A DNA stretch of 64,000 nucleotides, the filler included, from Jimgerdemannia flammicorona (taxonomy: Eukaryota): NCBI GenBank assembly GCA_003990765.1. It is 3 parts of 3 records of this genome, joined end to end, with 100 filler letters (N's around TTAATTAATTAA, not from the genome) between each part and the next. Parts side by side here need not be neighbours in the genome. Positions count along the whole stretch, not along the records: positions 1 to 21,459 come from RBNJ01001446.1; positions 21,560 to 43,014 come from RBNJ01001447.1; positions 43,115 to 64,000 come from RBNJ01001573.1. One strand, written 5' to 3'. Under the pieces are notes generated by a model. The model searched no databases and had not been told where the DNA came from. It saw only the letters and a list, made by a program, of their open reading frames with translations. Below, piece by piece: positions 1 to 64,000 of the stretch. The translations under genes were made by a program, and so were the position numbers. How positions within the stretch are numbered: the first letter of the stretch is position 1; each line of letters begins with the position of its first letter.

Positions 1-122
1 TGAAAGAAAGAAAAAAAAAAATGAAGAGGTGGGGAGGTGACCCCTGATGGGGATAGGGAAGAGGGCAATGTTATTGTATACTTATTCATAGATTGGTAAA
101 AAAGATGGAGTACAAGGGACTA

Positions 123-150
<28 letters not shown>
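1..150 (+). mobile_element. 3' end and poly(A) tail of an L1/Tx1-like LINE inserted into family A pol
   Basis: Ends GAGTACAAGGGACTAT followed by an A run (124-150). This resembles the 3' end of the minus-strand LINE at 37732-37860 (GAGTCCAAGTGACTAT + poly A). Confidence 0.75.
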
Positions 151-153
<3 letters not shown>

Positions 154-3100
154 GAAATGCAGATATGTTCCAAAAATACCTGCAGAAGTACAAGCAATTT
201 GGGGTCAAGAATCATCTGAGGAAGAAGAAACTTCTGACCAAGAAGTTCCTGAACAAGAAGTACTTAAGGAGGAAGAAGTCCCTGAACTCATTCCCTAGGA
301 TGACCCTTACTGGATACCACCTGAAGACAATGATCCTTGGAATACAGAAGAAGGATCCAGTATAATCACCATTATCCCCAAGAAAGAAACTCACTTAGAA
401 AAAGCTTTTTGGCTAGGAAGATGTCCACACCAAATAGTCTTCCCCTCTCCTCAAGACTACTGCTATCAGTGTCATTTACTAGACCAATAGGAGAGACAGA
501 ACCCCCAGAGACCAGAACCTCTGAACACACTTGTACAGTTGACTACCTTCCAAGAGGTTACCACCAAGTTGCAAAGCCAATTCAGGGGACAAGGCTTCTT
601 CACCCAGACAGAAATATATCCCTTATCTACTCTTCCACCCACTTACAATCAAGATGGATACTGATTCCCAAGACAACACCAGATCAATAATTGGGAACAT
701 CATTTCTGAACAATGGGATATTGTAACTATAGAAGACACTCAGACTGCTGAGACTGCAGGTATCAGAAGATTCATCTCAGTCATGATGTTGCAGTTTACA
801 CCTTGAAGAGAGAAGATAACCAAAGTCAGATCCAAAAAAGCCAGGCCCAAAAAAGCTAGGTCAAAAAGCCAGAAAAAAGGATCCTCAAGATCTATGATTT
901 AGGAGAAGACATCCTAGCTCTCATCAGATATACAATCCACCAAGGATAGGCAGAAGATGATACCAACTTCATGGAAGCCCTTGACCCTATAGGAAGAAGG
1001 AGAATCAACTATCTCCAAGACCCCTCTACTGGGGCCAGATGGCCACACCTCAACCTTAGAGCTTGGAGGATCTCTGCTAGTAGAGCTTCAGCCCTAGGAC
1101 AGCCTGAACTCAGCAAGGACATTGCCCTGGATACCCTGCTACATCCAAAGGCCTAACCCCCAACCAAAGCTCACCCAGAAGATGTAGGGTATGATCTTCA
1201 CAGTCTAGAGGACAAATCTATCAAGCCTGGAAAAACCTTCATGATCAGAACGGGATTAGCCATACAGCCACCTCAAGGTCTGGACTTGCCAGACAAGGAA
1301 TAACTGTGGAAGGAGAAACCATTGACCCAGGATATATAGGTGAAATCAAGGTTATCTTACACAATAGCAGTGCAGAATGGCACTGAATCATTAGAGGACA
1401 GAAGATTGCCCAAGCAGTCTTCATGAAGGTCAAGACCCCATAGTTACAAGAAGTCTCTGACCTAACTGAAGGAACAAGACAAGCTAAGGGATTTGGAAGT
1501 TCAGATAGGAAGGAAGTACATCTCCTTCAAGTCAACCATCTCAAGAGGAATGTTCCCCAGCAGGTGTACTGGCAACCAGTCAGACTGTACAAGAATCTTA
1601 TCTTGGAGCCTGGAGAACAAACAACCTTTGAAATCTTTGTGCCACCCGACCCCAGAAACCTTTTCTTTGAACCCAAGGAAGATATCCCCCACCTGGACAT
1701 AGAGGGACACACATTCCCTGACAAGATGAATCCAGCATACTCCCAAGCAATCAACCAAAGTTGGGAAACCATCATCTTGCTGAAAGGAACCATCATAGGA
1801 CATCTGGTGCCTTTTCTCAATTGAACTCATAGAGAAGTTTATGAACTAAACTTATCAGGAAATAGCAAAAGGTCCTAGAAGAAAGGAAAGGCACCTCTGC
1901 GATCCAGGAGACAGTGAAGCCTTCCACCAACATTGGTGAAGAATTGACACCTCAACAATAGTAACAACTAGTAGAACTTCTCAACAAATTTCAAGATATC
2001 TTCACCACTAATTATGGCAACCTGCCATACAATCCATCATATCACTACAGCATAAATACAAGAAATGTAACACCCATCTAGCAGAAACCCTATAGAATAC
2101 TCCATCACTTGAAAACATTCAAAAAGGAGCACATTCAAGAACTCTTAGACAATGGGGTCATCTGACCCTCTATCAGCCTCTGGGCCAGCCCTATACTTAT
2201 TGTACCAAAGAAAGGAGGATAGAGACTCTGTGTAGATTACAGAAAACTCGATTCAGTCACTGAAAAAGATGTCTATCCTCTGCCCAGAATCAATGACCTC
2301 TTGGATCAGTTACAAGATACCAGATACTTCAGCAGTATGGACCTCTTTGCAGGATTCTATGAGATCCCCATAGACCCCAAGGACATTCAAAAGACAGTCT
2401 TCCTTGCTCTAGAAAAACTGTTTGAATATCTCTGAATACCCTTTGGACTTTGCAATGCACTCCCCACCTTCCAGAGGATGATGAATTCAGTCTATGCCCT
2501 CTTGATCCACCACTGCCTGATTGTATATATGGATGATTCCAACATCTATTCAGCAAAATTCGAAGAACATCTGTACCACCTAGAGGAATTCTTCAAACTC
2601 ACCTGCAAGAACCACTTGAGACTGAATGCAAAGAAATGCTACTTTGGTAAACAGAAACTTGAATTTCTTAGATTCATAGTTTCAAAAGAAGAAACCCATG
2701 TAGACCCAAAGAAAACTGAGAAGATCAACAATTGGCCAGTACCCAAAACCCTGAAGGAAATACTATCATTCCTGATGCTAGTATCCTACTACAGAAGGTT
2801 TATTAAAGACTTTGCCCAAATTACTGCCCCAATCTGAATCCTTCTCAAGAAAGGAGTACTATTCAAATAGACAGAAATACAAGAAAAAGCCTTCAGAGAA
2901 CTCAAGAACTGTATGACTACAGCACCAATCCTTATGTGCCCCAATATACAGAAGCCATTCATCTTATATACAGATGCCTCTAAAGATGGCCTCAGGGCAG
3001 TTCTGGCCCAAGAAGGACCTGATCAACAGTACCATGTAATAGCTTATGCAAGCAGAGCTACCAATCAGCAGCAGATGAACTATGGTAGCACCAAACTGGA

Positions 3101-3318
3101 ATGTCTTGCAGTCATATGGGCAGTCACCTTGTTCAAGCATTACCTCATTGGCTCTGATTATAGATCTTGCAGCCCTCAAATGGCTATTCAACTGCAAGAG
3201 ACCCACTGGAATCCTAGTCCACTAGATCCTTATCCTTCAGGATTACAAAATCACCATCATTTATAAAGCAGGGAAAGCTCACAACAATGTTGATATACTT
3301 TCCCACCAGCCCCAATAA
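151..3318 (+). pseudogene. pol: Family A pol (linker-dUTPase-RT-RNase H), disrupted by stops and frameshifts
   Basis: WASPILIVPKKGG, LCVDYRKL, YMDD at 2526-2537, FILYTDAS, KLECLAVIWAV, HNNVDILS; frame ends at TAA 3316-3318. Confidence 0.92.
1130..1503 (+). pseudogene. dut: dUTPase domain of family A
   Basis: LHPKA*PPTKAHPEDVGYDL, TIDPGYIGEIKVILHN, GQKIAQAVF and a terminal GFGS, matching trimeric dUTPase motifs. Confidence 0.9.
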
Positions 3319-4394
3319 ATCAGAAGAAGGGTGTCCCAAGGAACTATACTCTAAAGGAAGCTCCTCAGACCATCAAAACACAAAAAGACCTTATCTGAAA
3401 AGAATATCAGAAAGCCCATCAGAGATAAGTAAATATAGAGGAAAAGTTGTGAACTACACACCAACATTGGCACAACCTCAGAATACAAGTCCAGGACATA
3501 CTCAAGAAATGTGACACCTATCAGAAGTACTAAGGAAAGAAGAACTACCATGCATCATTATAACTAATTATACCACTAGACAACATTTTTCAGAGATGGG
3601 GAGTAGATGTAATTAAACCTCTACCAGTTATATCAAGAAGAAACAAATATATTCTTATATTTGTAGAATATCTGACCAAGTGGCTCAAGGCTTTTCCAAT
3701 GGAAATTGCAGATGCCTTAACCATTGTAGGCCTCCTCTATGGACTCACACTCAGATATAGACCTCCAGAAGAACTTATCTCTGACTGAGGCACAGAATTC
3801 ATCAACAACATAATCACAAGTTATGCCCAAATTCACAAGATCTACCTCAAAAAGACTATATCATACTACTCTCAGACCAATGGCATGACAGAGAGAATGA
3901 ACCAGACCATTAAGAAAGGACTTGCCTAAGTCAATCCTACTAATTGGGACCACTACTTACCTGAGATCCTATGGGAAATTTAGAATACCCCTGCTGCCTC
4001 CACCAAACAAAAGCCATTCAAAATGATATTTGCCAAGAAAACCAGAACTACTGACCATGAGAATCTTGGAGACCTCCTCAAGAAGACAGAATAGTTATAT
4101 AATCAAGTCTGAGGACAGATTATCAAAGCCCAAGAAAGACAAAAGAAGTACTATAACCAAAAACAGAAGGATCAGGAGATCAAGATTGGAGATCAAGTAC
4201 TAGTTTGGAGAAGTATGATTGAAATGAATTTTTCTGCCAAATTGGAACCCAAATGGGAAGGACCTTATCTTGTATATAACATCAGAGGAACTAACAACTA
4301 TTTAAGAAGCATGGATGGACAATCTCTGAGAACACCAGTATACATCAATTACCTCAAACTATATTTTCCCCTATACCATAAGCCAAAGGATTGA
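3315..4394 (+). pseudogene. Family A integrase, in a different frame from RNase H
   Basis: Decayed HHCC zinc finger (..KKCDTYQK), FQRWGVDVI, ELISD*GTEF, QTNGMTERMNQTIK, KLEPKWEGPY. Confidence 0.9.
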
Positions 4395-4893
4395 TCAGCA
4401 CCTCCAGACATTGGTCCTCAGCTCCTTCCAGGCCCTACTAGTTTCTCTACCTCAATTCAGTCAAGCCAATGGAAACCCCCTTCAGAAGATCCAAGTTCAT
4501 CAAGAAAATCTCACCTTGGCCAGGCACCTACTACAAGTCCACCAGCTGCAGGCCTATTATGCAATTGGCAAACAATTGCAGAACCTTCCAACCCCAGAGT
4601 AGACTTATATCAGGAATACCACAGGTCTGACCAGGAGAGACACTACTACTACAGACAGACTATACACCATTTATAAATGAAATGTCACAGCTCTGATATA
4701 AGCACAGTTCTCTCTGAACAATATTCAAGAAATGAATCCTGTTACCTATTTGAGTATCATCAATTCTGTCAAAATTCTATTCTCCAAAGAAGAAGAAGAG
4801 CCCATAGAATAGAGTGATCCTAGTACAGACAATAAAGATGATGGAGCAGGTATAGATACAGAAGCAGCCTATGCTTATTGGAATAATGACTAA
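4378..4893 (+). pseudogene. Family A accessory ORF (~170 codons) between integrase and PPT
   Basis: Single frame with four internal stops consistent with C>T or G>A decay. Reads LQAYYAIGKQL...TTTDRLYTIY...EEEEPIE*SDPSTDNKDD. Probable start ATA (decayed ATG) overlaps the integrase end. Confidence 0.65.
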
Positions 4894-4920
4894 AGAATAG
4901 TCTGGGACAGACCATCCTTT

Positions 4921-4932
4921 AGTGGGGGCTAA
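4921..4932 (+). other. Polypurine-tract-like sequence of family A
   Basis: AGTGGGGGCTAA immediately precedes TGTAA (LTR start). Confidence 0.6.
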
Positions 4933-6635
4933 TGTAATAAGACCAAAATGTACCACCCAAATTATAACTTAGCCAGATGACATGAACAATTGGCATACTT
5001 AACCAGATGACACAGGCTCCCAGCATGACATCCAATGTATCATAGTTATCCATACTACCACATCTATAATTAGCTGGACATACCAGATAGAGTCTGTTTA
5101 CCTGTATAGACTCTATACACCATACAGACTCTGTATACTGTACTAGTGCTCCCAAACAAGTCAAATCAATTCAAATCGAATTGAATTGAGGGTTAAACGA
5201 GTCGAATTGAATTGGAATCAAATTGAGGGTCTGATTTGAACCCTAAATTTCAAAATGCAATAACTCGGCGTAAACTCATCCAAATCTAATGTTCTTTAGC
5301 TTGTTAGAATCACATTAATACGGTGAATCTAACAAGCTAAAATACGTTAAATTTGGATGAGTTTTCGTCGAGTTATTACATTTTGAAAATTAAGGTTCAA
5401 ATTGAACTTCGAATCGAATTGGACCCTTGATTCGATCAAATCAAATCAAGTTTGGGCCAAATTCGATTCGATTCGATTCATTGGGAGCACTATACTGTAC
5501 AGGACCTGTTCACTATACAAACTCTGTACACCTGCCATAAGTAGAAAATCTATAATTAGCCACATAGTAACCAGATAGCAATCATGATATATAAATTACC
5601 CCAGAGACAAGAGTGAATAAACCTCAGTCTGAAAGTTGAACACAAACCAAAGCAAAAGTCAATTTTCTGGTATACTTAGGAGAAACACCTGCCAAAAGCC
5701 ACTTGATCCAGAAAGGATTGCAATACTTAGGAGATATGCCTGCCAATGAGCCACTGCCAAGAAGTTGTGAGCTTGGTTCTCTTCTCTTCCACTCTGGTCC
5801 ACTTTCTGATATAAAGAATGAGTCCATTTTTGGTTTGCTTGCCAGATAAGTCTGAAGATTTGCTGTCTAAGTACTTTGCCACTGTTTTCCAGTTAAAGCG
5901 ACTGATTCAGGAAGAATCTGCACCAGTAGTATTCTCAGTTGAAGTCACCAAATCAGATGAATCCACACCACTCAAGTTATTTTCCAGAAGCCTGCTGATT
6001 CTGAAGAGTCTGCATCATCTGCTATTTTTGAGTTATCTATATTTCCAAAGAACTCATGCCATCTGAGTAGTACTCTCAGTTGAAACCGAACCCACAATAT
6101 CCAAGTTATCCAAGTTATCCAAATTATCTGCCACTAAGTTATTCATTGTTCCCAGTGAGCCTGAGAAGAACCTGCTGCTAGTATAATTCCCAAATGTCCT
6201 GTATAAGAAATCTGTCATACTACACAAAGATTGCCCACTATCCAAGAAGGAGAACCACTAAATTACCAGACTATCACACACAGAGATCATTGCACTACAC
6301 AGAGATCGCCACACAAATTGTATAAGAAAAACCACCAAATTGCCAGACCATCATACATAAGGAAGATTGTCATACTATACATAAATTTCTACCAATTCCC
6401 AGTTGACCCAAGAAGGAAATCTATTCACATACAAATCACTGCTATACCTAGAGAATCATCCCAATAAGAAAATCACTTACAGATATCCAGCTTTGAATAT
6501 TATACCACTAAACACCAAAGACCTCAGGAATCTTAGAATATTTTGTTGCTTTTTGATAAAGTAACTGGGGGTTCAAGCCAAACTACATTAACCACCAACC
6601 TTATAATTTGCCTCTATTAAGCCAGGTATATTACA
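4933..6635 (+). repeat. Family A 3' LTR (contains a MITE insertion)
   Basis: TGTAA...TTACA ends. Homologous to 20173-21411 and 51294-52349. TATAAA and AATAAA near 5590-5621. Confidence 0.9.
5144..5492. mobile_element. Foldback MITE, hAT-like (12-bp TIR, 8-bp TSD)
   Basis: TIR TAGTGCTCCCAA...TTGGGAGCACTA. TSD TACTGTAC at 5136-5143 and 5493-5500. Long internal inverted arms around ~5315. Confidence 0.9.
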
Positions 6636-7680
6636 ATATATATATAGAATATTATACTAACTAGTAAAATTATGACTGAGTACTCTTTTGAATTTACTAA
6701 TAATATAGAGAGTATTATTCTTCAACTATTTATCACTTCTGCTATTTAAGTAGAAATAGTTATAATCTTTTTCTCAGGAATAGCAGCTGAGTTCTGATAT
6801 ACTCTAGAAGAATATCTAGTAATCTGAGAAGATCACTCTCAAGTTATTATACAGAACCCAACTAATAACAGACCAGAATAGAATGACCATAATGCAGTCT
6901 CAGAACTCAAGACCCTCTTACTGAACAAATTCTAAATACTATCTATATTTAAGAAATCTAAAACAAGATGATCCATATGAATGATAAAGAAGATCTCAAA
7001 ATCTTTATCACTAGGATAGATATCTACTTCAAGACTATGGGACTTATCTATTAAGAAAATAACCTAGCTATCAATAGTATTAGGGCTAATTATCTCTTTA
7101 CAGTCTTACCAGATTGACTCATATGAAAGATTAAGGAACAAGACCTTTCTCAGAGATACAGCTACTACTTATAGTATTTTGTCCAAGTATAATATAGGGT
7201 CTATGAAATTCTAGCTATCCAAGCTCTATAAAACTGAGAACCCAGGAAGAACCAATAAGACAAAAGGGCTAACTCATCTAGAAACAAGGCCAGAACAGCT
7301 AAAAGAAATATAGAAGAACTAAGACATACATTGACAATGAATAAAGATAGCTCTATAATAAGAGTCTATACTTTATTTATAAGAAGAAAAAATATATATT
7401 CTATAACTGTCCAGAAAAAATGAACAAAGACTTATCTAGTAAACTAAGAAAATATAGTATCACCATTATTAGAGAAAGATTAAAAAAGAAAAGTCTATAG
7501 AATATTATTAAGAAACAGAAGATATTCTATAAGATAATTATTTCTACTAAGATATACTCAATCAATATAGACTATAATCTCTATAATAACTAAGATCTTA
7601 CTATTCTACTAAGCTCAAATATAACAGTATGAACTTATATTAATATATATATAAGCCTTTAAGGGAATTTATATCTATCT
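6636..7680 (+). mobile_element. Highly decayed Gypsy gag/protease-like remnant
   Basis: Coding-like AT-rich sequence with many stops; only weak resemblance to gag by eye. Confidence 0.35.
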
Positions 7681-7689
7681 AGCCAAATA

Positions 7690-8860
7690 AAGTAGTCTGG
7701 CTAAAGAATTCAACATTGGCCTAGGAGGTGTAGCCATTTTGAGATGGCAACTCAATATATATATCAATATATAACTTATATCATTTTATCAAATTTATGT
7801 CATTTATTAGTAATATATGAAATATACAACCTATGTAACTTCAATAAAGTATCTCTCTTATACTATAAAGGTTATAGGCTCTATTAGTACTTAGCAATAA
7901 TAATAATAAATACATCTCTTTAAAATATACTATACTAGAAATGTCTGATGAATAGTCTAGTAATATAAGTACAGAAATAGATATACTAATCACAAGTATT
8001 CCTATAGGTATAACTATAACAATAACTACAATAAGTATGGGAAGCACAGTCCCAGTTATAAGCATAAATATAGCCAAGAGGTCTATCTCAATCTTTGATG
8101 GGAAATATTATATAATCTGGGCATTCTATATAATAAATCTCCTTGATAAATATGTATAGCTTAGCAGAGTATACAAAGTTACAAGCACTGATTCAAGATT
8201 ATGATAGTATAAATGACTATCAAGTATTATACAAGATTATATTTATGCTATCTAACTCCCAAACAAAGCTTATAATATATATAGTAATTACTCACAAGAT
8301 ATGAGAGACTCTATACAATCACTATGTACAAATATCTATATTGAATCAATTTCATCTGAAATCTCAGTTATTCAATCTATGAATGAAGCCAAAGGAGACT
8401 ATCTATAAATATGTCAGTTACATTGATAATCTGGTAAATTAGATAAATTTTCTAAGTATATTAGTACAATATATAAGCAATAAAGACAAGGTTTTAGCCC
8501 TTATAAGAAATCTCTCTGAAGCTATCATGTTGTAGTAGTGGTTATGTGGGAGAGTAGCAAACTCACAGATTATACCTATGTCATAATGAGCCTCATAAAT
8601 AAGAAAATATATCAAGAAAACAGTACCACTGATAATGACAAAAATATATTCTATAGGTTGCTTGGACATAGTACCAAATGAGGTCAAAAATATAAACAAC
8701 AAGGTCAATGAACTCAAATCCAAAATCAATATAATGGCAGTCAATCAATCAAGTATGATAGTTACTATAAATACTATGATAAGTATGAACATAGAAAGTG
8801 TAACTATTATGTACTATTGGAAAAATGATAAGAAGAGTAGTGAAAATAAGCATAGAAGTT
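7690..8860 (-). mobile_element. Decayed Gypsy integrase remnant related to family D
   Basis: 8170-8340 aligns by eye with 53280-53440 (GAGTATACAAA...GATTCAAGATTAT); integrase-core-like on the minus strand. Confidence 0.6.
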
Positions 8861-8864
8861 AGTG

Positions 8865-11368
8865 TCTATGTTACAGCAGATGGTACACAAGCTACCCCCC
8901 TTGGCAAAATCCAAGAAGTCCCTATCAAGATAGGAGGAGCTACCATTCCAGTAGACATGATTGTTATAAGCACCACCAACTATGACATCCTCATTGGCAA
9001 TCAATGGCTTCACAAGGCCAAGGCCATCATTGACCTCAATGCCCAGAAGATATAGATCAACTACAGAGGAAGAAAGGTACGAGTTTCTATCAATGTCTAT
9101 AAAGGAGTCCTGCCAGACATAGAGGAAGGAGATGAAGAAGACACAGAGATCTTTATGCACTCAGTGAACAAGAACAAGAACAAGACACCCAAGCTCACAG
9201 ATGAGCAGTGGTATAACAAGAACATTGATGGGTATACCCCTCAAGGAAGATGCCTCCATGGTACTAGAATGTACTGCTCTGAACACCTGAATGACTGCTG
9301 GTCCTGTATCAGTGAAGTCAGGAAAATCTGCCAACAGAAACACATGCAAGAAGCTGCTGAAGCAAAAAGGAAAGCTGAAGAAGATGACCAGCCCCCAGAG
9401 CTTCAAGCTGGCAGTGACAATGAGGAGAAACAAGAATCAGACATCACCCTCAAGGTCAAGAAGTTTCACCCTGAAGCCAAGATCCCAGAATACAAGACTG
9501 AAGGAGCCATAGGAATGGACCTTACTAGCATCCAAGATGCTACCCTCAAACCACAGACCACCACTCTACTTGGCACTGGAATTGGAGTCAAGTTGCCAGA
9601 AAACCATACTGGAATTATCAAGACTAGGAGCATTCTGGCCAAAAGTGAAATCTCAGTTGAAGGAGGAGTAATTGACCCTAATTACACTGGCGAGATTTTT
9701 CTCATAGTCAGAAATCACAACCACACCACCCCCTTCGAAGTCAAGAAGCATGACAGGATTGGCCAGATGCTGATCCACGAAATCAAGAAGCCCAAGATCA
9801 TAGAAGCCACTGAACTTATCAAGACTAAGAGAGGAGAACAAGGCTTTGGATCTACTGGAAGAGGAGTCTATACTGCCACCAAGATTACAGAACTTGAGTA
9901 CAAGAAAGGCAAGGACCAGAACAAGCACACATATACCATTGGAGAAAACTTTCCCCTGGAGGAACAACTTCTCAAGATCCTCTACCAGAACAAAGGAGTA
10001 CTTGCTACAGACTTTAGGGATATCCACAATCAAGAACCCAAGTACTATACTGGTGATACCAAGCCTATCTATCAGAAAGCCAGACCCATACCACCTGCCT
10101 ACAGAGAGTGGCTACAAGCCAAACTCAAGGAAATGAAAGAAGCCAGAATCATCAAGCAAGCTATCAGCCCCTGGGCCTCACCCATTGTCCTTGCCCCAAA
10201 GAAAGGAAGCAAGCCTGGAGAGTTTGCACCAAGACTCTACATTGACTACAGAAAACTCAATGCCATCACCAAGAAGGATAGGCAGCCCTTGCTGAATATT
10301 CAAGAAATCCTTACCATCCTTGGAAGTAAAGCCAAATACTACACCACCTTGGATCTGTTCTCAGGCTTCCATCAGATCGGTCTTACTCAAGATGCTAGTG
10401 AGAAATCAGCCTTCATCACACCTAATACCACCTATATCTATCTGCAAATGCCATTTGGAATGTGCAATGCCCTAGTAAGTTTTTAGCAAATGATGAACAG
10501 AGTCTTCAGTAATGAGATTGGAAAATGGCTCTTTGTCTATGTTGATGATGTGATCATCTTCAGCAACACTGCATGGGAATATATCAATCACATATAGCTA
10601 GCACTCAAGAGGCTCTAGGAGTATGGCCTCTACATCAAGCCTAAGAAATGTAAGTTTGTAGCTCAAGAAATCACCTACCTAGGACACCTCATCAACCAGA
10701 CTGGAATCCACACAGACCTCATGAAGATCGAGGCTGTTGCAGCCTACCCGAGATCCAGAACAACTATAGAAGTCCACACCTTCCTTGGACTGTCCAGCTA
10801 CTATAGAAGATTTATCAAAGGATACTCCAATATTGCAGTATCTATCTATGAGCTACTGAAGAAGGAGACCAAATTCAAATGGACCAAGGAGTGCCAAGAA
10901 ATCTTCAATGAACTCAAGATCAGGTTGACCCAAGCACCCATCCTCAGAAGACCAGACTGGAACCTAGAATTCATCCTGCAGACAGATGTGAGTGCTATAG
11001 GACTTGGAGCAGTCCTAGCTCAGAAGAAAGATGGACATGAATATGTCATCTCTTATGCAAGCCGAGGTACCTGTAGAGTAGAACAGAACTATGAGTCATG
11101 CAAGCTTGAATGCTTAGTGGTAGTTTGGGCAGTATACAAGTTCCACTACTACCTAGCCGGAAAACACTTCACCATTCAAATGGACTATTCTGCTCTTGTC
11201 TGGCTATTCTACACTCTGAACCCCAAAGGAATATATGCCAGATGGATCTACAGGCTGCAAGAGTATGACTGTACTGTCAAGCACTGCTCAGGAAAGACCA
11301 ACACCAATGCCGATGCACTCTCAAGGACACTCTGAAACACCCCCATCAAGACTACTCAACATGAATAA
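8865..11368 (+). pseudogene. pol: Family B pol: protease end, Cys/His linker, dUTPase (~9440-9860), RT, RNase H
   Basis: GAIGMDL, GGVIDPNYTGEI, RGEQGFGSTG, WASPIVLAPKK, YVDD at 10538, FILQTDVS, NADALSR. Confidence 0.95.
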
Positions 11369-12608
11369 GGAGCTATACTATGGATTAATCAGCTACCTTG
11401 GGCAGCAGAAGATGCCCAATCACCTCAAACCTTGGACAATCACCATCATCAACTGGACTTGGAAACAGTTTGAATTAGACAACACTATACTCAGAAAAGG
11501 AGGAAAGCTAGTAATACCTGAATATAAGAAGTATCATGTAATGAAGGAAGTACACAAGCAAGGACACTTAGGAGGAACCAACACATATAACAAGGCAAGA
11601 TGAACCATGTGGTGATCCAAGATGGAAGAAGACATGCGCCAATTTGTCAAAGGGTGTGACAAGTACCAAAAACAGAAACAAGATCAGCAAGACCAGGCAT
11701 CCGGATCATGAAGAATTGAGCCTATCTCCTTCCACCACATCGCAATGGATATCATTGGACCACTACCAGTAATACTATCAGAAAACCACTATATTATAGT
11801 TATTGTAGACCTCTTCACCAAATGGATAGAGGCAGGAGCACTACAAGAAGCCAATGCTCTCTCTATAGCTTACTTCCTACACTAAGAAATCATCTGCTGC
11901 TACAAGACACCAAAGCAAATCACAACAGACCACAGTACAGAATTTGTCAATGGATTCCACGAGATAATGTATCAGAAATACAAGATCCAGCACATCAAGA
12001 CCACTGCATACCACCCTGAAGGAAATGGACAGACAGAGAGAACCAATAAGACCCTCAAGAATATCCTGGCGAAGATCTCAGAGACATATGAGAATTGGGA
12101 TAACTATCTCCCAACTGCCCTCTCTATTCTATAAGACATATGGTCACAGAGCACACATTCTTCTCCAAGAGAGCTGCTCTTCAGAGAAGAAGATTCTGAT
12201 GGAACCTCAGCCACAAATCTAGATCTAACTTGGAGACAGGTTGATGCAGAAATCCAGAGACTACACTAAATCAGGAAGAAGGCTGAAGATTACATCACCA
12301 AGTTATAAGCACTGACAAGGAAGAATGCAGAAAAGAATCACAAGGCCCTAGAACCCATCTGAATCAGAGAAAAGGTTCTACTCTATTGAAATATGGTAGA
12401 AGCCTCATGGTTGCAAAAACTGGAGCCCAAATGGGAAGGACCCTTCTATGTGCAAGATATCAAGGGAACTACCTTCTAGCTTAGAAAAATCTCAGAGACC
12501 ATACTGTCTACCATGGTACATAGAAACAGACTCAAGAAGTATCATGAACCTATACAAGAGAAGCAAAACATGATGACTACCCATGAGGTTCTAGTCCATG
12601 AATCATAA
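11361..12608 (+). pseudogene. Family B integrase as a separate ORF starting MNKELYYG
   Basis: HKQGHLG...CDKYQK, HIAMDIIGPLP, TAYHPEGNGQTERTN, KLEPKWEGPF. Frame is +1 relative to RNase H. Confidence 0.9.
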
Positions 12609-12921
12609 CAGCATGTCCCATGACCAGCAGGCTATCTGTCTGGACCATTCTCTAAGGGATACAGCACTGGCAACTACTCATCCATGAGACTTTCGCAGTC
12701 AGAGGAGTTTGAACCATCAACTGATTGGTCAAGATCAGAATCAGGCCCTTGCTCTATATGAAAGGAGTAATCCTTCACTATTACACCAAAATACAAAGAG
12801 AAGACACCAGCTCATAAACATCAGTTTTTGACCCCTTGCCAGAGGTTATGGGATCAGCAAATTTTTCAGGACTGGACCAATGAATAAGGATGCTCAGGAA
12901 GATCCTTATTCAGGAGGAAGA

Positions 12922-14418
12922 TGTAATGGTGACCCCAGAATGATGACATCAGTACCGGAGACAGCCTTTCCTTACAAGCTACCAGATCAGAGCACAAGAA
13001 GATCCTACAGCATACGAGATGAACAATGATGACCAACTATGAGTCATTGTGACCACAGCACAAGCATCCTGAAGAATATAAAAGAAGGATCAAGGAACCA
13101 CAGTAGCAGCAACCAATAAGAACCACCAATCCCAAAATAGCTCAAAGACTTACCATAAACAAAATGCCTGCTACACACCAAACCTCAAGGTCAAGGAATC
13201 ACCAAGGTATCTCAGTTGAGGAAAGGATGTTCCAAGACATCAGAAGAGCCATGAGGACCTGCTCAAGAAGGACTCCTAGTGTCAACCTGGGTACTGCAGA
13301 CCCTTATCACTTCATTCTCTACTGCTGTGAAATGGAAACAAGGATCACCATTGCTACCAAATGCCTCCAAATGTGGCAGAAGTATGAAATAGGAAACCTC
13401 CTCTACTGGGAGTTCCCATAGGCCAGTACTCAAGAGCTACAAGATGCCACTCTCATGGATATATGTGAAACAAGGACAGCTAAGAAGATCCATCAGATCT
13501 TCAGACATGCACCATAGTCAATCTCCAACTTGGAGTATGTTAGAGTCTCAGACTTCAGAGATCTATCATCCTGCCATATCAATGCACTAGAAGCCAGGGT
13601 GGCTATAGAAGCCTGGTCCACTATCACCCTCAACAGTGAAGTAGAAGACTTCTGGCACTCTATCCTTCAGGACAACTCAGACCAATTTCTGCAAGGATTG
13701 ATCTCAGTATTCCAAGGCCCAAGCATCTGGGTTAGATCTCCCCAAGACCCCACATTTGTTCCTTATTTTGTGGAAGAGAACCTCATAGACTGGAGAGCTC
13801 CAGACCTTATTCCTGATTTCCCCACCACAGCTGAATGTGATGATGTCATCAGTGATGACATCATCCTATGCAATATACACAAAATGCATGACCTGTATGA
13901 TGAATTCATGGATCTCATCTCCTTCAGTGATGATGATGATGAAGCCCCCATGATTCTGAACTTTCTACTCTAAGTTCTTTATTATACTAGATAATACCAG
14001 TACCAGTATTCTGAGGTGATGCAAAATTGTTCCAGCACTGGCATTTTGATGTAATACTAAATAATGTCAGCATCCTGAACCTGTACAACCATCAGTACCA
14101 ACTCTAGAACTTAGTTGTTTTAGTTATTGGAATTTATATTTAGCTTTATATCTTAGCAACCATTGAATTATATTTTGTATAAATACCCCTCTTATTTCCT
14201 CTGGAATAAAGTCAGTCAATTCAGTACATTTAGTCAAGTGCAATATATACACTTCCTTGCAAGCAATCTAAGAGATAACAAGATAGTTAAAGATAAGAAG
14301 TTTGAGGACTATAAGACCTTGGGAAGGCACTCCAATAAGAACTTGCTTATAACAACTTGAGTTAGTCTAAGAGATACACCTTGGCATATTTGAAGGACTC
14401 AGTGACTACTATATGACA
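12922..14418 (+). repeat. Family B 3' LTR (~1.5 kb)
   Basis: TGTAA...TGACA ends, follows the PPT, three copies in the window. Confidence 0.93.
13164..13973 (+). pseudogene. LTR-encoded accessory ORF of family B (~269 codons)
   Basis: ORFs 13164-13421 and 13530-13973 share a frame. The internal stops are sense codons (Q, W) in the other LTR copies. Acidic C-terminus. Confidence 0.8.
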
Positions 14419-14649
14419 ATATATATTCAGATACAATATATACATTTTTGATAAAAACAATGCCAATCAGTATAAATTTGAGTCAAAAGCTAGCAAGAAT
14501 ATATTTTTTGGATATTCTGGCATCAGTAAGATATATAAACTCTGGAATCTATATAACTGATATATCATCATTTTATATAACATATAATTCAGAGAAAAAG
14601 AAAATAAAGAATCTCATGTAGATATATCTATCAATATATCTATATCTAT

Positions 14650-16159
14650 TGTCACATAGTAGTCACTGAGTCCTTCAAATATGCCAGATTCTCTTCAAGG
14701 TATATCTCTTAGACTAACTCAAGTTTGTTATAAGTAAGTTCTTATTGGAGTGCCTTCCCAAGGTCTTATAGTCCTCAAACTTCTTATCTTTAACTGTCTT
14801 GTTATCTCTTAGATTGTTTGCAAGGAAGTGTGTATAAGTGAAACTGGAACTGACTTTATTTCAGAGGAAATAAGAGAGGTATTTATACAAAATATAATTC
14901 AATGATTGCTAAGATATAAAGCTAAATATAAATTCCAATAACTAAAACTACTAAGTTCCAGGGTCAGCACTGATGGTTGTATAGGTTCAGGATGCTGGTA
15001 TAATTCAGTGTCACATCAGAATACTGGTGCTGGAATAATTTTGCATCACCTCAGAATGCCAGTACTGGCATTATCTGATGTTACTCAAAATACTAGTGCT
15101 GGCATTATTCAGTGTAACAAAGAACTTAGAGCAGAAAGTTTAGGATCATGGGGGCTTCATCATTATCATCATCACTGAAGGAGATGAGATCTGCGAATTC
15201 ATCATTTTCACATGCCTCAATATCATATGGGATGACATCATTACTGATGATGCCATCACATTTAGTGGGGAAATTGAGAGCTCTCCAATCTATGAGGTTC
15301 TCTTCCACAAAATAAGAGACAAATGTGGGGTCTTGGGGAGATCTAATCTGGATGCTTGGGCCTTGGAATACTGAGATCAACCTTTGTAGGAATTGGTCTG
15401 GGTTGTCCTGGAGAATGGGATATCAGAAGTCTTCTACTTCATCACTATTGAGGGTGATAGTGGACTGGGCTTCTGTAGCCACCCTGGCTTCTAGTGTATT
15501 AATACAGCAGGATGACAGATCTCTGAAATCTGAGACTCTAACATACTCTAAGTTGGGGATCAACCATGGTGCATGCCTGAAGATCTGATGGATCTTCTTA
15601 GCTATTCTTGTCTTGCATATATCCATGGGAGTGGCATCTTGTAGCTCTTGAGGGCTGGCCTGTGGAAACTCCCAGCAGAGGAGGTTTCCTATTTCATACT
15701 TCTGCCACATTTAGAGGCATTCGGTAGCAATGGTGATCCTTATTTCTATTTCACGGTAATAGAGAATAAAGTGATAGGGATCTGTAGTACCCAGGTTGAC
15801 ACTAGGAGTCCTTCTTGAGTAGGTCCTCATGGCTCTTCTGATGTCTTAGAACATCCTTTCCTCAACTGAGATGCCTTGGTGATTCCTTGACCTTGAGATT
15901 TGGCAGGCAGCAGGCATTTCATTTGTAGTAAGTCTTTGAGCTATTTTGGGGTTGGCAGTTCTTGTTAGTTGTTGCTACTGTAGTTCCTTGATCCTTCTTT
16001 TATATTCCTCAAGATGCTTGTGCTGTGGTCACAATGACTCACAGTTAGTCATCATTGCTCATCTCATATGCCATATGATCTTCTTGTGCTCTGATCTGGT
16101 GGCTTGCAAGGAAAGGCTGTCTTCTGTGCTGATGTCATCATTCTGGAGTCACTGTTACA
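14650..16159 (-). repeat. Family B solo LTR with 4-bp TSD CTAT
   Basis: Reverse complement of the B LTR; CTAT on both flanks; Copia sequence on both sides. Confidence 0.92.
15126..15917 (-). pseudogene. LTR-encoded accessory ORF, solo-LTR copy
   Basis: MWQKYEIGNLL...RIAKKIHQIFRHAPW and ...DDDNDEAPMILNFLL in the ORF track. Confidence 0.8.
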
Positions 16160-17565
16160 CTATATTCAGCTAGTATAAGTACAATAACTATCATCAACCT
16201 CTTCAGTAGTCAATCAAAATTATTTTCAACTGCTATATATATCTGAACTAGAGTTGTCTGAATCAAGAATAATAGATATCAAAGATATAGATGACAGCAG
16301 ATCTAATACTGAGGAATCCTCTACAAAGAATAAGCAAAAGTATTCCAATATTTGCCAAGAAACTTATTCCAAATTAAGAAGTTATTAGGACATACTAGTG
16401 AGCTTTAGACAATAGCAATAAGACTATATGAGCTATACTGAAGCATTCAAATATATATATATATAATATCTAGTAAGCTAAATATATATAATGAAGCAAT
16501 GCAATTCCCAGATAACAAAAAATAGAAACATATAATAGATGAGAAATATGATTCACTTATTGAGAATGACATATGGAATCTTATACCCTTTCTATTAAAT
16601 TGCTAAATAATTGGATCTAAGTAGGTCTATAGAATCAAGCACAAGAGTTATAGAAGTGTAGAGTAATATAAAGCTCATTTTATTGCTAAGAGTTATTTAC
16701 AGAATTATAATATAGATTATGATGAGATATTTTTATAGTATTCAAGCTTACTTCACTTAGAATACTCCTTGCAATTGGTATACTATATGACCTGAAAATC
16801 TATCAAATAGATATTAAGACAGCATTCCTGAATAGTGATGTAGACACTAAACTACATATATATCTATCACTACAAGAATATGAATTATACAACAATAAGT
16901 GAAAGAAGCTCATATGTAAACTATATAAAAGATTATATAGTATCAAACAAGTGATATAACTATGGAATAAAAGAATTGATAAATATCTTTTTAATAATAG
17001 ATTTACCTACTGTAAAGCAGATAATTGTATATATATTCAGTATTATAATAATGGCAGTATAGTCTTCATTGGTATCTGGGTTGATGATATAATTATTATT
17101 ACTAGTAAAAATAGGCTTAACAGAGCTAAAAAAGCCCTATGCTGAGAATTCAGAATGATAGATATGGGTAATGCATTCTTCCTTTTAGAGATATCTATAT
17201 ATCATATATAATAGAAATACATGTGCCATATATCTCTCATAAGTGATATATGCTTAAACAATTCTTAAATAATTCAATATGAATGAATATAAGCCTGTTA
17301 GTACTCTTATGGATACTTTTATAAAGTTAAGAAAGCCAGATACTATTTCTGAGGATGACAACAATATGCTAACCAAAACAGTATCAAAGATATCATATCA
17401 GTAAATAGTTAGTTTTCTTATATATCTTATGCTAGGAACAAGGCCTAACATATTATATACTATGAATAAGATAGCACAGTATTCTTTCTGCTATTATAAT
17501 TTATATTAAAGCACTATTAAGAAAATATTTAGGTATCTTAAGGATATAATATATTATATACTTAT

Positions 17566-18011
17566 TGTGATGGTACAGCCAAATTTGGAAGAAGGAAATA
17601 GGGAATAGACATTTGATCACACCCAGTCCCAAAGTAGTATAGCCTTATAGTTAGCAGTTCTTGATTTCGACATTGTCTAAATTCTTAGACATTATCCAAA
17701 TCAAATGTCCTAATTTAGTATAGTATTTAGACATTGTCCAAATATTTTGACAAAGTCCAAATGACTCATTTATTACTTAGCTACCCTCTCATAGCTAGCA
17801 AACTTATATAAATAACCCAGTATCTTGGAGTGAATAAACCTCAGATTGAAAGTGTTAGAAAAGAACAAATATACCAATAAAAGGACCTTCGGGATTACCT
17901 CTTTAAACACATTTGGCCTCAAGGAACTACTGACTCTGGGAGTCAAGAAGACAAGAATTCAAGATAAAGAAATCTGACATACTTGCCCATCTTAGCATCT
18001 GCTATGTTATA
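17566..18011 (+). repeat. Family E 5' LTR (~446 bp)
   Basis: TGTGA start where Copia homology stops. Ends TGTTATA (decayed TGTTACA) just before the PBS. TATA and AATAAA at ~17807-17837. Confidence 0.75.
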
Positions 18012-18014
18012 ACT

Positions 18015-18032
18015 TGGTGCCCATTGGCTGGT
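18015..18032 (+). other. Primer-binding site, family E (TGGTGCCCATTGGCTGG)
   Basis: TGG 3 nt after the LTR end; near-identical motif at 58931. tRNA identity not determined. Confidence 0.75.
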
Positions 18033-18086
18033 GATTCAAGATGAATCCCTCACTTTCAAGCTGAACAATGAACAACTGTAACCAGA

Positions 18087-20172
18087 ATGCACACAACACA
18101 ATCAGACAGAATGGATATGAGACCCCCCATATTCCATGGATATATGTCAGATGAATCAATCATCACCTTCATTGATGATTTCGAGCAGTATGCTACTGTA
18201 AGGACCTTAAGTGCAGCACAACAAGTAGCCCTACTCCCTGTAAGCCTCCAAGGCCCAGTAAGAACCGCATTTACTGCAGCCAATATACAAGCAGCCAATG
18301 ATCCAGCAAGAATCATAGCTTTCGAGACCTGGCTCCAAGCAACCTACTATACAGATGAAATCAAACAAGCACTCAAAGATCAACTGAATACTATCTGCCA
18401 AGGAATGTCTGAAGACCCAAACACATTCTATACAAGAATCCGACATCAAATAGTCCTTACTGACTACCCCAATGTAGTTCAAGACCAAGTGGCCAAGAAT
18501 ACCTTTATGAAAGACATTCACCAAGAAATCGCTTTAGCCATTCGATCTACCCCAACACCACTGGACCTGGGACAGAAGGTTACCTACACCCAAAGATACT
18601 GGACTGCCAGACACCCTCAAGGCCATACAATGGAAAGAATAACTGGAGTAAAAATCAAACAAGCACCAAGAGTCACCAATACAATCCCAGCTACCATAGT
18701 CAACCGAAATACACAACCACAACCACAAGACCAGAGAAGGGTCGACCCAATGGAGGAACTGGCCAAACAGTTTGCAGAAATGACTGCACACCTCAGCGAT
18801 ATAGTCAAAGAGTTCAAGAAGAAGCCAGTATAGAAGTTTGCTGCTACAAATACAAGACGATCAATAACATGCTATAACTGTAGAGAAGAAGGCCACTATG
18901 CCTCCGAATACATGACAGAAACCAAGCGAAAGGCCAATCCAAGCAATGTAACCAGGAACCGTGAACAAGCAAACACTATCACCTTCGAGGAGATTGGAGA
19001 ATCCAAGGAAGAAAGGGAGGAATGGGAAGCTTACTCTGCTACCTCAAGTAAGAAGGATGTCCGATCCAGTCCCTACAAAAGACCTCCAGGCAGACCTCCT
19101 AAGAAGGCCCAGACACAGACAAAACAACTAGAAACAGTCATCGAAAAAGAAATTCAGCAGAGCGAAGCTGACCAAGATATGAAGCTAGAACAAGATGCTG
19201 AGCTGAAGCAAGCAGTAGAAGATATTATTCGAAATACTACCCCATCAAGTGAAGGGAAGAAGGAGCAGAAACTGCGCAAGAGCAAGACCTACAAGTATGA
19301 TATCTTCAAGGACCTCAAGGACCAAAAGGTCAATGCAACCTTTGGTCAGCTGGCTGAAATCCCAATATTCAGACAACAAATGAGGACAGGAATCTCAGAC
19401 ATCAGCAAAGACTAAGATTACAGAATAATCAAAGCCAACAATGCACAAGAAGATTCAGATAAAGAGAGTGAAGATAACTGGAAAACATCAGCCTATGCTA
19501 CCTGCCAGATTGAGGACCGAGTCTTTGAAGCCATCATTGATACAGGAGCAGAAGGATGTCTCATTACCAAGAAAGCAGTAGACCACCTAGGTTGGGAGAT
19601 AGAAGAAGCTACCAAATTGGTGTTTATCACAGCTGATGGGACACGAGCAACATCCTTGGGAAAAATTTGGGATGTACCAATCAAGTTCGGCAAAGCCACT
19701 ATCCCTGTGGATGTTATTGTCACCAATGTAACCAACTACAATATCCTCATCAGCAACCAGTGGCTTCACAAAGCCAAGGCCATGATCGACCTCAGTATAC
19801 AGAAGATACAGATCATCTACTGGGGAAAGAAGATCAGAATTCCCATCAATGTCCACAAAGGAGTCTGCCCCAAGATGGAGGAAGACCAAAAAGAAGAAGC
19901 CTACATGGTTACTACAAAGAAAGGAAAAGGCAAGCAATTGACAGAGGAAGAATGGTATACAAGAATCGCAGATAGATACACCCCACTAGGAAGGTGCCCA
20001 CATGGTGAAAGAATGTACTGTGCCCAGCACTTGGATCACTGCTACTCTTGTATCATTGAGGTGAAGAAGATCACCAACAAGCCAAAGAAGAACCAGGAGG
20101 AACTAGAAGATGGACCACCAGAGTTATTGGATGACAATGATAATGAGGATAAAGATATCAAAGTCAAGATAC
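18087..20172 (+). pseudogene. gag: Family E gag-protease in one frame
   Basis: ORFs at 18087, 18912 and 19617 share a frame. Zinc knuckle CYNCREEGHYASEY; protease IIDTGA. Confidence 0.9.
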
Positions 20173-21411
20173 TGTGACAAGCCAAGACGTACCACCCGAA
20201 TCATATCTCAACCAGATGACACGAACAAAATGACGTGAACACTCAGCTTAGTAACCAGTAACTCTTGCTGTGGAAAACTGTATAAATAGCCAGACATACC
20301 AGAAAGGGTCTGTTTACCTGTACAGACTCTGTACACCTGCCATAAGTAGCAGATCTATAGTTAGCCACATAGTAACCAGGTAGCAACCAACTTGTATAAA
20401 TTACCCCAGAGGCGAGAGTGAATAAAACCTCAGTCTGAATTGAAGTGCAAACCAAAGAAGCCTCTAAAGATTGAGCAATTGGTCCCCTTATTCCCACTCC
20501 GGTCCACTTTCCGATACAAAGCTGATTTTGCCACCTAAGTTCAAGGAAGAACTTCGCCGCCTTTGGAATTATTGTTATTGGTTCGCTTGCCAGATAAGCA
20601 TGAAGATTTCCGTCACCTTTCTTGCCATAAGCCAGTCTTTCTGATGCAACTTCGCAGTGGAGCCAGTCTATGATGTAACCCCGTGCAAACGAAGCCAGTC
20701 TTTGACGTAACTTGCCAAGAATCTGAGTTATTCACCATTTCTAAGTTATCTGCCGTATTTCCAGTTAAGCCACCATTTTCAAGAAACCCGCCAAATCCAC
20801 ATCGTCCGCCACTTTCGAGTTATCTACATTCCCAGAAAACCCATGCCATCCGAGTAGTATTCCCAGTTGAAGCTGAAACCGTGACATCCAAGTTATTCGT
20901 CATTCCCAGTGAGCCTAGGAAGAATCTGCGCCATACAATTCCCAGTGAGCCAAATCGGGTTATCAGCCAGTTCGCCGCGTTCCCAGTTGACCCGTATAAG
21001 GAACCCGCTGCGCTACACAGAAATCGTCGCACTACACAGAGATCATCACGCAGAAATCGCATAAGGAGAACCGCTAAATTACCAGACCGTCACGCACAGA
21101 GATTGTCGCACTATACAAGACCATCACCCAGAAATCGCATACTTTTGGAGATCACCTTGCTACACAAAATTGTGCCATTCCCAGTTGACCCAAGAAGGAA
21201 AAGACATACAAATCGCCGCTACACCCAGAGAACCGTCCCAATAAGGAAACCGCTCGCAGATATCCAGCTTTGACTATTATACCACTAAACACCAAGGACC
21301 TCAGGAATCTTAGAACATTTTGTTGCTTTTTGACAAAGTAACTGGGGGCTCAAGCCAAACTACATCAACCCCCAACCTTGTAATTTGCCTCCATTGAGCC
21401 GGCACGTTACA
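20173..21411 (+). repeat. Family A 5' LTR (CpG-retaining)
   Basis: TGTGA...TTACA ends, followed by a PBS, homologous to 4933-6635. Confidence 0.92.
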
Positions 21412-21413
21412 TT

Positions 21414-21431
21414 TGGGGGCTCAACTGGGAA
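21414..21431 (+). other. Primer-binding site, family A (TGGGGGCTCAACTGGGAA), tRNA-Pro-like
   Basis: Directly after the LTR. Resembles the MLV tRNA-Pro PBS TGGGGGCTCGTCCGGGAT. Also present at 51273-51293 on the minus strand. Confidence 0.75.
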
Positions 21432-21459
21432 GATTTCAAAATCGATGTGACTTTTCAGC

Positions 21460-21559
21460 NNNNNNNNNNNNNNNNNNNNNNNNNNNNNNNNNNNNNNNNN
21501 NNNTTAATTAATTAANNNNNNNNNNNNNNNNNNNNNNNNNNNNNNNNNNNNNNNNNNNN
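21460..21559. other. Artificial contig spacer
   Basis: 44 N + TTAATTAATTAA + 44 N; six-frame stop linker. Confidence 0.97.
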
Positions 21560-23019
21560 AATTGAATTTCTTTCAGAAGAAATTCATATTTGCTAAGTTT
21601 TACAAAAAGTCAGTTTCCTTGAAGTTTCAGTAGTACTAGTTCAAGGTATTCAAGATATTTCTCCAGGGTTTTGCTGAAGACTAGGATATCATCAATGTAG
21701 ACAACAATAAATTTGTCTAGGTATGAGTGCAGGATGGTGTTCATCAGTGTCTAGAAGGTTGTAGGAGTATTAGTTAAGCTGAAGGATATAACCAGGAACT
21801 CAAAGTGTCTATAGCAAATTCAAAAGGCTTTCTTGTAGATGTCTTCTTATTTCATGGCAATTTTCCAGTAATAATTTTGTAGGTCAAAAGAGCTCATAAA
21901 TTGTGAGTTGGTAAGCCTATCAAATATTTCATCAATTCTAGATAATGGGCAATAGTTCTTGATGATCTGTTCATTGATGTCATGGTAATCAATATATATT
22001 CATAGATCTCCTCCTTTCTTAATAACAAAGAGGACTGTTATCCCATAGAATGATATACTGGGTCGAGTGAATCCTTATTCTAGAAGTTTATTGATTTTCT
22101 TCTTGAGTGCATCAATCTCTCTCAGAGACATGTAGTAGATTGATTTGAAGGCAGGCTTAGCATCTGGGATAGTCTTAATAGTGTGGTCTACTGCTCATTT
22201 AGGAGGTAGGCCTTTTGGTAGTTTCTTTGAAAATATGTCTCAGAATTTCTAGAGTAGGGGTCTAACATAACTGTCAACTTTGGAAAGATCTTCTTCAGAG
22301 TTCTCAGGTTCTCCTTTAGATGGGTGGATGGAGATGGCAAAGAGAGGGCATTTCTTTGCCAATTTCTTAAGTTATAGTTTGTTGATGTAGGTGATCTTTG
22401 GTTCAGGGTCACTAGAACTGAGTGAGTCCTTTTTGCCTTGCAGTTTGAAGTTGTGGTGTCCTTTCTTGATTATTAGGAAATGTTTTACCCAATCAATTAT
22501 AGGGTTTTCTTGTTTCAGCCATGGAGTTCCAAGGATAATTTTGTTATCAGAAAGTGGTCCAATCTGGAGGATAACATGTACTCAGTAGTTACTAATTTGG
22601 AAGGATAGATTGTGGACTTTCTTGCTAATGATATGTAATGTTCTATTAGCTGTGGCAACTACTTGAGTTTGTTGTACTGGAGATGTCAGGACCTTGAGTC
22701 TGTTGGCTGTTTCTTCATTGATGAAATTGCTTGAGACACCACTGTCTATTATAATCTTGACAGGTACTTGGTTGACAAAGGCTTGAAGTATAAGTAGTTT
22801 GTCTGATCCAATGGTAGTAATTTCAGTTATAGGTGCTTTCCTTCTATTGGTTCTTCTTTGAGCCAGTTCATTGATACAAGAGAAGCAATTATCAATCATT
22901 CAGGAAGAGGACATTCCAATGCCATAGAGACATCAGCCACTTGGTACATATCCATCTTCGATTTTCTTATAGAATTGTTCTTCTTTATTCATGGTAGGTT
23001 GGGCTGGCACCTTGTTTAA

Positions 23020-23430
23020 TGAGCCAAATCCTTTGGATCCTCAGATGGTGGGTAGTAGTTCAGGGACTTCTTTAACTATCAGGGCTGATTTGATTTTCTT
23101 GAATAGGATCTGAGTGATACAGAAATCAATGGAGATCTTGAAGGGTATCCAACTGTGGTTTCAGATAAGAATAATGATTTCACCTATATAATCTTTATCA
23201 ATAACTCCTCTTTCTACTAAGAGTCCTTTCAGTGCTAGGCTGCTATGATAGCATATTTTTCCAATATATTCTCCAGAGATTTGGATGCTGATTTCTATAT
23301 AGACTTACTTGACTTTTCAGTTGGAGACTGTAGCTTCTTTGGCTGTATATAGGTCATAACCAGTTGCTTTTTGACTTCCTTTGGTTGAGGCCTTAGCAGT
23401 TGGCCTTAACTTGACAAAGTCCAATATATT
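23020..23430 (-). pseudogene. dut: dUTPase of family C, between gag and protease
   Basis: GSQKATGYDL, GVIDKDYIGEII, *GSKGFGS. Confidence 0.88.
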
Positions 23431-23439
23431 AGTGGTCAG

Positions 23440-25300
23440 ATTGTTGAGGTGGTGCAGAGTAGTAATAGTTACTTATATTGCTGTTTGGGGTTTTTAGTTG
23501 GAGCAGGCACTGGCCATATGTCCTGTCTTTTGACAATAGAAGCATACTCTACTTCTTCAAAGTTCATTTCTTTCTCCTTCAGTAAGTTTCTTGAAGGTAC
23601 TTGGCTGGGTGGGTTCATGATTTCAGGGTATCCAAGAGGTAGATATAGAGAGAGCTTGCAGTGCTTTATACTTGAGTTCTTCTTTCTTGGTCTAAGTTTT
23701 TTCCTTGTTATTGAATTGTCTTTGGAACAGAATTGGTCCAGCTGTTAGGATTCACTTGAGCATAGTCTTGATTCTTACCAGGTACTATTGTTGGTAGTCA
23801 CAACTAACTAGATATCCTTGTTCTTGGATTTTCCTTGTAAGCCATTCAGATAGTGCATTGAATAAATGGTCTGCTCTTGTACTATTTCATGCTTCATCAT
23901 TGGTGATATATTCTAGGCCAACAGTGTTCAAAAGTGACTTAAGTTTTGTACAGAAGGTTTCAAATTCCTCCTTACTATGTACATCAAATTTGAGATTGCA
24001 GAGTTTAACTCAAGATTCAGCAGTCATGGTTTTGCTGTAGTATTGAGCAATTATGAGTTGTTTGAGTTCAGGTACTGCAGGGTGGACTCCATATCCTGAA
24101 GCATTGTTTGTTGTATTCTGAGCAACTTCTGTAAGTCAGATATCCCAATGTGAGGGGTTTTTCAAGAAGGGTTCACCACCATTCTTCAGCAGGTCCTTGG
24201 AAGAATGTAACAACTTGGCAGATATAGACCATAGTGGTAGCGAAGAGTTGTTCCAGAGTATGGTCTTAATTGTTTATCAGAAGGTAGTCAGCAACTTACT
24301 TGTTGGTCCATTGATTAGCTTTGAAGTTGGTATCAACTATACTAATAAAGCTTTGAACTTCTTGTGCAGTACCATTAAAAATAGGTAGGCTCAGATTTTT
24401 GGTTGGTCAGGTCTGTTCAGCTAAGGTATTAATGGTTGCTGCAATTATGGCTATCTGGGCTGTGAGATCTAGAATTTGTTGATTTGCTATATTGTTTGCT
24501 AGAGGTGACTAGACTATAGGTAGTAGTGTTATTGGTACTACTTGGGGTACTGGTGCAGAGTGTGAGGGTGTTCTTTGAGTCTGTGTAAGTTGCTGGAGTA
24601 ATAGTTGTGGGTCTGGAGTAGGGGCTCAATAGATAGCTGTCTGTTGCTATATAGGTATATTTTGTCCTAATGGAGGTATGTCTCCTTCAGTAGTGTATCC
24701 AGGATTGAATTCACTGAGATACTCCTCCTTCTCTTGGCATCAAAGTAAACAGAATCAGTTGTATATCTAATTTCAGAAGGACTTAATTCAAAGTCAAGTT
24801 CTGGTTCATTATTGGTTTCCGTTTCAGATAGGGCTGTAGATGGGCCTGCATCAGGTTCAGGGTCAGGTTGTTGATAGAGGGTTTCTCTTACTTCTTCCTT
24901 AAGAATATGGCAGGCCTTACTATTCAGGAAGTAGTAGTATAAGGCAGTCTTAGTCCTGGTACAGTGAAAGTTGGTAGAGTTGAGCTACTTGGCTACAGAA
25001 GCTTGGGCTTTATGAGGAACTAAGGCTAGAAAGACTGCTGCTGGTTTTCCTGAATCACTTGGATTTGTAGAGCTGATAAAACTCTTGTTGAGAAGAGTAA
25101 AGAAGGCTTCTATAAGACCTTCTTTATCTTGATTTGCAGGGTGTAGAGCAAGGAGTTCAGTGAATAGGGTTTCACCTATCTGCTGATTTAATTGGAGTAC
25201 TTCTTTCTTTAAATGAAGTCTGTCCCACTTGTTGTAGGTGTGGAGATCAAATTATCCTTGTACATTAGGTTCAATTCTCTCCAGATTGTTAGATAGTTCA
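23440..25300 (-). pseudogene. gag: Family C long gag (~600 codons, decayed)
   Basis: Coding-like from NNLERIEPNVQG..FDLHTYNKWDRLHLK to the CCHC knuckle; starts just after a candidate LTR end and PBS at ~25340. Confidence 0.65.
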
Positions 25301-26099
25301 GAATAAATTCCAGTTCAGAGGTTGGGCTTTATACTAACTTGTAGAAATTCTCAGAGGGATTTGTAGTAGGGTAAGGAAGTATCTTGAAGCAGAATTAGAT
25401 TATAAACTACTGCTACCAAGTTATAAGAGGATTACTTATTAGGATAACCATTATGTAGTTCTGAAAGAGTTTTCTGGAAGTTCTAGATATTCTGAAAGAC
25501 TGTTTTCTTAAGGTCAAGATCAATTTTATATAGAGTACATCCTCTATGCTTATTGATTTCAAGATTGGATTGATGTCTCAACCAAAGTCCTTTTTTGGAC
25601 TAGTTCTGGATGTTCAGGATTTTTCATATTTCAGGAAGTTCAAGAAACTAAGACCAGCTTAGTTGAATCAGTATATTGCTGCAGACAATACCTGATTAGG
25701 AAATTTCATAATGGAGTTGGGAGTGGGACCTAACAGGGAGTGAATTTACTTAAGAGTAGTTTGTGGATTATTAAATAGATTTATTTGCTATTCATAATAT
25801 TACTATACTGGAAGTAGTTGTATGAAAGAATATTGTGGGGAAGTGCTCAGGAGTTATATTTAGATTATTCAAGTCTGAGATTCTGAGATCTAGGGGAGTG
25901 GATAATTATACTAGTGAGGGGCTATCTGGGCTATACTAGATATAGATGTAGTACTTAGTGCCCTGCTGAGTCAGAATGCAGTCACATAGTACAAGTATGA
26001 TCTGATATATCAAGAGATCATCTGACTGCTGAGTCAGTTTACAGTTATATTGTATAAGGCTAATCTAACTATACTATGACTGTTAAGCTATTTATGGAT

Positions 26100-27300
26100 T
26101 TAGACACTGTCTGGGTAGTCTTCAATAATATCATATCTGATGAAGTAGTCATCTATAGAGAGTGGTTTGCAGATAACTTCTCTCTATTCACTGAGATAAT
26201 AATACATTAGAACTTCATCACCATCCAACAAAATAGCATCATCTGTCTCATATGTTAGATAAGGTATTAGTGAGTGAAAGAGGGGTACATTGTCTTCACT
26301 TTCATTGGATTTGCTATCTGCATACCTTCTATAGATAATGATACTATGAGTTGCAGGGTTGTAGTATGCTGGTGGTTGTGCTTCATATCATCTATACTCA
26401 GGTGGTAGGGTTGTTGGTTTGATCTCAAGGGTCATCTGAAGATACAGGTTGTATTCTCTGGTCTCTTCATTATAGTTGAAGTAATTGGGGATGAATGTGG
26501 GCTAGTATTCATATCAGTGGTCATTATCTCAATAGGTCTTGTAGGTGGTTATGAACTGTTGTAAGTTTATTGACAAGATTGGCAGGATAATCAGAGTTGG
26601 CAGGGATTCTTGGCTTAAGGTCATATTGGTATCAGAGATATCATTATCTTCTGCTTCATCATCATTGAACTGGATTATATCATAGACATCCATTATGGCA
26701 TATTCGACTTGAAGCATTTGTAGAATATGGTCATTAGGATGTGAGAAGGTTCTGTTTGTGGTCTGGATATACTTGATATACTTATGATATAGTTCTTGTA
26801 TCATATCATTGATTTGGCCATAGGACAGAGTGGCAACCATATTGGCAGTAGTAACTCAGAGGTGGGGAATAATAGTGCTATACTTATAAAAGAGTTCTCA
26901 GTGTTTACAGGCAATAAGCTTCTAGTGTTGAGATATCTGAGTAATATCTGTATCATGGTGGTGTTTGACTATATCTTCTAGGAGGTGTCTGATCTGGTAG
27001 TAGCATGAGTTTTGTCTGATTCAGTGGACTTTGCTAAGCATGTCAGGGTATTCCATTGGGCTTTTATAAAGTTGAGGGGTGCTAAGCTATGGATATTCAT
27101 GAGGGGCAGAGGGGGTGTGGCTTGGTTGACAATGGCATTCCAAATGTCAGTATGGATGCAATTGTAGATCTCAGTGGTCATGTTTGTATACATATATGTT
27201 CAGGAGTTGGAGTTGTTTGTTTGATTTGTTATGGTTCTATATTTGAACATATCTTGGTACTCGGTATTAATATATTTCGTCTTAATTGGTAAGATTCCAT
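26100..27300 (-). pseudogene. Family C accessory ORF (~400 codons), upstream of gag and apparently inside the LTR
   Basis: ATG at 27300. Reads YYQIRHLL...KLIACKH*ELFYKYSTIIPHL*VTTANMVATLSYGQIN, then acidic DDEAEDND, with one frameshift near 27010. Second copy at 32411-33620. Confidence 0.7.
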
Positions 27301-28436
27301 TTGTATAATTCTTGTATTCTGTGACTTCAAGTTGACTCAGCTTTGTATACTGTGACTTCAGTTTGACTCAGCTTCATGATCATACAGGTGATTTCCAGAT
27401 TTGTTCAGAGCTTACATATGATTTTAGTGGCTTGTTTGGAGGGTGATGTGTGATTTCAGTTGCTTTGAGATTGTATGCTTATAGTTATAATAGAGTGAGC
27501 ATATGCTTATAAAGAAGTGATAACTATTATATAGTGGATATAGAGGCTCTATTTTGCATGTCCAGTAATAGTTCCAGTATACTGAACATATGTCCTTATC
27601 CTTCAAGAGGGCTGAAATTAGACATAATGTCTTAGAGAAAGAGTTGGATATATATTTCTTAATTCTGTTTACTATGAGCACTATTTCAGCTAGCCAGTCA
27701 TTCTGGCCACTTCAGAAATCTACTGCTATTTGATATTGGACAAAGTTATTTATGATATACTATAATATATAAAGTACTAAAAGGGTATGGGTTTTCTTAC
27801 TATAAAGAATTCTCTGTTTGATAGAATCAAAAGAGCCCAGAGTGGCCAACTACTAGATAAGGATAAAGATGTCCCACCATTGGGCTTTATTCTTGAGTAG
27901 AGAGGGGCATAGATTGCCTACCTTCTAGATAAGGCAAGAGACCATGAGGCAATTGAAAAAACAAACCCCATTAATAGTAGGAGTTTACTGGCTGATAGCA
28001 GTATAGATACTCCAGAGTTGGTGGGTACTTATGTCTTTATGAAAGAGGTGGGCTAAGTAGTTCATCTACTGCTTAGTAGATATATAAGAGAATCAATATA
28101 TTTTTGATGATACTAATAGACATAGTGTTGGTAGTTAAACTTGAAGTTCTTATATAAGAATATCTGAATACAGGTCTTGATAAGATTGTAAGTCAGTTCT
28201 ACTAGCATTCTGATTTCTAGAGAATACTGCTGATCAATTATATGAGGGCATCTCATTAGTATATCCATATTACTGCTGTTAGAGCTCAATATAAAAGGAG
28301 GATTAGGAGAACTATTACTATTCTCAGAAGTTTGGGCCACTAGCTCTATTACTATCAGAATGGAGTAATGAAAATAAGGCAAGAGCACTAGTTCTTCTTT
28401 ATCTTACAAAGAGTGTGATTGATCAGAATTTAGGGA

Positions 28437-31110
28437 TAGCTTCTTTCTCTGCTACCTTACTGGTCACAAGATTTGGTAAGCAACCTTCAGAGTCTACTTT
28501 CTACAACTAATACTCCCTCTACCTCAGGTTGGATTGCTATATCTATTGTAGAGCAGTGGGAGGGAGGCAATGGTGATGAGTGGCCCCTTTATCAGTCTCT
28601 GATTGGTGTCTTTTCTACTTTTTTGCAGTTTCTGGTGCCTTCAGCTATATCTGGAGTATACCTGTTTTGGTGCAGTGCTTTCTGTCTTTTGTTGTCATCA
28701 ATGAGATGTTGTCTGGAGTATTATGGACTATATATAAAGTCAGCTAACCTTGGGTATCAAGTACCAGTATAGGTTATCTACAGGTCTCCAGTACCTGTAG
28801 TGGAGCCCTCTGAGCTTTGGTTAGCTTTCTGGTAAGAGTGGTTCTGGTGTAGGTGACTGCTATTTAGGTGGTATTGGAATGGGAAAAGAGATGGCCATTA
28901 TAGATAAGAGGAAGAGTATTTACAGTTGACCAGTAGAGTACCAGACTGGGGGCAGTCATCAGGGCTGGGGTAGGTACTGTATCAGTGGGGTCTTCTGATT
29001 GATATAGGGCAGTTAGATAGTAGATATTACTCTCAGCTTCTTTTAGGGATTTGTGAGATTAGACCCCAGTCATTGGGGGGGGTTGGGGGGTCTGAGGCTA
29101 CCTATTTCAGGTATCTTGGCCACACTTAATTGAAATCAGAAGCTGATATGACAATATAATTGAGGTCTATAAGCTTGAGTAGTGAGGTATTGGGGGTCTC
29201 CTCCTGTCTCATATATAAGTCCTTTACTCATCTCATCTGGGAGAACTAGGCCCTACTCACTATGCTGTACTTTGATAGGGATTTTTCTTTACCTGTTATT
29301 CTCTTTGGAGTGATAGGGGCTATTCTATTCAACTCAGACATGGTCTTATATATATATTGGAGTTTCAGTCATATACCTGTTATAGGCATATGGTTGTTGC
29401 CCCCTGGTGATAGGGAGAGTATGGTATTGAGATATGAGCAACAATGCTCTACTCTAGCTGGTATGGTCAAGTTGCTGGATAATAGCTAGCCTAGGTTATT
29501 TGGGATGTTGTGCTCAGAGAGTGATGAGAGAGGGTTTCAGCCTATATAGTCTAGGTTTTCTTCCAATAAAATCTGTGGGACTTTGGCTCCATTAAAAAAA
29601 AAAAGATCAGAATTCAGAGAATTTATATATGATGTAGTTGGAGGCCAACAGTATTGAAAAGCATCTATCTCCGGAGCTTTCAAGTTAGCCTACCAGCTGT
29701 AGAAAAGAGAGGTTTATATGGTTATTTGGGAGATAAACAAGTTAAGTCAGACAGGAACCCATTAGTAGTATAGAAGCAAAAAGACAGATGGGTACATTCT
29801 ACCTTTCATTAGTAACATTTGAATTATACAAACTTTAAGCAACTCTCAAGACATTGTTCTTTAGTAAAAAGGTACTAACAAAATAGTATCTATTGAGTTT
29901 TCTGAGGTATATGCTGGGTAGAGTGGCTCTAGTATATTTGACTGACAGTATGTAGGGCAGAACCATGGTGTGGGGGGAAGAATGAGGGGCTTATTAGCAG
30001 GAGAACATAGAAGGAGAGGGGGCAGCACTGGTGGGCAGAAGTCTGAGAGGATGAGCTTCACTGACAAGGTAAAGAGTGGTCGACTAGTGATAATGACTGG
30101 GCTGGAGGGCTGGCTGAGGAAGAGTAAGGAGACTTAAAGGGCTGTAGGTTCTGAGGGAGTGGCCCATAGAGATGAGAGCACCAAGGCTGGGAGAGTAGTG
30201 GCAGGAGGGAGTAGGATGACTGATAGAGGAAAGACTGCTAATCTGAAAAAAAAATCCAGATATGATAGCTAATAGTAGATCTGGACAGGAGGAGGGCACA
30301 AGGCCAAGGAACCTGGTAGATAGTGTGATGGAGTTGATGGTGACTCTATTACTCAAGAAATCAAGGTCCAAATTTATTGTCATATTGTACTTCTGAGGCT
30401 TGGCAGTTATGGTAAGAATGATTCTGAGGCTTCTAGCTCAGAAGGTAAAGGGGGTTACCTCAGTAAAGTTTTTCAAAAGATGGAAAGGAGTGGAGGTTGG
30501 ATTCGAGCAGAAAGAGATACTATTAGAGGTGATAGAAAAGAGAGTGGTAGTGGAGAGAGTGGTGATCCCCATGACATGGTGCTTGTGCTGGAATTTTTAT
30601 ATAATATAGTTGACAGTACTGAATATGCAAACTGTATTAAAGAAGATGGCTAGGGGATTGATTATGGAGGCCATTGAGAAGTATGGAGAGATCATGAATA
30701 TTGGGTTTAGGGTCTGAGAGAGCACTAAGTTCAGGATAGTGATGTGGATGTCAGGATATAGCTGGTGGACAAGGAGAATACAGGAAAGACAAGAGACTGG
30801 CTGGTAGCTCTAAAGTGGGGCCCTGTGGAGAGCAAGGAGTCATGGGTGAAGGGGATGCTAGAAGCGAAAGAGGACTTGCTAGAGGTATTAGAAGACCTGA
30901 CTGGAGTAGTAGAGAGGAGGAGGTTGGCCTATAGAAACTGGTGAGGACTTAGCAGACTTGACAGCAGCAGTAGTGAAAGAGATACATACCACAGTATAAA
31001 TAGTAGTATAAATATATATCAGTATAAATGGCCTCAGAGACCAAGACCTTAGGAATGACTGGAATCAGTAGAGATAGAGCAGACTACAGAGGTGGTCTGA
31101 TTTACCTTAT
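28437..31110 (+). mobile_element. Decayed 5' part of an L1/Tx1-like LINE (5' region and ORF1)
   Basis: 28437-28800 matches the reverse complement of 43115-43468; G-rich strand bias like the LINE at 37732-42400. Confidence 0.7.
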
Positions 31111-31116
31111 ATAGAG

Positions 31117-31273
31117 GAATTTAACAAGCTAAAGATCATTAAATTTGGATATATATTTATTGAGTTATTATATTTCAAAAAATAGATTTTGAATTGAATT
31201 TGAATCAAATTAGCATTTGATTCAATTTGAATTGAATTGATTTGTTAATTTGATTTAATTTATTAGAGCATTG
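31117..31273. mobile_element. Decayed half copy of the foldback MITE
   Basis: TAACAAGCTAAA...AAATTTGGAT...GAGTTATT...TTAGAGCATTG matches the arm at 5325-5492. Confidence 0.75.
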
Positions 31274-31274
31274 T

Positions 31275-32260
31275 TTGTGTCCATCTTCGGGTTCACATCT
31301 GGAAGCATAATTATTCTCCAATTCTCCCATCTCTTCTTATTCTTATAATACAGTACCACCAGCCCAAGATCCAGATCTCCTATCTACTCTCTAGAGGTTA
31401 GAATTATATTACACAACTCTATCATCTCCCCTAAGACTCTTTTGACTACCACTATCTTCTTCTATAAGTCCTAAAGCAGACCATCTTCACTAGATACAAT
31501 TTTCAGATTTATAGTAGACAAGATACTCAAAATCTCTTCTCTGACTAGCTGAGTTAATTTCTCAAGTCTATCTACCTGTAAGAGACACTAGCTCTCCAAA
31601 TAATACCCAATTGTCATCTTATCAATAAGACCTTCTCTTTACTTCATAATTTCTCTCATCTACTCTTCAATAACCCTAAGATTTTCTGAACCTCACTTAC
31701 CAGTGTACTCTCATCATCAAGTACCCCATATTGCCACTGTCTCACCCTCCATACCTACAGAAGTCTTGACAGATATTTTGTCAGTCTCTTCACTTTCTCA
31801 AGTTTCTACAATTATAACTATATATATCTCCTCTTTCTCTTTTAATACTCTTTTCAATCTCTCTACTTTTAGCTAATTATGTCTCAGTATTCAATCCTCC
31901 ACACTGTCCTGTATCAACACACTAGTCAAATCTATCTGCAACTACTCTCACCTATCTGATGTCTATCTCACCTATTGTCTCTACTGAGATCCTTTTAACT
32001 GATATACTTTACTCTAGTATATCTTGGCAGCCTCCTTCATTTTCAACCAGCAGACATCTACCAGAGATCTCTCACTTTTCTAATATTCAATCATTGCCCA
32101 AATGTCCACCAACTATTCTCTTACAACTCCCTCTCCTCTAGTAAGTAGAATTTGAGACACTAATGTCCAGATCCATCTCCACTCCTATCAAACTATCTGC
32201 TCCAAAAACCAACAATAATCAGACCAGAGGCACTACTCTATCTCCAAGATCTTCTAAACT
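31275..32260 (-). mobile_element. Decayed LINE ORF2 fragment (end of endonuclease and following region)
   Basis: Minus strand LEIE*CLWSDY is homologous to LEVEWCPWSDH at ~40800-40830. Confidence 0.7.
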
Positions 32261-32269
32261 ATTAGTGCA

Positions 32270-35200
32270 AAATCTTAAACCATTGAAATAATATATCACT
32301 CTCATAATAAATCCAGAAATCACATATAAGATTACAAAGCTGAGTCAAACCAAAGTCACAGATCATTAAACTGAGTCAACTTGAAGTCATAGAATACAAG
32401 ATATACAAAAATGGAATCTTACTAATCAAGATCAAAACTATATATATCAGATATATAGTATATCAAAATGGAAAACTATAACAAACTAAATAATAACTAT
32501 AACTATAAACATATATCTAGCCATGATCACAGAAGTCTATGACTACATCTATACTAACATTTGGATTACTATTATCAACTGTACCATAGCACTCTTATCT
32601 CTCATAAATATCTATAGTCTAGCATCTCTCTATTTAGTAGAAGTCTAATGAAATATTTTGAACATATTTAGTGAGACCTACGAAACTGAACAAATCTCAA
32701 GCTATTATCAAATTGGTCATCTCCTAGATGATATGATTAACCATTACTATAATATAGATATTATCAAAATATCACAACTCTAGAAGCTTATTATGTGTAT
32801 GTAAATTCTAAGAACTCTTTTATAAGTTTAGTACCCTTATTCTCTCACTATCACTAAAATGGTCACAACTTTGATCTATGGCCTAATCAATGACATAATA
32901 TAAGAACTCAACCAGAAATATATTAAGTATGTCCAAACTACTAATAGACCATTTCTACTCTCAGATAATTACATCCTACAGATACCTCAAGTTAGATATA
33001 TACTGAAGGATATTTATAATATATAATCCTATTTAACAATAATAAATCAGAAGACAATGACTCCTCCGATACTAAGATAACCTTCAGCTAAGTATCTCAG
33101 CTAACCCTGATTACTCTGCCAACCTTATTGATAGACTTAAAATAATTTATAACTATCTATAGAATCTATTGTAATAATGATCACTGGTATAATACTAATC
33201 TGCATTCAGATCTAACTACTTTAACTATAATAAAGAAACAGGAGAATATAACCTATATCTTCAGACAACTCTTGAGATAGAACTATTGATTGTACTCTTC
33301 AAATATGAGTAATATGAAGAATAACTATTAGTATACTATAATTCTATAATATATACTACAACCAACTAAAGATATACTGATAGCAAATTCAATGAAAGCA
33401 AAGATAATATACCCCTTCTCTATTAACCAATATTATATCCAGCATATGAGACCAATGATGTCATCCTGTTGGATGATTACTTTATTCTAATATACTACTA
33501 TTAAATGAATAGAGGGATATAATCCAAGAACCACTCTTTCTAGATAACTATTTTATCAGCATTGATATTATCAATGATGACGTCATTAAATACTGTTTAG
33601 ACATTATCTAAATCTATAAATAGCTTAGCAGTCATTAGTATAGTTAAATTAGCATAATACTATATGACTATATTCTAACTTATCAGTCAATAGATCTATT
33701 GATATATCAGTTCATATCTTATACTATATAACTATATTCTGACTTATTAAGTACTAGGTCCTACTTCTAACTAGTTTCAGAAATTTCCTAATTAGGTATT
33801 GTTTACGGCAATATGCCAATTTAACTTAGCTGGTCTTAGTTTCTTAAACTTTCTGAAATAAGAAAATTCTGAATATCTAGAATATTCAAGGAAAGGACTT
33901 GAGATATTAATCTAATCTTGAAATCAATAAGTATAAAAGATATACTATATATGAAATTGATCTTGACCTTAAGAAAACAGTCTGCCAGAAAATTTAGAAC
34001 TTTTAAAAAACTCTTCCAGAACTATATAATGATACTCTAACAAAGTACTCTCTTATAACTTAGTGGTAGTAGTTTATAATTCTGTTCTGCTTTAAGATAC
34101 TTTCTCATTTAGCTACAACTCTTCTCAGAAATTTTTATAAGTTAGTATAAAGCCCAACTGCTAAACTGGAATTTATCTTAAACAATCTGACAATCTAGAG
34201 TAAATTGAATCTGATGTATAAGAACAATAAGACCTCTACACTTAAAATAAGTAGAATAAGCTTTATATAAATAAAGAATTACTTCAATTAAATCAGCAGA
34301 TAGGTGAAACTCTATTAACTGAACTTCTTGCTCTATACCCTATAAGTTAAGACAAAGAAGGTCTTATAGAAGTCTTCTTTACTCTACTCAATAAGAGTTT
34401 TATAAGCTCTATAAATCTGAGTGATATAGAATAACCAGCAGAGCTATTGTTCTAGTCTTAGTTCCTCATGAAGCCCAAGCCTCTATAGTGAAGTAGTTTA
34501 ATTCTACTGACTATTGCTATATCAGACAAAGATTGCTCTATACTATTATTTTCAGAATTATAAGACCTACTATATTCTTAAAGAAGAAGCTAGAGAAATT
34601 TATTATTAATAATCAGACTCTGAACCAGAAGTTGGCCAAGCTAGAACTCTATTTGAATCTAAAACCAAACTAGAAACAGAACCTAATCTCAAAGAAGCTT
34701 TTGACTTAAGTCTATCTGAACTCTAGTATATAATTATTATCATCTACTTTGATACTGAACAAACTCAGCTATACCAAGATCAAAGTAAAGAAGTAGAGAA
34801 GTATCTCATAAATTTAATCCTAGATATATTACTGAAGGAGATATACTTACCTTAGGACAAAATACACCTATACAAAAATAGACTTTTATCTATCAAGCTC
34901 TTATATTAGACCTATAACAGTTACTTCCATAACTTATACAAACTCAAGAAATATCATCACACTCTACACTAATATCTCAAATTATATCAGTATCCTCACT
35001 ATCAGTAATTCAACTATCTCTAGTAAATAATAAAGTAAACTAATAAATTTTGAACTTCATAGCCTAGATATATATCTATAATAGTAGCAACTATTATGAC
35101 CTTAGCCAAATAGACCAGACCAATAAAATGTCTGAGCCTACTTATCTTTAATAATACTATATAAGAAGTTGAAAGCTTTATTAATATAGTAGATATCAAT

Positions 35201-35840
35201 TTTAAAGCCAATCAATAGACCAATAAGCAAGTTGCTGACTGTCATCTGATAAATAACCAAGATCATACTATTGAACAACTCTTTGCTACTACTATGATAT
35301 ATCTTCACAGAGTTGTTATATTCTTCTGAGAATCTGCTGAAAAATAATGGTAAATCCTTCCTGAAATATCCCTCACATAGGATACCCAACCTATAGTTAT
35401 TGCTCAAAATATAGCAAATAATACTCCAAGATATATATAGGGACCACCTGTTGCTCCTGGGCTCAACAAACTCATAATTGCCCAATATTATAACAAAATT
35501 CTAATTGATAAATTTGGAGTAAAACTTTACAATCTCAAATTTGATATATATAGTAAAAGGGAATTTGACAAAATCCAAGTCACTTCTGAATACTATAGGT
35601 CTAGGATATATTACTGATTATGAAGCAAAAAATAATATAAGAGTGGACTATTTATTCAATATACTACTAGAATGACTCACTAGAAAGATCTAAGTATAAG
35701 ATTACTCAGTTGGTTATTGCTATCAAAAATGGTGTCTAGCTAGAATCAAGACTATGATCAAGCAAATTCTAACAGCTAGACCAATTCTGTCTTAAAAAAA
35801 ATTCTATAATAATATAGATAGAAACTCAGATAAGAATTGG
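32270..35840 (+). mobile_element. Family C copy 2 (LTR-associated ORF and gag), heavily decayed
   Basis: Collinear with the reverse complement of 23750-27480. Confidence 0.85.
32411..33620 (+). pseudogene. Family C accessory ORF, copy 2
   Basis: ATGGAATCTTAC start; ETEQISSYYQIGHLL with YYQIGHLL at 32703-32726. Confidence 0.65.
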
Positions 35841-35859
35841 ATGAACACTTCTTCATATA

Positions 35860-36280
35860 AATATCCCTTCACATACTACTTCTAGTATTAGCCATTAGCA
35901 ATATTATAAATAGCAAATAAACCTATTTAATAATCCACAAACTACTCTTCAGTAAACTCATACTATATTAAATCCTACTCTTAACTAGATCTAGAAATTT
36001 CCTAATTAAATATTGTCTGTAATATTATATTAATTTAACTAAGCTGGTCTTAGTTTTTTAAAATTTCTGAAATAAGATAAATTCTGAATATCCAGAACAG
36101 TCTGAGGAAAGGACCATGATTGAGATATTAATCTAATCTTAAAATTAATAAGAATAGAGAATGTATACTCTATATAAAATTGATCTTAACCTTAAGAAAA
36201 CAGTCTTTCAGAATATTTAGAACTTCCAGAAATCCCTTTCAGAGCTATATAATAGTATCCTAACAAAGTATCCTCTTATA
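35860..36280 (+). repeat. Additional family C LTR-like fragment
   Basis: Repeats 33780-34060 and matches the reverse complement of 25420-25840. Confidence 0.7.
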
Positions 36281-36289
36281 TAAACATCT

Positions 36290-37590
36290 AGTCTCTAGCA
36301 ATTAGCTATCGGAATCCAGTCTATTCTTGTCCCTACTGTCTAAATATATGTTATGTGTTTTGTATTATATAAATAGTAGCAGAGAGAATGGTTTAATTAT
36401 GTGACTCTCTGGTATTCATGGCAGATAAGATATTCTTGTGCTTTGATAGTCATTGGAACTTAATTTAGAGTGTAATTTCTCAGTACATCCTTTTTTCAGT
36501 TTATTGGAGCTGATAGAAAAGTATATCAACATTGTTATAAACTTTGTCTACTTTGTAGTTAATATTGATTTTGTAATCCTGTGGAATAAGGATCCAATAG
36601 ATAATAATTCTGAGAGATTTGTATAGTTGGATAGCTATTTGAGAGCAGTATGATCAGTTATTAAAGTAAAACTTTTTCTTATATAATAGTGCTTCAACAG
36701 AGTGACTATCCATATAACTGCAGAGTATTCTAACTTAGTGCTACCATAGTTGGCTTATTGATAATTAGTAGCTTGGCTTAGTAAGCTATTATATAGTATT
36801 ACTAATTAGGTATATCTTAGACTAAGACTGCTCTAAGACTCTCTTTAGAGATATCTATATATAAGATAAATGGTCTCTATAGATTAGATTATTCAAGGAC
36901 TAGTATTATAGTTATTCAGCACTTGAGTTCTCTGAAGACTAGTTCTTGTAGTTTTATCTACTTATAGAGTACTTCTTTCTAGAGAAGTATTTGAATTAGA
37001 GTGGTAATTTAGACAAAGTTCTTGATAAATCCTCTATAGTAGGATACTAGTATGAGAAATAATAATATTTTCTTCAGAGTCTTAGATACTAACCAGTTGT
37101 AAATTTTCTCAGTTTTCATTAGGTATGTATAAGTTTCTTCTTTAGAAATAATAAATTCAAGAAATTTAAGTTTCTGGTTTCCAAAGTAGTATTTCTTACC
37201 ATTGAGCCTTAGATAGTTCTTATGGATAAATTGAAAGAATTCTTCTAGATAGTGTAGGTATTCTTTGATATTTTCTGAATTTATATTAGAATTATCTATA
37301 TATATAATCTGGTAGTAGTAGATCAGTGGGACATAGACTAAGTTCATCATTTTCTAGAAGGTTGGAGTGTATTACAGAGTTTAAAGAGCATTTAGAGATA
37401 TTCAAACAATTTTCCTAGAACAAAAAAGACTGTTTTTTAAATATTCTTGAGATTTATAGAAATCTTATGGAATTTTGCAAAATTATCCATATTACTGAAA
37501 TATCTAGTATCCTGTAATTAGTCTAGGAGATTATCAATTCTAGGCAAAGGGAAAGTATCTTTTTCTGTTACTGAGTTGAACTTCATATAA
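36290..37590 (-). pseudogene. pol: Decayed family A RT/RNase H fragment
   Basis: ORF 37009-37350 is homologous to 2478-2837. Confidence 0.85.
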
Positions 37591-37595
37591 TATAT

Positions 37596-37729
37596 TGTAA
37601 TGTGTCTGGCTCAATGGAGACAAATTACAAGGTTGGGGGTTGATGTAGTTTGGCTTGAGCCCCCAGTTACTTTGTCAAAAAGCAACAAAATGTTCTAAGA
37701 TTCCTGAGATCCTTGGTGTTTAGTGGTAT

Positions 37730-37731
<2 letters not shown>
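37596..37731 (-). repeat. 3' end of a family A LTR, cut by the LINE poly(A) end
   Basis: Reverse complement of ~21277-21411. Confidence 0.9.
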
Positions 37732-37763
<32 letters not shown>

Positions 37764-37899
37764 GTCACTTGGACTCTGCCATTTATTACCTGTCTATTAA
37801 TAATTTTACAGTTTACCCTTGCACTACCCAATCCCCATAGGAGTACCACTCCTCCTACGTACATAAACAAAGACCACTTTCACACCCACTACCCCAACC

Positions 37900-40800
37900 C
37901 TCTCCCCACTCTGCCTACAGATTTGTTCTACCAAATGACGCCTTCAACCCCCCTTCAACCTCCAACCCAGCCACCAGCCCATCAAGGTGTCTTCCATAAG
38001 GCTATGCCACCTCATCAGCCTGACCTTAGAGCCAAGTTTCCTCCTATCCTCAAAAACAAATAGCCAGTGACTGGCCAGCCCCACCCAAATGGCCAAAGTC
38101 CACCCTAACATTAGCCATTCCTTCCCCACCCCCCTATCCAGTCTACCCCTTAAATCCTCCCAATGCCCCTGCACATCAGCTCTCCTGCACACTACTCCCA
38201 GATGATCCCCAATGTTCTGCCAAAAGGTACTAAGTACCTCACACTCTCCTAGTCAATGTTCAGGCATCTGTATATATCCCCCTTCCTGCCCCACATTATA
38301 ACATTCTTCACAGTCAAAGCAGTCTCCCTCGATAAGGTGACCAGAGCGGAAGTTGAGCATGACATTTCACCTCAGCACATGCCACCAGACCACCCAGTAC
38401 TTCGGCAGCAACCACCTCCTCACCTTGGCACTCCAGGCCCATATGCTATGTCAGTCCTACTCCTCACCGATTCCTACACCCTGCCAACTACTAGGCCACA
38501 GATCCTGGCCTGGTCCCCATTGGTATTCGATCCCATCACCAATGTCAAGCTCAAGTAAGGGAATGCCACCTAGTAACACTCAGTCCCATCACCACATCAC
38601 TGGGTCCCAAGCCTCCTCCCCTTCATTTCCTTGCCACCTAATCACAATGCGGTATGCTCCCTCTACCACTCCCCACCAGAAGTCTTTGTACCATAATTGT
38701 CCAGAGTTCTGAAGGCCCACAAGCGCTAGGAGATCACCTGTCGAACCTCTTAGAGAGGACCTCATCTCCCAGACCTTCTGCAGTAGGGGAACCCAACCAT
38801 CCCCTCTCAACTCCACTGCTCTCTTCAGCCACCAAGCTCTTAAGCAGTGCAGCCTCTTAGGAAAGTCGACCAGCCCAAGTCCCCCACTTGCCACTGGTAA
38901 GAACAAGACCTCCTAGTTGATCTGACTCTGTCTTCCAGGCCAGATCCACCCCTTGGCCAGCTTTATCAATCACTTCATCACCCAAGCTGAGAAGTCCAGA
39001 TGATAAGCCAGATGCCACACCTTCAGCAGCCAATAGACATTCAAAATGGAAACATGTCCTGCCAGAGACAATTGACAGCCTCCCCTGCTCCACAGGGCCT
39101 CCTCCCAAATGCCAACCCACTGCTCCCACCAAAGTCTGGGCAGAACCGACCCATATACTGACAGATAGATACCCAAGTACCATACTGCCTCACCAGCAGG
39201 GACAATTGTACCAATAATCTCCCCACCTACTAGACTATTGCCTAACACCATTGTTTCACACTTATGCCAATTAAGCCTAGCCCCAGAGTTTGTCTCATAC
39301 CACTCCACTGTCTCCTTGAGCTCCTCAACATCTGCAACTAATCCCAGACCGACTACCATGTCATCTGCAAATGCCCCTACTTTCCACCTAATGCCAAAGA
39401 TAGAGAGCCCTACTATCTTCCACCTGATTCTGTCCATGAAGGGCTCCAGAGACAAAGTGTACAAAATGGAGGACAGTGGGTCCACTTGGGGCACCCCCCT
39501 ACCCAGGGGAAATGCTACCCCTCTATGTCCATTACACATGAGTGCCACCCTACTCCCTTCCAGTAGGCTGACCATGGCAGTCCTGAACTGTTGCAGGACC
39601 CCAATCCTGTCCAAAACTTTTGCCAACCAGACCCATCACACTCTGTCATAGGCCTTCTCCTGGTCCAAAAAGACCAGATGCCCATCCAGTCCACTGGCTC
39701 ATGCCCCTTCAATAATGCCATGTACCCATGCTGTACCATCTCTGATGAGCCTGCCTCCAACAAAGCCCCACTGCTCCTCACCCAAGACTTACTGGGCCAT
39801 CTTTTGCAACCTTGTGACCACCACTTTAGTAATCAGCTTTCTGTCCATATCCAGTAGCATAATTGGCCTCCAGTTCTTCCAGTCCTCTCAGCTTCCTTTG
39901 TTCTTATAAAGCAATGTCACTAACCCTAGATCCTGTTCTCCCACCCATCTCCCTATCTGTAGAACCCAATTATACAGTACCATCATCTCTCCCACTATCC
40001 TAGGGACTCCCACCATCCTTTTCCAGAAGTCCCAGGGCAGACCATCCTCTCCAGGTGCTGTACCCAAGGTTGTCGCAACAAGAACCTGGTGGATCTCCTC
40101 CTCTAGCACTGGCAGTACTAAGTCATCCAACCCAGCTACTTGAGTAGGGTACCAATCCTCCAAACCTTGATCAATATCCTCAGCACCTGCCCCATCTTCC
40201 TCCTCACTCCACAATTCACTCCAATGCTCCTTTAACAATCCAAGAATATCTTGTACCCTATGTACCAATGAACCATCAGCATTAAGCACCCCCTCCCATC
40301 TTTGCTGTAACCTTCTCACCTGAAGAGCCCTTGTAAGAAACTTCGAGGGCCGCTCTCCTTCCTCCAGCCCCTGCCAATGAAGCCATACTGCCAGACCCTA
40401 GACCCTTGCCTCTTCCTCATTCTACAGCACCTGTTGCAGTTCAGCCACCTCCATTTATAGCCTTATCGATTGCCAGTTCTCCTCTCCCTCCAATGTTGCC
40501 AGTCTTGCCCAGTCCTCCAAGAGTCTAGATAATCTATGTGATGCCCACCACACCCACCACTTTCTCTGTCTCCCTGCCTCCATACCAGCCTCACTCCAGA
40601 AGGCCCTGGTCATCTCCTTCATCCTCATCCACCAAATATCAACTGTTACACCTCCCTGCCTCCAACACTCCACCTGCATTTGAATGACTTCGGCCCATTT
40701 ACCCCACAGGATCTTATCATCTAGAAGGGAGGAATTGAGATGCCAATGTCCAGGCTCATCCCCACTCCCCCCAAAATGTCCCTGCCCCAAAAGCCCCCAA

Positions 40801-41479
40801 TGATCTGACCAAGGACACCATTCCACCTCCAGTGACTTCCAAACATCCAGGCCCCAGCAGCTGGCTGATAGAATCCAATCAATCCTCATCCCCAGGCCCC
40901 TGGCCCAGTGCATATACACTCTCCTATTCCCCCAACATTCCCTACCCACATCCACCAGAGCACTAAGTCTTTTCACTTCCTCCCATACTGCCAGTCCTCC
41001 ACTCCACCCCACAGCACCTCATCCCCTATCAGTTCTATCCTCAATATGTCTCAGACCATATTGAAGTCCCTGCCGAGCACATCTACCCCAACCTCCACAA
41101 GAATCCCACTCTCCTGTAGGCCTGTCACCCAATTCACCTGCTCACCCCATACTGCAGGGCAGTAACAGGAGCCCACCATGACTGGCTCCCAACCTGCACA
41201 TATCCACTCTCCCCAGACCAATCTATCCCCCCAGTTCTGCACATCCTGTATATCCCCTCTGCCCTTCTGTACCAGAATTCCAACCTTGCCCTTCCAAACT
41301 GCCTCACCTCCCCACTCCTTCGTCCATTCTAGTCTATCCAAGTCATCCTCACACCTGACATCCTGCAAGAGGAAGAGATCAGCCTCCAATCCCTTCAGCC
41401 AAGTAAAAATGTTCCTACATCAATAAGAGCCCTGTAACCCATTCATGTTCAAAGAAAAAATATTGGTTGTACTATTCAT
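37900..41479 (-). pseudogene. LINE ORF2 (APE endonuclease and reverse transcriptase)
   Basis: IFSLNMNGL, DLFLLQD, DFNMV, RIDWIL, WSDH, APGEDGL, RGVPQVDPLS, FADD, YLGI, GGLGLVD. Confidence 0.92.
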
Positions 41480-42400
41480 AAGAGAAATTATATAGTTTCA
41501 GATGTGACCCCTGCTGCTCCATATCCACTTCCTCCTGTGCCCTATCCAGGTTGTGCTCAGCAATAGCTTCTGCTTCCTCAGTCCTCTTAGCCTCCAATTC
41601 AGCCAGGATTTCTGCCATCTCCCCATCCTCCTTTTCCTCAAACTCCTTGCAGTACTCCAAACAAGCCTCCTGCCAGAGCTGCAGTCCATGCCTCTTAGTC
41701 CAACAGTGGGCAGCCCACTCACCTGCCACAACTGCCAGAGCAGCTTCCCTCTCCTTATCTATCTCATACCCCTCCTCCTCCAAGTACACCACCAGAATTT
41801 CTGCCATCAATGCTGCCACCATTCCATCTTCTTGCAGGATCCTTGATCAATGCTCATTGCTCATCACTCGGAGGTCGACTTCCCCCAGCTCTTCTGCTGC
41901 CAAGTTGTTCATCATCTGGCATACCCAGAACAAGTTTCCCACCTCCTTCCCTCCTGGGGTCGCTGGCCTCCCTCCATCCACCATTGTAGTATCCACCCCT
42001 ACACTCACTGACTCATTCCATCCCTCCTCTGGGACATCCACCAATTCCTCTTCCCCAGTCGCCTCTACCAATTTCCCCTTCTCTACATTCAGGACTCCAA
42101 AGTGCACCTGCTGAGCACTGTGCATCAGCACATCCTCCATCACTCTACCTTTCACTGCTGGACCCCTTCTGATAAGGGCAGAGGGAGAAGGTGAATCCTC
42201 CCAGGTTTCCTCCCAAACCTCCAGTATGCCATACTCATATAGATTCTTGCTCGGCACCTTCATGGCCTCCACCTGCCCACCCTCCTCATTCCATCCACTA
42301 CCAGCAGCCCAGACACTCACCTCTGCACCTCTAGCAGTTGCACTATTGCTTGCCTTCCTCATCACCTCTGCCCCCATTTTCACCAACAATTTCCTCTACC
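41472..42400 (-). pseudogene. LINE ORF1 C-terminal part
   Basis: ORFs 41847-42389 and 41472-41822 share a frame; acidic and helical; stop overlaps the ORF2 ATG. Confidence 0.7.
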
Positions 42401-43014
42401 CAGGTCAGTTGGGATACTCTTGCGAGGCCGGTGGTCGTGGGAGGTCTTGGTCTGGTGGACTTCCCTAAGAGGCTGCACTGCTTGAGAGCCTGGTGGTTGA
42501 AGAGAGCAGTGGAATTGCGAGGCGGCGGTTGGGTGCCTCTGCTGCAGAAGGTATGGGAGATGTGTACATCCCCTCGAGGGTCCTCCGGGGATCTGCTCTC
42601 TTTGGTGGGGCTGAATGGCGTTCGGAGGCTGCGGTTCAAGGGGTTCTGGTGGGGAGTGGTTGAGGGTGCACACCGTATTGGCCTGCGCTGGCAGGGCAAT
42701 GAGGGGGAGGCGGCGTGGGGGCCTAAAATGTGGCGTTGGGATAGACTGCTCCTGGGGGGTTCTCCCTTGGCTACATTCGATATTGGGGAGGGAGTGGAGT
42801 GTCAGCAGGGGCTCGGCCAGGATCTTTGGCCGGGTGGCTGGCAGGCAGTTGGGATCGGCGAGGAGTGGGACTGGGTGGGCATCTGGTCTTGGAGTGCTGA
42901 GGTACGGCGATGGCTCCCTCCCAAGTACTGGGTGGTATGGTGGAGATTGTTGCGGAGGAATGTTATGCTGAATTTCCGCTCGGGACATTTGGTGGAGGGT
43001 GGACAATTTGACTG
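42401..43014 (+). mobile_element. Young 5'-truncated LINE piece in opposite orientation
   Basis: Open frame VSWDTLARPVVVGGLGLVDFPKRLHCLRAWWL, homologous to ~38330-38930 (minus); CpGs intact. Confidence 0.88.
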
Positions 43015-43114
43015 NNNNNNNNNNNNNNNNNNNNNNNNNNNNNNNNNNNNNNNNNNNNTTAATTAATTAANNNNNNNNNNNNNNNNNNNNNNNNNNNNNN
43101 NNNNNNNNNNNNNN
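43015..43114. other. Artificial contig spacer
   Basis: 44 N + TTAATTAATTAA + 44 N. Confidence 0.97.
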
Positions 43115-43468
43115 GGACCTGCAGGTAACCTACACTGAGCACTTGACGCCCAAGGTCGGCCGACTCCCTACGTAGCCCGAGACACACCGAGACAACACCT
43201 TGTTGGCGACGGCAAAAGGAAGAAGACGCCGCACCAAAACGGGTACACCCCAGACGCAGCTGAAGGCACCAGAATCCGCGAAAAAGTGGAGGAAGCACCG
43301 ATCCGATACCGATAAAGGGGCAACTCATCACCATTGCCCTCCTCCCACCATGCCCCTGCAGGCACAGCAAACCAACCCGAGGTAGAGGGGGCAATAATAG
43401 GGGAAAGGGGACTCGGAAGGTCGCCTACCAAACCTTGTGACTGGTAAGGTAGCGGAGAAAGGTGCGCT
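43115..43468 (-). mobile_element. Young LINE 5' end abutting a family A LTR
   Basis: CpG-rich homolog of 28437-28800; both copies begin at the same point. Confidence 0.7.
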
Positions 43469-46400
43469 GTAGGTATATTTCTTGAAGTATAGTAGGTAGA
43501 TTTGTTTTTTGCTTTTGGATTTAATTTTAGATTAAGGTTTATTCACTCTTGTCTTTGGGGTATTTTATACAGTTGTAACTATCTGATTGTTATGTGGCTA
43601 ATTATAGATTGCTATTTATGAGGAAGGAGTACTTTTACTATCAGGATAACATTTATTATCAGATATTAGAGTAATATTTATTATCAGTAATGTCTTCTTC
43701 TTTAGCTATTTGGGTTATTTATATAAGTTGATATAGTAGAGTAATTCTGGTTGCCTAGTATATTAGATATGATATATAGCTAAATTATAGTGATTAATTC
43801 AGATAGTGATTTGGTATATTTTTACTGATTTATCACATCAGCTTTCACTAAAGGATGATCTGCCCTCAGACTGTTCTTTAGTTATTATTTAATATTTATA
43901 GGCATTTTCTACATCTATATTAGTATTATTATTATCTTTTATATTTAGATTACTTTATTTTAGTTCTGGGGGGTTTTTTTTTATTCTTTAGGAAATAGGA
44001 TATCTATTTGTTAAAGAATACTTTAGAAGGTCATTTCATTTATCTGATAGATATTAATTAGGTGAAAATAGACTTATATATAATAAATTTTTTTACATTT
44101 TATCTATATAAGATATAGAGTCTCTTTGTGGTTTAAGCATCTTAGAGAGTTATGTCAGCTAGTCTTCTTATGTATAGTTGTTTTTATAATAGTTATCTAT
44201 TAATTATAGAAGGTCTATAGATAGTGGATCTATAGCAATCTCTAGATAATAATAAGGTTTTTTTAGTACTTTTGAATTAATTATATTAGAGTTCCTTCAA
44301 GTTAGTAGAACTGAGATATATAAGAAAATAAACAGAGCTTTGAAGAAGCTAAGAATGAGAGTCTGGAGATACTGGTCAATTCTCTGAATTATTGTATAGA
44401 GATAGTTGATATATATTAGAGTTCTTAGGATATATCTATCTATATCTCTTATATAGATACTAATTTCTTTAATATTATATATAAAGTAAGATTCTTTTTA
44501 TTTAAGCTTCAGTTTGATAGCAAAGTTTATTTTAATCATACTTTTTCAGACTAGTACTTAATCTTCAATCTTGATCTTTTAGTTCTTTTGCCTCTGATCA
44601 TAGTATTTCTATTGCTTTTTCTAAGCCTTAATTTCTGAGCTTGAACTTAATTATATGTATAATTGTTCTGCCTTTTTGAGAAAATCTCCAAGATTCTCAT
44701 AATCAGCAGTTCTGGCTTTCTTGAGATAGTAGAGATATTCTGAATTTTCTATAGAATTTCAAATAAGTAGAGATTTTAGTTAGTAGAATTGACTTGAACA
44801 ATTTCTTTCTTAATGGTCTAATTCATTTATTCTATCATACTATTAGTTTGAAAATAGTATAATATAGTTTATTTGAGATAGATCTTATATTATATTATTG
44901 ATAAATTCTGTATCTTAGTTAGAAATAAGTTCTTATAAAGATCTATATCTAAGTATGAGACTATATATAGAGAAGGTCTACAATAGTCAAGATGTTAACA
45001 ATTTCTATTGGAAAAGTTTCAGACTATTTAGTTAGATATTTTACAAATACTAGAATATATTTATTTCTTCTTAATATAACTGATAAGAGTCTAATAATAT
45101 CTACTCTCTATCTCTAAAAGATATTATCTAATGGTATAATTAGTTATAGTAGTATTTAATGGTTCTTCTTCTCTTAGTACTTCTGATAGATATTATATTT
45201 CTTAAGTATATCTCTGACTTATATTCTGAGGTTTAACTAATATTAGTATATTATTCATTACTTTTCTTCTATATTTATCTGTCTTTGGTGAGCTTTCTAA
45301 TAATATTTTCAGATAAGGTCTTCTTATATTTTAGTAGTCATGAAAGCTTCTTTTTTCTTAGTATATCCTTCTTTTGATTTATTAGAGTTAGTAAAAAATA
45401 ATAAGCTTTTTTACTTTATAAATAATAGTGATTTTATAATTCTATAAGATAAAGATCTAGTAAATAAGAATTCTAATAGATTTCTTATAATTGAATAGCT
45501 ATTTAAGAGCAGTATAGTCAGTTATTAGAGGAAATCTTTTTCTGATAAGCTAATACTTGAACAGAGTAACTGTTCATATAACTGTAAGATATTTTAGTTT
45601 AGTATTATTATAATTGGCTTACTGCTAATTGGTGGCTTGACTTATATAAGCTATCATATAGTATGTACTACTGGTCAGATCCTTCTTAGGCTAGAACTGC
45701 TCTAAGTCTATCTTTAGAAGTATTTATATATAAGATAAATGGCTTCTATAGGTTGGGCTGCATAAGAATCAGTATTATATTATATAGTACTTAAGTTTTT
45801 TGAAAGTTAGTTTTTGTAGTTTCATCTATTTATATGATACTTCTTTCTTGAGAAAAGTTCAGATTAGAATAGCAATTTGAGTAAAATTCTTGATAAATCT
45901 TCTATAGTAAGATATTAATATAAAAAATAATAGTATTTTCTTTTAGATCTTGAATACTGGCCAGTTGTTGATTTTCTCAGTTTTCTTTAGATCTGTATAG
46001 ATTCTTTCTTTTGAAACTATGAATTTAAGAAATTTATGTTTCTGTTTTCCAAAGTAGAATTTCTTGGTATTGAGTCTCAGGTGGTTTTTGTAGATGAGCT
46101 GAAAGAATTCTTTTAGGTAGTATAGATATTCTTTAAAATTTACTAAATAGATATTAGAATTATCTATATATATAATTAGACAGTAGTGAATTAGTGAGCT
46201 AGAGACTGGGTTCATCATTCTCTAAAAGATAGAAGTAAATTACAGAGTTTAAAGAATATTAGAAGATATTTAAATAATTTTTCTAAGATAAGAAAAGCTG
46301 TTTTCTGAATATCTTTTAAGTCTATAGAGATTTTGTAAAATCTTGCAAAAAGATCTATATGCTGAAGTATCTGATATCTTGTAATTGATCTAAGAGGTCA

Positions 46401-49400
46401 TTGATTCTGGGCAAGGGGTAGACATCTTTTTTAGTAATTAAGTTGAGCTTTCTATAGTCTATACAGAGTCTCTATCTTCTTTTCTTGGGTATAATAAGTA
46501 TAGAACTGATATAGAAGCTAGTAGAGGATTAGATAACTCTATTGTCTAAGAGTTTCTAAATATATTCCTTCTTTAATATCTTTATATAATGGGATATTCT
46601 ATAAGGCTTCTGCTGAATAATTGTTATATTTTCTAAATTTATAATATAGTAGTATAATGAGTTATATAGCAGATTGCTATAGTCTATAATAAAGATGTCC
46701 TGGTATTTATAGAGGAGTTCTACTAGTTATTACTATTATGATATCAATTCTTCTCTAATATTAATAGAAGTCTTCACTTTCTTCTAAGTTATAGAGAGGT
46801 CTTTCTTTTTTTCTAGAACCTTTTACTATTTCCTAATAGGTTTAGTTTATAAACCTCTCTGTATATTCAATTGAGTAGGTAGTCTATAATGATTCTTTTT
46901 AATAGAATGAGACTTTCCCAGCTTTTGTTGATTGCTTGAGAGTACATAGAGTTTATTTTATCAAGAAATATATATTCTTTTATATTAAGGTTTTTGATAT
47001 TCTCATTGGATTCAAAGAAGAGATTTTTAGGATTAGGTGATATAAAGATTTCAAAGATGGTCTGCTCTCCTAGTTCTAGAATGAGGTTTTTATATAGCTT
47101 GACTAGTTGGTAGTATACTTACTGAGAAGTATTCTTCTTAAAATGGTTGATCTGAAGGAGGTATACTTCTTTCTTATTTGAGCTTCTAAATCATTCAATT
47201 TGTTTTATGCCTCAAGTTAGTTTGGAGATCTCTTATAGCTGGAGAGTCTTAACTTCTATAAAGATTACTTATATAATCTTTTATTCTTATCAATTCAGTA
47301 CTATTCTATACTATTATTATTTAAGATAATCTTAATTTTACCTATATATCTAAGATCTATTATTTCTCCTTTAATAGTTATTTCTTATCTAGTGAGTCCA
47401 GACCTTAAGGCCAGTTGGATGTAGGTTTCTTTGAGTAATTATATAGCTAGTCTTATACTAAGTACCATTGTTCTTTCAGACTTAATAGATTTATCTTCAA
47501 GACTATAGAGGTTATATTTTGTATACTTTGGTTGAGAGTTTAGTATTAGAATATAGCAAGATATACTAGGTGATATCTTTACTGAGTTTGAGTTATCCTT
47601 AAGCTGAGACTCTAGTAGAGATGAGTCCTTAGGCTCTAAGGTTAAGGTATAGCCATCTGGCTCTGATAGAGGGATCTTAGAGATAATTGATTTTTTTTTT
47701 TTTTTTATAGAATCTAGGGCTTTTATAAAGTTGATGATATCTTCTATCATCCTTAATGAGTTATATATCTGATAAGAACTAGGATATCTTCTCTCAGATT
47801 ATAGATCTTGAGAGTCTTCTTTTTTGATTTCTTGACCTAGTTTCTTCAGATCTGAGCTCTGTTATCTTCTTTCTTAGTATATATATAGTAATATTATGGC
47901 TGAGATAAATCTTCTGATATAGACAGTTTTGACAGTCTGGGTATTTTCTATAATTATAATATTCTATTACTTGAAAATATAGTTCTCAGTTGTTAATTTT
48001 TTTTTGCTATCTTGGAAATCAGTATCTATCTCAATTATAAGTTGGAAGAAGAGTAGCTAAGGACTGTACTTCTGTTCAGATAAAGTGGCTTTATCTATTG
48101 ACTTACTTTTTTAACATTATAGTAGTTTTCTAGAAGATAGTTGTCTGTATAATTATAATCAGAGGTTTTGGTCTACAGTATCTCTATCTTTCTTATTAGT
48201 TCAATAGATGGCACTGATAGCAGTAGTCTTGAGAAGAGTAGAAGATCTTTTAATACTAGTATCTTTCTAGCCAGAAGGCTCTTTTCTGGTATATTTCTTG
48301 TTTTTAGACAATAGTAACTAGGCTTGATCCTTCTTTAGTATTTCAGAGGTCATTCTTCTATAGTATCTAGCAGGAGTCATCTTAGGGAATAAGTTCGGAG
48401 AGCTCTTTCTGTTTAGAAACTTCTTGTTTAGATATTTTTTCTTCAGATAATTCTTGATCCCAGATTGCTTATACTTCTGTAGCTTCAGTTATAGGTGTTT
48501 TCAGAGTATAGTTATATTTTTTCTTCTCCTTCTATACTTAGGGCAGACTGTACCAAGCAAATTCATTATTTCAATAATTTTGGAGGAATGTTCTAGATAC
48601 TTATATCTTTTGAGACAGATAGAGCATCCTTTGATTTATCCTACAATGATCTCAATTGTGATAAAGATAGTATTTTTGCCTTATATATTGTCTTCTGACC
48701 TATTATCTATTAGCTTAATTTATGAATTGAGTCTGGAATCATTTCTGTCTTCATATTCTTCTTCTTCTTTTAGTTAATTCTTACTACTAGTATTCTTTCT
48801 GAATAGTAACCTTCTTCTTTTTATTTAATTAGTCATAGCTGGTTATCTTAATTGTGTTCTTCTTTTCTCTGTAGTCAAATTTGAATACCTGTTGGTCAAT
48901 ATCAATGACTGTATTCATTTCTTTCATTCAGTTGATATTAAGAATTATATTATAGATAATAGTTTTGGTGACAATAGTTTTTGAGATAGAAAACTAAATG
49001 TATCTCAGAGAGATAATGATATTTATACTTCTCTAAGGGGTTGAGTTCAGGCTCTATCTGCTACTATGATACTGAGATTGAATAGTCCATCAGTAGGTCA
49101 CTAGAGAGTATCTAGAAACTATTTAGTAATGATACAGATGACTGCTCCTGTGTCAATGAGAATTTTCACCCTTTGTTCTCCAATATCTTTATATAAGTAT
49201 ATATATATCTTTCTATAGCCTAGTGGTTAGAACTAATTCTTATTATGAGATTGAAACTTAGTCAGTACTAGACCTAGTAGTTCTCAATAGTTTATTTTAA
49301 ATCTCAGCAGATACTAGTTGTAGAAACTATAAGAGAAAGACTTCTATCTTAGCTTCTTAAATATTTTGTCAGACTTTATTATATATAGATATCTCTGAAC

Positions 49401-52349
49401 ATAGTCTTCAGGAGGTATTTCTTTTTGGGCTTTGGGACAGTAGACTTTTATTTCTCTTACTCTATTTTCTCATCCTCTGGTAGTAGTTTGTTTGTTTTGA
49501 AGACAAAAGGTGAGAGAGACTGGGGGGGGTATCTCAAATTACTCCTCTTTGTCTTCTCTATCTTCTTCTTAAATAATTATTCTGCTAGTATTTCTAGATA
49601 GCCTTTTTATTGGTCTCTTTCTTTTCTTAACTGAGTAGACTGTTTTTCTAGAATGATCTTAGTTGGGTATAGGTTTATATTACTATAGTCTTTACTATTA
49701 CTTTTCTCTTCAAAGTCTTTGAAAGAATGGACTTTAGCCTTCTTATACTAGATTTCATTCTTTTGATTTAGTGGTTCTGAGTCTCTTTAATCACTTCTTC
49801 TTTATTATATTCTATAGTATAGTGTCCAAACTATCTACAGTAAAAGTATTAGACTTGAGTTCTGTCTTAGATAGGATACCTTCTTTCTTCTTATAGCTGG
49901 TAGCTCTTATTATCTCTGAGTAGATATTCTTAGTTTCTTTATAGTATATACCTGCTAGTAGCTCCAATTTTTATATATAGTGAGTTTTACAATTTGCTCA
50001 ACTAATTAGTTCAATTTGGAGTTAAGGTCTTGGATTTTATTTCTCTCTTTCTTTCACTCCTTAACTGGTCTTCTTTTTTTAATTTTTCTGTATTCTTGAA
50101 GAAGTTTTTATAGAGTTTTGACCAAGGGGTCGTTCTTATCATCCTTTTTATCATAATTACTTCAGGTAGTTTCTTGTCTGATATCAAAAAATCCTTGAGC
50201 TATATCTACTTATTCTTCAGGTTTTCTGATATCTAGAGTACAAATATACTAGATAATATTTAGAGAAATCTCATTTATGAAGATCATTAGACTTGTGATA
50301 TCTTAATTAGTAGTATTGAATCTAACTATATATATTCTCTTTTGAATTTAAGTAAAGAATACCCTAAGTAATTCTTTGAGATTCATCTTTATCTCTATAA
50401 TAGATTCTTAGACCTTATAGTAGATTTCATTTTCTCAATAAGTTAGTAGATCATGGCTTTATATTCTGCTTTCTAAGATGATATTATATAGATAGCTGTT
50501 CTAAGATCTGAATGTATATTACTTACTGCTCAGATGAAAATTCTCTCGACTAGTTCTCTGAGTTAAGTCTTATTGATGATAACTTTTCTCTGGGCTAAGA
50601 GATTCTTTAGAGCTACTATTTCTTCAATTCTGTCAAAAAATTCCCTTAAGTCTTCTTCAGGATATCTTGCAAAAGTTAATATTAAGGTGACCATTTCATT
50701 ATCACTGTCTTCTGGTTCTGATTCCAATTCAGATTCTAGTTCCAATTCAGATTCTGGTTCTGATTCACTTTCTGAGTTAATACTAGAGCTTAGGAACTTG
50801 AGTATCCTAAAGATAGTATTATTGATCTTAGATGAGATGCAATAGATCTAGGTATTCTTGAAGAGACTATTCTTAGTCCTTCAGATTCTGTAGCTACTAG
50901 TCCTAATAGTGGTTCAATAAGAGAAACTAATGAAGTTTTAAGAGAAATCAAGATTATGCAATAAGGTCCTCAAGTTCTTATATAAGCTCATTGAAGTCTC
51001 TAGCAGAGCTATTTATATTGTCTGATTGTTTTGATTAATCTAGTGGTAAGTCTGTTGATACTGGCTGAGAATTCTGTACTATACTGACTTCTGGTTGAGA
51101 TCCTTCCAATGCTAAATAATGGGCAAGTCTTAAGATAATTACTTCTCTTCTTGTTCAAATACTGATGATGACTTGTTCTCTTATAGTAGCAGAGATTGGT
51201 ATTATATCAAATATATCCAGTTTGGCTATTGAGTTCTTGTGAGCTAAAAAGTCATATAGATTCAAAGAAAATCTTCCCAGTTGAGTCTCCAAATATAATG
51301 TACCAGCTCAATGGAGGCAAATTACAAGGTTGGGGAGTTTGTGTAGTTTGGCTTAAGCCCCCAGTTACTTTGTCAAAAAGCGACAAAATGTTCAATAGTT
51401 TCCAGTATCCTTGTTGGTGTTTAGTGGTATAATAGTCAAATCTGGATACAGTGGTCAATTTCCTTATTGGGACGGTTCCTGGGTGTAGCAGCGATTTGTG
51501 TGTAGCGCGAACGGGTTCCTTATGCAACTTCTGCATGACGATCTCTAAAAGTATGCGATTTCTGCGTGACGATCTCTGTGAGCGGATTTCCTTATGTGAT
51601 TTCTGCGATATTCCTTCGGTTTGGCGCGGATTCTCGTAAATCGGTGGACTTCTTGAGTAATAACTCAGATAACTCAGATGGCGCGAATATCTCTCTTGGC
51701 AAAGTTACATCAAAGGCTGGCTTCATTTGCATGAATGTGAGTTCACTGCAAGGTGCATCAAATAGACTGGCTTTGTATCTGAGGGATGCAGGCAGACTTA
51801 TCAAATGGCAGCTCTTAAGTGGCGAGTTTCTCTTCAAATGGCAGTGAAGTTCTTCACTTGAACTTTTTGAACTTCTTTATATTGAAAAGTGGACTGGAGT
51901 GTGAATCAGATGTCAAGCTCACAATCTCCTAAAAGTGGCTTAGAGCAGGTGTTTCTCCTAAGTGTTGCAATCCTTTTCCTTATGATCAAGTGGCTTTTGG
52001 CAGGTGTATCTCTTGAAGTGTAGTAGGCAGACTTGTCTTTTGCTTTTGGATTCAATTTTGGACTGAGGTTTATTCACTCTTATCTCTGAGATATTTTATA
52101 TAGTTGTGGTTGCTATCTGGTTACTATGTGGCTACTATAGATTGCTATTAATGGAGAAGGTGCAGACTTTTACTATCAGAGTGATATTTACTATTAGTAA
52201 TGTCTCCTTCTTTAGCTATCTGGGTTATTTATATAAGTTGATACAGTAGAGTAATTCTGGTTATCTGTTGTACTAGATATAGTATATGGCTAAATTATAA
52301 TAACTAATTCAAATAGTAACTTGGTATATTTTTCTACTGACTTATCACA
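43469..52349 (-). mobile_element. Near full-length, heavily decayed family A element
   Basis: 5' LTR 51294-52349, PBS, gag with knuckle ~49810-49850, LIDTGAV ~49150, dUTPase ~47170-47530, RT/RH, INT, accessory region ~43880-44400, partial 3' LTR 43469-43837. Confidence 0.9.
51294..52349 (-). repeat. Family A 5' LTR (second subfamily)
   Basis: Adjacent to the PBS; 52000-52349 matches 43469-43837. Confidence 0.88.
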
Positions 52350-52399
52350 CTATACTCTCTAATAGTGATCTTGAGAAGAGTGATCAAAAATGATAATTA

Positions 52400-55300
52400 T
52401 TTATATATATAATTATAGCTGTTGTAGATATCTGATACAGTATCTAAATATTTTGATACTTATATAATAGTGACCAAAATGCTACAAGATTATATAAACT
52501 CAATTTTGTAACAATATTTTATAATATGATAAACTCTATTAATTCTGATCATTGAATGACTTAAGTCAGATATTAATAGAGTATTGGCTATTACTAGTCA
52601 CTACTATCAAATAAATCAATATTAATAACTGAATTCCCTAAGAGATAGCTTTATCTAAAAAAGTTTAAAGAAAATCCTCATTATGAACTCAGAAATAAAA
52701 TCATTATAGTTCAATATATTATTTATCTTTCTCTCTCTTTATTGATATCTCTTCTTTATAATTTGTCACAATATTCTCTAAAAAAAACTATCTCAGAGAC
52801 TCAGGTTTTTTATTGATAATATTATAGAAATTGTTTAAATATTATTAAAATTTCTATTATTTTAACATCTTAATAATGTAGCTTATATAACTATATTATC
52901 TTTGAGTTATATTACTTAATATATAAATATATACTATATATCTGGAATAATAAACAATACTCTCTCTTCTCTTTACTTTATATTTTAATTAAGATACATA
53001 TAATAAAGGTTATAAGCCTTACTTAGTAGCTAATAAGAAATACTTTTCTAAGATTATATACTACTCTATACTAAGATATCAGTATAGATAAATCAAGAAG
53101 TCAGTATAAGTACACCAGCTATAGCAGATATGGATATTCTCAGAATAGATATAATAATTATAATTTCTATAGCAAATGTAAAAATAGTTAAAAGATCAAT
53201 TTCTATTTTTGATAGTAAGAATTATACTATTTAGATATTCTATATAAGTAATCTTCTGAAGAAGTATGTATAACTTGACAGAGTATACAAAACTACAGGT
53301 ATAGATTCAAGATTATAATACTGCAAATAATTACTAAGTATTATGAGAGATTATATTTATATTATCAAACTAGTAAATAAAGCTTATAATATATACTATA
53401 ATAGTCTATATAATATATGAAAGACTCTATATAATTATTATATATAGGTTGAGTGTTGATATACTTGAGAGATTGATAGTCAGTAATGATATCAAACTCA
53501 ATATCTTCTATATAATATCATTAGTAGTCTAGTGTATATATTATTACTAATAGTTCCTTCTTATAGATAACTAGCTTTTATTTAGTAGAGGCCAACTTGT
53601 GGACTCAAAAGTAATAGAGCAATGTCTTTTGCCATTATCTTATGACAGAACTACTCTAATAGCAAAATTCAATATATTAGTGGTGACCATAAATTTTAGG
53701 CTTTGATCTACATTATATAGGACTGGAGTATAGATTAAGCAGTTCTTGAGTTCTTGAAAAGTTTATTAACAGAAGAGATCTCAGGTATAAGGTACATAGT
53801 GATCTAAGTATAGGATCTTTCTTATAAAATTAGTTAGTGGCTTAGTAATGCTAGAGAAGTTTCTGATAAAGTGATAGTAGTAGCTAGCTAGACCAAGGAA
53901 GAATCAAAGTTCTGTGAGATTTGATAGAATAGGCTATTCTTAAATTACCTCTATCTTATGTAGGTCTACTTGAATTTCTTATACAGAGATAATATGGCTA
54001 AGATATTTAAATTATTTCTTAAAGAATTTATACTTCTTAAGCTTGATATAAAGCTTGTGTTTTTACAGAATCTTCAGAACTATTTGAATATATTTAAGGT
54101 ATTCTTCTTTAATTATATTAAAGATCAGGATATTGTTAAGATATATCAATAGAAAAATAAATAGTTAGTCCTTAAATATCTTATTCATCAAGGTCTGGAA
54201 TATAGCAAGTGCATTGGTGAGACTAAATGCTAAGATCAGAAATTTGTAAAGTCCAAAGGAGGTTATGAATATAGTCTTGAAAATATCTTCTAGCTTGATT
54301 TAAATCTAGTGATATTCTGATATAAAGTCCAACTTAGTGAAATACTTGGCATCCTTGAGAGTATCAAAGATTTGATCAATCAAAGATAATAGATAGCAGT
54401 TCTTGACAGTGAGCTTGTTAAGTATATAGTAGTCTATGTATATATATTTACAGATTATTATCCTTCTTCTTAATGAATAAGACTGGTGAGCTATAAGGAG
54501 ATTTGCTTGGCTGAATGACTTCTCATATAAGTAATTCTTCTAGTTCCTTCTTGACTGTTTCAATTTCAAGTGGTAATATACAGTATATATATTTCTTGAG
54601 TAATATGTATAGCTCTTGGGGTCAGTTTAATTTCATGATCAACTTCTCATATAGGCAGTAGATCAGGTAGTTTGTCTGGAAAGACATCCTTGAATTCTTC
54701 TAATAGTAACTTGATACTTTTATTGATTAATAGTTTCTGATCTTGTTTCTTGGGACAGACTATTGCAACAAAGATATGCATTGCTTTCTTGAGTGCTTTT
54801 TTATACTATATAGCTGATAGTATTGCAATCTGGGTCTTGCTCATAGTATTGTCTATCTTAATAGTGATATTGACTCTGTCTTAAAGTAAGATGACTTCAT
54901 TCTTATACCAATCAATGTCTGAATTGTGTTTTATAAATCAGGGTTTTTCTAAGATTAGATTATAATCTCCTAGTAGTGCAATTTTGAAGTTTACTCATTC
55001 CCAATATTTCTGAATCTTGATGAGTAGTTTGGCAGCAATTGACTTGATGGAGTGCAGTATACCATCTGTAATAACTATACTATTGTTCTTGAGTGCAGAC
55101 TTGGTAAGAATCTTGAGGCTTTCTATAAGATTCTGATTGATGAAGTTCTCTATAGCTCTACTGTCTATGAGTACTTGAACTTCTTTTCCTTTGACTAGGT
55201 CTTTGAAAATGAGCATAGCTTGAGCTTGATTTTCAATAAGACTTGCTACTTAATCAGTACTACCAAAATCTTTTTAGTCTCATTTAGTTTCAGAGAGTTC

Positions 55301-56900
55301 TTAGACTTCTGTCATCTTAGATTAATTGGCTTTTTCTAGGATCATTTGCATGACTCAGTCTCCTTCCTTGACTGTATAGTTTTAATCCTTCTGATTGTTA
55401 AGTAGAACTTGAATTTGTTCTCAAAAGTCTGGGTTAATAATTTCAGTATCTATATCTAAATAATGTTTGACACTGAGTTCTGATTATGGTATAATTCTGA
55501 TATAATGTCCTTTAGGACATTAGACTACAATTCCAGTAGGCACCAGAGTTCAGTCCTTGGTTGAAATAGTGACTTATTTGACAGAGTATAGATTAAGACC
55601 AATAGCTCCTTCTGTTTGATATTGAGGAGCCTGGGTCTTTAAGTGAAGCTTCTTGATTTTGAGCTTAGATTAACTGGTAGTAGAATTGACAGGTATATCT
55701 TTGGACAATATAGTGACTGGTCTCAAAGGTTCACTAGTCTTCTTAGGATATTTGATTATAATATATCCTATTTGATAATAGAAAAAATAGACTCTAAATT
55801 TCTTCAGATAGTTCTTTTCTTCAGAGATAAGCTTGGTATTCTTTTTGTTCATAGTATCTAAATCTATTGATGCTAGGCCAACTGTCCTTAGTTGGTTTCT
55901 GTGGTAGTTCTCAAAGTGGTTCTTCTTGTAGTATTCTAGTTCAAAGTAATTACTGAAGGTAATGATATCAAATCTATCAGCAATTCTCATGGCTTTATTA
56001 AGACTTTATGGCTCTTCTAGCTTGACCTTGACTTGTGTGTTTCTCTTCAGACCTTGGACATAGTGGTCTATCTTTTTATTCTCAGCTATTACTAGTAATT
56101 TGAGTAAGATTGATAGGAATTATATATTATTGCTTTATACAGACTTGAGTTGCTTGATATTTGCTAGCTTATCTCTGACTAGCTTAGTAGTATTAGCAGA
56201 CTTGAACTACTTGTGAAGAGCTCTCTTAAAAACTTTTCAATATTTGATTCATATATTTAAGTATATAAATATATATAGTTATAATGTAATTATAGTATCA
56301 AATAACTATATTTCCTCAGAGAAGTGTGGCAGCAAATTGGACTTATATATCTTTTTCCATTCTTGTGAGCTCAAAGTATTAGTCCAATTGGAAGGTCCAT
56401 ATATCTGAAGATAGTCCTCCCCAGTGACTGTTAAAGATATCTAGCTTGAGTAGCTTGAAACTGACTAATATTATAGCAGAATATAATGTACTCATAGTTC
56501 TTGTTTTCTGCTAGTCTAGTTGTACTTGAAGTACTTAGATTTAGTGGGCCATAAAGGTGATCATATCCTCTATGCTGACTTATAGCTCTCTTGCTTCTTC
56601 TATAATAAAGAGATCTAGCTAGTAGGCTGATTCTTTATAGCCCATTTTAGATTTATGTAACTAGTTATAACTAGTTTCTGAATTTGTATAGAGTTTCTTA
56701 ATAAAGCAGGATATAATGATACTACTACTATCAAGTATAATTGTTCTAGTTTCTTTAAGAGGAAGCAGCTAAATCTAGAAGTTCTGGTTAGTATAAAGTA
56801 GCTCAAAGAGATACTTAAAGGTTCAAGTGTTCTCAAAATATTTCTGAGAGAAAATATTCTAAGCTTTATTCAGGTAGAGAATAAGAATATTTATATATAA
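52400..56900 (-). mobile_element. Ty3/Gypsy family D: gag-dUTPase-protease-RT-RH-INT, decayed
   Basis: VLIDSRAIENFI protease (54995-55216), [32 protein letters not shown]; integrase remnant 52500-53450. Confidence 0.82.
55290..55650 (-). pseudogene. dut: dUTPase of family D, between gag and protease
   Basis: GAIGLNLYSVK*VTISTKD*TLVPTGIVV*CPKGHY; IINPDF. Confidence 0.75.
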
Positions 56901-57179
56901 TCTGAAAGTAAGATCTGGAAGGAAAGAGAAATACTAAGAAATAGGTTCTTGATAAAGCTAACTAATATAATTCTACAATATTCTGAAAAGTTCTATAACT
57001 AGCTAAGATAAGATACTTGGTACCAAGAAAAGACAAGAATTCTAGTAGTGTCTGGGCACCAAGAGGAGATTTCTAAGTAAGTAGAAGATGGCAGAATATA
57101 GTAGAATGTTCAAGAAATAATAAGAAAAGACTAGCTAAAAGATATAAAAATATACTAAAACTAAATATAACTACTCAGC

Positions 57180-57415
57180 TCTTATCTAATTACTAATTAT
57201 TGAGTAACCTAAAGGAATCTATATCAGATAGACTATAGAGTTGTAATCCTATAATATAACTATTATGTACTACTCTGGAAGAACTAATATCAATATAGAT
57301 ACTCTCTCTAAAGGACCTCTAACCAGTAAACTGACTATAAATAAAAAGCTTTACTATAGAATTATCACTTACTTAGAACAGTAAAAGATACCCCAATATC
57401 TAATAGAATGAATAT
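57180..57415 (+). mobile_element. Old B/E-like RNase H-integrase junction fragment into which family B copy 2 inserted
   Basis: Resembles 11200-11420. Confidence 0.6.
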
Positions 57416-58927
57416 TGTAATAGTGACTCCAGAATGATGACATCAGTACAGGAGACAGCCTTTTCTTGCAAGCCACCAGATTAGAGTATAAGAAGATCAT
57501 ACAGCATATGAGATGAGCAATAATGACCAACTATAAGTCATTGTGACCACAGTATAAGCATCCTGAAAAATATAAAAGAAGAATCAAGAAACTACAGTAG
57601 TAGCAACCAACAAGAACCACCAATTCCAAAATAGCTCAAAGACTTACCACAAACAAAATGCCTGCTGCCTACCAAACCTTAAGATTAAGGAATTACCAAG
57701 GTATCTTAGTCAAGAAAAGGATGTTCCAAGACATCAGAAGAGCCATGGGGACCTGCTCAAGAAGGACTCCTAGTGTCAACCTGGATACTGCAGACCCTTA
57801 TCACTTTATTCTCTACTACCACAAAATGGAAACAAGGATCACCATTGCTACCGAATATCTCCAAATGTGGCAGGAGTATGAAATAGAAAACCTCCTCTAC
57901 CAGGAGTTCCCACAGGCTAGCACCCAAGAGCTACAAGATACCACTCCCATGGATATATATGAAACAAGAACAGCTAAGAAGATCTATCAGATCTTCAGAC
58001 ATGCACCATGGTCAATCACCAACTTGGAGTATGTTAGAGTCTCAGACTTCAGAGTGTCATCTCACTGTATCAATGCACTAGAAGCCAGGGTGGCTACAGA
58101 AGCCCAGTCCACTATCACTCTCAACAGTGAAGAAGTAGAAGACTTCTGGCACCCTATCCTCCAGGACAACCCAGATCAATTCCTGCAAGGATTGATCTCA
58201 GTATTCCAAGGTCCAAGTATTCAGATTAGACCTCCCTAAGACTCCACATTTATTCCCTATTTTGTGGAAGAGAACCTCATAGACTGGAGAGCTCCAGATC
58301 TCCTTGTTCCTGATTTCCCCACTACAGCTGAATGTGATGACATCATTGGCGATGATGTCATCTCATATGACATCGACATATGCGAGATGTGTGATGAAGT
58401 ATATGAAAATGATGAATTCATGAATCTCATCTCCTTCAGTGATGATGATGATGAGGATGAAGCCCCCATAGTTCTGAACTTTCTGCTCTAAATTCTTTGT
58501 TACACTGGATAATACCAGCACTGGTATTCTGAGGTGATGCGAAATTGTTCCAGCACCAGCATTTTGATGTGATACTAAATAATGCCAGCATTCTAAACCT
58601 GTACAACCATCAGTACCAACCCTGGAACTTAGTAGTTATTGGAATTTATATTTAGCTTTATATCTTAGTAACCATTGAATTATATTTTGTATAAATACTC
58701 CTCTTATTTCCTCTGAAATAAAGTCAGTTCTGGTTTCACTTATATACACTTTCTTGCAAACAATCTAAGAGATAACAAGACAGTTAAAGATAAGAAGTTT
58801 GAGGACTATAAGACCTTAGGAAGGCACTCCAATAAGAACTTGCTTATAATAAACTTGAGTTAGTCTAAGAGATATACCTTGAAGAGGATCTGGCATATTT
58901 GAAGGACTCAGTGACCACTATGTGACA
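57416..58927 (+). repeat. Family B 5' LTR
   Basis: TGTAA...TGACA followed by the PBS. Confidence 0.93.
57658..58491 (+). pseudogene. LTR-encoded accessory ORF, 5' LTR copy (single internal stop)
   Basis: 193-aa and 75-aa ORFs in the same frame, separated by TAA where copy 1 has CAA. Confidence 0.85.
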
Positions 58928-58983
58928 ACTTGGTGCCTATTGGCTGGTGATTCAAGACAAATCCCTCACTTTCAAGCTGAAAA

Positions 58984-61900
58984 ATGAACAACCCCCACAA
59001 TAACTACCCTGACTACAAGAGTCACCCTTACAAGAATTCAAGACAAGATGGAAATGCATCCCCCCACATTCTATGGATATACTACTAAAGAGTCAATCCT
59101 GACCTTTATTGAAAATTTTGAACAATTTACCACCATACGAGCTCTTGGTGTGGATGCTCAATTGGCTCTTCTACCAGTCAGCCTCAGAGGACCTGCCAGA
59201 GATAAGTTCAATACAGCCACCATTGCTGATGCTGGTGCAGCCAAACTTACCAATATGAAGGTCTTCCTCAGGACAACATATTATACCAAAGAGATCAAGC
59301 AAGCTCTTAAGGATCAACTCAATACTATCTGCCAGAGACTTAGTAAAAATCCCAACTCATTCTATATCTGAATTTGCCACCAGATTGTCTTAGCTGGCTA
59401 TGATGACCACCTCAAGGAACAAATAGTGGATTCAACCTTCCTCAAAGAAGTTCACCCTGAAATTGCCCTAGCAATCCAGTCTACCCCAGCTGTACTGACC
59501 CTTGATCAGAAAGTGGTCTTTGTACAGAAATATTGAACTGCCAGACATCCTGCTGAACACTCAATGGAGAAAATAACTAGTATCAAGATGGAGCCATCAA
59601 AGCCAACTAGTATCATATCTGCCACAGTTGTAAACAGACAACCAACCTCACCTACCCCCAAGACAGCCAAAGCTGACCCAGTGGAGGAACTCGCCAAGCA
59701 GTTCACTAAGATGATTGCACACCTTAGTAATGTTGTTAGAGAAGTCTGAAGTGCTAACAAGAGACCAGTGCAGAGATTTGCAGCTGCTACAGAAGAATGC
59801 AATATCACATGCTTCAGATGTGGAGAAGAAGGCCACTATGCAAAGAGTTGCATGACTGAAACAAGATGCAAAGCCCAACCAAGCAATGCTACCAGAACCA
59901 GAGAAAAAACCAATACAGTAGTCATTGAGGAGATCGGTGACACTGATGATGAAGAATACTACAAGAAGCTCAAATTCTACCCTGCTACTAAAGATACCAA
60001 AACTCGGTCCAAGCCCTATAACAAAAAGAGCAACAGTAAGCCAGTTGGAAGACCAAAGAAGACCCCAGCTGTCACTATTCAAAGCAAGACCTAATCTGAG
60101 GAGATTGATCAAGACATGGAGTTAGACAAAGCTGCCTGCCAAATTATAGAAGGCACTACTTCAGTCTCAGGAGAAAGCAAAAGCAAGAAGGAACAGAAGT
60201 TATGCAAGACCAAGATCCACCAATATGACATCTACAAGGACCTCAAGGAATAGCAGGTCAATGCCACTTTTGGACAGCTAGCTGAAGTCCCTGCCTTCAG
60301 ATAGCAGTTGAGAGTAGAACTTGCAACTACTGCTAAGAATCAAGAGTACAAGATTGTAGAAGCTCACAATGTACAGAAAGAATCTAAGAACTCAGGTGAA
60401 GAATCCAAAGACCAGCGCAAGACATCAGCCTATACCCCCTGCCAGATTTAAGACTGTATCTTTGATACCATTATTGATACTGGTGCTGGAGGATGCCTCA
60501 TGAGTAAGAAGGCAATTGATTGCCTAGGTTGGGACATTGAAGAGTCCACCAAGATGGTCTATGTCACAGCAGACAGTACACAAGCTACCCCCCTTGGCAA
60601 AATCCAAGAAGTCCCCATCAAGATAGGAGGAGCTACTATCCCAGTAGACATGATTGTTATAAGTGCCACCAACTATGACATCCTCATTGGCAACCAATGG
60701 CTTCATAAGGCCAAGGCCATCATTGACCTCAATGCCCAGAAGATGCAAATCAACTATAGAGGAAGAAAGGTAAGAGTCTCTATCAATGTCTACAAAGGAG
60801 TCCTACTAGATATGGAGGAAGGAGATGAAGAAGACACAGAGGTCTTCATGCACTCGGTGAATAAGAATAAGAACAAGACACCCAAGCTCACAGATGAGCA
60901 GTGGTACAACAAGATCATTGATGGCTATGCTCCTCAAGGAAGATGCCCCCATGGTACTAGAATATATTGCTCTGAACACCTGAATGACTGCTGGTCCTGT
61001 ATCAGTGAAGTTAGGAAAATCCACTAATAGAAACATGAGCAAAAAGCTGCTGAAGCAAAAAGGAAAGCCGAAGAAGATGACCAGCCCCCAGAGCTTCAAG
61101 CTGACAATAACGATGAGAAGGAACAAGAATCAGACATCACCCTCAAGGTCAAGAAGTTTCACCCTAAAGCCAAGATCCCAGAATATAAGACTGAAGGAGC
61201 CATAGGAATGGACCTTGCCAGCATTCAAGATGCTACCCTTGAACCATAGACTACCACCCTACTTGGCACTGGAATTGGAGTCAAGCTGTCAGAAAACCAT
61301 ACCGGAATTATCAAGACCAGGAGCAGTCTGGCCAAAAGCAAAATCTCAGTTGAAGGAGGAGTAATTGACCCTGATTACACTGGCAAGATCTTCCTTATAG
61401 TCAGAAATCACAACCACACCACCCTCTTCAAAGTCAAGAAGTATGACAGGATTGGCCAGATACTGATCCACAAAATCAAGAAGCCCAAGATCATAGAAGC
61501 CATTGAACTTATCAAGACCAAGAGAGGAGAACAAGGCTTTGGATCTACTGGAAGAGGAGCCTATACCACCATCAAGATTACTGAACTTGAGCACAAGAAA
61601 GACAAGGACCAGAATAAGTACATATATACCATTAGAGAAAACTTTCCCCTGGAGGAACAACTTCTCAAGATCCTGTACCAGAATGAAGAAGTACTTGCTA
61701 CAGACTTTAGGGATATCCACAATCAAGAACTCAAGTATTATTACAAAGTTGACACTGGTGATACCAAGCCTATCTACCAGAAAGTCAGACCCATATCACC
61801 TGTCTACAGAGAGTGGCTGTGAGCAGAACTCAAGGAAATGGAAGAAGCCGGAATCATCAAGCAAGCTATCAGCCCCTGGGCCTCACCCATTATCCTAGCC

Positions 61901-63073
61901 CTAAAGAAAGGAAGTAAGCCTGGAGAGTTTGCACTAAGACTCTGCATTGACTACAGGAAACTCAATGCCATCACTAAGAAGGATAGGCAGCCCTTGCCAA
62001 ATATTCAAGAAATTCTTACCACCCTTGGAAGCAAAGCCAAATACTACACTACCTTGGATCTGTTCTCAGGCTTCCATCAGATCAGTCTCACTCAAGATGC
62101 CAGTGAGAAATCAGCCTTCATCATACCTGATGCCATCTATATCTATCTGCGAATGCCATTTGGAATGTGTAATGCCCCAGCAAGTTTCCAGCAAATGATG
62201 AACAGAGTCTTCAGCAATGAGATTTGAAAATGGCTCTTTGTCTATGTTGATGATGTGATTATCTTCAGCAACACTGCATGGGAATATGTCAATCACATAC
62301 AGCTAGCCCTCAAGAGGCTCAAGGAGCATGGCCTCTACATCAAGCCCAAGAAATACAAGTTTGTAGCTCAAGAAATCACCTACCTAGGACACCTCATCAA
62401 CCAGACTGGAATTCACACAGACCCCATGAAGATCAAGGCTATTGCAGCCTACCCAAGACCCAGAATAACCACAGAAGTCCATGCCTTCCTTGGACTGGCC
62501 AGCTACTACAGAAGATTCATCAAAGGATACTCTAACATTGCAGCACCTATCTATGAGCTACTGAAGAAGGAGACCAAATTCAAATGGACCAAGGAGCACC
62601 AAGAAACCTTTAATGAACTCAAGACTAGGTTGACTCAAGCACCTATCCTCAGAAGACCAGACTGGAACCTAGAATTCATCCTGCAGACAGATGCGAGTGC
62701 TATAGGACTTGGAGCAGTCCTAGCTCAGAAGAAAGATGGACATGAATATGTCATCTCCTATGTAAGCTGAGGTACCCGTAGAGCAGAACAGAACTATGAG
62801 TCATGCAAGCTTGAATGCTTAGCAGTAGTCTGGGTAGTAGACAAGTTTCACTACTACCTAGCTGGGAAACACTTCACTATTCAAACAGACCATTCTGCTC
62901 TTGCCTGGCTATTCCACACTCTGAACCCTAAAGGAATATATACCAGATGGATCTACAGGCTGCAAGAGTATGACTGTACTGTCAAGTACTGCTCAGGAAA
63001 GACCAATACCAATGCTAATGCACTCTCAAGGATACCCCGAAATACCACCATCAAGACTATTCAATATGAATAA
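58984..63073 (+). pseudogene. pol: Family B gag-PR-dUTPase-RT-RNase H polyprotein
   Basis: CFRCGEEGHYAKSC, IIDTGAGG, RGEQGFGSTG, YVDD, FILQTDAS; ends at TAA 63071-63073. Confidence 0.93.
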
Positions 63074-64000
63074 GGAGCTATACTATAGATTAATCAGCTA
63101 CCTCAGGCAGCAGAAGATGCCCAACCATCTCGAACCCTAGACAATCACCATCATCAACTGGACTTGAAAACAATTTGAATTAGACAACACTATACTCAGA
63201 AAAGGAGGAAAACTAGTAATATCTGAACACAAGAAGTATCAAGTAATGAAGGAAGTACATGAGCAAGAATACTTAGGAGGAACCAACACATATAACAAGG
63301 TAAGAAGAACTATATAGTAGCCTAAGATAGAAGAAGACCTGTGCCAATTTGTCAAAGGGTGTGACAAGTGCCAAAAACAGAAACAAGATCAGCAAGACCA
63401 GGTACCTGGGTCATTAAAAATTGAGCCTATCCCCTTCCACCACATCACAATAGATATCATTGGACCACTACCAGTAATACTATCAGGAAACTGCTATATT
63501 ATAGTTATTGTAGACCTCTTCACCAAATAGATAGAGGCAGGAGCATTACAAGAAGCCAACACCCTCTCTATAGCTGACTTCCTGCACTGAGAAATCATCT
63601 GCTGCTACAAGACACCAAAGCAAATCACAACAGACTGCGACATGGAATTTATCAATGGATTCCATAAGATAATGTATCAGAAATACAAGATCCAGCACAT
63701 CAAAACCACTACATACCACCCTCAAGGAAATGGACAGACAGAAAGAACCAACAAGACTCTCAAGAACATCCTAGTGAAAATCTCAGAGACATATGAGAAT
63801 TGGAATAACTATCTCCCAATCACCCTCTCTGTTCTATGAGATATATAGTCACAGAGCACACACTTTACCCCAAGAGAGCTGCTCTTCAGAGAAGAAGATT
63901 CTGATGGAACCTCAGCTACAAATCTAGACCTAACTTAGAGATGGGTTGATGCAGAAATCCAGAGACTACACCAAATCAGGAAGAAGGCTGAAGATTACAT
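63066..64000 (+). pseudogene. Family B separate integrase ORF (truncated by the window edge)
   Basis: MNKELYY start, CDKCQK, YHPQGNGQTERTN. Confidence 0.9.

Follow-up and report, generated by a model that had tools for sequence, protein, structure and literature searches.

Mouse mammary tumour virus (MMTV), a retrovirus of vertebrates, encodes its superantigen Sag, which is a membrane glycoprotein, in the LTR, and the VANC proteins are anti-silencing proteins of the plant VANDAL transposons, which are DNA transposons. Among LTR elements that bear a dUTPase, the Juno, Vesta and TelKA elements of bdelloid rotifers possess diverse ORF3s, which are env-like proteins, GDSL lipases, DEDDy exonucleases and coiled-coil or transmembrane (TM) proteins (PMC5408684). 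Fungal Gypsy elements have also been drawn with an 'add. ORF' (PMC2864245). The CERV protein of the Caenorhabditis elegans Gypsy element Cer1 acts in trans on the RNA of the element and is produced from a spliced mRNA (PMC10309623). Antisense ORFs with a TRP28 domain are described for plant Retand elements (PMC11963269).

Here, we analysed a stretch of 64,000 nucleotides from Jimgerdemannia flammicorona (the window), in which a sequence-only reading had proposed that three distinct dUTPase-bearing Gypsy lineages (A, B and C) share one uncharacterised accessory protein family. A dUTPase was indeed present in all three lineages, and their distinctness was borne out by pol proteins of only 28-39% identity and by different sequences just past the LTR ends. 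ORFs A and B, whose positions and lack of a known family were established, are real, conserved and uncharacterised accessory genes of dUTPase-bearing Ty3/Gypsy elements. We give an even chance to the account as a whole, in which A and B are accessory genes, ORF B forms a gene cassette, the genes probably share an ancestor and their proteins serve as regulators or adaptors.

Like the ORF3s and additional ORFs of other LTR elements, these are extra sense genes after pol in Gypsy-type elements with the dUTPase between PR and RT; such genes are family-specific, their function is often unassignable, and an ORF type is sometimes common to unrelated lineages. In contrast to the rotifer ORF3s, the A, B and C proteins match none of the ORF3 types (no Pfam match, no TM segment), and the lineage B gene lies inside the LTR rather than between pol and the LTR. 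In this respect ORF B resembles MMTV Sag, both being complete coding genes within the U3 part of an LTR, which gives an integrated element one copy at either end; unlike Sag, its protein has no hydrophobic anchor, and there is no sequence match. No Pfam match was obtained for the ORFs, B had no match among PDB sequences at E ≤ 10 while A gave only noise (E 0.65-1.7), and ESM-Atlas returned no named neighbour above lead level, which agrees with the description of the proteins as uncharacterised.

Lineage B is represented in the window by three copies of an LTR of ~1.5 kb with the ends TGTAAT...TGACA, with a polypurine tract before the element's 3' LTR and a PBS-like TTGGTGCC after its 5' LTR. 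LTR ends, polypurine tracts and PBS-like sequences were all read directly, and the earlier placement of gene B in the LTR is correct. Copy 1 is a 3' LTR (12922-14426, + strand) with the polypurine tract AGGAGGAAGA just ahead, and its ORF B (13164-13973, +) has two internal stops and an HMM i-E of 5.2e-116. Copy 2 (14645-16159, - strand) lacks both a polypurine tract on its 5' side and a PBS on its 3' side and is probably a solo LTR; its ORF B (15126-15917, -) has three internal stops. Copy 3 is a 5' LTR (57416-58927, +) followed by the PBS-like TTGGTGCCTATTGGCTGG (58930-58947) and then by gag-PR-dUTPase-RT-RH-IN; its ORF B (57658-58491, +) has one internal stop, and 57604-58239 is open. At 57416, the depth of metagenome contigs rises from ~1 to hundreds in all four runs (three studies), and loose metagenome contig ends ahead of this position read the polypurine-tract flank. 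With the LTR boundary upstream of it, ORF B (~270 codons) lies in its entirety within the LTR, at positions 243-1076 of ~1,510 (the 5' two thirds). Reverse transcription consequently places a copy of the gene at either end of the element, and a solo LTR still retains it.

The frame of ORF B is kept across ~870 nt in the three window copies. Within the ORF, the length of every one of the 12 indel runs is divisible by three, as opposed to 5 of 11 in the stretch of the same LTR that lies 3' of the ORF, and at each of the six internal stops Q or W is found in the other copies and in intact relatives. Conservation within the window is 0.87-0.89 for the ORF versus 0.88-0.93 for the rest of the LTR, and copy-to-copy dN/dS is uninformative because ~96% of the mismatches are transitions. 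Intact relatives with 29-82% identity were found in metagenome protein sets. A word search matched four of 313 candidates (E 1.7e-118 to 2.8e-60), and an exhaustive search of 1.84 billion representatives yielded five matches at E ≤ 0.001, three of which are relatives with 33-42% identity and conserved motif columns. An intact, CpG-rich relative of 291 codons is found on metagenome contig L001.

With regard to lineage A, the pol frame could be read on the + strand from 1100 to 4394 (stop at 4392-4394), with dUTPase at ~1266-1500 (Pfam dUTPase, E 1.1e-13), RT at ~2200-2670 (RVT_1, E 2.5e-22), RNase H at ~2870-3160 (RT_RNaseH_2, E 8.4e-31) and integrase at ~3500-4040; it is 31-39% identical to B pol (tblastn with B pol as query). 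ORF A (4378-4893, +; 171 codons plus stop on translation) is internal and occupies the third-gene slot, after the integrase as the sequence-only reading had it and outside its own LTR. It starts 17 nt ahead of the pol stop, and its end is 39 nt away from the LTR, with the polypurine tract and LTR downstream. In the window copy, the start codon is ATA, and all four internal stops fall at columns with Q, R or W in the relatives. Five relatives were retrieved (E 8.5e-69 to 2.6e-18), the full-length ones, P0018 (171 aa) and P0019 (172 aa), having their stop at the same position as ORF A. The 3' LTR (4933-6635, +) reads TGTAATAAG...ATTACA with the purine-rich AGTGGGGGCTAA just ahead; both LTRs of the second A copy share this start, and the end, with the PBS-like TTTGGGGGCTCAACTGGG behind it, recurs at 21430 and 51290. 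A decayed second copy of ORF A (43978-44392, -; tblastn; A-core HMM i-E 5.7e-07) was found within an A-like element at 48482-44334. The A and B genes both occupy the 3'-terminal gene slot of their element, behind pol.

In lineage C, the copy 1 LTR (25422-27416, -; start approximate) is followed by the PBS-like TTGGTAGCAGTAG and then, on the same strand, by gag, dUTPase (23424-23011) and RT (22164-21565). Its putative gene, ORF C (26529-27056, -), has ~175 codons and four internal stops; the copy 2 relic (32652-33190, +), within an LTR at 32277-34057, has many stops and two frameshifts. The indels between the copies inside ORF C are of 1, 2, 4 and 10 nt and the identity equals that of the flanks (0.708), neither giving any sign of coding constraint, and the database search found no relatives of ORF C. 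A had been ranked as the weakest match; judging from relatives and frame conservation, this order is reversed, and C is the weakest of the three ORFs. It would be a degenerate remnant that shares the order of the motifs and the LTR position. The peptide strings quoted in the sequence-only reading are all present (YEIGNLL at 13383, +, and 15698, -; YEIENLL at 57877, +; YAIGKQL at 4558, +; IACKH...LSYGQIN at 26915-26808, -; YQIGHLL at 32706, +). Its coordinates 13164, 15917 and 57658 for B are exact Met codons, whereas 27300 and 32411 for C were ~300 bp off.

The earlier interpretation is supported as regards A and B being real and conserved, but no comparison among A, B and C reaches a standard threshold of significance for homology. 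BLASTP aligned B with C at E 0.12, through the C-terminal DLISF/DIIQF-acidic motifs, and B with A at E 25; A and C gave no BLASTP alignment. The profile tests of cross-lineage similarity ranged from P 0.004 to 0.17. The hhalign comparison proposed with the original claim gave P 0.004 for the B profile against C1, P 0.17 for it against C2, P 0.054 for it against A, P 0.068 for the B and A profiles, and P 0.015 for the A+B core against C1+C2. When columns were shuffled, the real score was reached in 2 of 100 trials for the B core versus the A core, 1 of 200 for the A+B core versus C and 12 of 200 for the B core versus C. With residue shuffles, 0 to 78 of 1000 trials reached the real HMM score for the B profile against four A proteins, and 25 to 397 of 1000 did so for the A profile against five B proteins. 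Nevertheless, motif order, register, gene slot and similar helix order suggest homology, and the descent of A and B from one ancestral gene is, on these sequence comparisons, somewhat favoured; descent of all three from one gene is plausible, though on balance doubtful.

It is possible, at a tentative level, that A and B are real but unrelated, each lineage having captured or invented its own third gene, and that C is no gene. The shared short motifs and acidic tails would then reflect chance and common composition, A-rich, CpG-depleted DNA giving helices rich in K, N, I, Q, E and D. The lack of significant pairwise and profile similarity agrees with this, as does the behaviour of the single-family core HMMs in the six frames of the window, where the B-only HMM misses every A copy and the A-only HMM every B and C copy. 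In the reciprocal test, the C profile recovers no A or B copy from the window; run on 13 relatives and their 13 reversed decoys, it gave best real E values (0.0027 and 0.0097) close to that of the best decoy (0.075). Further points in its favour are the out-of-frame indels and missing relatives of ORF C, the different placement of genes A and B relative to the LTR, and the absence from A of the ~70-residue block LQDNPDQ...GP.I...I.W, the best conserved part of B. Independent ORF3 capture is moreover documented for bdelloid rotifer LTR elements (PMC5408684). Against this, the weak alignments all share a single register and a single order of motifs (Y.IG..L, then A..(I/L)(H/Y)..(F/Y)(R/K)..P) with nearly equal spacing, and the shuffle tails are 0.5-2% in two key comparisons. 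With the A+B core HMM, C1 is the best match in all six frames apart from members of the A and B families (i-E 0.022, versus 0.094 with B alone), so that adding A improves the detection of C rather than diluting it. Sense orientation and the after-pol slot are also common to all three, and the helix order around the motifs is alike in the two AlphaFold models, both of which are poor.

The surroundings of ORF B suggest a self-contained cassette in U3, the promoter, poly(A) and U3 assignments being made from consensus motifs only. A first TATA box (TATAAAAG, 57571-57578, +) is found ~80 nt (79-86) ahead of the ORF B ATG in all three window copies and in L001. A 20-nt leader (57638-57657, +) abuts the ATG and is identical at 20 of 20 positions between copy 3 and L001, whose proteins are 43% identical; the expected number of chance matches in the window is 0. 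On the 3' side of ORF B, a second TATA box (TATAAATA, 58690-58697, +) and an AATAAA (58717-58722, +) are conserved in all three copies, and 58690-58722 is a candidate U3/R boundary. ORF B would be its own transcription unit in U3, apart from the promoter of the genomic RNA, for which the second TATA and AATAAA would occupy the expected position.

Alternatively, and with rather low probability, ORF B is not an independent cassette. It could be a long leader ORF ahead of gag on a full-length RNA starting at the first TATA box, or, in the manner of retroviral accessory genes, it could be translated from a spliced subgenomic RNA involving the 3' copy alone. No TATA box was found ahead of ORF A, which also overlaps pol, so that splicing or re-initiation must operate in one lineage or more; spliced messages are the typical source of accessory ORF expression in LTR elements (PMC5408684; CERV of Cer1, PMC10309623). 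The conserved leader could also belong to an acceptor or translational element. However, a TATA at a conserved distance, a leader preserved in a distant relative directly before the ATG and a second TATA/AATAAA pair where the genomic promoter is expected all argue for the cassette, and a 270-codon upstream ORF would presumably block translation of gag from the same full-length RNA.

The intact A and B relatives have 17-20 D+E in their last 60 residues, which confirms the acidic stretch noted after the core, and the tails of the A and B proteins follow a hydrophobic-x-F / acidic run / Pro-hydrophobic pattern. Neither a signal peptide nor a TM-grade hydrophobic stretch was found in the proteins, so the view that they are not env-like stands. 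Both are predicted to be helical; the AlphaFold models provide no fold evidence because both are poor (mean pLDDT 46.7 and 42.9). We infer that the A and B proteins are most likely non-enzymatic, trans-acting regulators or adaptors of the element's own expression. Within this role, transcriptional activation or counter-silencing is possible but unlikely, Rev/CERV-like RNA handling is less likely still, and other adaptor roles would account for the rest. The acidic tail and the extreme CpG depletion (o/e 0.04-0.16) would be in keeping with a transactivator or anti-silencing factor, as they would with other adaptor roles.

CERV and Rev-type factors would be comparable as small, novel, non-enzymatic accessory proteins, in the case of CERV from a Gypsy-type element, and represent one candidate function. 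Points of difference are that CERV comes from a spliced mRNA (PMC10309623) and that no sequence similarity to CERV, which has no Pfam family to search with, came to light. The Retand ORFs and VANC are alike in being element proteins from the region between pol and the 3' LTR, or accessory proteins with a proposed role in regulating the element or countering methylation by the host. Retand ORFs are antisense (PMC11963269), whereas ORFs A, B and C have sense orientation; VANC is a protein of DNA transposons, and no homology to Retand TRP28 or VANC was found. Finally, the notion that the ORFs are non-functional by-products, kept open by cis-acting conservation of the LTR or 3' region, agrees with the ORF part of the B LTR being no more conserved than its flanks in the window, but is very improbable and already close to refuted by the in-frame indels of B, by intact frames of 171-342 codons with conserved residue columns in relatives down to 29-42% identity, and by premature stops each of which is one transition away from a Q, W or R codon.

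We identified unassigned proteins, possibly of a single family, that are encoded in at least two Ty3/Gypsy lineages of the window, either just before the LTR or wholly inside it, which is what is new here. A conserved frame outside gag and pol, at a fixed position and kept between diverged copies, was found for the extra ORFs of lineages A and B (ORF A and ORF B), but not for that of lineage C (ORF C).

The window holds a nest of decayed LTR retroelements in which CpG is extremely depleted (observed/expected 0.04-0.16). Self-comparison and protein mapping placed the pol of element A at 1100-4394 (+), with a second, 70% identical copy at 48482-44334 (-), and element C at 27433-21565 (-) and 32277-36280. 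The internal copies of element B, 91% identical to each other, were mapped to 8810-12295 and 58928-64000, and its 1.5-kb repeat occurs three times. A fourth dUTPase/RT Gypsy fragment lies at 55627-53428 (-), and Copia pieces and one non-LTR RT are also present. The sequence-only reading had spoken of three distinct dUTPase-bearing Gypsy lineages. This is correct, since all three have a dUTPase between protease and RT, in the order gag-PR-dUTPase-RT-RNase H-integrase, while their pol sequences are only 28-39% identical. The dUTPase matched Pfam with E 1.1e-13 in A and E 3e-26 and 1.2e-26 in B, flanked by RVP/Asp_protease and RVT_1; by tblastn, that of the first C copy (23424-23011) shares 35% identity with its B counterpart, and it is followed by an RT. 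TG...CA ends, a polypurine tract and a PBS define the LTRs. The A LTR reads TGTAATAAG...TTACA and is followed by TTTGGGGGCTC..., whereas the C LTR has a decayed end (...TTATA, then TTGGTAGCAG) and a start that is approximate only.

The clearest case is ORF B. The B repeat starts with TGTAAT, ends with TGACA and is found at 12922-14426 (+), 14645-16159 (-) and 57416-58927 (+), hereafter copies 1, 2 and 3. The purine tract AGGAGGAAGA precedes it at the 3' end of copy 1, and the sequence after the repeat begins TTGGTGCC. Copy 3 represents a 5' end and is followed by the PBS-like TTGGTGCCTATTGGCTGG and then by gag. Copy 2, in the middle, has neither a purine tract nor a PBS and is therefore probably a solo LTR. 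ORF B occupies LTR positions 243-1076 (57658-58491 in copy 3) and thus lies wholly within the LTR. The three copies are 84-87% identical by blastn and share a single frame over about 870 nt, interrupted by one to three internal stops each. All six of these stops, which include TAA, TAG and TGA, fall on columns where other copies and database relatives have Q or W. Of the indel runs within ORF B, 12 of 12 were multiples of three, against 5 of 11 in the LTR sequence 3' of it.

Intact relatives support the same frame. A word-indexed search returned four among 313 candidates, with 63-79% identity and one of them full length at 271 aa, and an exhaustive search of 1.84 billion representatives returned five proteins at E <= 0.001, three of which are ORF B members (33-42% identity to the window copy, E 7e-38 to 4e-07). 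The JGI metagenome contig L001 carries a further member as an intact, CpG-rich ORF of 291 codons. In an alignment of eight members, with 29-80% identity to the first, the blocks WxEYEI(G/R), AKKIHQ(V/I)FRHAP, LE..VA...S.I and LQDNPDQ(F/W)LQ...F(Q/E)GP.I are kept, as is an acidic C-terminus with DLI(S/T)F and LNF. Close relatives also have an arginine-rich N-terminus (6 R in 12 residues in the relative P0009), which is not conserved in distant members or in A.

All four sequencing runs examined, which belong to three studies and comprise soil metagenomes and a coded organism, gave contigs over the B LTR, with summed depths from tens to thousands. At precisely 57416 the contig depth climbs from about 1 to hundreds, and earlier loose ends match the flank of copy 1 that holds the polypurine tract. 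The contigs mostly have C or G at positions that are T or A in the window, which, together with their high depth, indicates that the window copies are decayed members of an abundant family. A search of sequencing runs listed 13 rows, none of them RNA and all with small shares (<= 0.22), and in a scan of metagenome DNA one of 93 pattern matches was confirmed as a locus. The decay of B is almost purely C-to-T and G-to-A: each pair of ORF B copies differs by 91-100 mismatches, of which only 3-4 are transversions. Because about 96% of the mismatches are such transitions, copy-to-copy dN/dS is uninformative; differences per codon position (e.g. 32/21/41) show a mild second-position deficit only, and within the window the ORF B part of the LTR is not better conserved than its flanks. 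Taken together, ORF B is a real accessory gene in a real LTR. Right after its stop (58498-58640, and likewise in the other two LTRs) a 33-35-nt unit occurs in varying copy number; copy 2 has one additional 34-nt unit, and metagenome contigs show joints there that go back by 33 or 35 nt.

ORF A (4378-4893) is likewise a real accessory gene, located outside the LTR. It has five database relatives (E 8.5e-69 to 2.6e-18), two of which, of 171 and 172 aa, span the full length and share the stop of the window copy, and its four internal stops all fall on Q, R or W columns. The ORF starts 17 nt upstream of the pol stop (4392-4394) and ends 39 nt before the LTR, which begins at 4933 (TGTAATAAG). The bounds of this LTR were set by three starts and four ends of A-type copies, two of these ends being followed by the PBS-like TTTGG(G/A)G(G/A)CTCAACTGG. 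A six-frame profile search of the window detected no copy of the ORF in the 5' LTRs of A-type copies, which is consistent with its position outside the LTR. The string RIVWDRP after ORF A was considered as a counterpart of the B motif I.W..P and was rejected, as it lies beyond the stop common to both intact A relatives.

ORF C is the weakest of the three and doubtful as a gene. It lies about 360-890 nt into an LTR of about 2 kb, upstream of gag, and was found at 26529-27056 (-) (C1) and as a relic at 32652-33190 (+) (C2). C1 has four internal stops, and C2 has many together with two frameshifts. Indels between the two are 1, 2, 4 and 10 nt long, identity within the ORF is the same as in the flanks, and none of 24 database candidates for C1 reached E <= 1. 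The sequence-only reading had ranked A as the weakest match; this ranking is reversed, given the out-of-frame indels of C and its lack of database relatives as opposed to the five of A. Its proposal of an extra gene in each of three lineages holds for A and B, with their intact relatives, stops attributable to single transitions and, in B, in-frame indels throughout, but is doubtful for C. Every peptide that it quoted is present in the sequence, and its B coordinates are exact Met codons, although those for C are off by about 300 bp. Upstream of the ORF in both C LTRs (27380-27300 (-) and 32330-32400 (+)) there are two tandem motifs of about 30 nt with a TGAGTCA core, which we take to be a bZIP-type site.

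Whether these ORFs descend from one gene was addressed by several comparisons. Pairwise BLASTP gave nothing significant: B and C aligned with E 0.12 over the C-terminal DLISF/DIIQF-acidic stretch, B and A with E 25, and A and C not at all. With hhalign, the B profile gave P 0.004 against C1, 0.054 against A and 0.17 against C2, and the B and A profiles gave P 0.068. For the cores, A and B combined gave P 0.015 against C1 and C2, compared with 0.12 for B alone and 0.094 for A alone against C. Column shuffles reached the real score in 2 of 100 trials for the B core against the A core, in 1 of 200 for the combined core against C and in 12 of 200 for the B core against C. Residue shuffles reached the real HMM score 0, 8, 72 and 78 times per 1000 for the B profile against four A proteins, and 25, 28, 87, 331 and 397 times per 1000 for the A profile against five B proteins.

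The window was also searched in six frames. The only match of the B-only core profile outside its own family was C1 (i-E 0.094), A copies not being found; C1 was also the top match of the combined A and B profile outside both families (i-E 0.022). The A-only core profile found no B or C copy, and the C profile, which separates real relatives from reversed decoys weakly (0.0027 and 0.0097 vs 0.075), found neither A nor B. The profile alignments, marginal at P 0.004-0.17, keep one register throughout. A MAFFT alignment of the cores shows the motifs Y.IG..L and A..(I/L)(H/Y)..(F/Y)(R/K)..P, with a spacing that differs by one residue. AlphaFold2 models were poor (mean pLDDT 46.7 for B and 42.9 for A), and in both a long helix ends at Y.IG..L and is followed by a short helix and by a helix over the second motif. 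All three ORFs have a terminal hydrophobic-x-F core, an acidic run and a Pro-hydrophobic patch, and ORF A has no equivalent of the LQDNPDQ block of about 70 residues found in B. We slightly favour a common ancestry of A and B, and consider a single ancestry of A, B and C together plausible but rather less probable than not. The earlier observation is partly confirmed, and its interpretation is partly supported.

With regard to the nature of the protein, the previous description as uncharacterised and not env-like is upheld. Pfam gave no family for the ORFs in any frame of A and B or in the intact relatives, a PDB sequence profile search with A and B gave nothing usable, and the ESM Atlas gave no named family above lead level for either query. 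Some Atlas clusters (unnamed, Closter_coat, Translat_reg and DUF6192) came up both with A and with B, which is a lead only, and the Atlas model of an A relative (pTM 0.68) resembles long helical hairpins at TM <= 0.37 only. No env Pfam family was matched. Kyte-Doolittle means over 19 residues peak at 0.64-1.03 in the intact relatives of A and B and at 1.49 in C1; as there is no TM-grade segment and no hydrophobic N-terminus, the N-termini being hydrophilic, the predicted proteins are not env-like. The acidic tail with its hydrophobic core resembles a degenerate SUMO-interacting motif, whose consensus (PMC8616421) has hXhh or hhXh as its core, with I, V or L as h, and acidic or phosphoserine flanks. 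A relatives, with VEIL followed by F-P-EEEEE, fit the consensus quoted there strictly, whereas B (LISF with an S/E-D-rich stretch) and C (IIQF with DDEAED) have F at the fourth core position and fall outside it. We infer that the protein most probably has no enzymatic role and acts in trans, as a regulator or adaptor, on the expression of its own element. Within such a role, activation or counter-silencing appears a little likelier than RNA handling of the Rev/CERV type (PMC10309623).

The surroundings of ORF B suggest how it could be expressed. In each of the three copies, as in L001, a TATAAAAG box lies 79-86 nt upstream of the ATG, and copy 3 and L001 share all 20 nt abutting the ATG, despite 43% protein identity and poorly alignable DNA nearby. 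Downstream of the ORF, every copy keeps a TATAAATA box with AATAAA 20 nt further, about 200 nt short of the LTR end, and this pair is the one feature that would place ORF B in U3. The simplest reading is a two-promoter arrangement. A first promoter would give a short mRNA for the accessory protein, ending at the LTR's own poly(A) signal, and a second, downstream promoter would give the genomic RNA, starting past AATAAA. ORF B would then lie in U3, be copied to both ends in each cycle and still be expressible in solo LTRs. A whole ORF inside the LTR is seen directly for B, is likely for C and does not apply to A. Since ORF A has no TATA box and overlaps pol, its expression would require splicing or re-initiation. 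The first 130 nt of the B LTR also contain TGAGTCA and TGACATCA.

In L001 (regions 1-215 and 1252-1535), the ORF stop is followed by 10 nt of GGAGGGAGGA and then by TTGTAATAAG, which resembles the starts of the A and B LTRs. The next 270 nt are paralogous to the start of the contig (~215 nt), with a 33-nt block at 82%, so that LTR-start-like sequence flanks the gene on both sides. As a lead, L001 could be an intermediate between the A-type arrangement, with the gene before the LTR, and the B-type arrangement, with the gene inside it. A more complete scenario, which we regard as improbable as a whole, would involve an ancient non-enzymatic regulator of several dUTPase-bearing Gypsy lineages. 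A shift of the polypurine-tract/LTR boundary would have put the gene and its own promoter into U3 in some of them, with L001 as the intermediate. Every LTR, solo LTRs included, would then be an autonomous gene copy, whose protein would act in trans, activating LTR transcription or countering host silencing by CpG methylation.

Additional ORFs after pol are well known as a class in LTR retrotransposons, and most have no assigned role. Of such extra genes, to our knowledge, very few are found within the LTR itself; the MMTV superantigen is a gene located wholly within an LTR. Related cases have been described: diverse ORF3s common to several lineages of dUTPase-bearing elements in bdelloid rotifers (PMC5408684), fungal Gypsy elements depicted with an "add. 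ORF" of unknown function and, in basidiomycetes, with dUTPase (PMC2864245), and antisense TRP28 ORFs in plant Retand elements (PMC11963269). The open-access literature searched yielded no description of the present protein. The family is of interest as one that has no Pfam or PDB-sequence match, is conserved to about 30% identity and is abundant in soil metagenome contigs, and one lineage has an apparently complete promoter-ORF-poly(A) unit within its LTR. Should this B unit be expressed, the LTR would do more than serve as a regulatory repeat; gene dosage would rise in proportion to the number of LTRs, and active relatives could still benefit from solo LTRs. If A, B and C are homologous, they would represent a lineage-spanning accessory gene of fungal-type Gypsy elements, with a standing comparable to that of retroviral accessory genes, and a direct candidate for transposon counter-defence in a genome with almost completely CpG-depleted repeats.

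Several further features of the window were noted. The fourth Gypsy fragment (53428-55627 (-)) lies in very A+T-rich sequence (G+C 0.25-0.31), and none of the profiles detected a copy of the accessory ORF nearby. Copia-type fragments at 8215-8520, 14440-14605 and 16500-17200 matched Retrotran_gag_2, SH3_retrovirus and RVT_2, the Retrotran_gag_2 match being weak (E 1.3e-4, under the Pfam cut-off). B copy 1 is truncated at its 5' side against one such fragment, and two inverted B LTRs lie 200 bp apart within Copia sequence. A truncated B-like gag-protease fragment (17991-20198) is directly followed by an A-type 5' LTR with PBS-like sequence (20170-21459), which runs into N. Two N stretches (21460-21559 and 43015-43114), each with two blocks of 44 N around 12 bases, sit where elements meet. 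The A LTR contains a 169-nt palindrome (5234-5402) that matches its own reverse complement at 85%. Finally, the block at 38000-43000 is G+C-rich (0.51), strongly C-skewed and far less A+T-rich than the surrounding LTR elements, and contains a non-LTR-type reverse transcriptase at 38970-39635 (-) (Pfam RVT_1, E 5e-09).

Follow-up and report, generated by a model that had tools for sequence, protein, structure and literature searches.

A separate integrase reading frame beside the RNase H stop codon in a clade of gypsy-type LTR retrotransposons

Two element copies in the window (the whole 64,000-nucleotide stretch of DNA analysed here) belong to a gypsy-type lineage of LTR retrotransposons in which the integrase is encoded by an ORF of its own, with an ATG that overlaps or adjoins the stop codon of a long upstream ORF ending in RNase H. 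The split integrase is a real trait of the clade: the layout, the fixed Met, the adjoining stop and the use of both frames recur across it. Termination-reinitiation on full-length RNA is the likeliest route to the integrase, with a probability of roughly 0.68 as judged from sequence. Fungal gypsy elements normally encode integrase within Pol, according to the accessible part of PMC3248453. The split layout is apparently unpublished; no description of a separate integrase ORF in LTR elements was found in the literature, and supplements, Repbase Reports and subscription papers (Phanerochaete and Tuber dUTPase elements) lay outside this search and may bear on it.

The RNase H/integrase junction reads ATGAATAA in both window copies, at 11361-11368 in copy 1 and 63066-63073 in copy 2. 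Frame 2 encodes RNase H (Pfam RT_RNaseH) and frame 3, which is +1 to it, encodes integrase (Pfam Integrase_H2C2 and rve). The earlier note placed the end of the RNase H frame at TAA 11366-11368 and 63071-63073, overlapped by the integrase ATG in +1, and both statements are correct. It also took the identity of the two junctions as an argument against random decay, and the presence of the same ATGAATAA in the relative L001 strengthens that argument. The copies are 91% alike over 8864-12295 and 60557-64000, and because the sole indel between them over 9901-12295 is an in-frame one of 12 nt at ~10049, the +1 offset is common to both. The additional TGA that copy 1 carries at 11333 is ascribed to decay, since copy 2 and L001 read CGA there and the CpG o/e of the window copies is 0.07-0.09. 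Copy 2 carries 13 in-frame stops in its single frame (59048-63070), more than 90% of the differences between LTR copies are transitions, and both element copies are dead. Presumably, this CpG decay fits arbuscular mycorrhizal fungi. In a comparison with contigs of four sequencing runs at 80% likeness, none of the 12 indel rows listed, of 38, falls within 11330-11400; one low-depth DNA contig in the same comparison joins 11247 to 11361; neither observation was counted as evidence.

Table 1 Features of the window elements and junctions of related loci. Positions without a locus name refer to the window.
Feature	Position	Strand	Remarks
Copy 1 ORF1 remnant (PR, dUTPase, RT, RNase H)	8864-11368	+	Frame 2; Gag-bearing 5' part missing; decay stops
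Copy 1 start/stop overlap ATGAATAA	11361-11368	+	Integrase ATG 11361; ORF1 stop TAA 11366-11368
Copy 1 integrase ORF	11361-12608	+	Frame 3; HHCC region, D129/D190/E226 motifs, GPF
Polypurine tract-like AGGAGGAAGA	12912-12921	+	Adjoins 3' LTR
Copy 1 3' LTR	12922-14418	+	TG...CA, about 1.5 kb
Accessory ORF3-family frame within LTR	13026-13973	+	Putative extent
Solo LTR, same family	14650-16159	-	ATAG on both flanks; possible 4-bp target duplication
Old relic, family E/L001 type	57169-57415	+	RNase H end and integrase start brought in frame by 10-nt deletion
Copy 2 5' LTR	57416-58927	+	Followed by TGG-starting PBS-like sequence; inserted in old relic
Copy 2 ORF1 (Gag-CCHC-PR-dUTPase-RT-RNase H)	59048-63073	+	One frame; TAA 63071-63073
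Copy 2 integrase ORF	63066-64000	+	Starts at overlapping ATG 63066; runs off window end
ORF3 of L001	L001:5795-6256
ORF3 of L003	L003:5960-6652
ORF3 of L005	L005:1022-1483
ORF3 of L006	L006:2998-3454
L001 junction			ATGAATAA
L002 junction			ATGGATCTAG
L003, L013 junctions			ATGA
L004, L007 junctions			TAATG
L006 junction			ATGAACACTGA
L008 junction			ATGAATAG
L012 junction			TGATCATG

The window is repeat-rich, eukaryote-like DNA, and its split elements have the hallmarks of Ty3/Gypsy (Metaviridae): LTRs with TG...CA ends, the polypurine tract-like AGGAGGAAGA, a putative TGG-starting PBS, the domain order Gag-PR-RT-RH-IN, and an HHCC plus DDE integrase with GPF/Y. The intact homolog P0084 shows the last in full (HEQGH, CDKC, D129/D190/E226, GPF), and the copy 1 integrase stop, TAA 12606-12608, marks the same end as in the intact homologs P0084 and P0085. 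Their integrase does not lie within Pol; they are nevertheless termed gypsy-type, because that position is the usual layout rather than a taxonomic criterion. The integrase ends shortly past GPF, with no Chromo match for P0001 and none listed among 78 homologs. The three LTR copies run TGTAA...TGACA and are 89-90% alike. With stops read as X, Pfam identifies zf-CCHC, aspartyl protease, dUTPase, RVT_1 and RT_RNaseH in the copy 2 frame 59048-63070. The earlier view that Gag, PR and the downstream domains share one frame thus stands for copy 2, as for L001, L002 and L003, and only in part for the family E copy (17900-20200), where Gag and PR are in one frame that stops short of dUTPase. Family E is 83.6% identical to L001 over 2.27 kb.

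Several further features of the window were recorded. A Cys/His-rich segment, GRCPHG..YC..H...C..C, lies between PR and dUTPase at 9200-9330 and 60900-61030, as well as in family E, and is a possible second zinc-binding module. Family A comprises dUTPase-bearing gypsy copies at 1100-4700, 44334-48482 (minus) and 36405-37610 (minus); its integrase branches basally to the split clade, and its junctions (~3315, ~45400, ~36500) are too decayed to score, the one at ~3315 having the integrase in frame -1 with CAATAAA at the stop. A weak ORF3-like frame is seen in family A near 4450-4700. A decayed RT-bearing element at 38970-42395 (minus), with an RVT_1 match at 38970-39635, has no relation to the split integrase.

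Related loci were drawn from metagenome and viral contigs: 90 in all, 85 of them reaching 150 bits or more against the integrase profile, of which 61 include the RNase H end. That the integrase is a separate ORF, as the earlier note had proposed, is borne out by the junction across relatives, all nine in-clade metagenome loci that span it being split with Met at the same position. Five junction types occur in the clade at 36-85% identity. A full single ORF1 is present in L001, L002 (1623 aa) and L003 (1564 aa). L003 is intact, with a CpG o/e of 0.92, an open 1564-aa ORF1 and a 418-aa integrase, and it is split. An earlier TGA at the RNase H motif of L004 was taken as decay, and decay stops occur elsewhere in L001 and L002. 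Outside the clade, RNase H and integrase share one frame in 43 of 52 loci (35 open, 8 with stops); the remaining nine are shifted and comprise L021 with a clean ATGA, L028, L040 and L043 with spacers of 95-374 nt, and five decay-like or ambiguous cases. Scans of viral contigs and prokaryote genomes yielded distant relatives only. In a quick integrase tree built from 75 chosen rows, the window, the nine loci and stand-alone proteins fall together in a 28-row clade (SH-aLRT 97) with zero fused rows, and a quick RT-RH tree groups its 8 in-clade rows at 90; both trees consist mostly of unnamed rows and lack an outgroup.

Since L021 and the spacer group are placed outside the split clade, integrase may have split off more than once. 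The clean ATGA of L021 lies at 1862-1865; both trees place L021 beside L023, a fused element, and L021 is a possible independent split. In the spacer group (L028, L040:1075-1356, L043:3856-4230) a separate integrase ORF follows the spacer, which is repeat-like in L040 and L043, and long overlapping downstream ORFs have no Pfam hits. Integrase ORFs with no RNase H upstream, preceded instead by a short uncharacterised ORF, were seen at L030:569, L033:449 and L035:729; in L035 the two ORFs overlap by TAATG, and L030 and L035 have a small, faintly ORF3-like ORF after the integrase. By their sequence, these three are perhaps Ginger-like DNA transposons.

The spacing at the junction is tight. In all 11 junctions (nine loci and two window copies) the stop is found between -8 and +5 nt of the integrase ATG, the RNase H tail is 11-29 codons long and the RNase H motif is 32-89 nt upstream of the ATG; all 11 also show the TURBS-type arrangement of a stop and a start within about 20 nt and out of frame. 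Under a random-stop model the chance is 0.05-0.15 per junction, with a product of 10^-9.7 over 9 rows, copy 2 and L001 being left out as close kin; this product is a rough guide, because related loci are treated as independent and selection for compactness is ignored. With the window family entered as a single row, four rows have the integrase in +1 and six in -1, and the use of both frames with an invariant Met argues against a single frameshift.

A search with the copy 1 integrase retrieved 78 proteins of 231-737 aa. In 55 the alignment begins at query residue 1, and every one of these has Met at that position, in 50 as its own first residue, although these N-termini are gene-caller output and callers favour ATG; the remaining 23 are truncated or distant. 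Since long proteins were excluded from this search, they were searched separately with a 47-sequence alignment. The 120 longer hits included no in-clade fused polyprotein, the best scoring 309 bits against 329 for the lowest of the 55, which is weak evidence of absence; the nearest named matches are gypsy-type polyproteins. Integrase ORFs extended to about 540-570 aa were noted in L007 (1838-3469), P0044, P0048, P0057 and P0058, the L007 extension overlapping ORF3 by about 400 nt.

One sequence in the window reads in frame across the junction. The earlier note had offered the old fragment at ~57300-57350 as grounds for doubting the split, and the fragment is indeed in frame; what accounts for this is a deletion. 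Compared with copy 1, copy 2 and L001, the relic (~57170-57415) lacks 10 nt after the RNase H end, and it has ATA at the ATG position, 74% A+T and zero CpG. Its only blastn match is L001, not copy 1, and L001 has the split ATGAATAA junction. Given the deletion, the decay and a split nearest match, the relic fails to refute the split. From this one copy, a fused subfamily may be conceived.

Downstream of the integrase lies a conserved ORF3 of 135-246 aa. Its ATG mostly falls within the last conserved codons of the integrase, 1 to 404 nt ahead of the integrase stop; it is within 8 nt of that stop in one of 13 loci, a count that omits L008 and L012, where no matching start was found. This loose spacing indicates that the tight stop-start arrangement is specific to the RNase H-integrase junction and no general habit of these genomes. 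A chain of ATGA overlaps 3' of the integrase in copy 1 (12620, 12940, 13026) was considered as further coupling and dropped, because CpG decay makes such motifs and intact relatives do not have it. One frame is nearly open in all three window LTR copies (9-12 stops versus 14-35 in other frames) and has intact homologs at 61-83% identity. An ORF3 profile built without these homologs matches them in a search of a small local database (E values 1e-6 to 0.03), which suggests that the LTR frame is likely a member of the ORF3 family. The predicted fold of L001 ORF3 is an all-helical domain (pLDDT 88.7), for which Foldseek found nothing at E<=0.001 in PDB or BFVD and VIA gave a best Z of 4.8; ORF3 gave no Pfam hit under E 0.05, and its Atlas neighbours are unnamed.

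No cis-element common to the whole clade was found among the 11 junctions. The TURBS upstream motif 1, UGGGA, is complementary to 18S rRNA. Within 100 nt upstream it occurs in 0 of 11 junctions; another complement, to the host's own 18S, may exist. A hairpin was found in two of the ten junctions folded, those of L004 (419-449) and L007 (1799-1833), and is absent from the window family and six others. It is a bulged hairpin of 13 bp, a few bases before TAATG and in the same register in both, with z of -4.5 and -3.8, and ranks first in stability among the 50-nt stretches scanned on each contig (223 windows for L004, 404 for L007). Five of its 13 pairs show two-sided (compensatory) changes; this pair count rests on four sequences, two of which (the related L012 and L013) break the hairpin, and 7 of 500 shuffles reach it. 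A simple pseudoknot search was positive in the same two of 11 junctions only. The tail before the junction is unstructured and G-poor in the window family, and G content is in the lowest 3% in 6 of 11 tails. Eight of the 11 junctions have CCCC in the 40 nt upstream, a post hoc observation that may reflect proline codons.

By termination-reinitiation, ribosomes would complete ORF1 (Gag-PR-dUTPase-RT-RNase H) at its stop, keep hold of the RNA and, at a low rate, begin again at the integrase AUG close by, yielding free integrase at a fraction of the level of the Gag-RT polyprotein. Since Gag and RT share one ORF without a frameshift, reinitiation would be the main control of enzyme ratio. The cis-signals might differ by sublineage, with the strong upstream hairpin serving in L004 and L007 and the G-poor unstructured tail in the window family. 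The length of ORF1 weighs against this reading, reinitiation after 1300-1600 codons being demanding. In LTR retrotransposons and most retroviruses integrase enters the particle as part of Pol, and a clade with free integrase needs another route of translation and packaging. The free enzyme would require its own path to the cDNA, either by binding RNA and so entering particles, as foamy-virus Pol does, or by a later encounter with cDNA.

Of the three routes listed in the earlier note, frameshifting is disfavoured, and translation from a separate RNA stays in contention behind termination-reinitiation. In the former case the usual RNase H-integrase fusion would be made by programmed frameshifting, which would settle integrase packaging, and in each of the 11 junctions the integrase frame is indeed open for 30-141 nt before the ATG, with XXXYYYZ heptamers in three of them. 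It would have to be +1 in some rows and -1 in others, no slippery site is common and none is present in the window family, the Met is invariant, and the stop precedes the ATG in L004, L007 and L012; we regard it as highly improbable. Integrase made from its own spliced or subgenomic mRNA, with the overlap reflecting compact packing only, is unlikely but a more serious competitor. Foamy-virus Pol offers a precedent (PMC7828637), the ORF3s of LTR elements are typically spliced (PMC5408684, both as far as their accessible text goes), and a fixed Met is compatible with it, as is A at -3 in 6 of 11 junctions. It leaves unexplained why an RNase H tail of varying length should end beside the ATG. Moreover, no acceptor is shared: six of the 11 junctions have a YAG in the 60 nt upstream, its position varying, and it is absent from the window copies, L001, L006 and L008, L006 having no AG whatever in those 60 nt; upstream ATGs are present within 150 nt in 10 of 11. 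ORF3, likely a spliced gene, shows the loose spacing expected of splicing, and the integrase does not.

Internal initiation at the integrase AUG, IRES-like and independent of termination, appears marginally less probable even than frameshifting. The G-poor unstructured tails or the upstream hairpin could recruit ribosomes, but such entry would not need a stop beside the AUG, and a conserved structure is absent. Decay or misassembly of dead copies as the origin of the split has a negligible probability. The heavy CpG decay of the window copies and the single in-frame relic would fit it, yet the same junction occurs in both copies and in L001, five junction types exist, and intact relatives such as L003 are split, which refutes it.

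By sequence the lineage is probably fungal. Mucoromycota is the most frequent phylum in two Atlas clusters of integrase-length look-alikes, in which 10 and 11 members have a recorded phylum; the cluster ranked first is rotifer, and most listed holders of related sequence are soil metagenomes. A broader picture, to which we give even odds, is that of an unnamed, widespread fungal LTR lineage in which free integrase made by reinitiation replaces the gag/pol frameshift, as the first LTR case, with a hairpin signal in one sublineage and an all-helical ORF3 that perhaps aids reinitiation or integrase packaging. The ten natural stop-start junctions in five geometries provide material for studying how fungi might reinitiate behind a very long ORF. 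Annotation is likely to mislabel such elements, either as broken or as stand-alone transposases; among the integrase homologs, several JGI names read 'transposase InsO family'.

The comparison with known systems follows the accessible portions of the cited papers. PosPlaTy3-5 of Postia placenta (PMC2864245) and the bdelloid Juno, Vesta and TelKA (PMC5408684) are known elements with a dUTPase placed between PR and RT. These resemble the window lineage in their TG...CA LTRs, CCHC Gag, PR-dUTPase-RT-RH-IN order, GPF and extra ORF3, but keep integrase in Pol, whereas here it has its own ATG; the comparison is by description, not phylogeny. Troyka shares a gypsy-like domain order and a mostly single Gag-Pol ORF, and identity with it was rejected, since its CG...CG termini, absence of GPF/Y, fused integrase and restriction to animals (PMC12440569) do not match the elements described here.

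Coupling through AUGA or UAAUG is described for caliciviruses, influenza B, victoriviruses, the hypovirus CHV1 (reinitiation 2.5-4.4%) and the non-LTR element SART1 (PMC10275272, PMC5972666, PMC2699510). The retrotransposon examples in the accessible text of PMC10275272 and PMC5972666 are non-LTR elements only, and the retrotransposon coverage in that of PMC5009743 concerns gag-pol frameshifting. The TURBS systems of caliciviruses and influenza B likewise place stop and start no more than 20 nt apart, out of frame, and are Kozak-tolerant (PMC10275272). A difference is UGGGA, which is missing from all 11 junctions here. SART1 (UAAUG between ORF1 and ORF2) and LINE-1 ORF2 also use stop-start coupling in a retrotransposon for an enzyme ORF; SART1, however, is non-LTR, passes from ORF1 to a whole RT ORF and relies on downstream structure, while the sole strong shared structure of the window lineage is upstream (PMC5972666). 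Like the window lineage, the victorivirus HvV190S and CHV1 (UAAUG) have an overlapping or adjacent stop-start after a long ORF and no calicivirus motif 1 (PMC5972666, PMC10275272, PMC2699510); upstream sequence or structure plays a role in them, as it may here, and their host is fungal (PMC5972666, PMC10275272), which we infer for the window lineage. Those are RNA viruses passing from capsid or protease to polymerase, whereas the present case is an LTR element passing from RNase H to integrase in five geometries, known from sequence alone. Foamy viruses offer the parallel of an enzyme made apart from Gag and packaged by another route; there the whole Pol comes from a spliced RNA, whereas here integrase alone is separate and Gag is fused to RT (PMC7828637).

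Follow-up and report, generated by a model that had tools for sequence, protein, structure and literature searches.

Sag of MMTV is a membrane glycoprotein, and Tas/Bel1 of the foamy viruses is a protein of roughly 300 residues. Sag is encoded by the U3 region of MMTV and driven from a second U3 promoter, P2 (PMC9412291, in excerpt), and the gene for Tas, whose C-terminus forms an acidic activation domain, has an internal promoter of its own (PMC517496, in excerpt). The additional ORFs (aORFs) known from LTR retrotransposons sit in the internal region of the element, either upstream of gag or in the stretch from pol to the 3′ LTR, and one of them, Grande gene23, encodes a nuclear protein and is equipped with a separate promoter (PMC7264820). 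An internal position is also described for the additional ORFs ORF0 of Retrosat2 (PMC3485330, in excerpt) and the ORF3 types of rotifers (PMC5408684, in excerpt).

A 64,000-nucleotide stretch of Jimgerdemannia flammicorona DNA (the window) was analysed and found to be a nest of decayed retroelements, with 37% GC and a CpG observed/expected ratio of 0.11. It contains three copies of a 1.5-kb LTR with a frame wholly inside the repeat. This is a retrotransposon accessory gene placed like sag and coding for an undescribed protein, and we regard it as almost certain that it is a real accessory gene inside the LTR. Phrase matching confined to open-access papers, a weak search, returned no report of a protein-coding gene lying entirely within the LTR of a retrotransposon. 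Elsewhere in the window, CA and TG were depleted and TA was raised between 44001 and 56000 (a RIP-like pattern), and a GC-rich, LINE-like non-LTR element with an RT, an endonuclease-like frame and an inverted partial duplication was present at 38300-43070 on the minus strand.

Self-comparison of the window showed 84-87% pairwise identity between the three LTR copies. The copies and the elements that carry them are the following.

57416-58927, plus strand: LTR copy A, 5′ LTR of element 2, 1512 bp, TGTAA...TGACA
12922-14418, plus strand: LTR copy B, 3′ LTR of element 1, 1497 bp, TGTAA...TGACA
14650-16159, minus strand: LTR copy C, a solo LTR, 1510 bp, TGTAA...TGACA, with a 4-bp target duplication
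12912-12921, plus strand: polypurine tract immediately 5′ of LTR B, a flank that recurs at contig ends in three of four runs
58931-58947, plus strand: PBS-like sequence (TGG...), common to a sister element at 18015
58988-64000, plus strand: element 2 gag (zinc knuckle), protease, dUTPase, RT, RNase H and integrase, broken by stops and exiting the window
8864-12608, plus strand: element 1 pol (dUTPase, RT, RNase H, integrase), from Pfam and self-comparison

Downstream of copy A, the PBS-like TGG sequence begins 3 nt past the LTR end and is followed by a single-frame gag-pol; upstream of copy B lie the integrase and then the polypurine tract. Pfam gave the order zf-CCHC, aspartyl protease, dUTPase, RVT_1, RT_RNaseH, Integrase_H2C2 and rve. 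The carrier is a Ty3/gypsy LTR retrotransposon, as its domain order, TG...CA LTRs, polypurine tract and target duplication show. No chromodomain family was found after the integrase (Pfam, 11337-12605, E≤0.1), where decay might mask a weak one. Elements 1 and 2 are separate insertions, with pol regions 91% identical, and copies A and B are not the pair of one element. In both (58988-64000 and 9056-12608), gag and pol occupy one frame with the dUTPase between protease and RT, and a Cys/His-rich stretch lies 5′ of the dUTPase. Copy C is bordered by ATAG on both sides, the target duplication being observed at this solo LTR only, and the insertion flanks read ATAT or ATAG (57412-57415, 14419-14422 and the flanks of 14650-16159), a possible target preference. 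Contigs from four public runs (2099, 433, 232 and 108 contigs) were aligned to 57300-59400. In three of the four runs, among the matches listed, contigs exiting at 57416 run into the purine tract of copy B, which fixes the 5′ boundary of the LTR upstream of the ORF. Among the sequencing runs listed as carrying the sequence, none was an RNA run.

The frame is present in each copy as follows.

57658-58491, plus strand: LTR gene in copy A, 277 codons, one internal stop
13164-13973, plus strand: LTR gene in copy B, 269 codons, two internal stops
15917-15126, minus strand: LTR gene in copy C, 263 codons, three internal stops

A first reading made from the sequence alone (the sequence-only reading) had proposed a ~270-codon ORF at 57658..58491 that lies wholly between the TGTAA start and the TATA box in the 5′, 3′ and solo LTRs. 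The coordinates held, with an ATG at 57658 and a terminal TAA at 58489-58491, but the frame of copy A was not open: an in-frame TAA at codon 194 (58237-58239), which that reading had left unmentioned, interrupts it, and the open stretch ends at 58239. The placement was borne out, as the gene begins at position 243 of each LTR copy and ends ~200 nt upstream of the TATA box at 58690, and the contigs that set the left edge of the LTR at 57416 leave the ORF inside it. The solo LTR was likewise found to hold the gene. That reading also had the stops differing between copies, and the six internal stops were indeed each private to one copy, with none in common. At six stops in 809 codons, the gene has decayed to the same level as the gag-pol of its elements (15 in 1384 and 4 in 760 codons); the remaining five frames had 9-28 stops per copy. 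Its observation that the indels visible near the C-terminus keep the frame agreed with the three-way LTR alignment, in which all 12 in-frame gap runs were multiples of 3, as against distinct gaps outside the gene, where 3 of 6 were not; several of the in-frame gaps sit in GAT-rich stretches of low complexity, and there slippage by triplets is favoured in any case. In the public-run contigs, three of the four in-frame indels among the matches listed preserved the frame, and the fourth was a 1-nt deletion present in a minority of contigs. The three-copy alignment contained 231 single-copy differences, 144 of them C-to-T or G-to-A and 221 transitions: the copies decayed after insertion. A possible short frame with an ATG-ATG start was also seen within 220 nt of the LTR start (57440-57636, plus strand); it is stopped at similar places in all three decayed copies.

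Homologues of the protein were all metagenomic. There were 14 distinct sequences, 27-79% identical to family member P0003 and several of them unbroken, and those with a source given came from JGI or ENA contigs of <5 kb. One homologue search matched 6 of 233 candidates; another, of 1.84 billion representatives of any length, returned five proteins, the longest of 342 residues. With an 11-sequence profile, 12 of 8000 sequences scored at E≤1e-3, seven of the 12 being profile members already. No homologue carried an informative name, and three protein searches returned no named cellular homologue. P0003, P0009, P0010, P0012, P0013 and the metagenomic stretch L001 share a Met-Pro start at the aligned column, and the homologues that reach the N-terminus have Met-Pro at this same column. 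Viral contigs gave no match among 76 candidate stretches and no pattern match, and the four Rfam matches were all far below gathering scores.

L001 was one of two stretches (L001 and L002) that passed a metagenome scan of 184 candidates; L002, a 15-residue match, was dropped as chance. L001 is 1345 bp long, encodes an unbroken 323-codon relative of the LTR gene and includes both of the TATA boxes described below and neither LTR end. An alignment of L001 with LTR A showed 69% nucleotide identity over the gene core; the alignment returned at the two TATA boxes and not between. Over 213 core codons, the window copies differed from L001 at 22-24% of 0-fold sites and 51-64% of 4-fold sites (Fisher p 4e-9 to 8e-6, in three non-independent comparisons). 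The dN/dS against L001 came to 0.16-0.18 without weighting and to 0.54-0.60 once transitions counted 15-fold, and that of the LTR gene climbs to 0.54-0.77 under such weighting. Among A, B and C alone, the 0-fold/4-fold contrast was not significant (p 0.05-0.52); this and the higher weighted dN/dS fit decay after insertion and are not in themselves support for selection. The gene was under selection between families and is decaying neutrally in the window copies. Purifying selection, which the sequence-only reading had named as the signal to look for, was thus found in the contrast with L001 (p<1e-5) and in the spread of the 14 homologues.

Two TATA boxes flank the gene, and with the motifs around them they give the LTR the order TATA1, leader, ORF, repeats, TATA2 and AATAAA.

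57571-57578, plus strand: TATA1 (TATAAAAG), putative promoter of the LTR gene, at LTR position 156 in A, B and C
13077, plus strand: TATA1 in copy B
16004, minus strand: TATA1 in copy C
57579-57657, plus strand: leader, A-rich and G-poor, without an ATG and with an A-rich start context at its end
58498-58590 (limits approximate), plus strand: degenerate 33-35 bp tandem repeats, variable in number, between the stop and TATA2
58690-58697, plus strand: TATA2 (TATAAATA), putative promoter of the genomic RNA, in a module also present in L001 and the sister LTR
58717-58722, plus strand: AATAAA poly(A)-signal-like motif, 27 nt past the start of TATA2
14178, plus strand: TATA2 in copy B, with AATAAA at 14205
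14887, minus strand: TATA2 in copy C
17566-18011, plus strand: sister gypsy LTR without the gene, taken as a control, 446 bp, TATA2-AATAAA module only

TATA1 is 87 nt 5′ of the ATG in A, B and C. L001 has TATAAAAG at its position 4, 65 nt 5′ of its ATG, and TATAAATA plus AATAAA downstream of the gene; these two boxes are the only TATAWAWR matches in L001 and, outside the gene, its main stretches still alignable to LTR A. In Markov resampling, TATAWAWR fell within the first 68 nt of L001 in 1.2% of cases and, for LTR A alone, within the first 241 nt in 10%. The 57 nt before the ATG are ~51% A and 7% G, and between TATA1 and the gene start there is no ATG in A, B or L001 and a single, out-of-frame one in C. 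The tandem repeats have a period of 35 and 3.7 copies in copy C (TRF), and their number varies, as seen from a 34-bp gap in A and B and from 33/35-nt joints in the public-run contigs.

The sister element has the same PBS-like site and leader as element 2, and its gag/protease region is 65-70% identical to that of element 2. As its LTR lacks the gene, the gene is accessory; as that 446-bp LTR has the TATA2-AATAAA module only, this module suffices for an LTR. Two further repeats in the window carry the module, and from these and the sister LTR we infer that TATA2 starts the genomic RNA. On the same grounds, the position of TATA2 and AATAAA and the ORF-less sister LTR, the gene would lie in U3. 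TATA1 and the shared AATAAA point to the gene being a transcription unit of its own, and a promoter of its own at TATA1 is probable. The sequence-only reading had offered two routes of expression: an upstream U3 promoter, which gains from TATA1 and its nearly ATG-free leader, and the 3′ end of the genomic RNA, which is now less favoured. A TATA-20 nt-AATAAA module was observed at 5588, 14178, 14887, 17805, 52102 and 58690, in several LTR families, and in L001. The sister element itself (17566-20200, plus strand) adjoins a copia-like pol remnant (~16300-17560) and ends abruptly near 20200.

This layout is closest to P2/sag/P1 of MMTV, the promoters here being placed by motif position; the shared features are a long U3 that contains the whole ORF, a second promoter 5′ of the main promoter, presence in both LTRs and a dUTPase (PMC9412291, in excerpt). 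The carrier here differs in being an envelope-less gypsy element and not a retrovirus, the second promoter is putative, and there is no sequence match to Sag, no membrane segment and no immune target. With the aORFs (env-like genes, Grande gene23, Retand and Boty), the LTR gene shares being a conserved extra gene of obscure origin in most copies (PMC7264820), and as in aORFs it is retained under selection, in all three window LTRs. It differs from them in starting 242 nt past the polypurine tract, inside the repeat, in sense orientation, so that it is duplicated at each insertion and left behind in solo LTRs. It also lacks the transmembrane segment of an env-like gene, and it is unrelated in sequence to aORFs as far as Pfam shows. 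Tas/Bel1, which serves as the model for the mechanism that we favour, likewise has an acidic C-terminus and a second promoter; this promoter is outside the LTR, no homology was found, and the activation domain here is predicted from composition (PMC517496, in excerpt). BARE1 also has a long LTR with a pair of TATA boxes, but it is a copia element, its TATA1 RNA is uncapped and genomic, and the excerpted text describes no protein gene between the boxes (PMC3735527). CERV of C. elegans Cer1 resembles the present protein in being novel and accessory to an LTR retrotransposon, and its role is regulatory; it comes from a spliced mRNA and, short of a direct comparison, no match to the LTR protein was seen (PMC10309623).

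The encoded proteins form a family without a name, domain or fold match in the databases compared. Pfam returned no family for the LTR-gene protein P0001 at E≤0.1 or for P0002-P0004 at E≤5, and three sub-threshold matches only for six homologues. PHROGs matched 1 of 16 members (E 0.09), and the PDB gave one chance match by sequence (E 0.92) and none by profile. AlphaFold2 models of two family members (mean pLDDT 55.6 and 64.9) had a mostly helical core to ~residue 190, including one 37-residue helix, and a low-confidence tail. With these moderate models, Foldseek found no match at E≤0.001, and the best VIA Z values of 4.4 and 4.1 were within background for helical models. The best Atlas feature scores (0.83 and 0.82, TM <0.5) are leads only. 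No DNA-binding domain was recognised in the protein. Sin3 subunits recurred at Z 3-3.6 and were not taken as a signal. No membrane segment was found in four proteins (maximum 19-residue hydropathy 0.48-1.07). The coordinates of the C-terminal tail are the following.

58297-58488, plus strand: acidic-hydrophobic C-terminal tail, variable in length, predicted disordered

The last 65 residues of the copy A protein contain 22 D/E, no K/R and 12 F/W/Y/L. An acidic tail was present in all six proteins examined, with 12-22 acidic, 0-4 basic and 10-12 bulky hydrophobic residues in the last 65. The first 60 residues are basic in most (13 K/R vs 5 D/E in P0003), the patch being weaker in P0010 (6 K/R vs 5 D/E), and the best-conserved residues fall in the helical core. 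Such a composition is that of a nucleic-acid-binding body with an acidic activation domain attached; acidic tails occur also on chaperones and particle proteins. Our bet on a nuclear trans-regulator follows from this combination of a basic, helical body and an acidic-hydrophobic tail, and an activator or anti-silencing factor is put forward only tentatively.

Our main reading, to which we assign a probability of roughly 0.55, is that U3 would be a self-contained transcription unit, made up of a TATA box, the gene and a poly(A)-like signal, with a soluble nuclear trans-regulator as its product. TATA1 would give a capped mRNA of roughly 1.1 kb ending at the AATAAA of the LTR itself, and the genomic RNA would start from TATA2, its R being very short. 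Copying of U3 to both ends in reverse transcription would leave two genes per insertion and one per solo LTR, and solo LTRs, too, would once have yielded the protein, which probably regulated the element. In the most speculative step, the basic/helical core may bind LTR DNA or chromatin, the 33-35 bp repeats 5′ of TATA2 being its candidate site. The acidic-hydrophobic tail might recruit the transcription machinery and so raise TATA2 output, or silencing might be countered, in a genome nearly stripped of CpG.

The same gene and promoter could instead serve an RNA- or particle-level helper that, like CERV or Rev, acts in genomic-RNA export, packaging or chaperoning with its Arg-rich N-terminus on RNA. 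The basic N-terminus of P0003 suits such a role and the gypsy class offers a precedent in CERV of Cer1, which is needed for genomic-RNA export (PMC10309623, in excerpt). However, the patch is weak in P0010, it is the helical core that holds the best-conserved residues and the sister element manages without the gene, and we consider a helper of this kind unlikely. Another rival concerns the promoter. Sag is also produced from the main promoter (PMC9412291, in excerpt) and CERV arises from a spliced mRNA (PMC10309623, in excerpt), so the gene might be expressed from the 3′ LTR only, by way of an RNA from the element body that is spliced or starts internally, with TATA1 incidental. In element 1 the gene does share the frame of pol, but ten stops lie in that frame between the integrase and the ATG, one of them in the conserved LTR terminus, and they rule out read-through from pol. 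The retention of TATA1 in L001 while adjacent non-coding DNA diverged, and the Met-Pro start common to the homologues, also argue against this route, which we judge highly improbable.

The main rival to placement in U3 comes from barley BARE1, in which the upstream TATA makes the sole R-bearing, packaged RNA (PMC3735527, in excerpt). By this analogy, TATA1 would start the replicating genomic RNA, the gene would be the first cistron in a 1.1-kb R, and the AATAAA of the 5′ LTR would be ignored; it would also avoid an R of only ~15-30 nt, the length expected from TATA2 given the 27-nt TATA-AATAAA spacing. Short R regions nevertheless exist in alpha- and betaretroviruses, and the 446-bp sister LTR and the two other repeats have the TATA2-AATAAA module only, which can therefore serve alone; a long R is accordingly improbable. 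Finally, the gene might be a passenger of no benefit, derived from a captured host gene or a nested element through a single entry into the LTR. Its absence from the sister element would suit this, and gene capture by LTR elements is documented (PMC7264820), but selection across divergence down to 27% identity, the lack of a named cellular homologue in the three protein searches and the lack of internal repeat ends or a duplication around the gene make a passenger very improbable indeed.

The window also holds a second, unrelated gypsy family, designated family D, with a frame upstream of a TATA box.

27433-25425, minus strand, and 32277-34057, plus strand: two copies of the family D gypsy element, in the order gag, dUTPase, protease
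26103-27181, minus strand, and ~32540-33620, plus strand: broken ~360-codon frame of family D, upstream of the TATA

In the minus-strand copy, a TATA lies at 25532 and a PBS-like site at 25423, and the frame is probably inside a ~2-kb LTR. The first 157 residues gave a near-gapless alignment to the LTR-gene family profile (6.7 bits, a score that 3 of 2000 shuffles attained), and the second copy scored 0.6 bits (37 of 2000 shuffles). The profile-profile probability was 3%, above all 200 column shuffles. The region was chosen after inspection, and the similarity is therefore a lead and not a result. From this weakly similar U3 gene beside a different pol order comes a speculative and rather doubtful idea, in which the LTR of the gypsy lineage would be a portable, self-transcribing cassette for a trans-activator or silencing-lifter of new fold, still producing from solo LTRs and exchanged among gypsy lineages that are far apart.

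As LTRs, solo ones in particular, count as non-coding sequence, annotation masks them and overlooks genes inside them. With a conserved U3 gene that has its own promoter, an element lacking an envelope would be laid out like a complex retrovirus, and each solo LTR would be a potential source of a trans-acting protein. The family may also offer a small, naturally intact test object for the persistence of elements in a heavily methylated, C-to-T-eroded genome.
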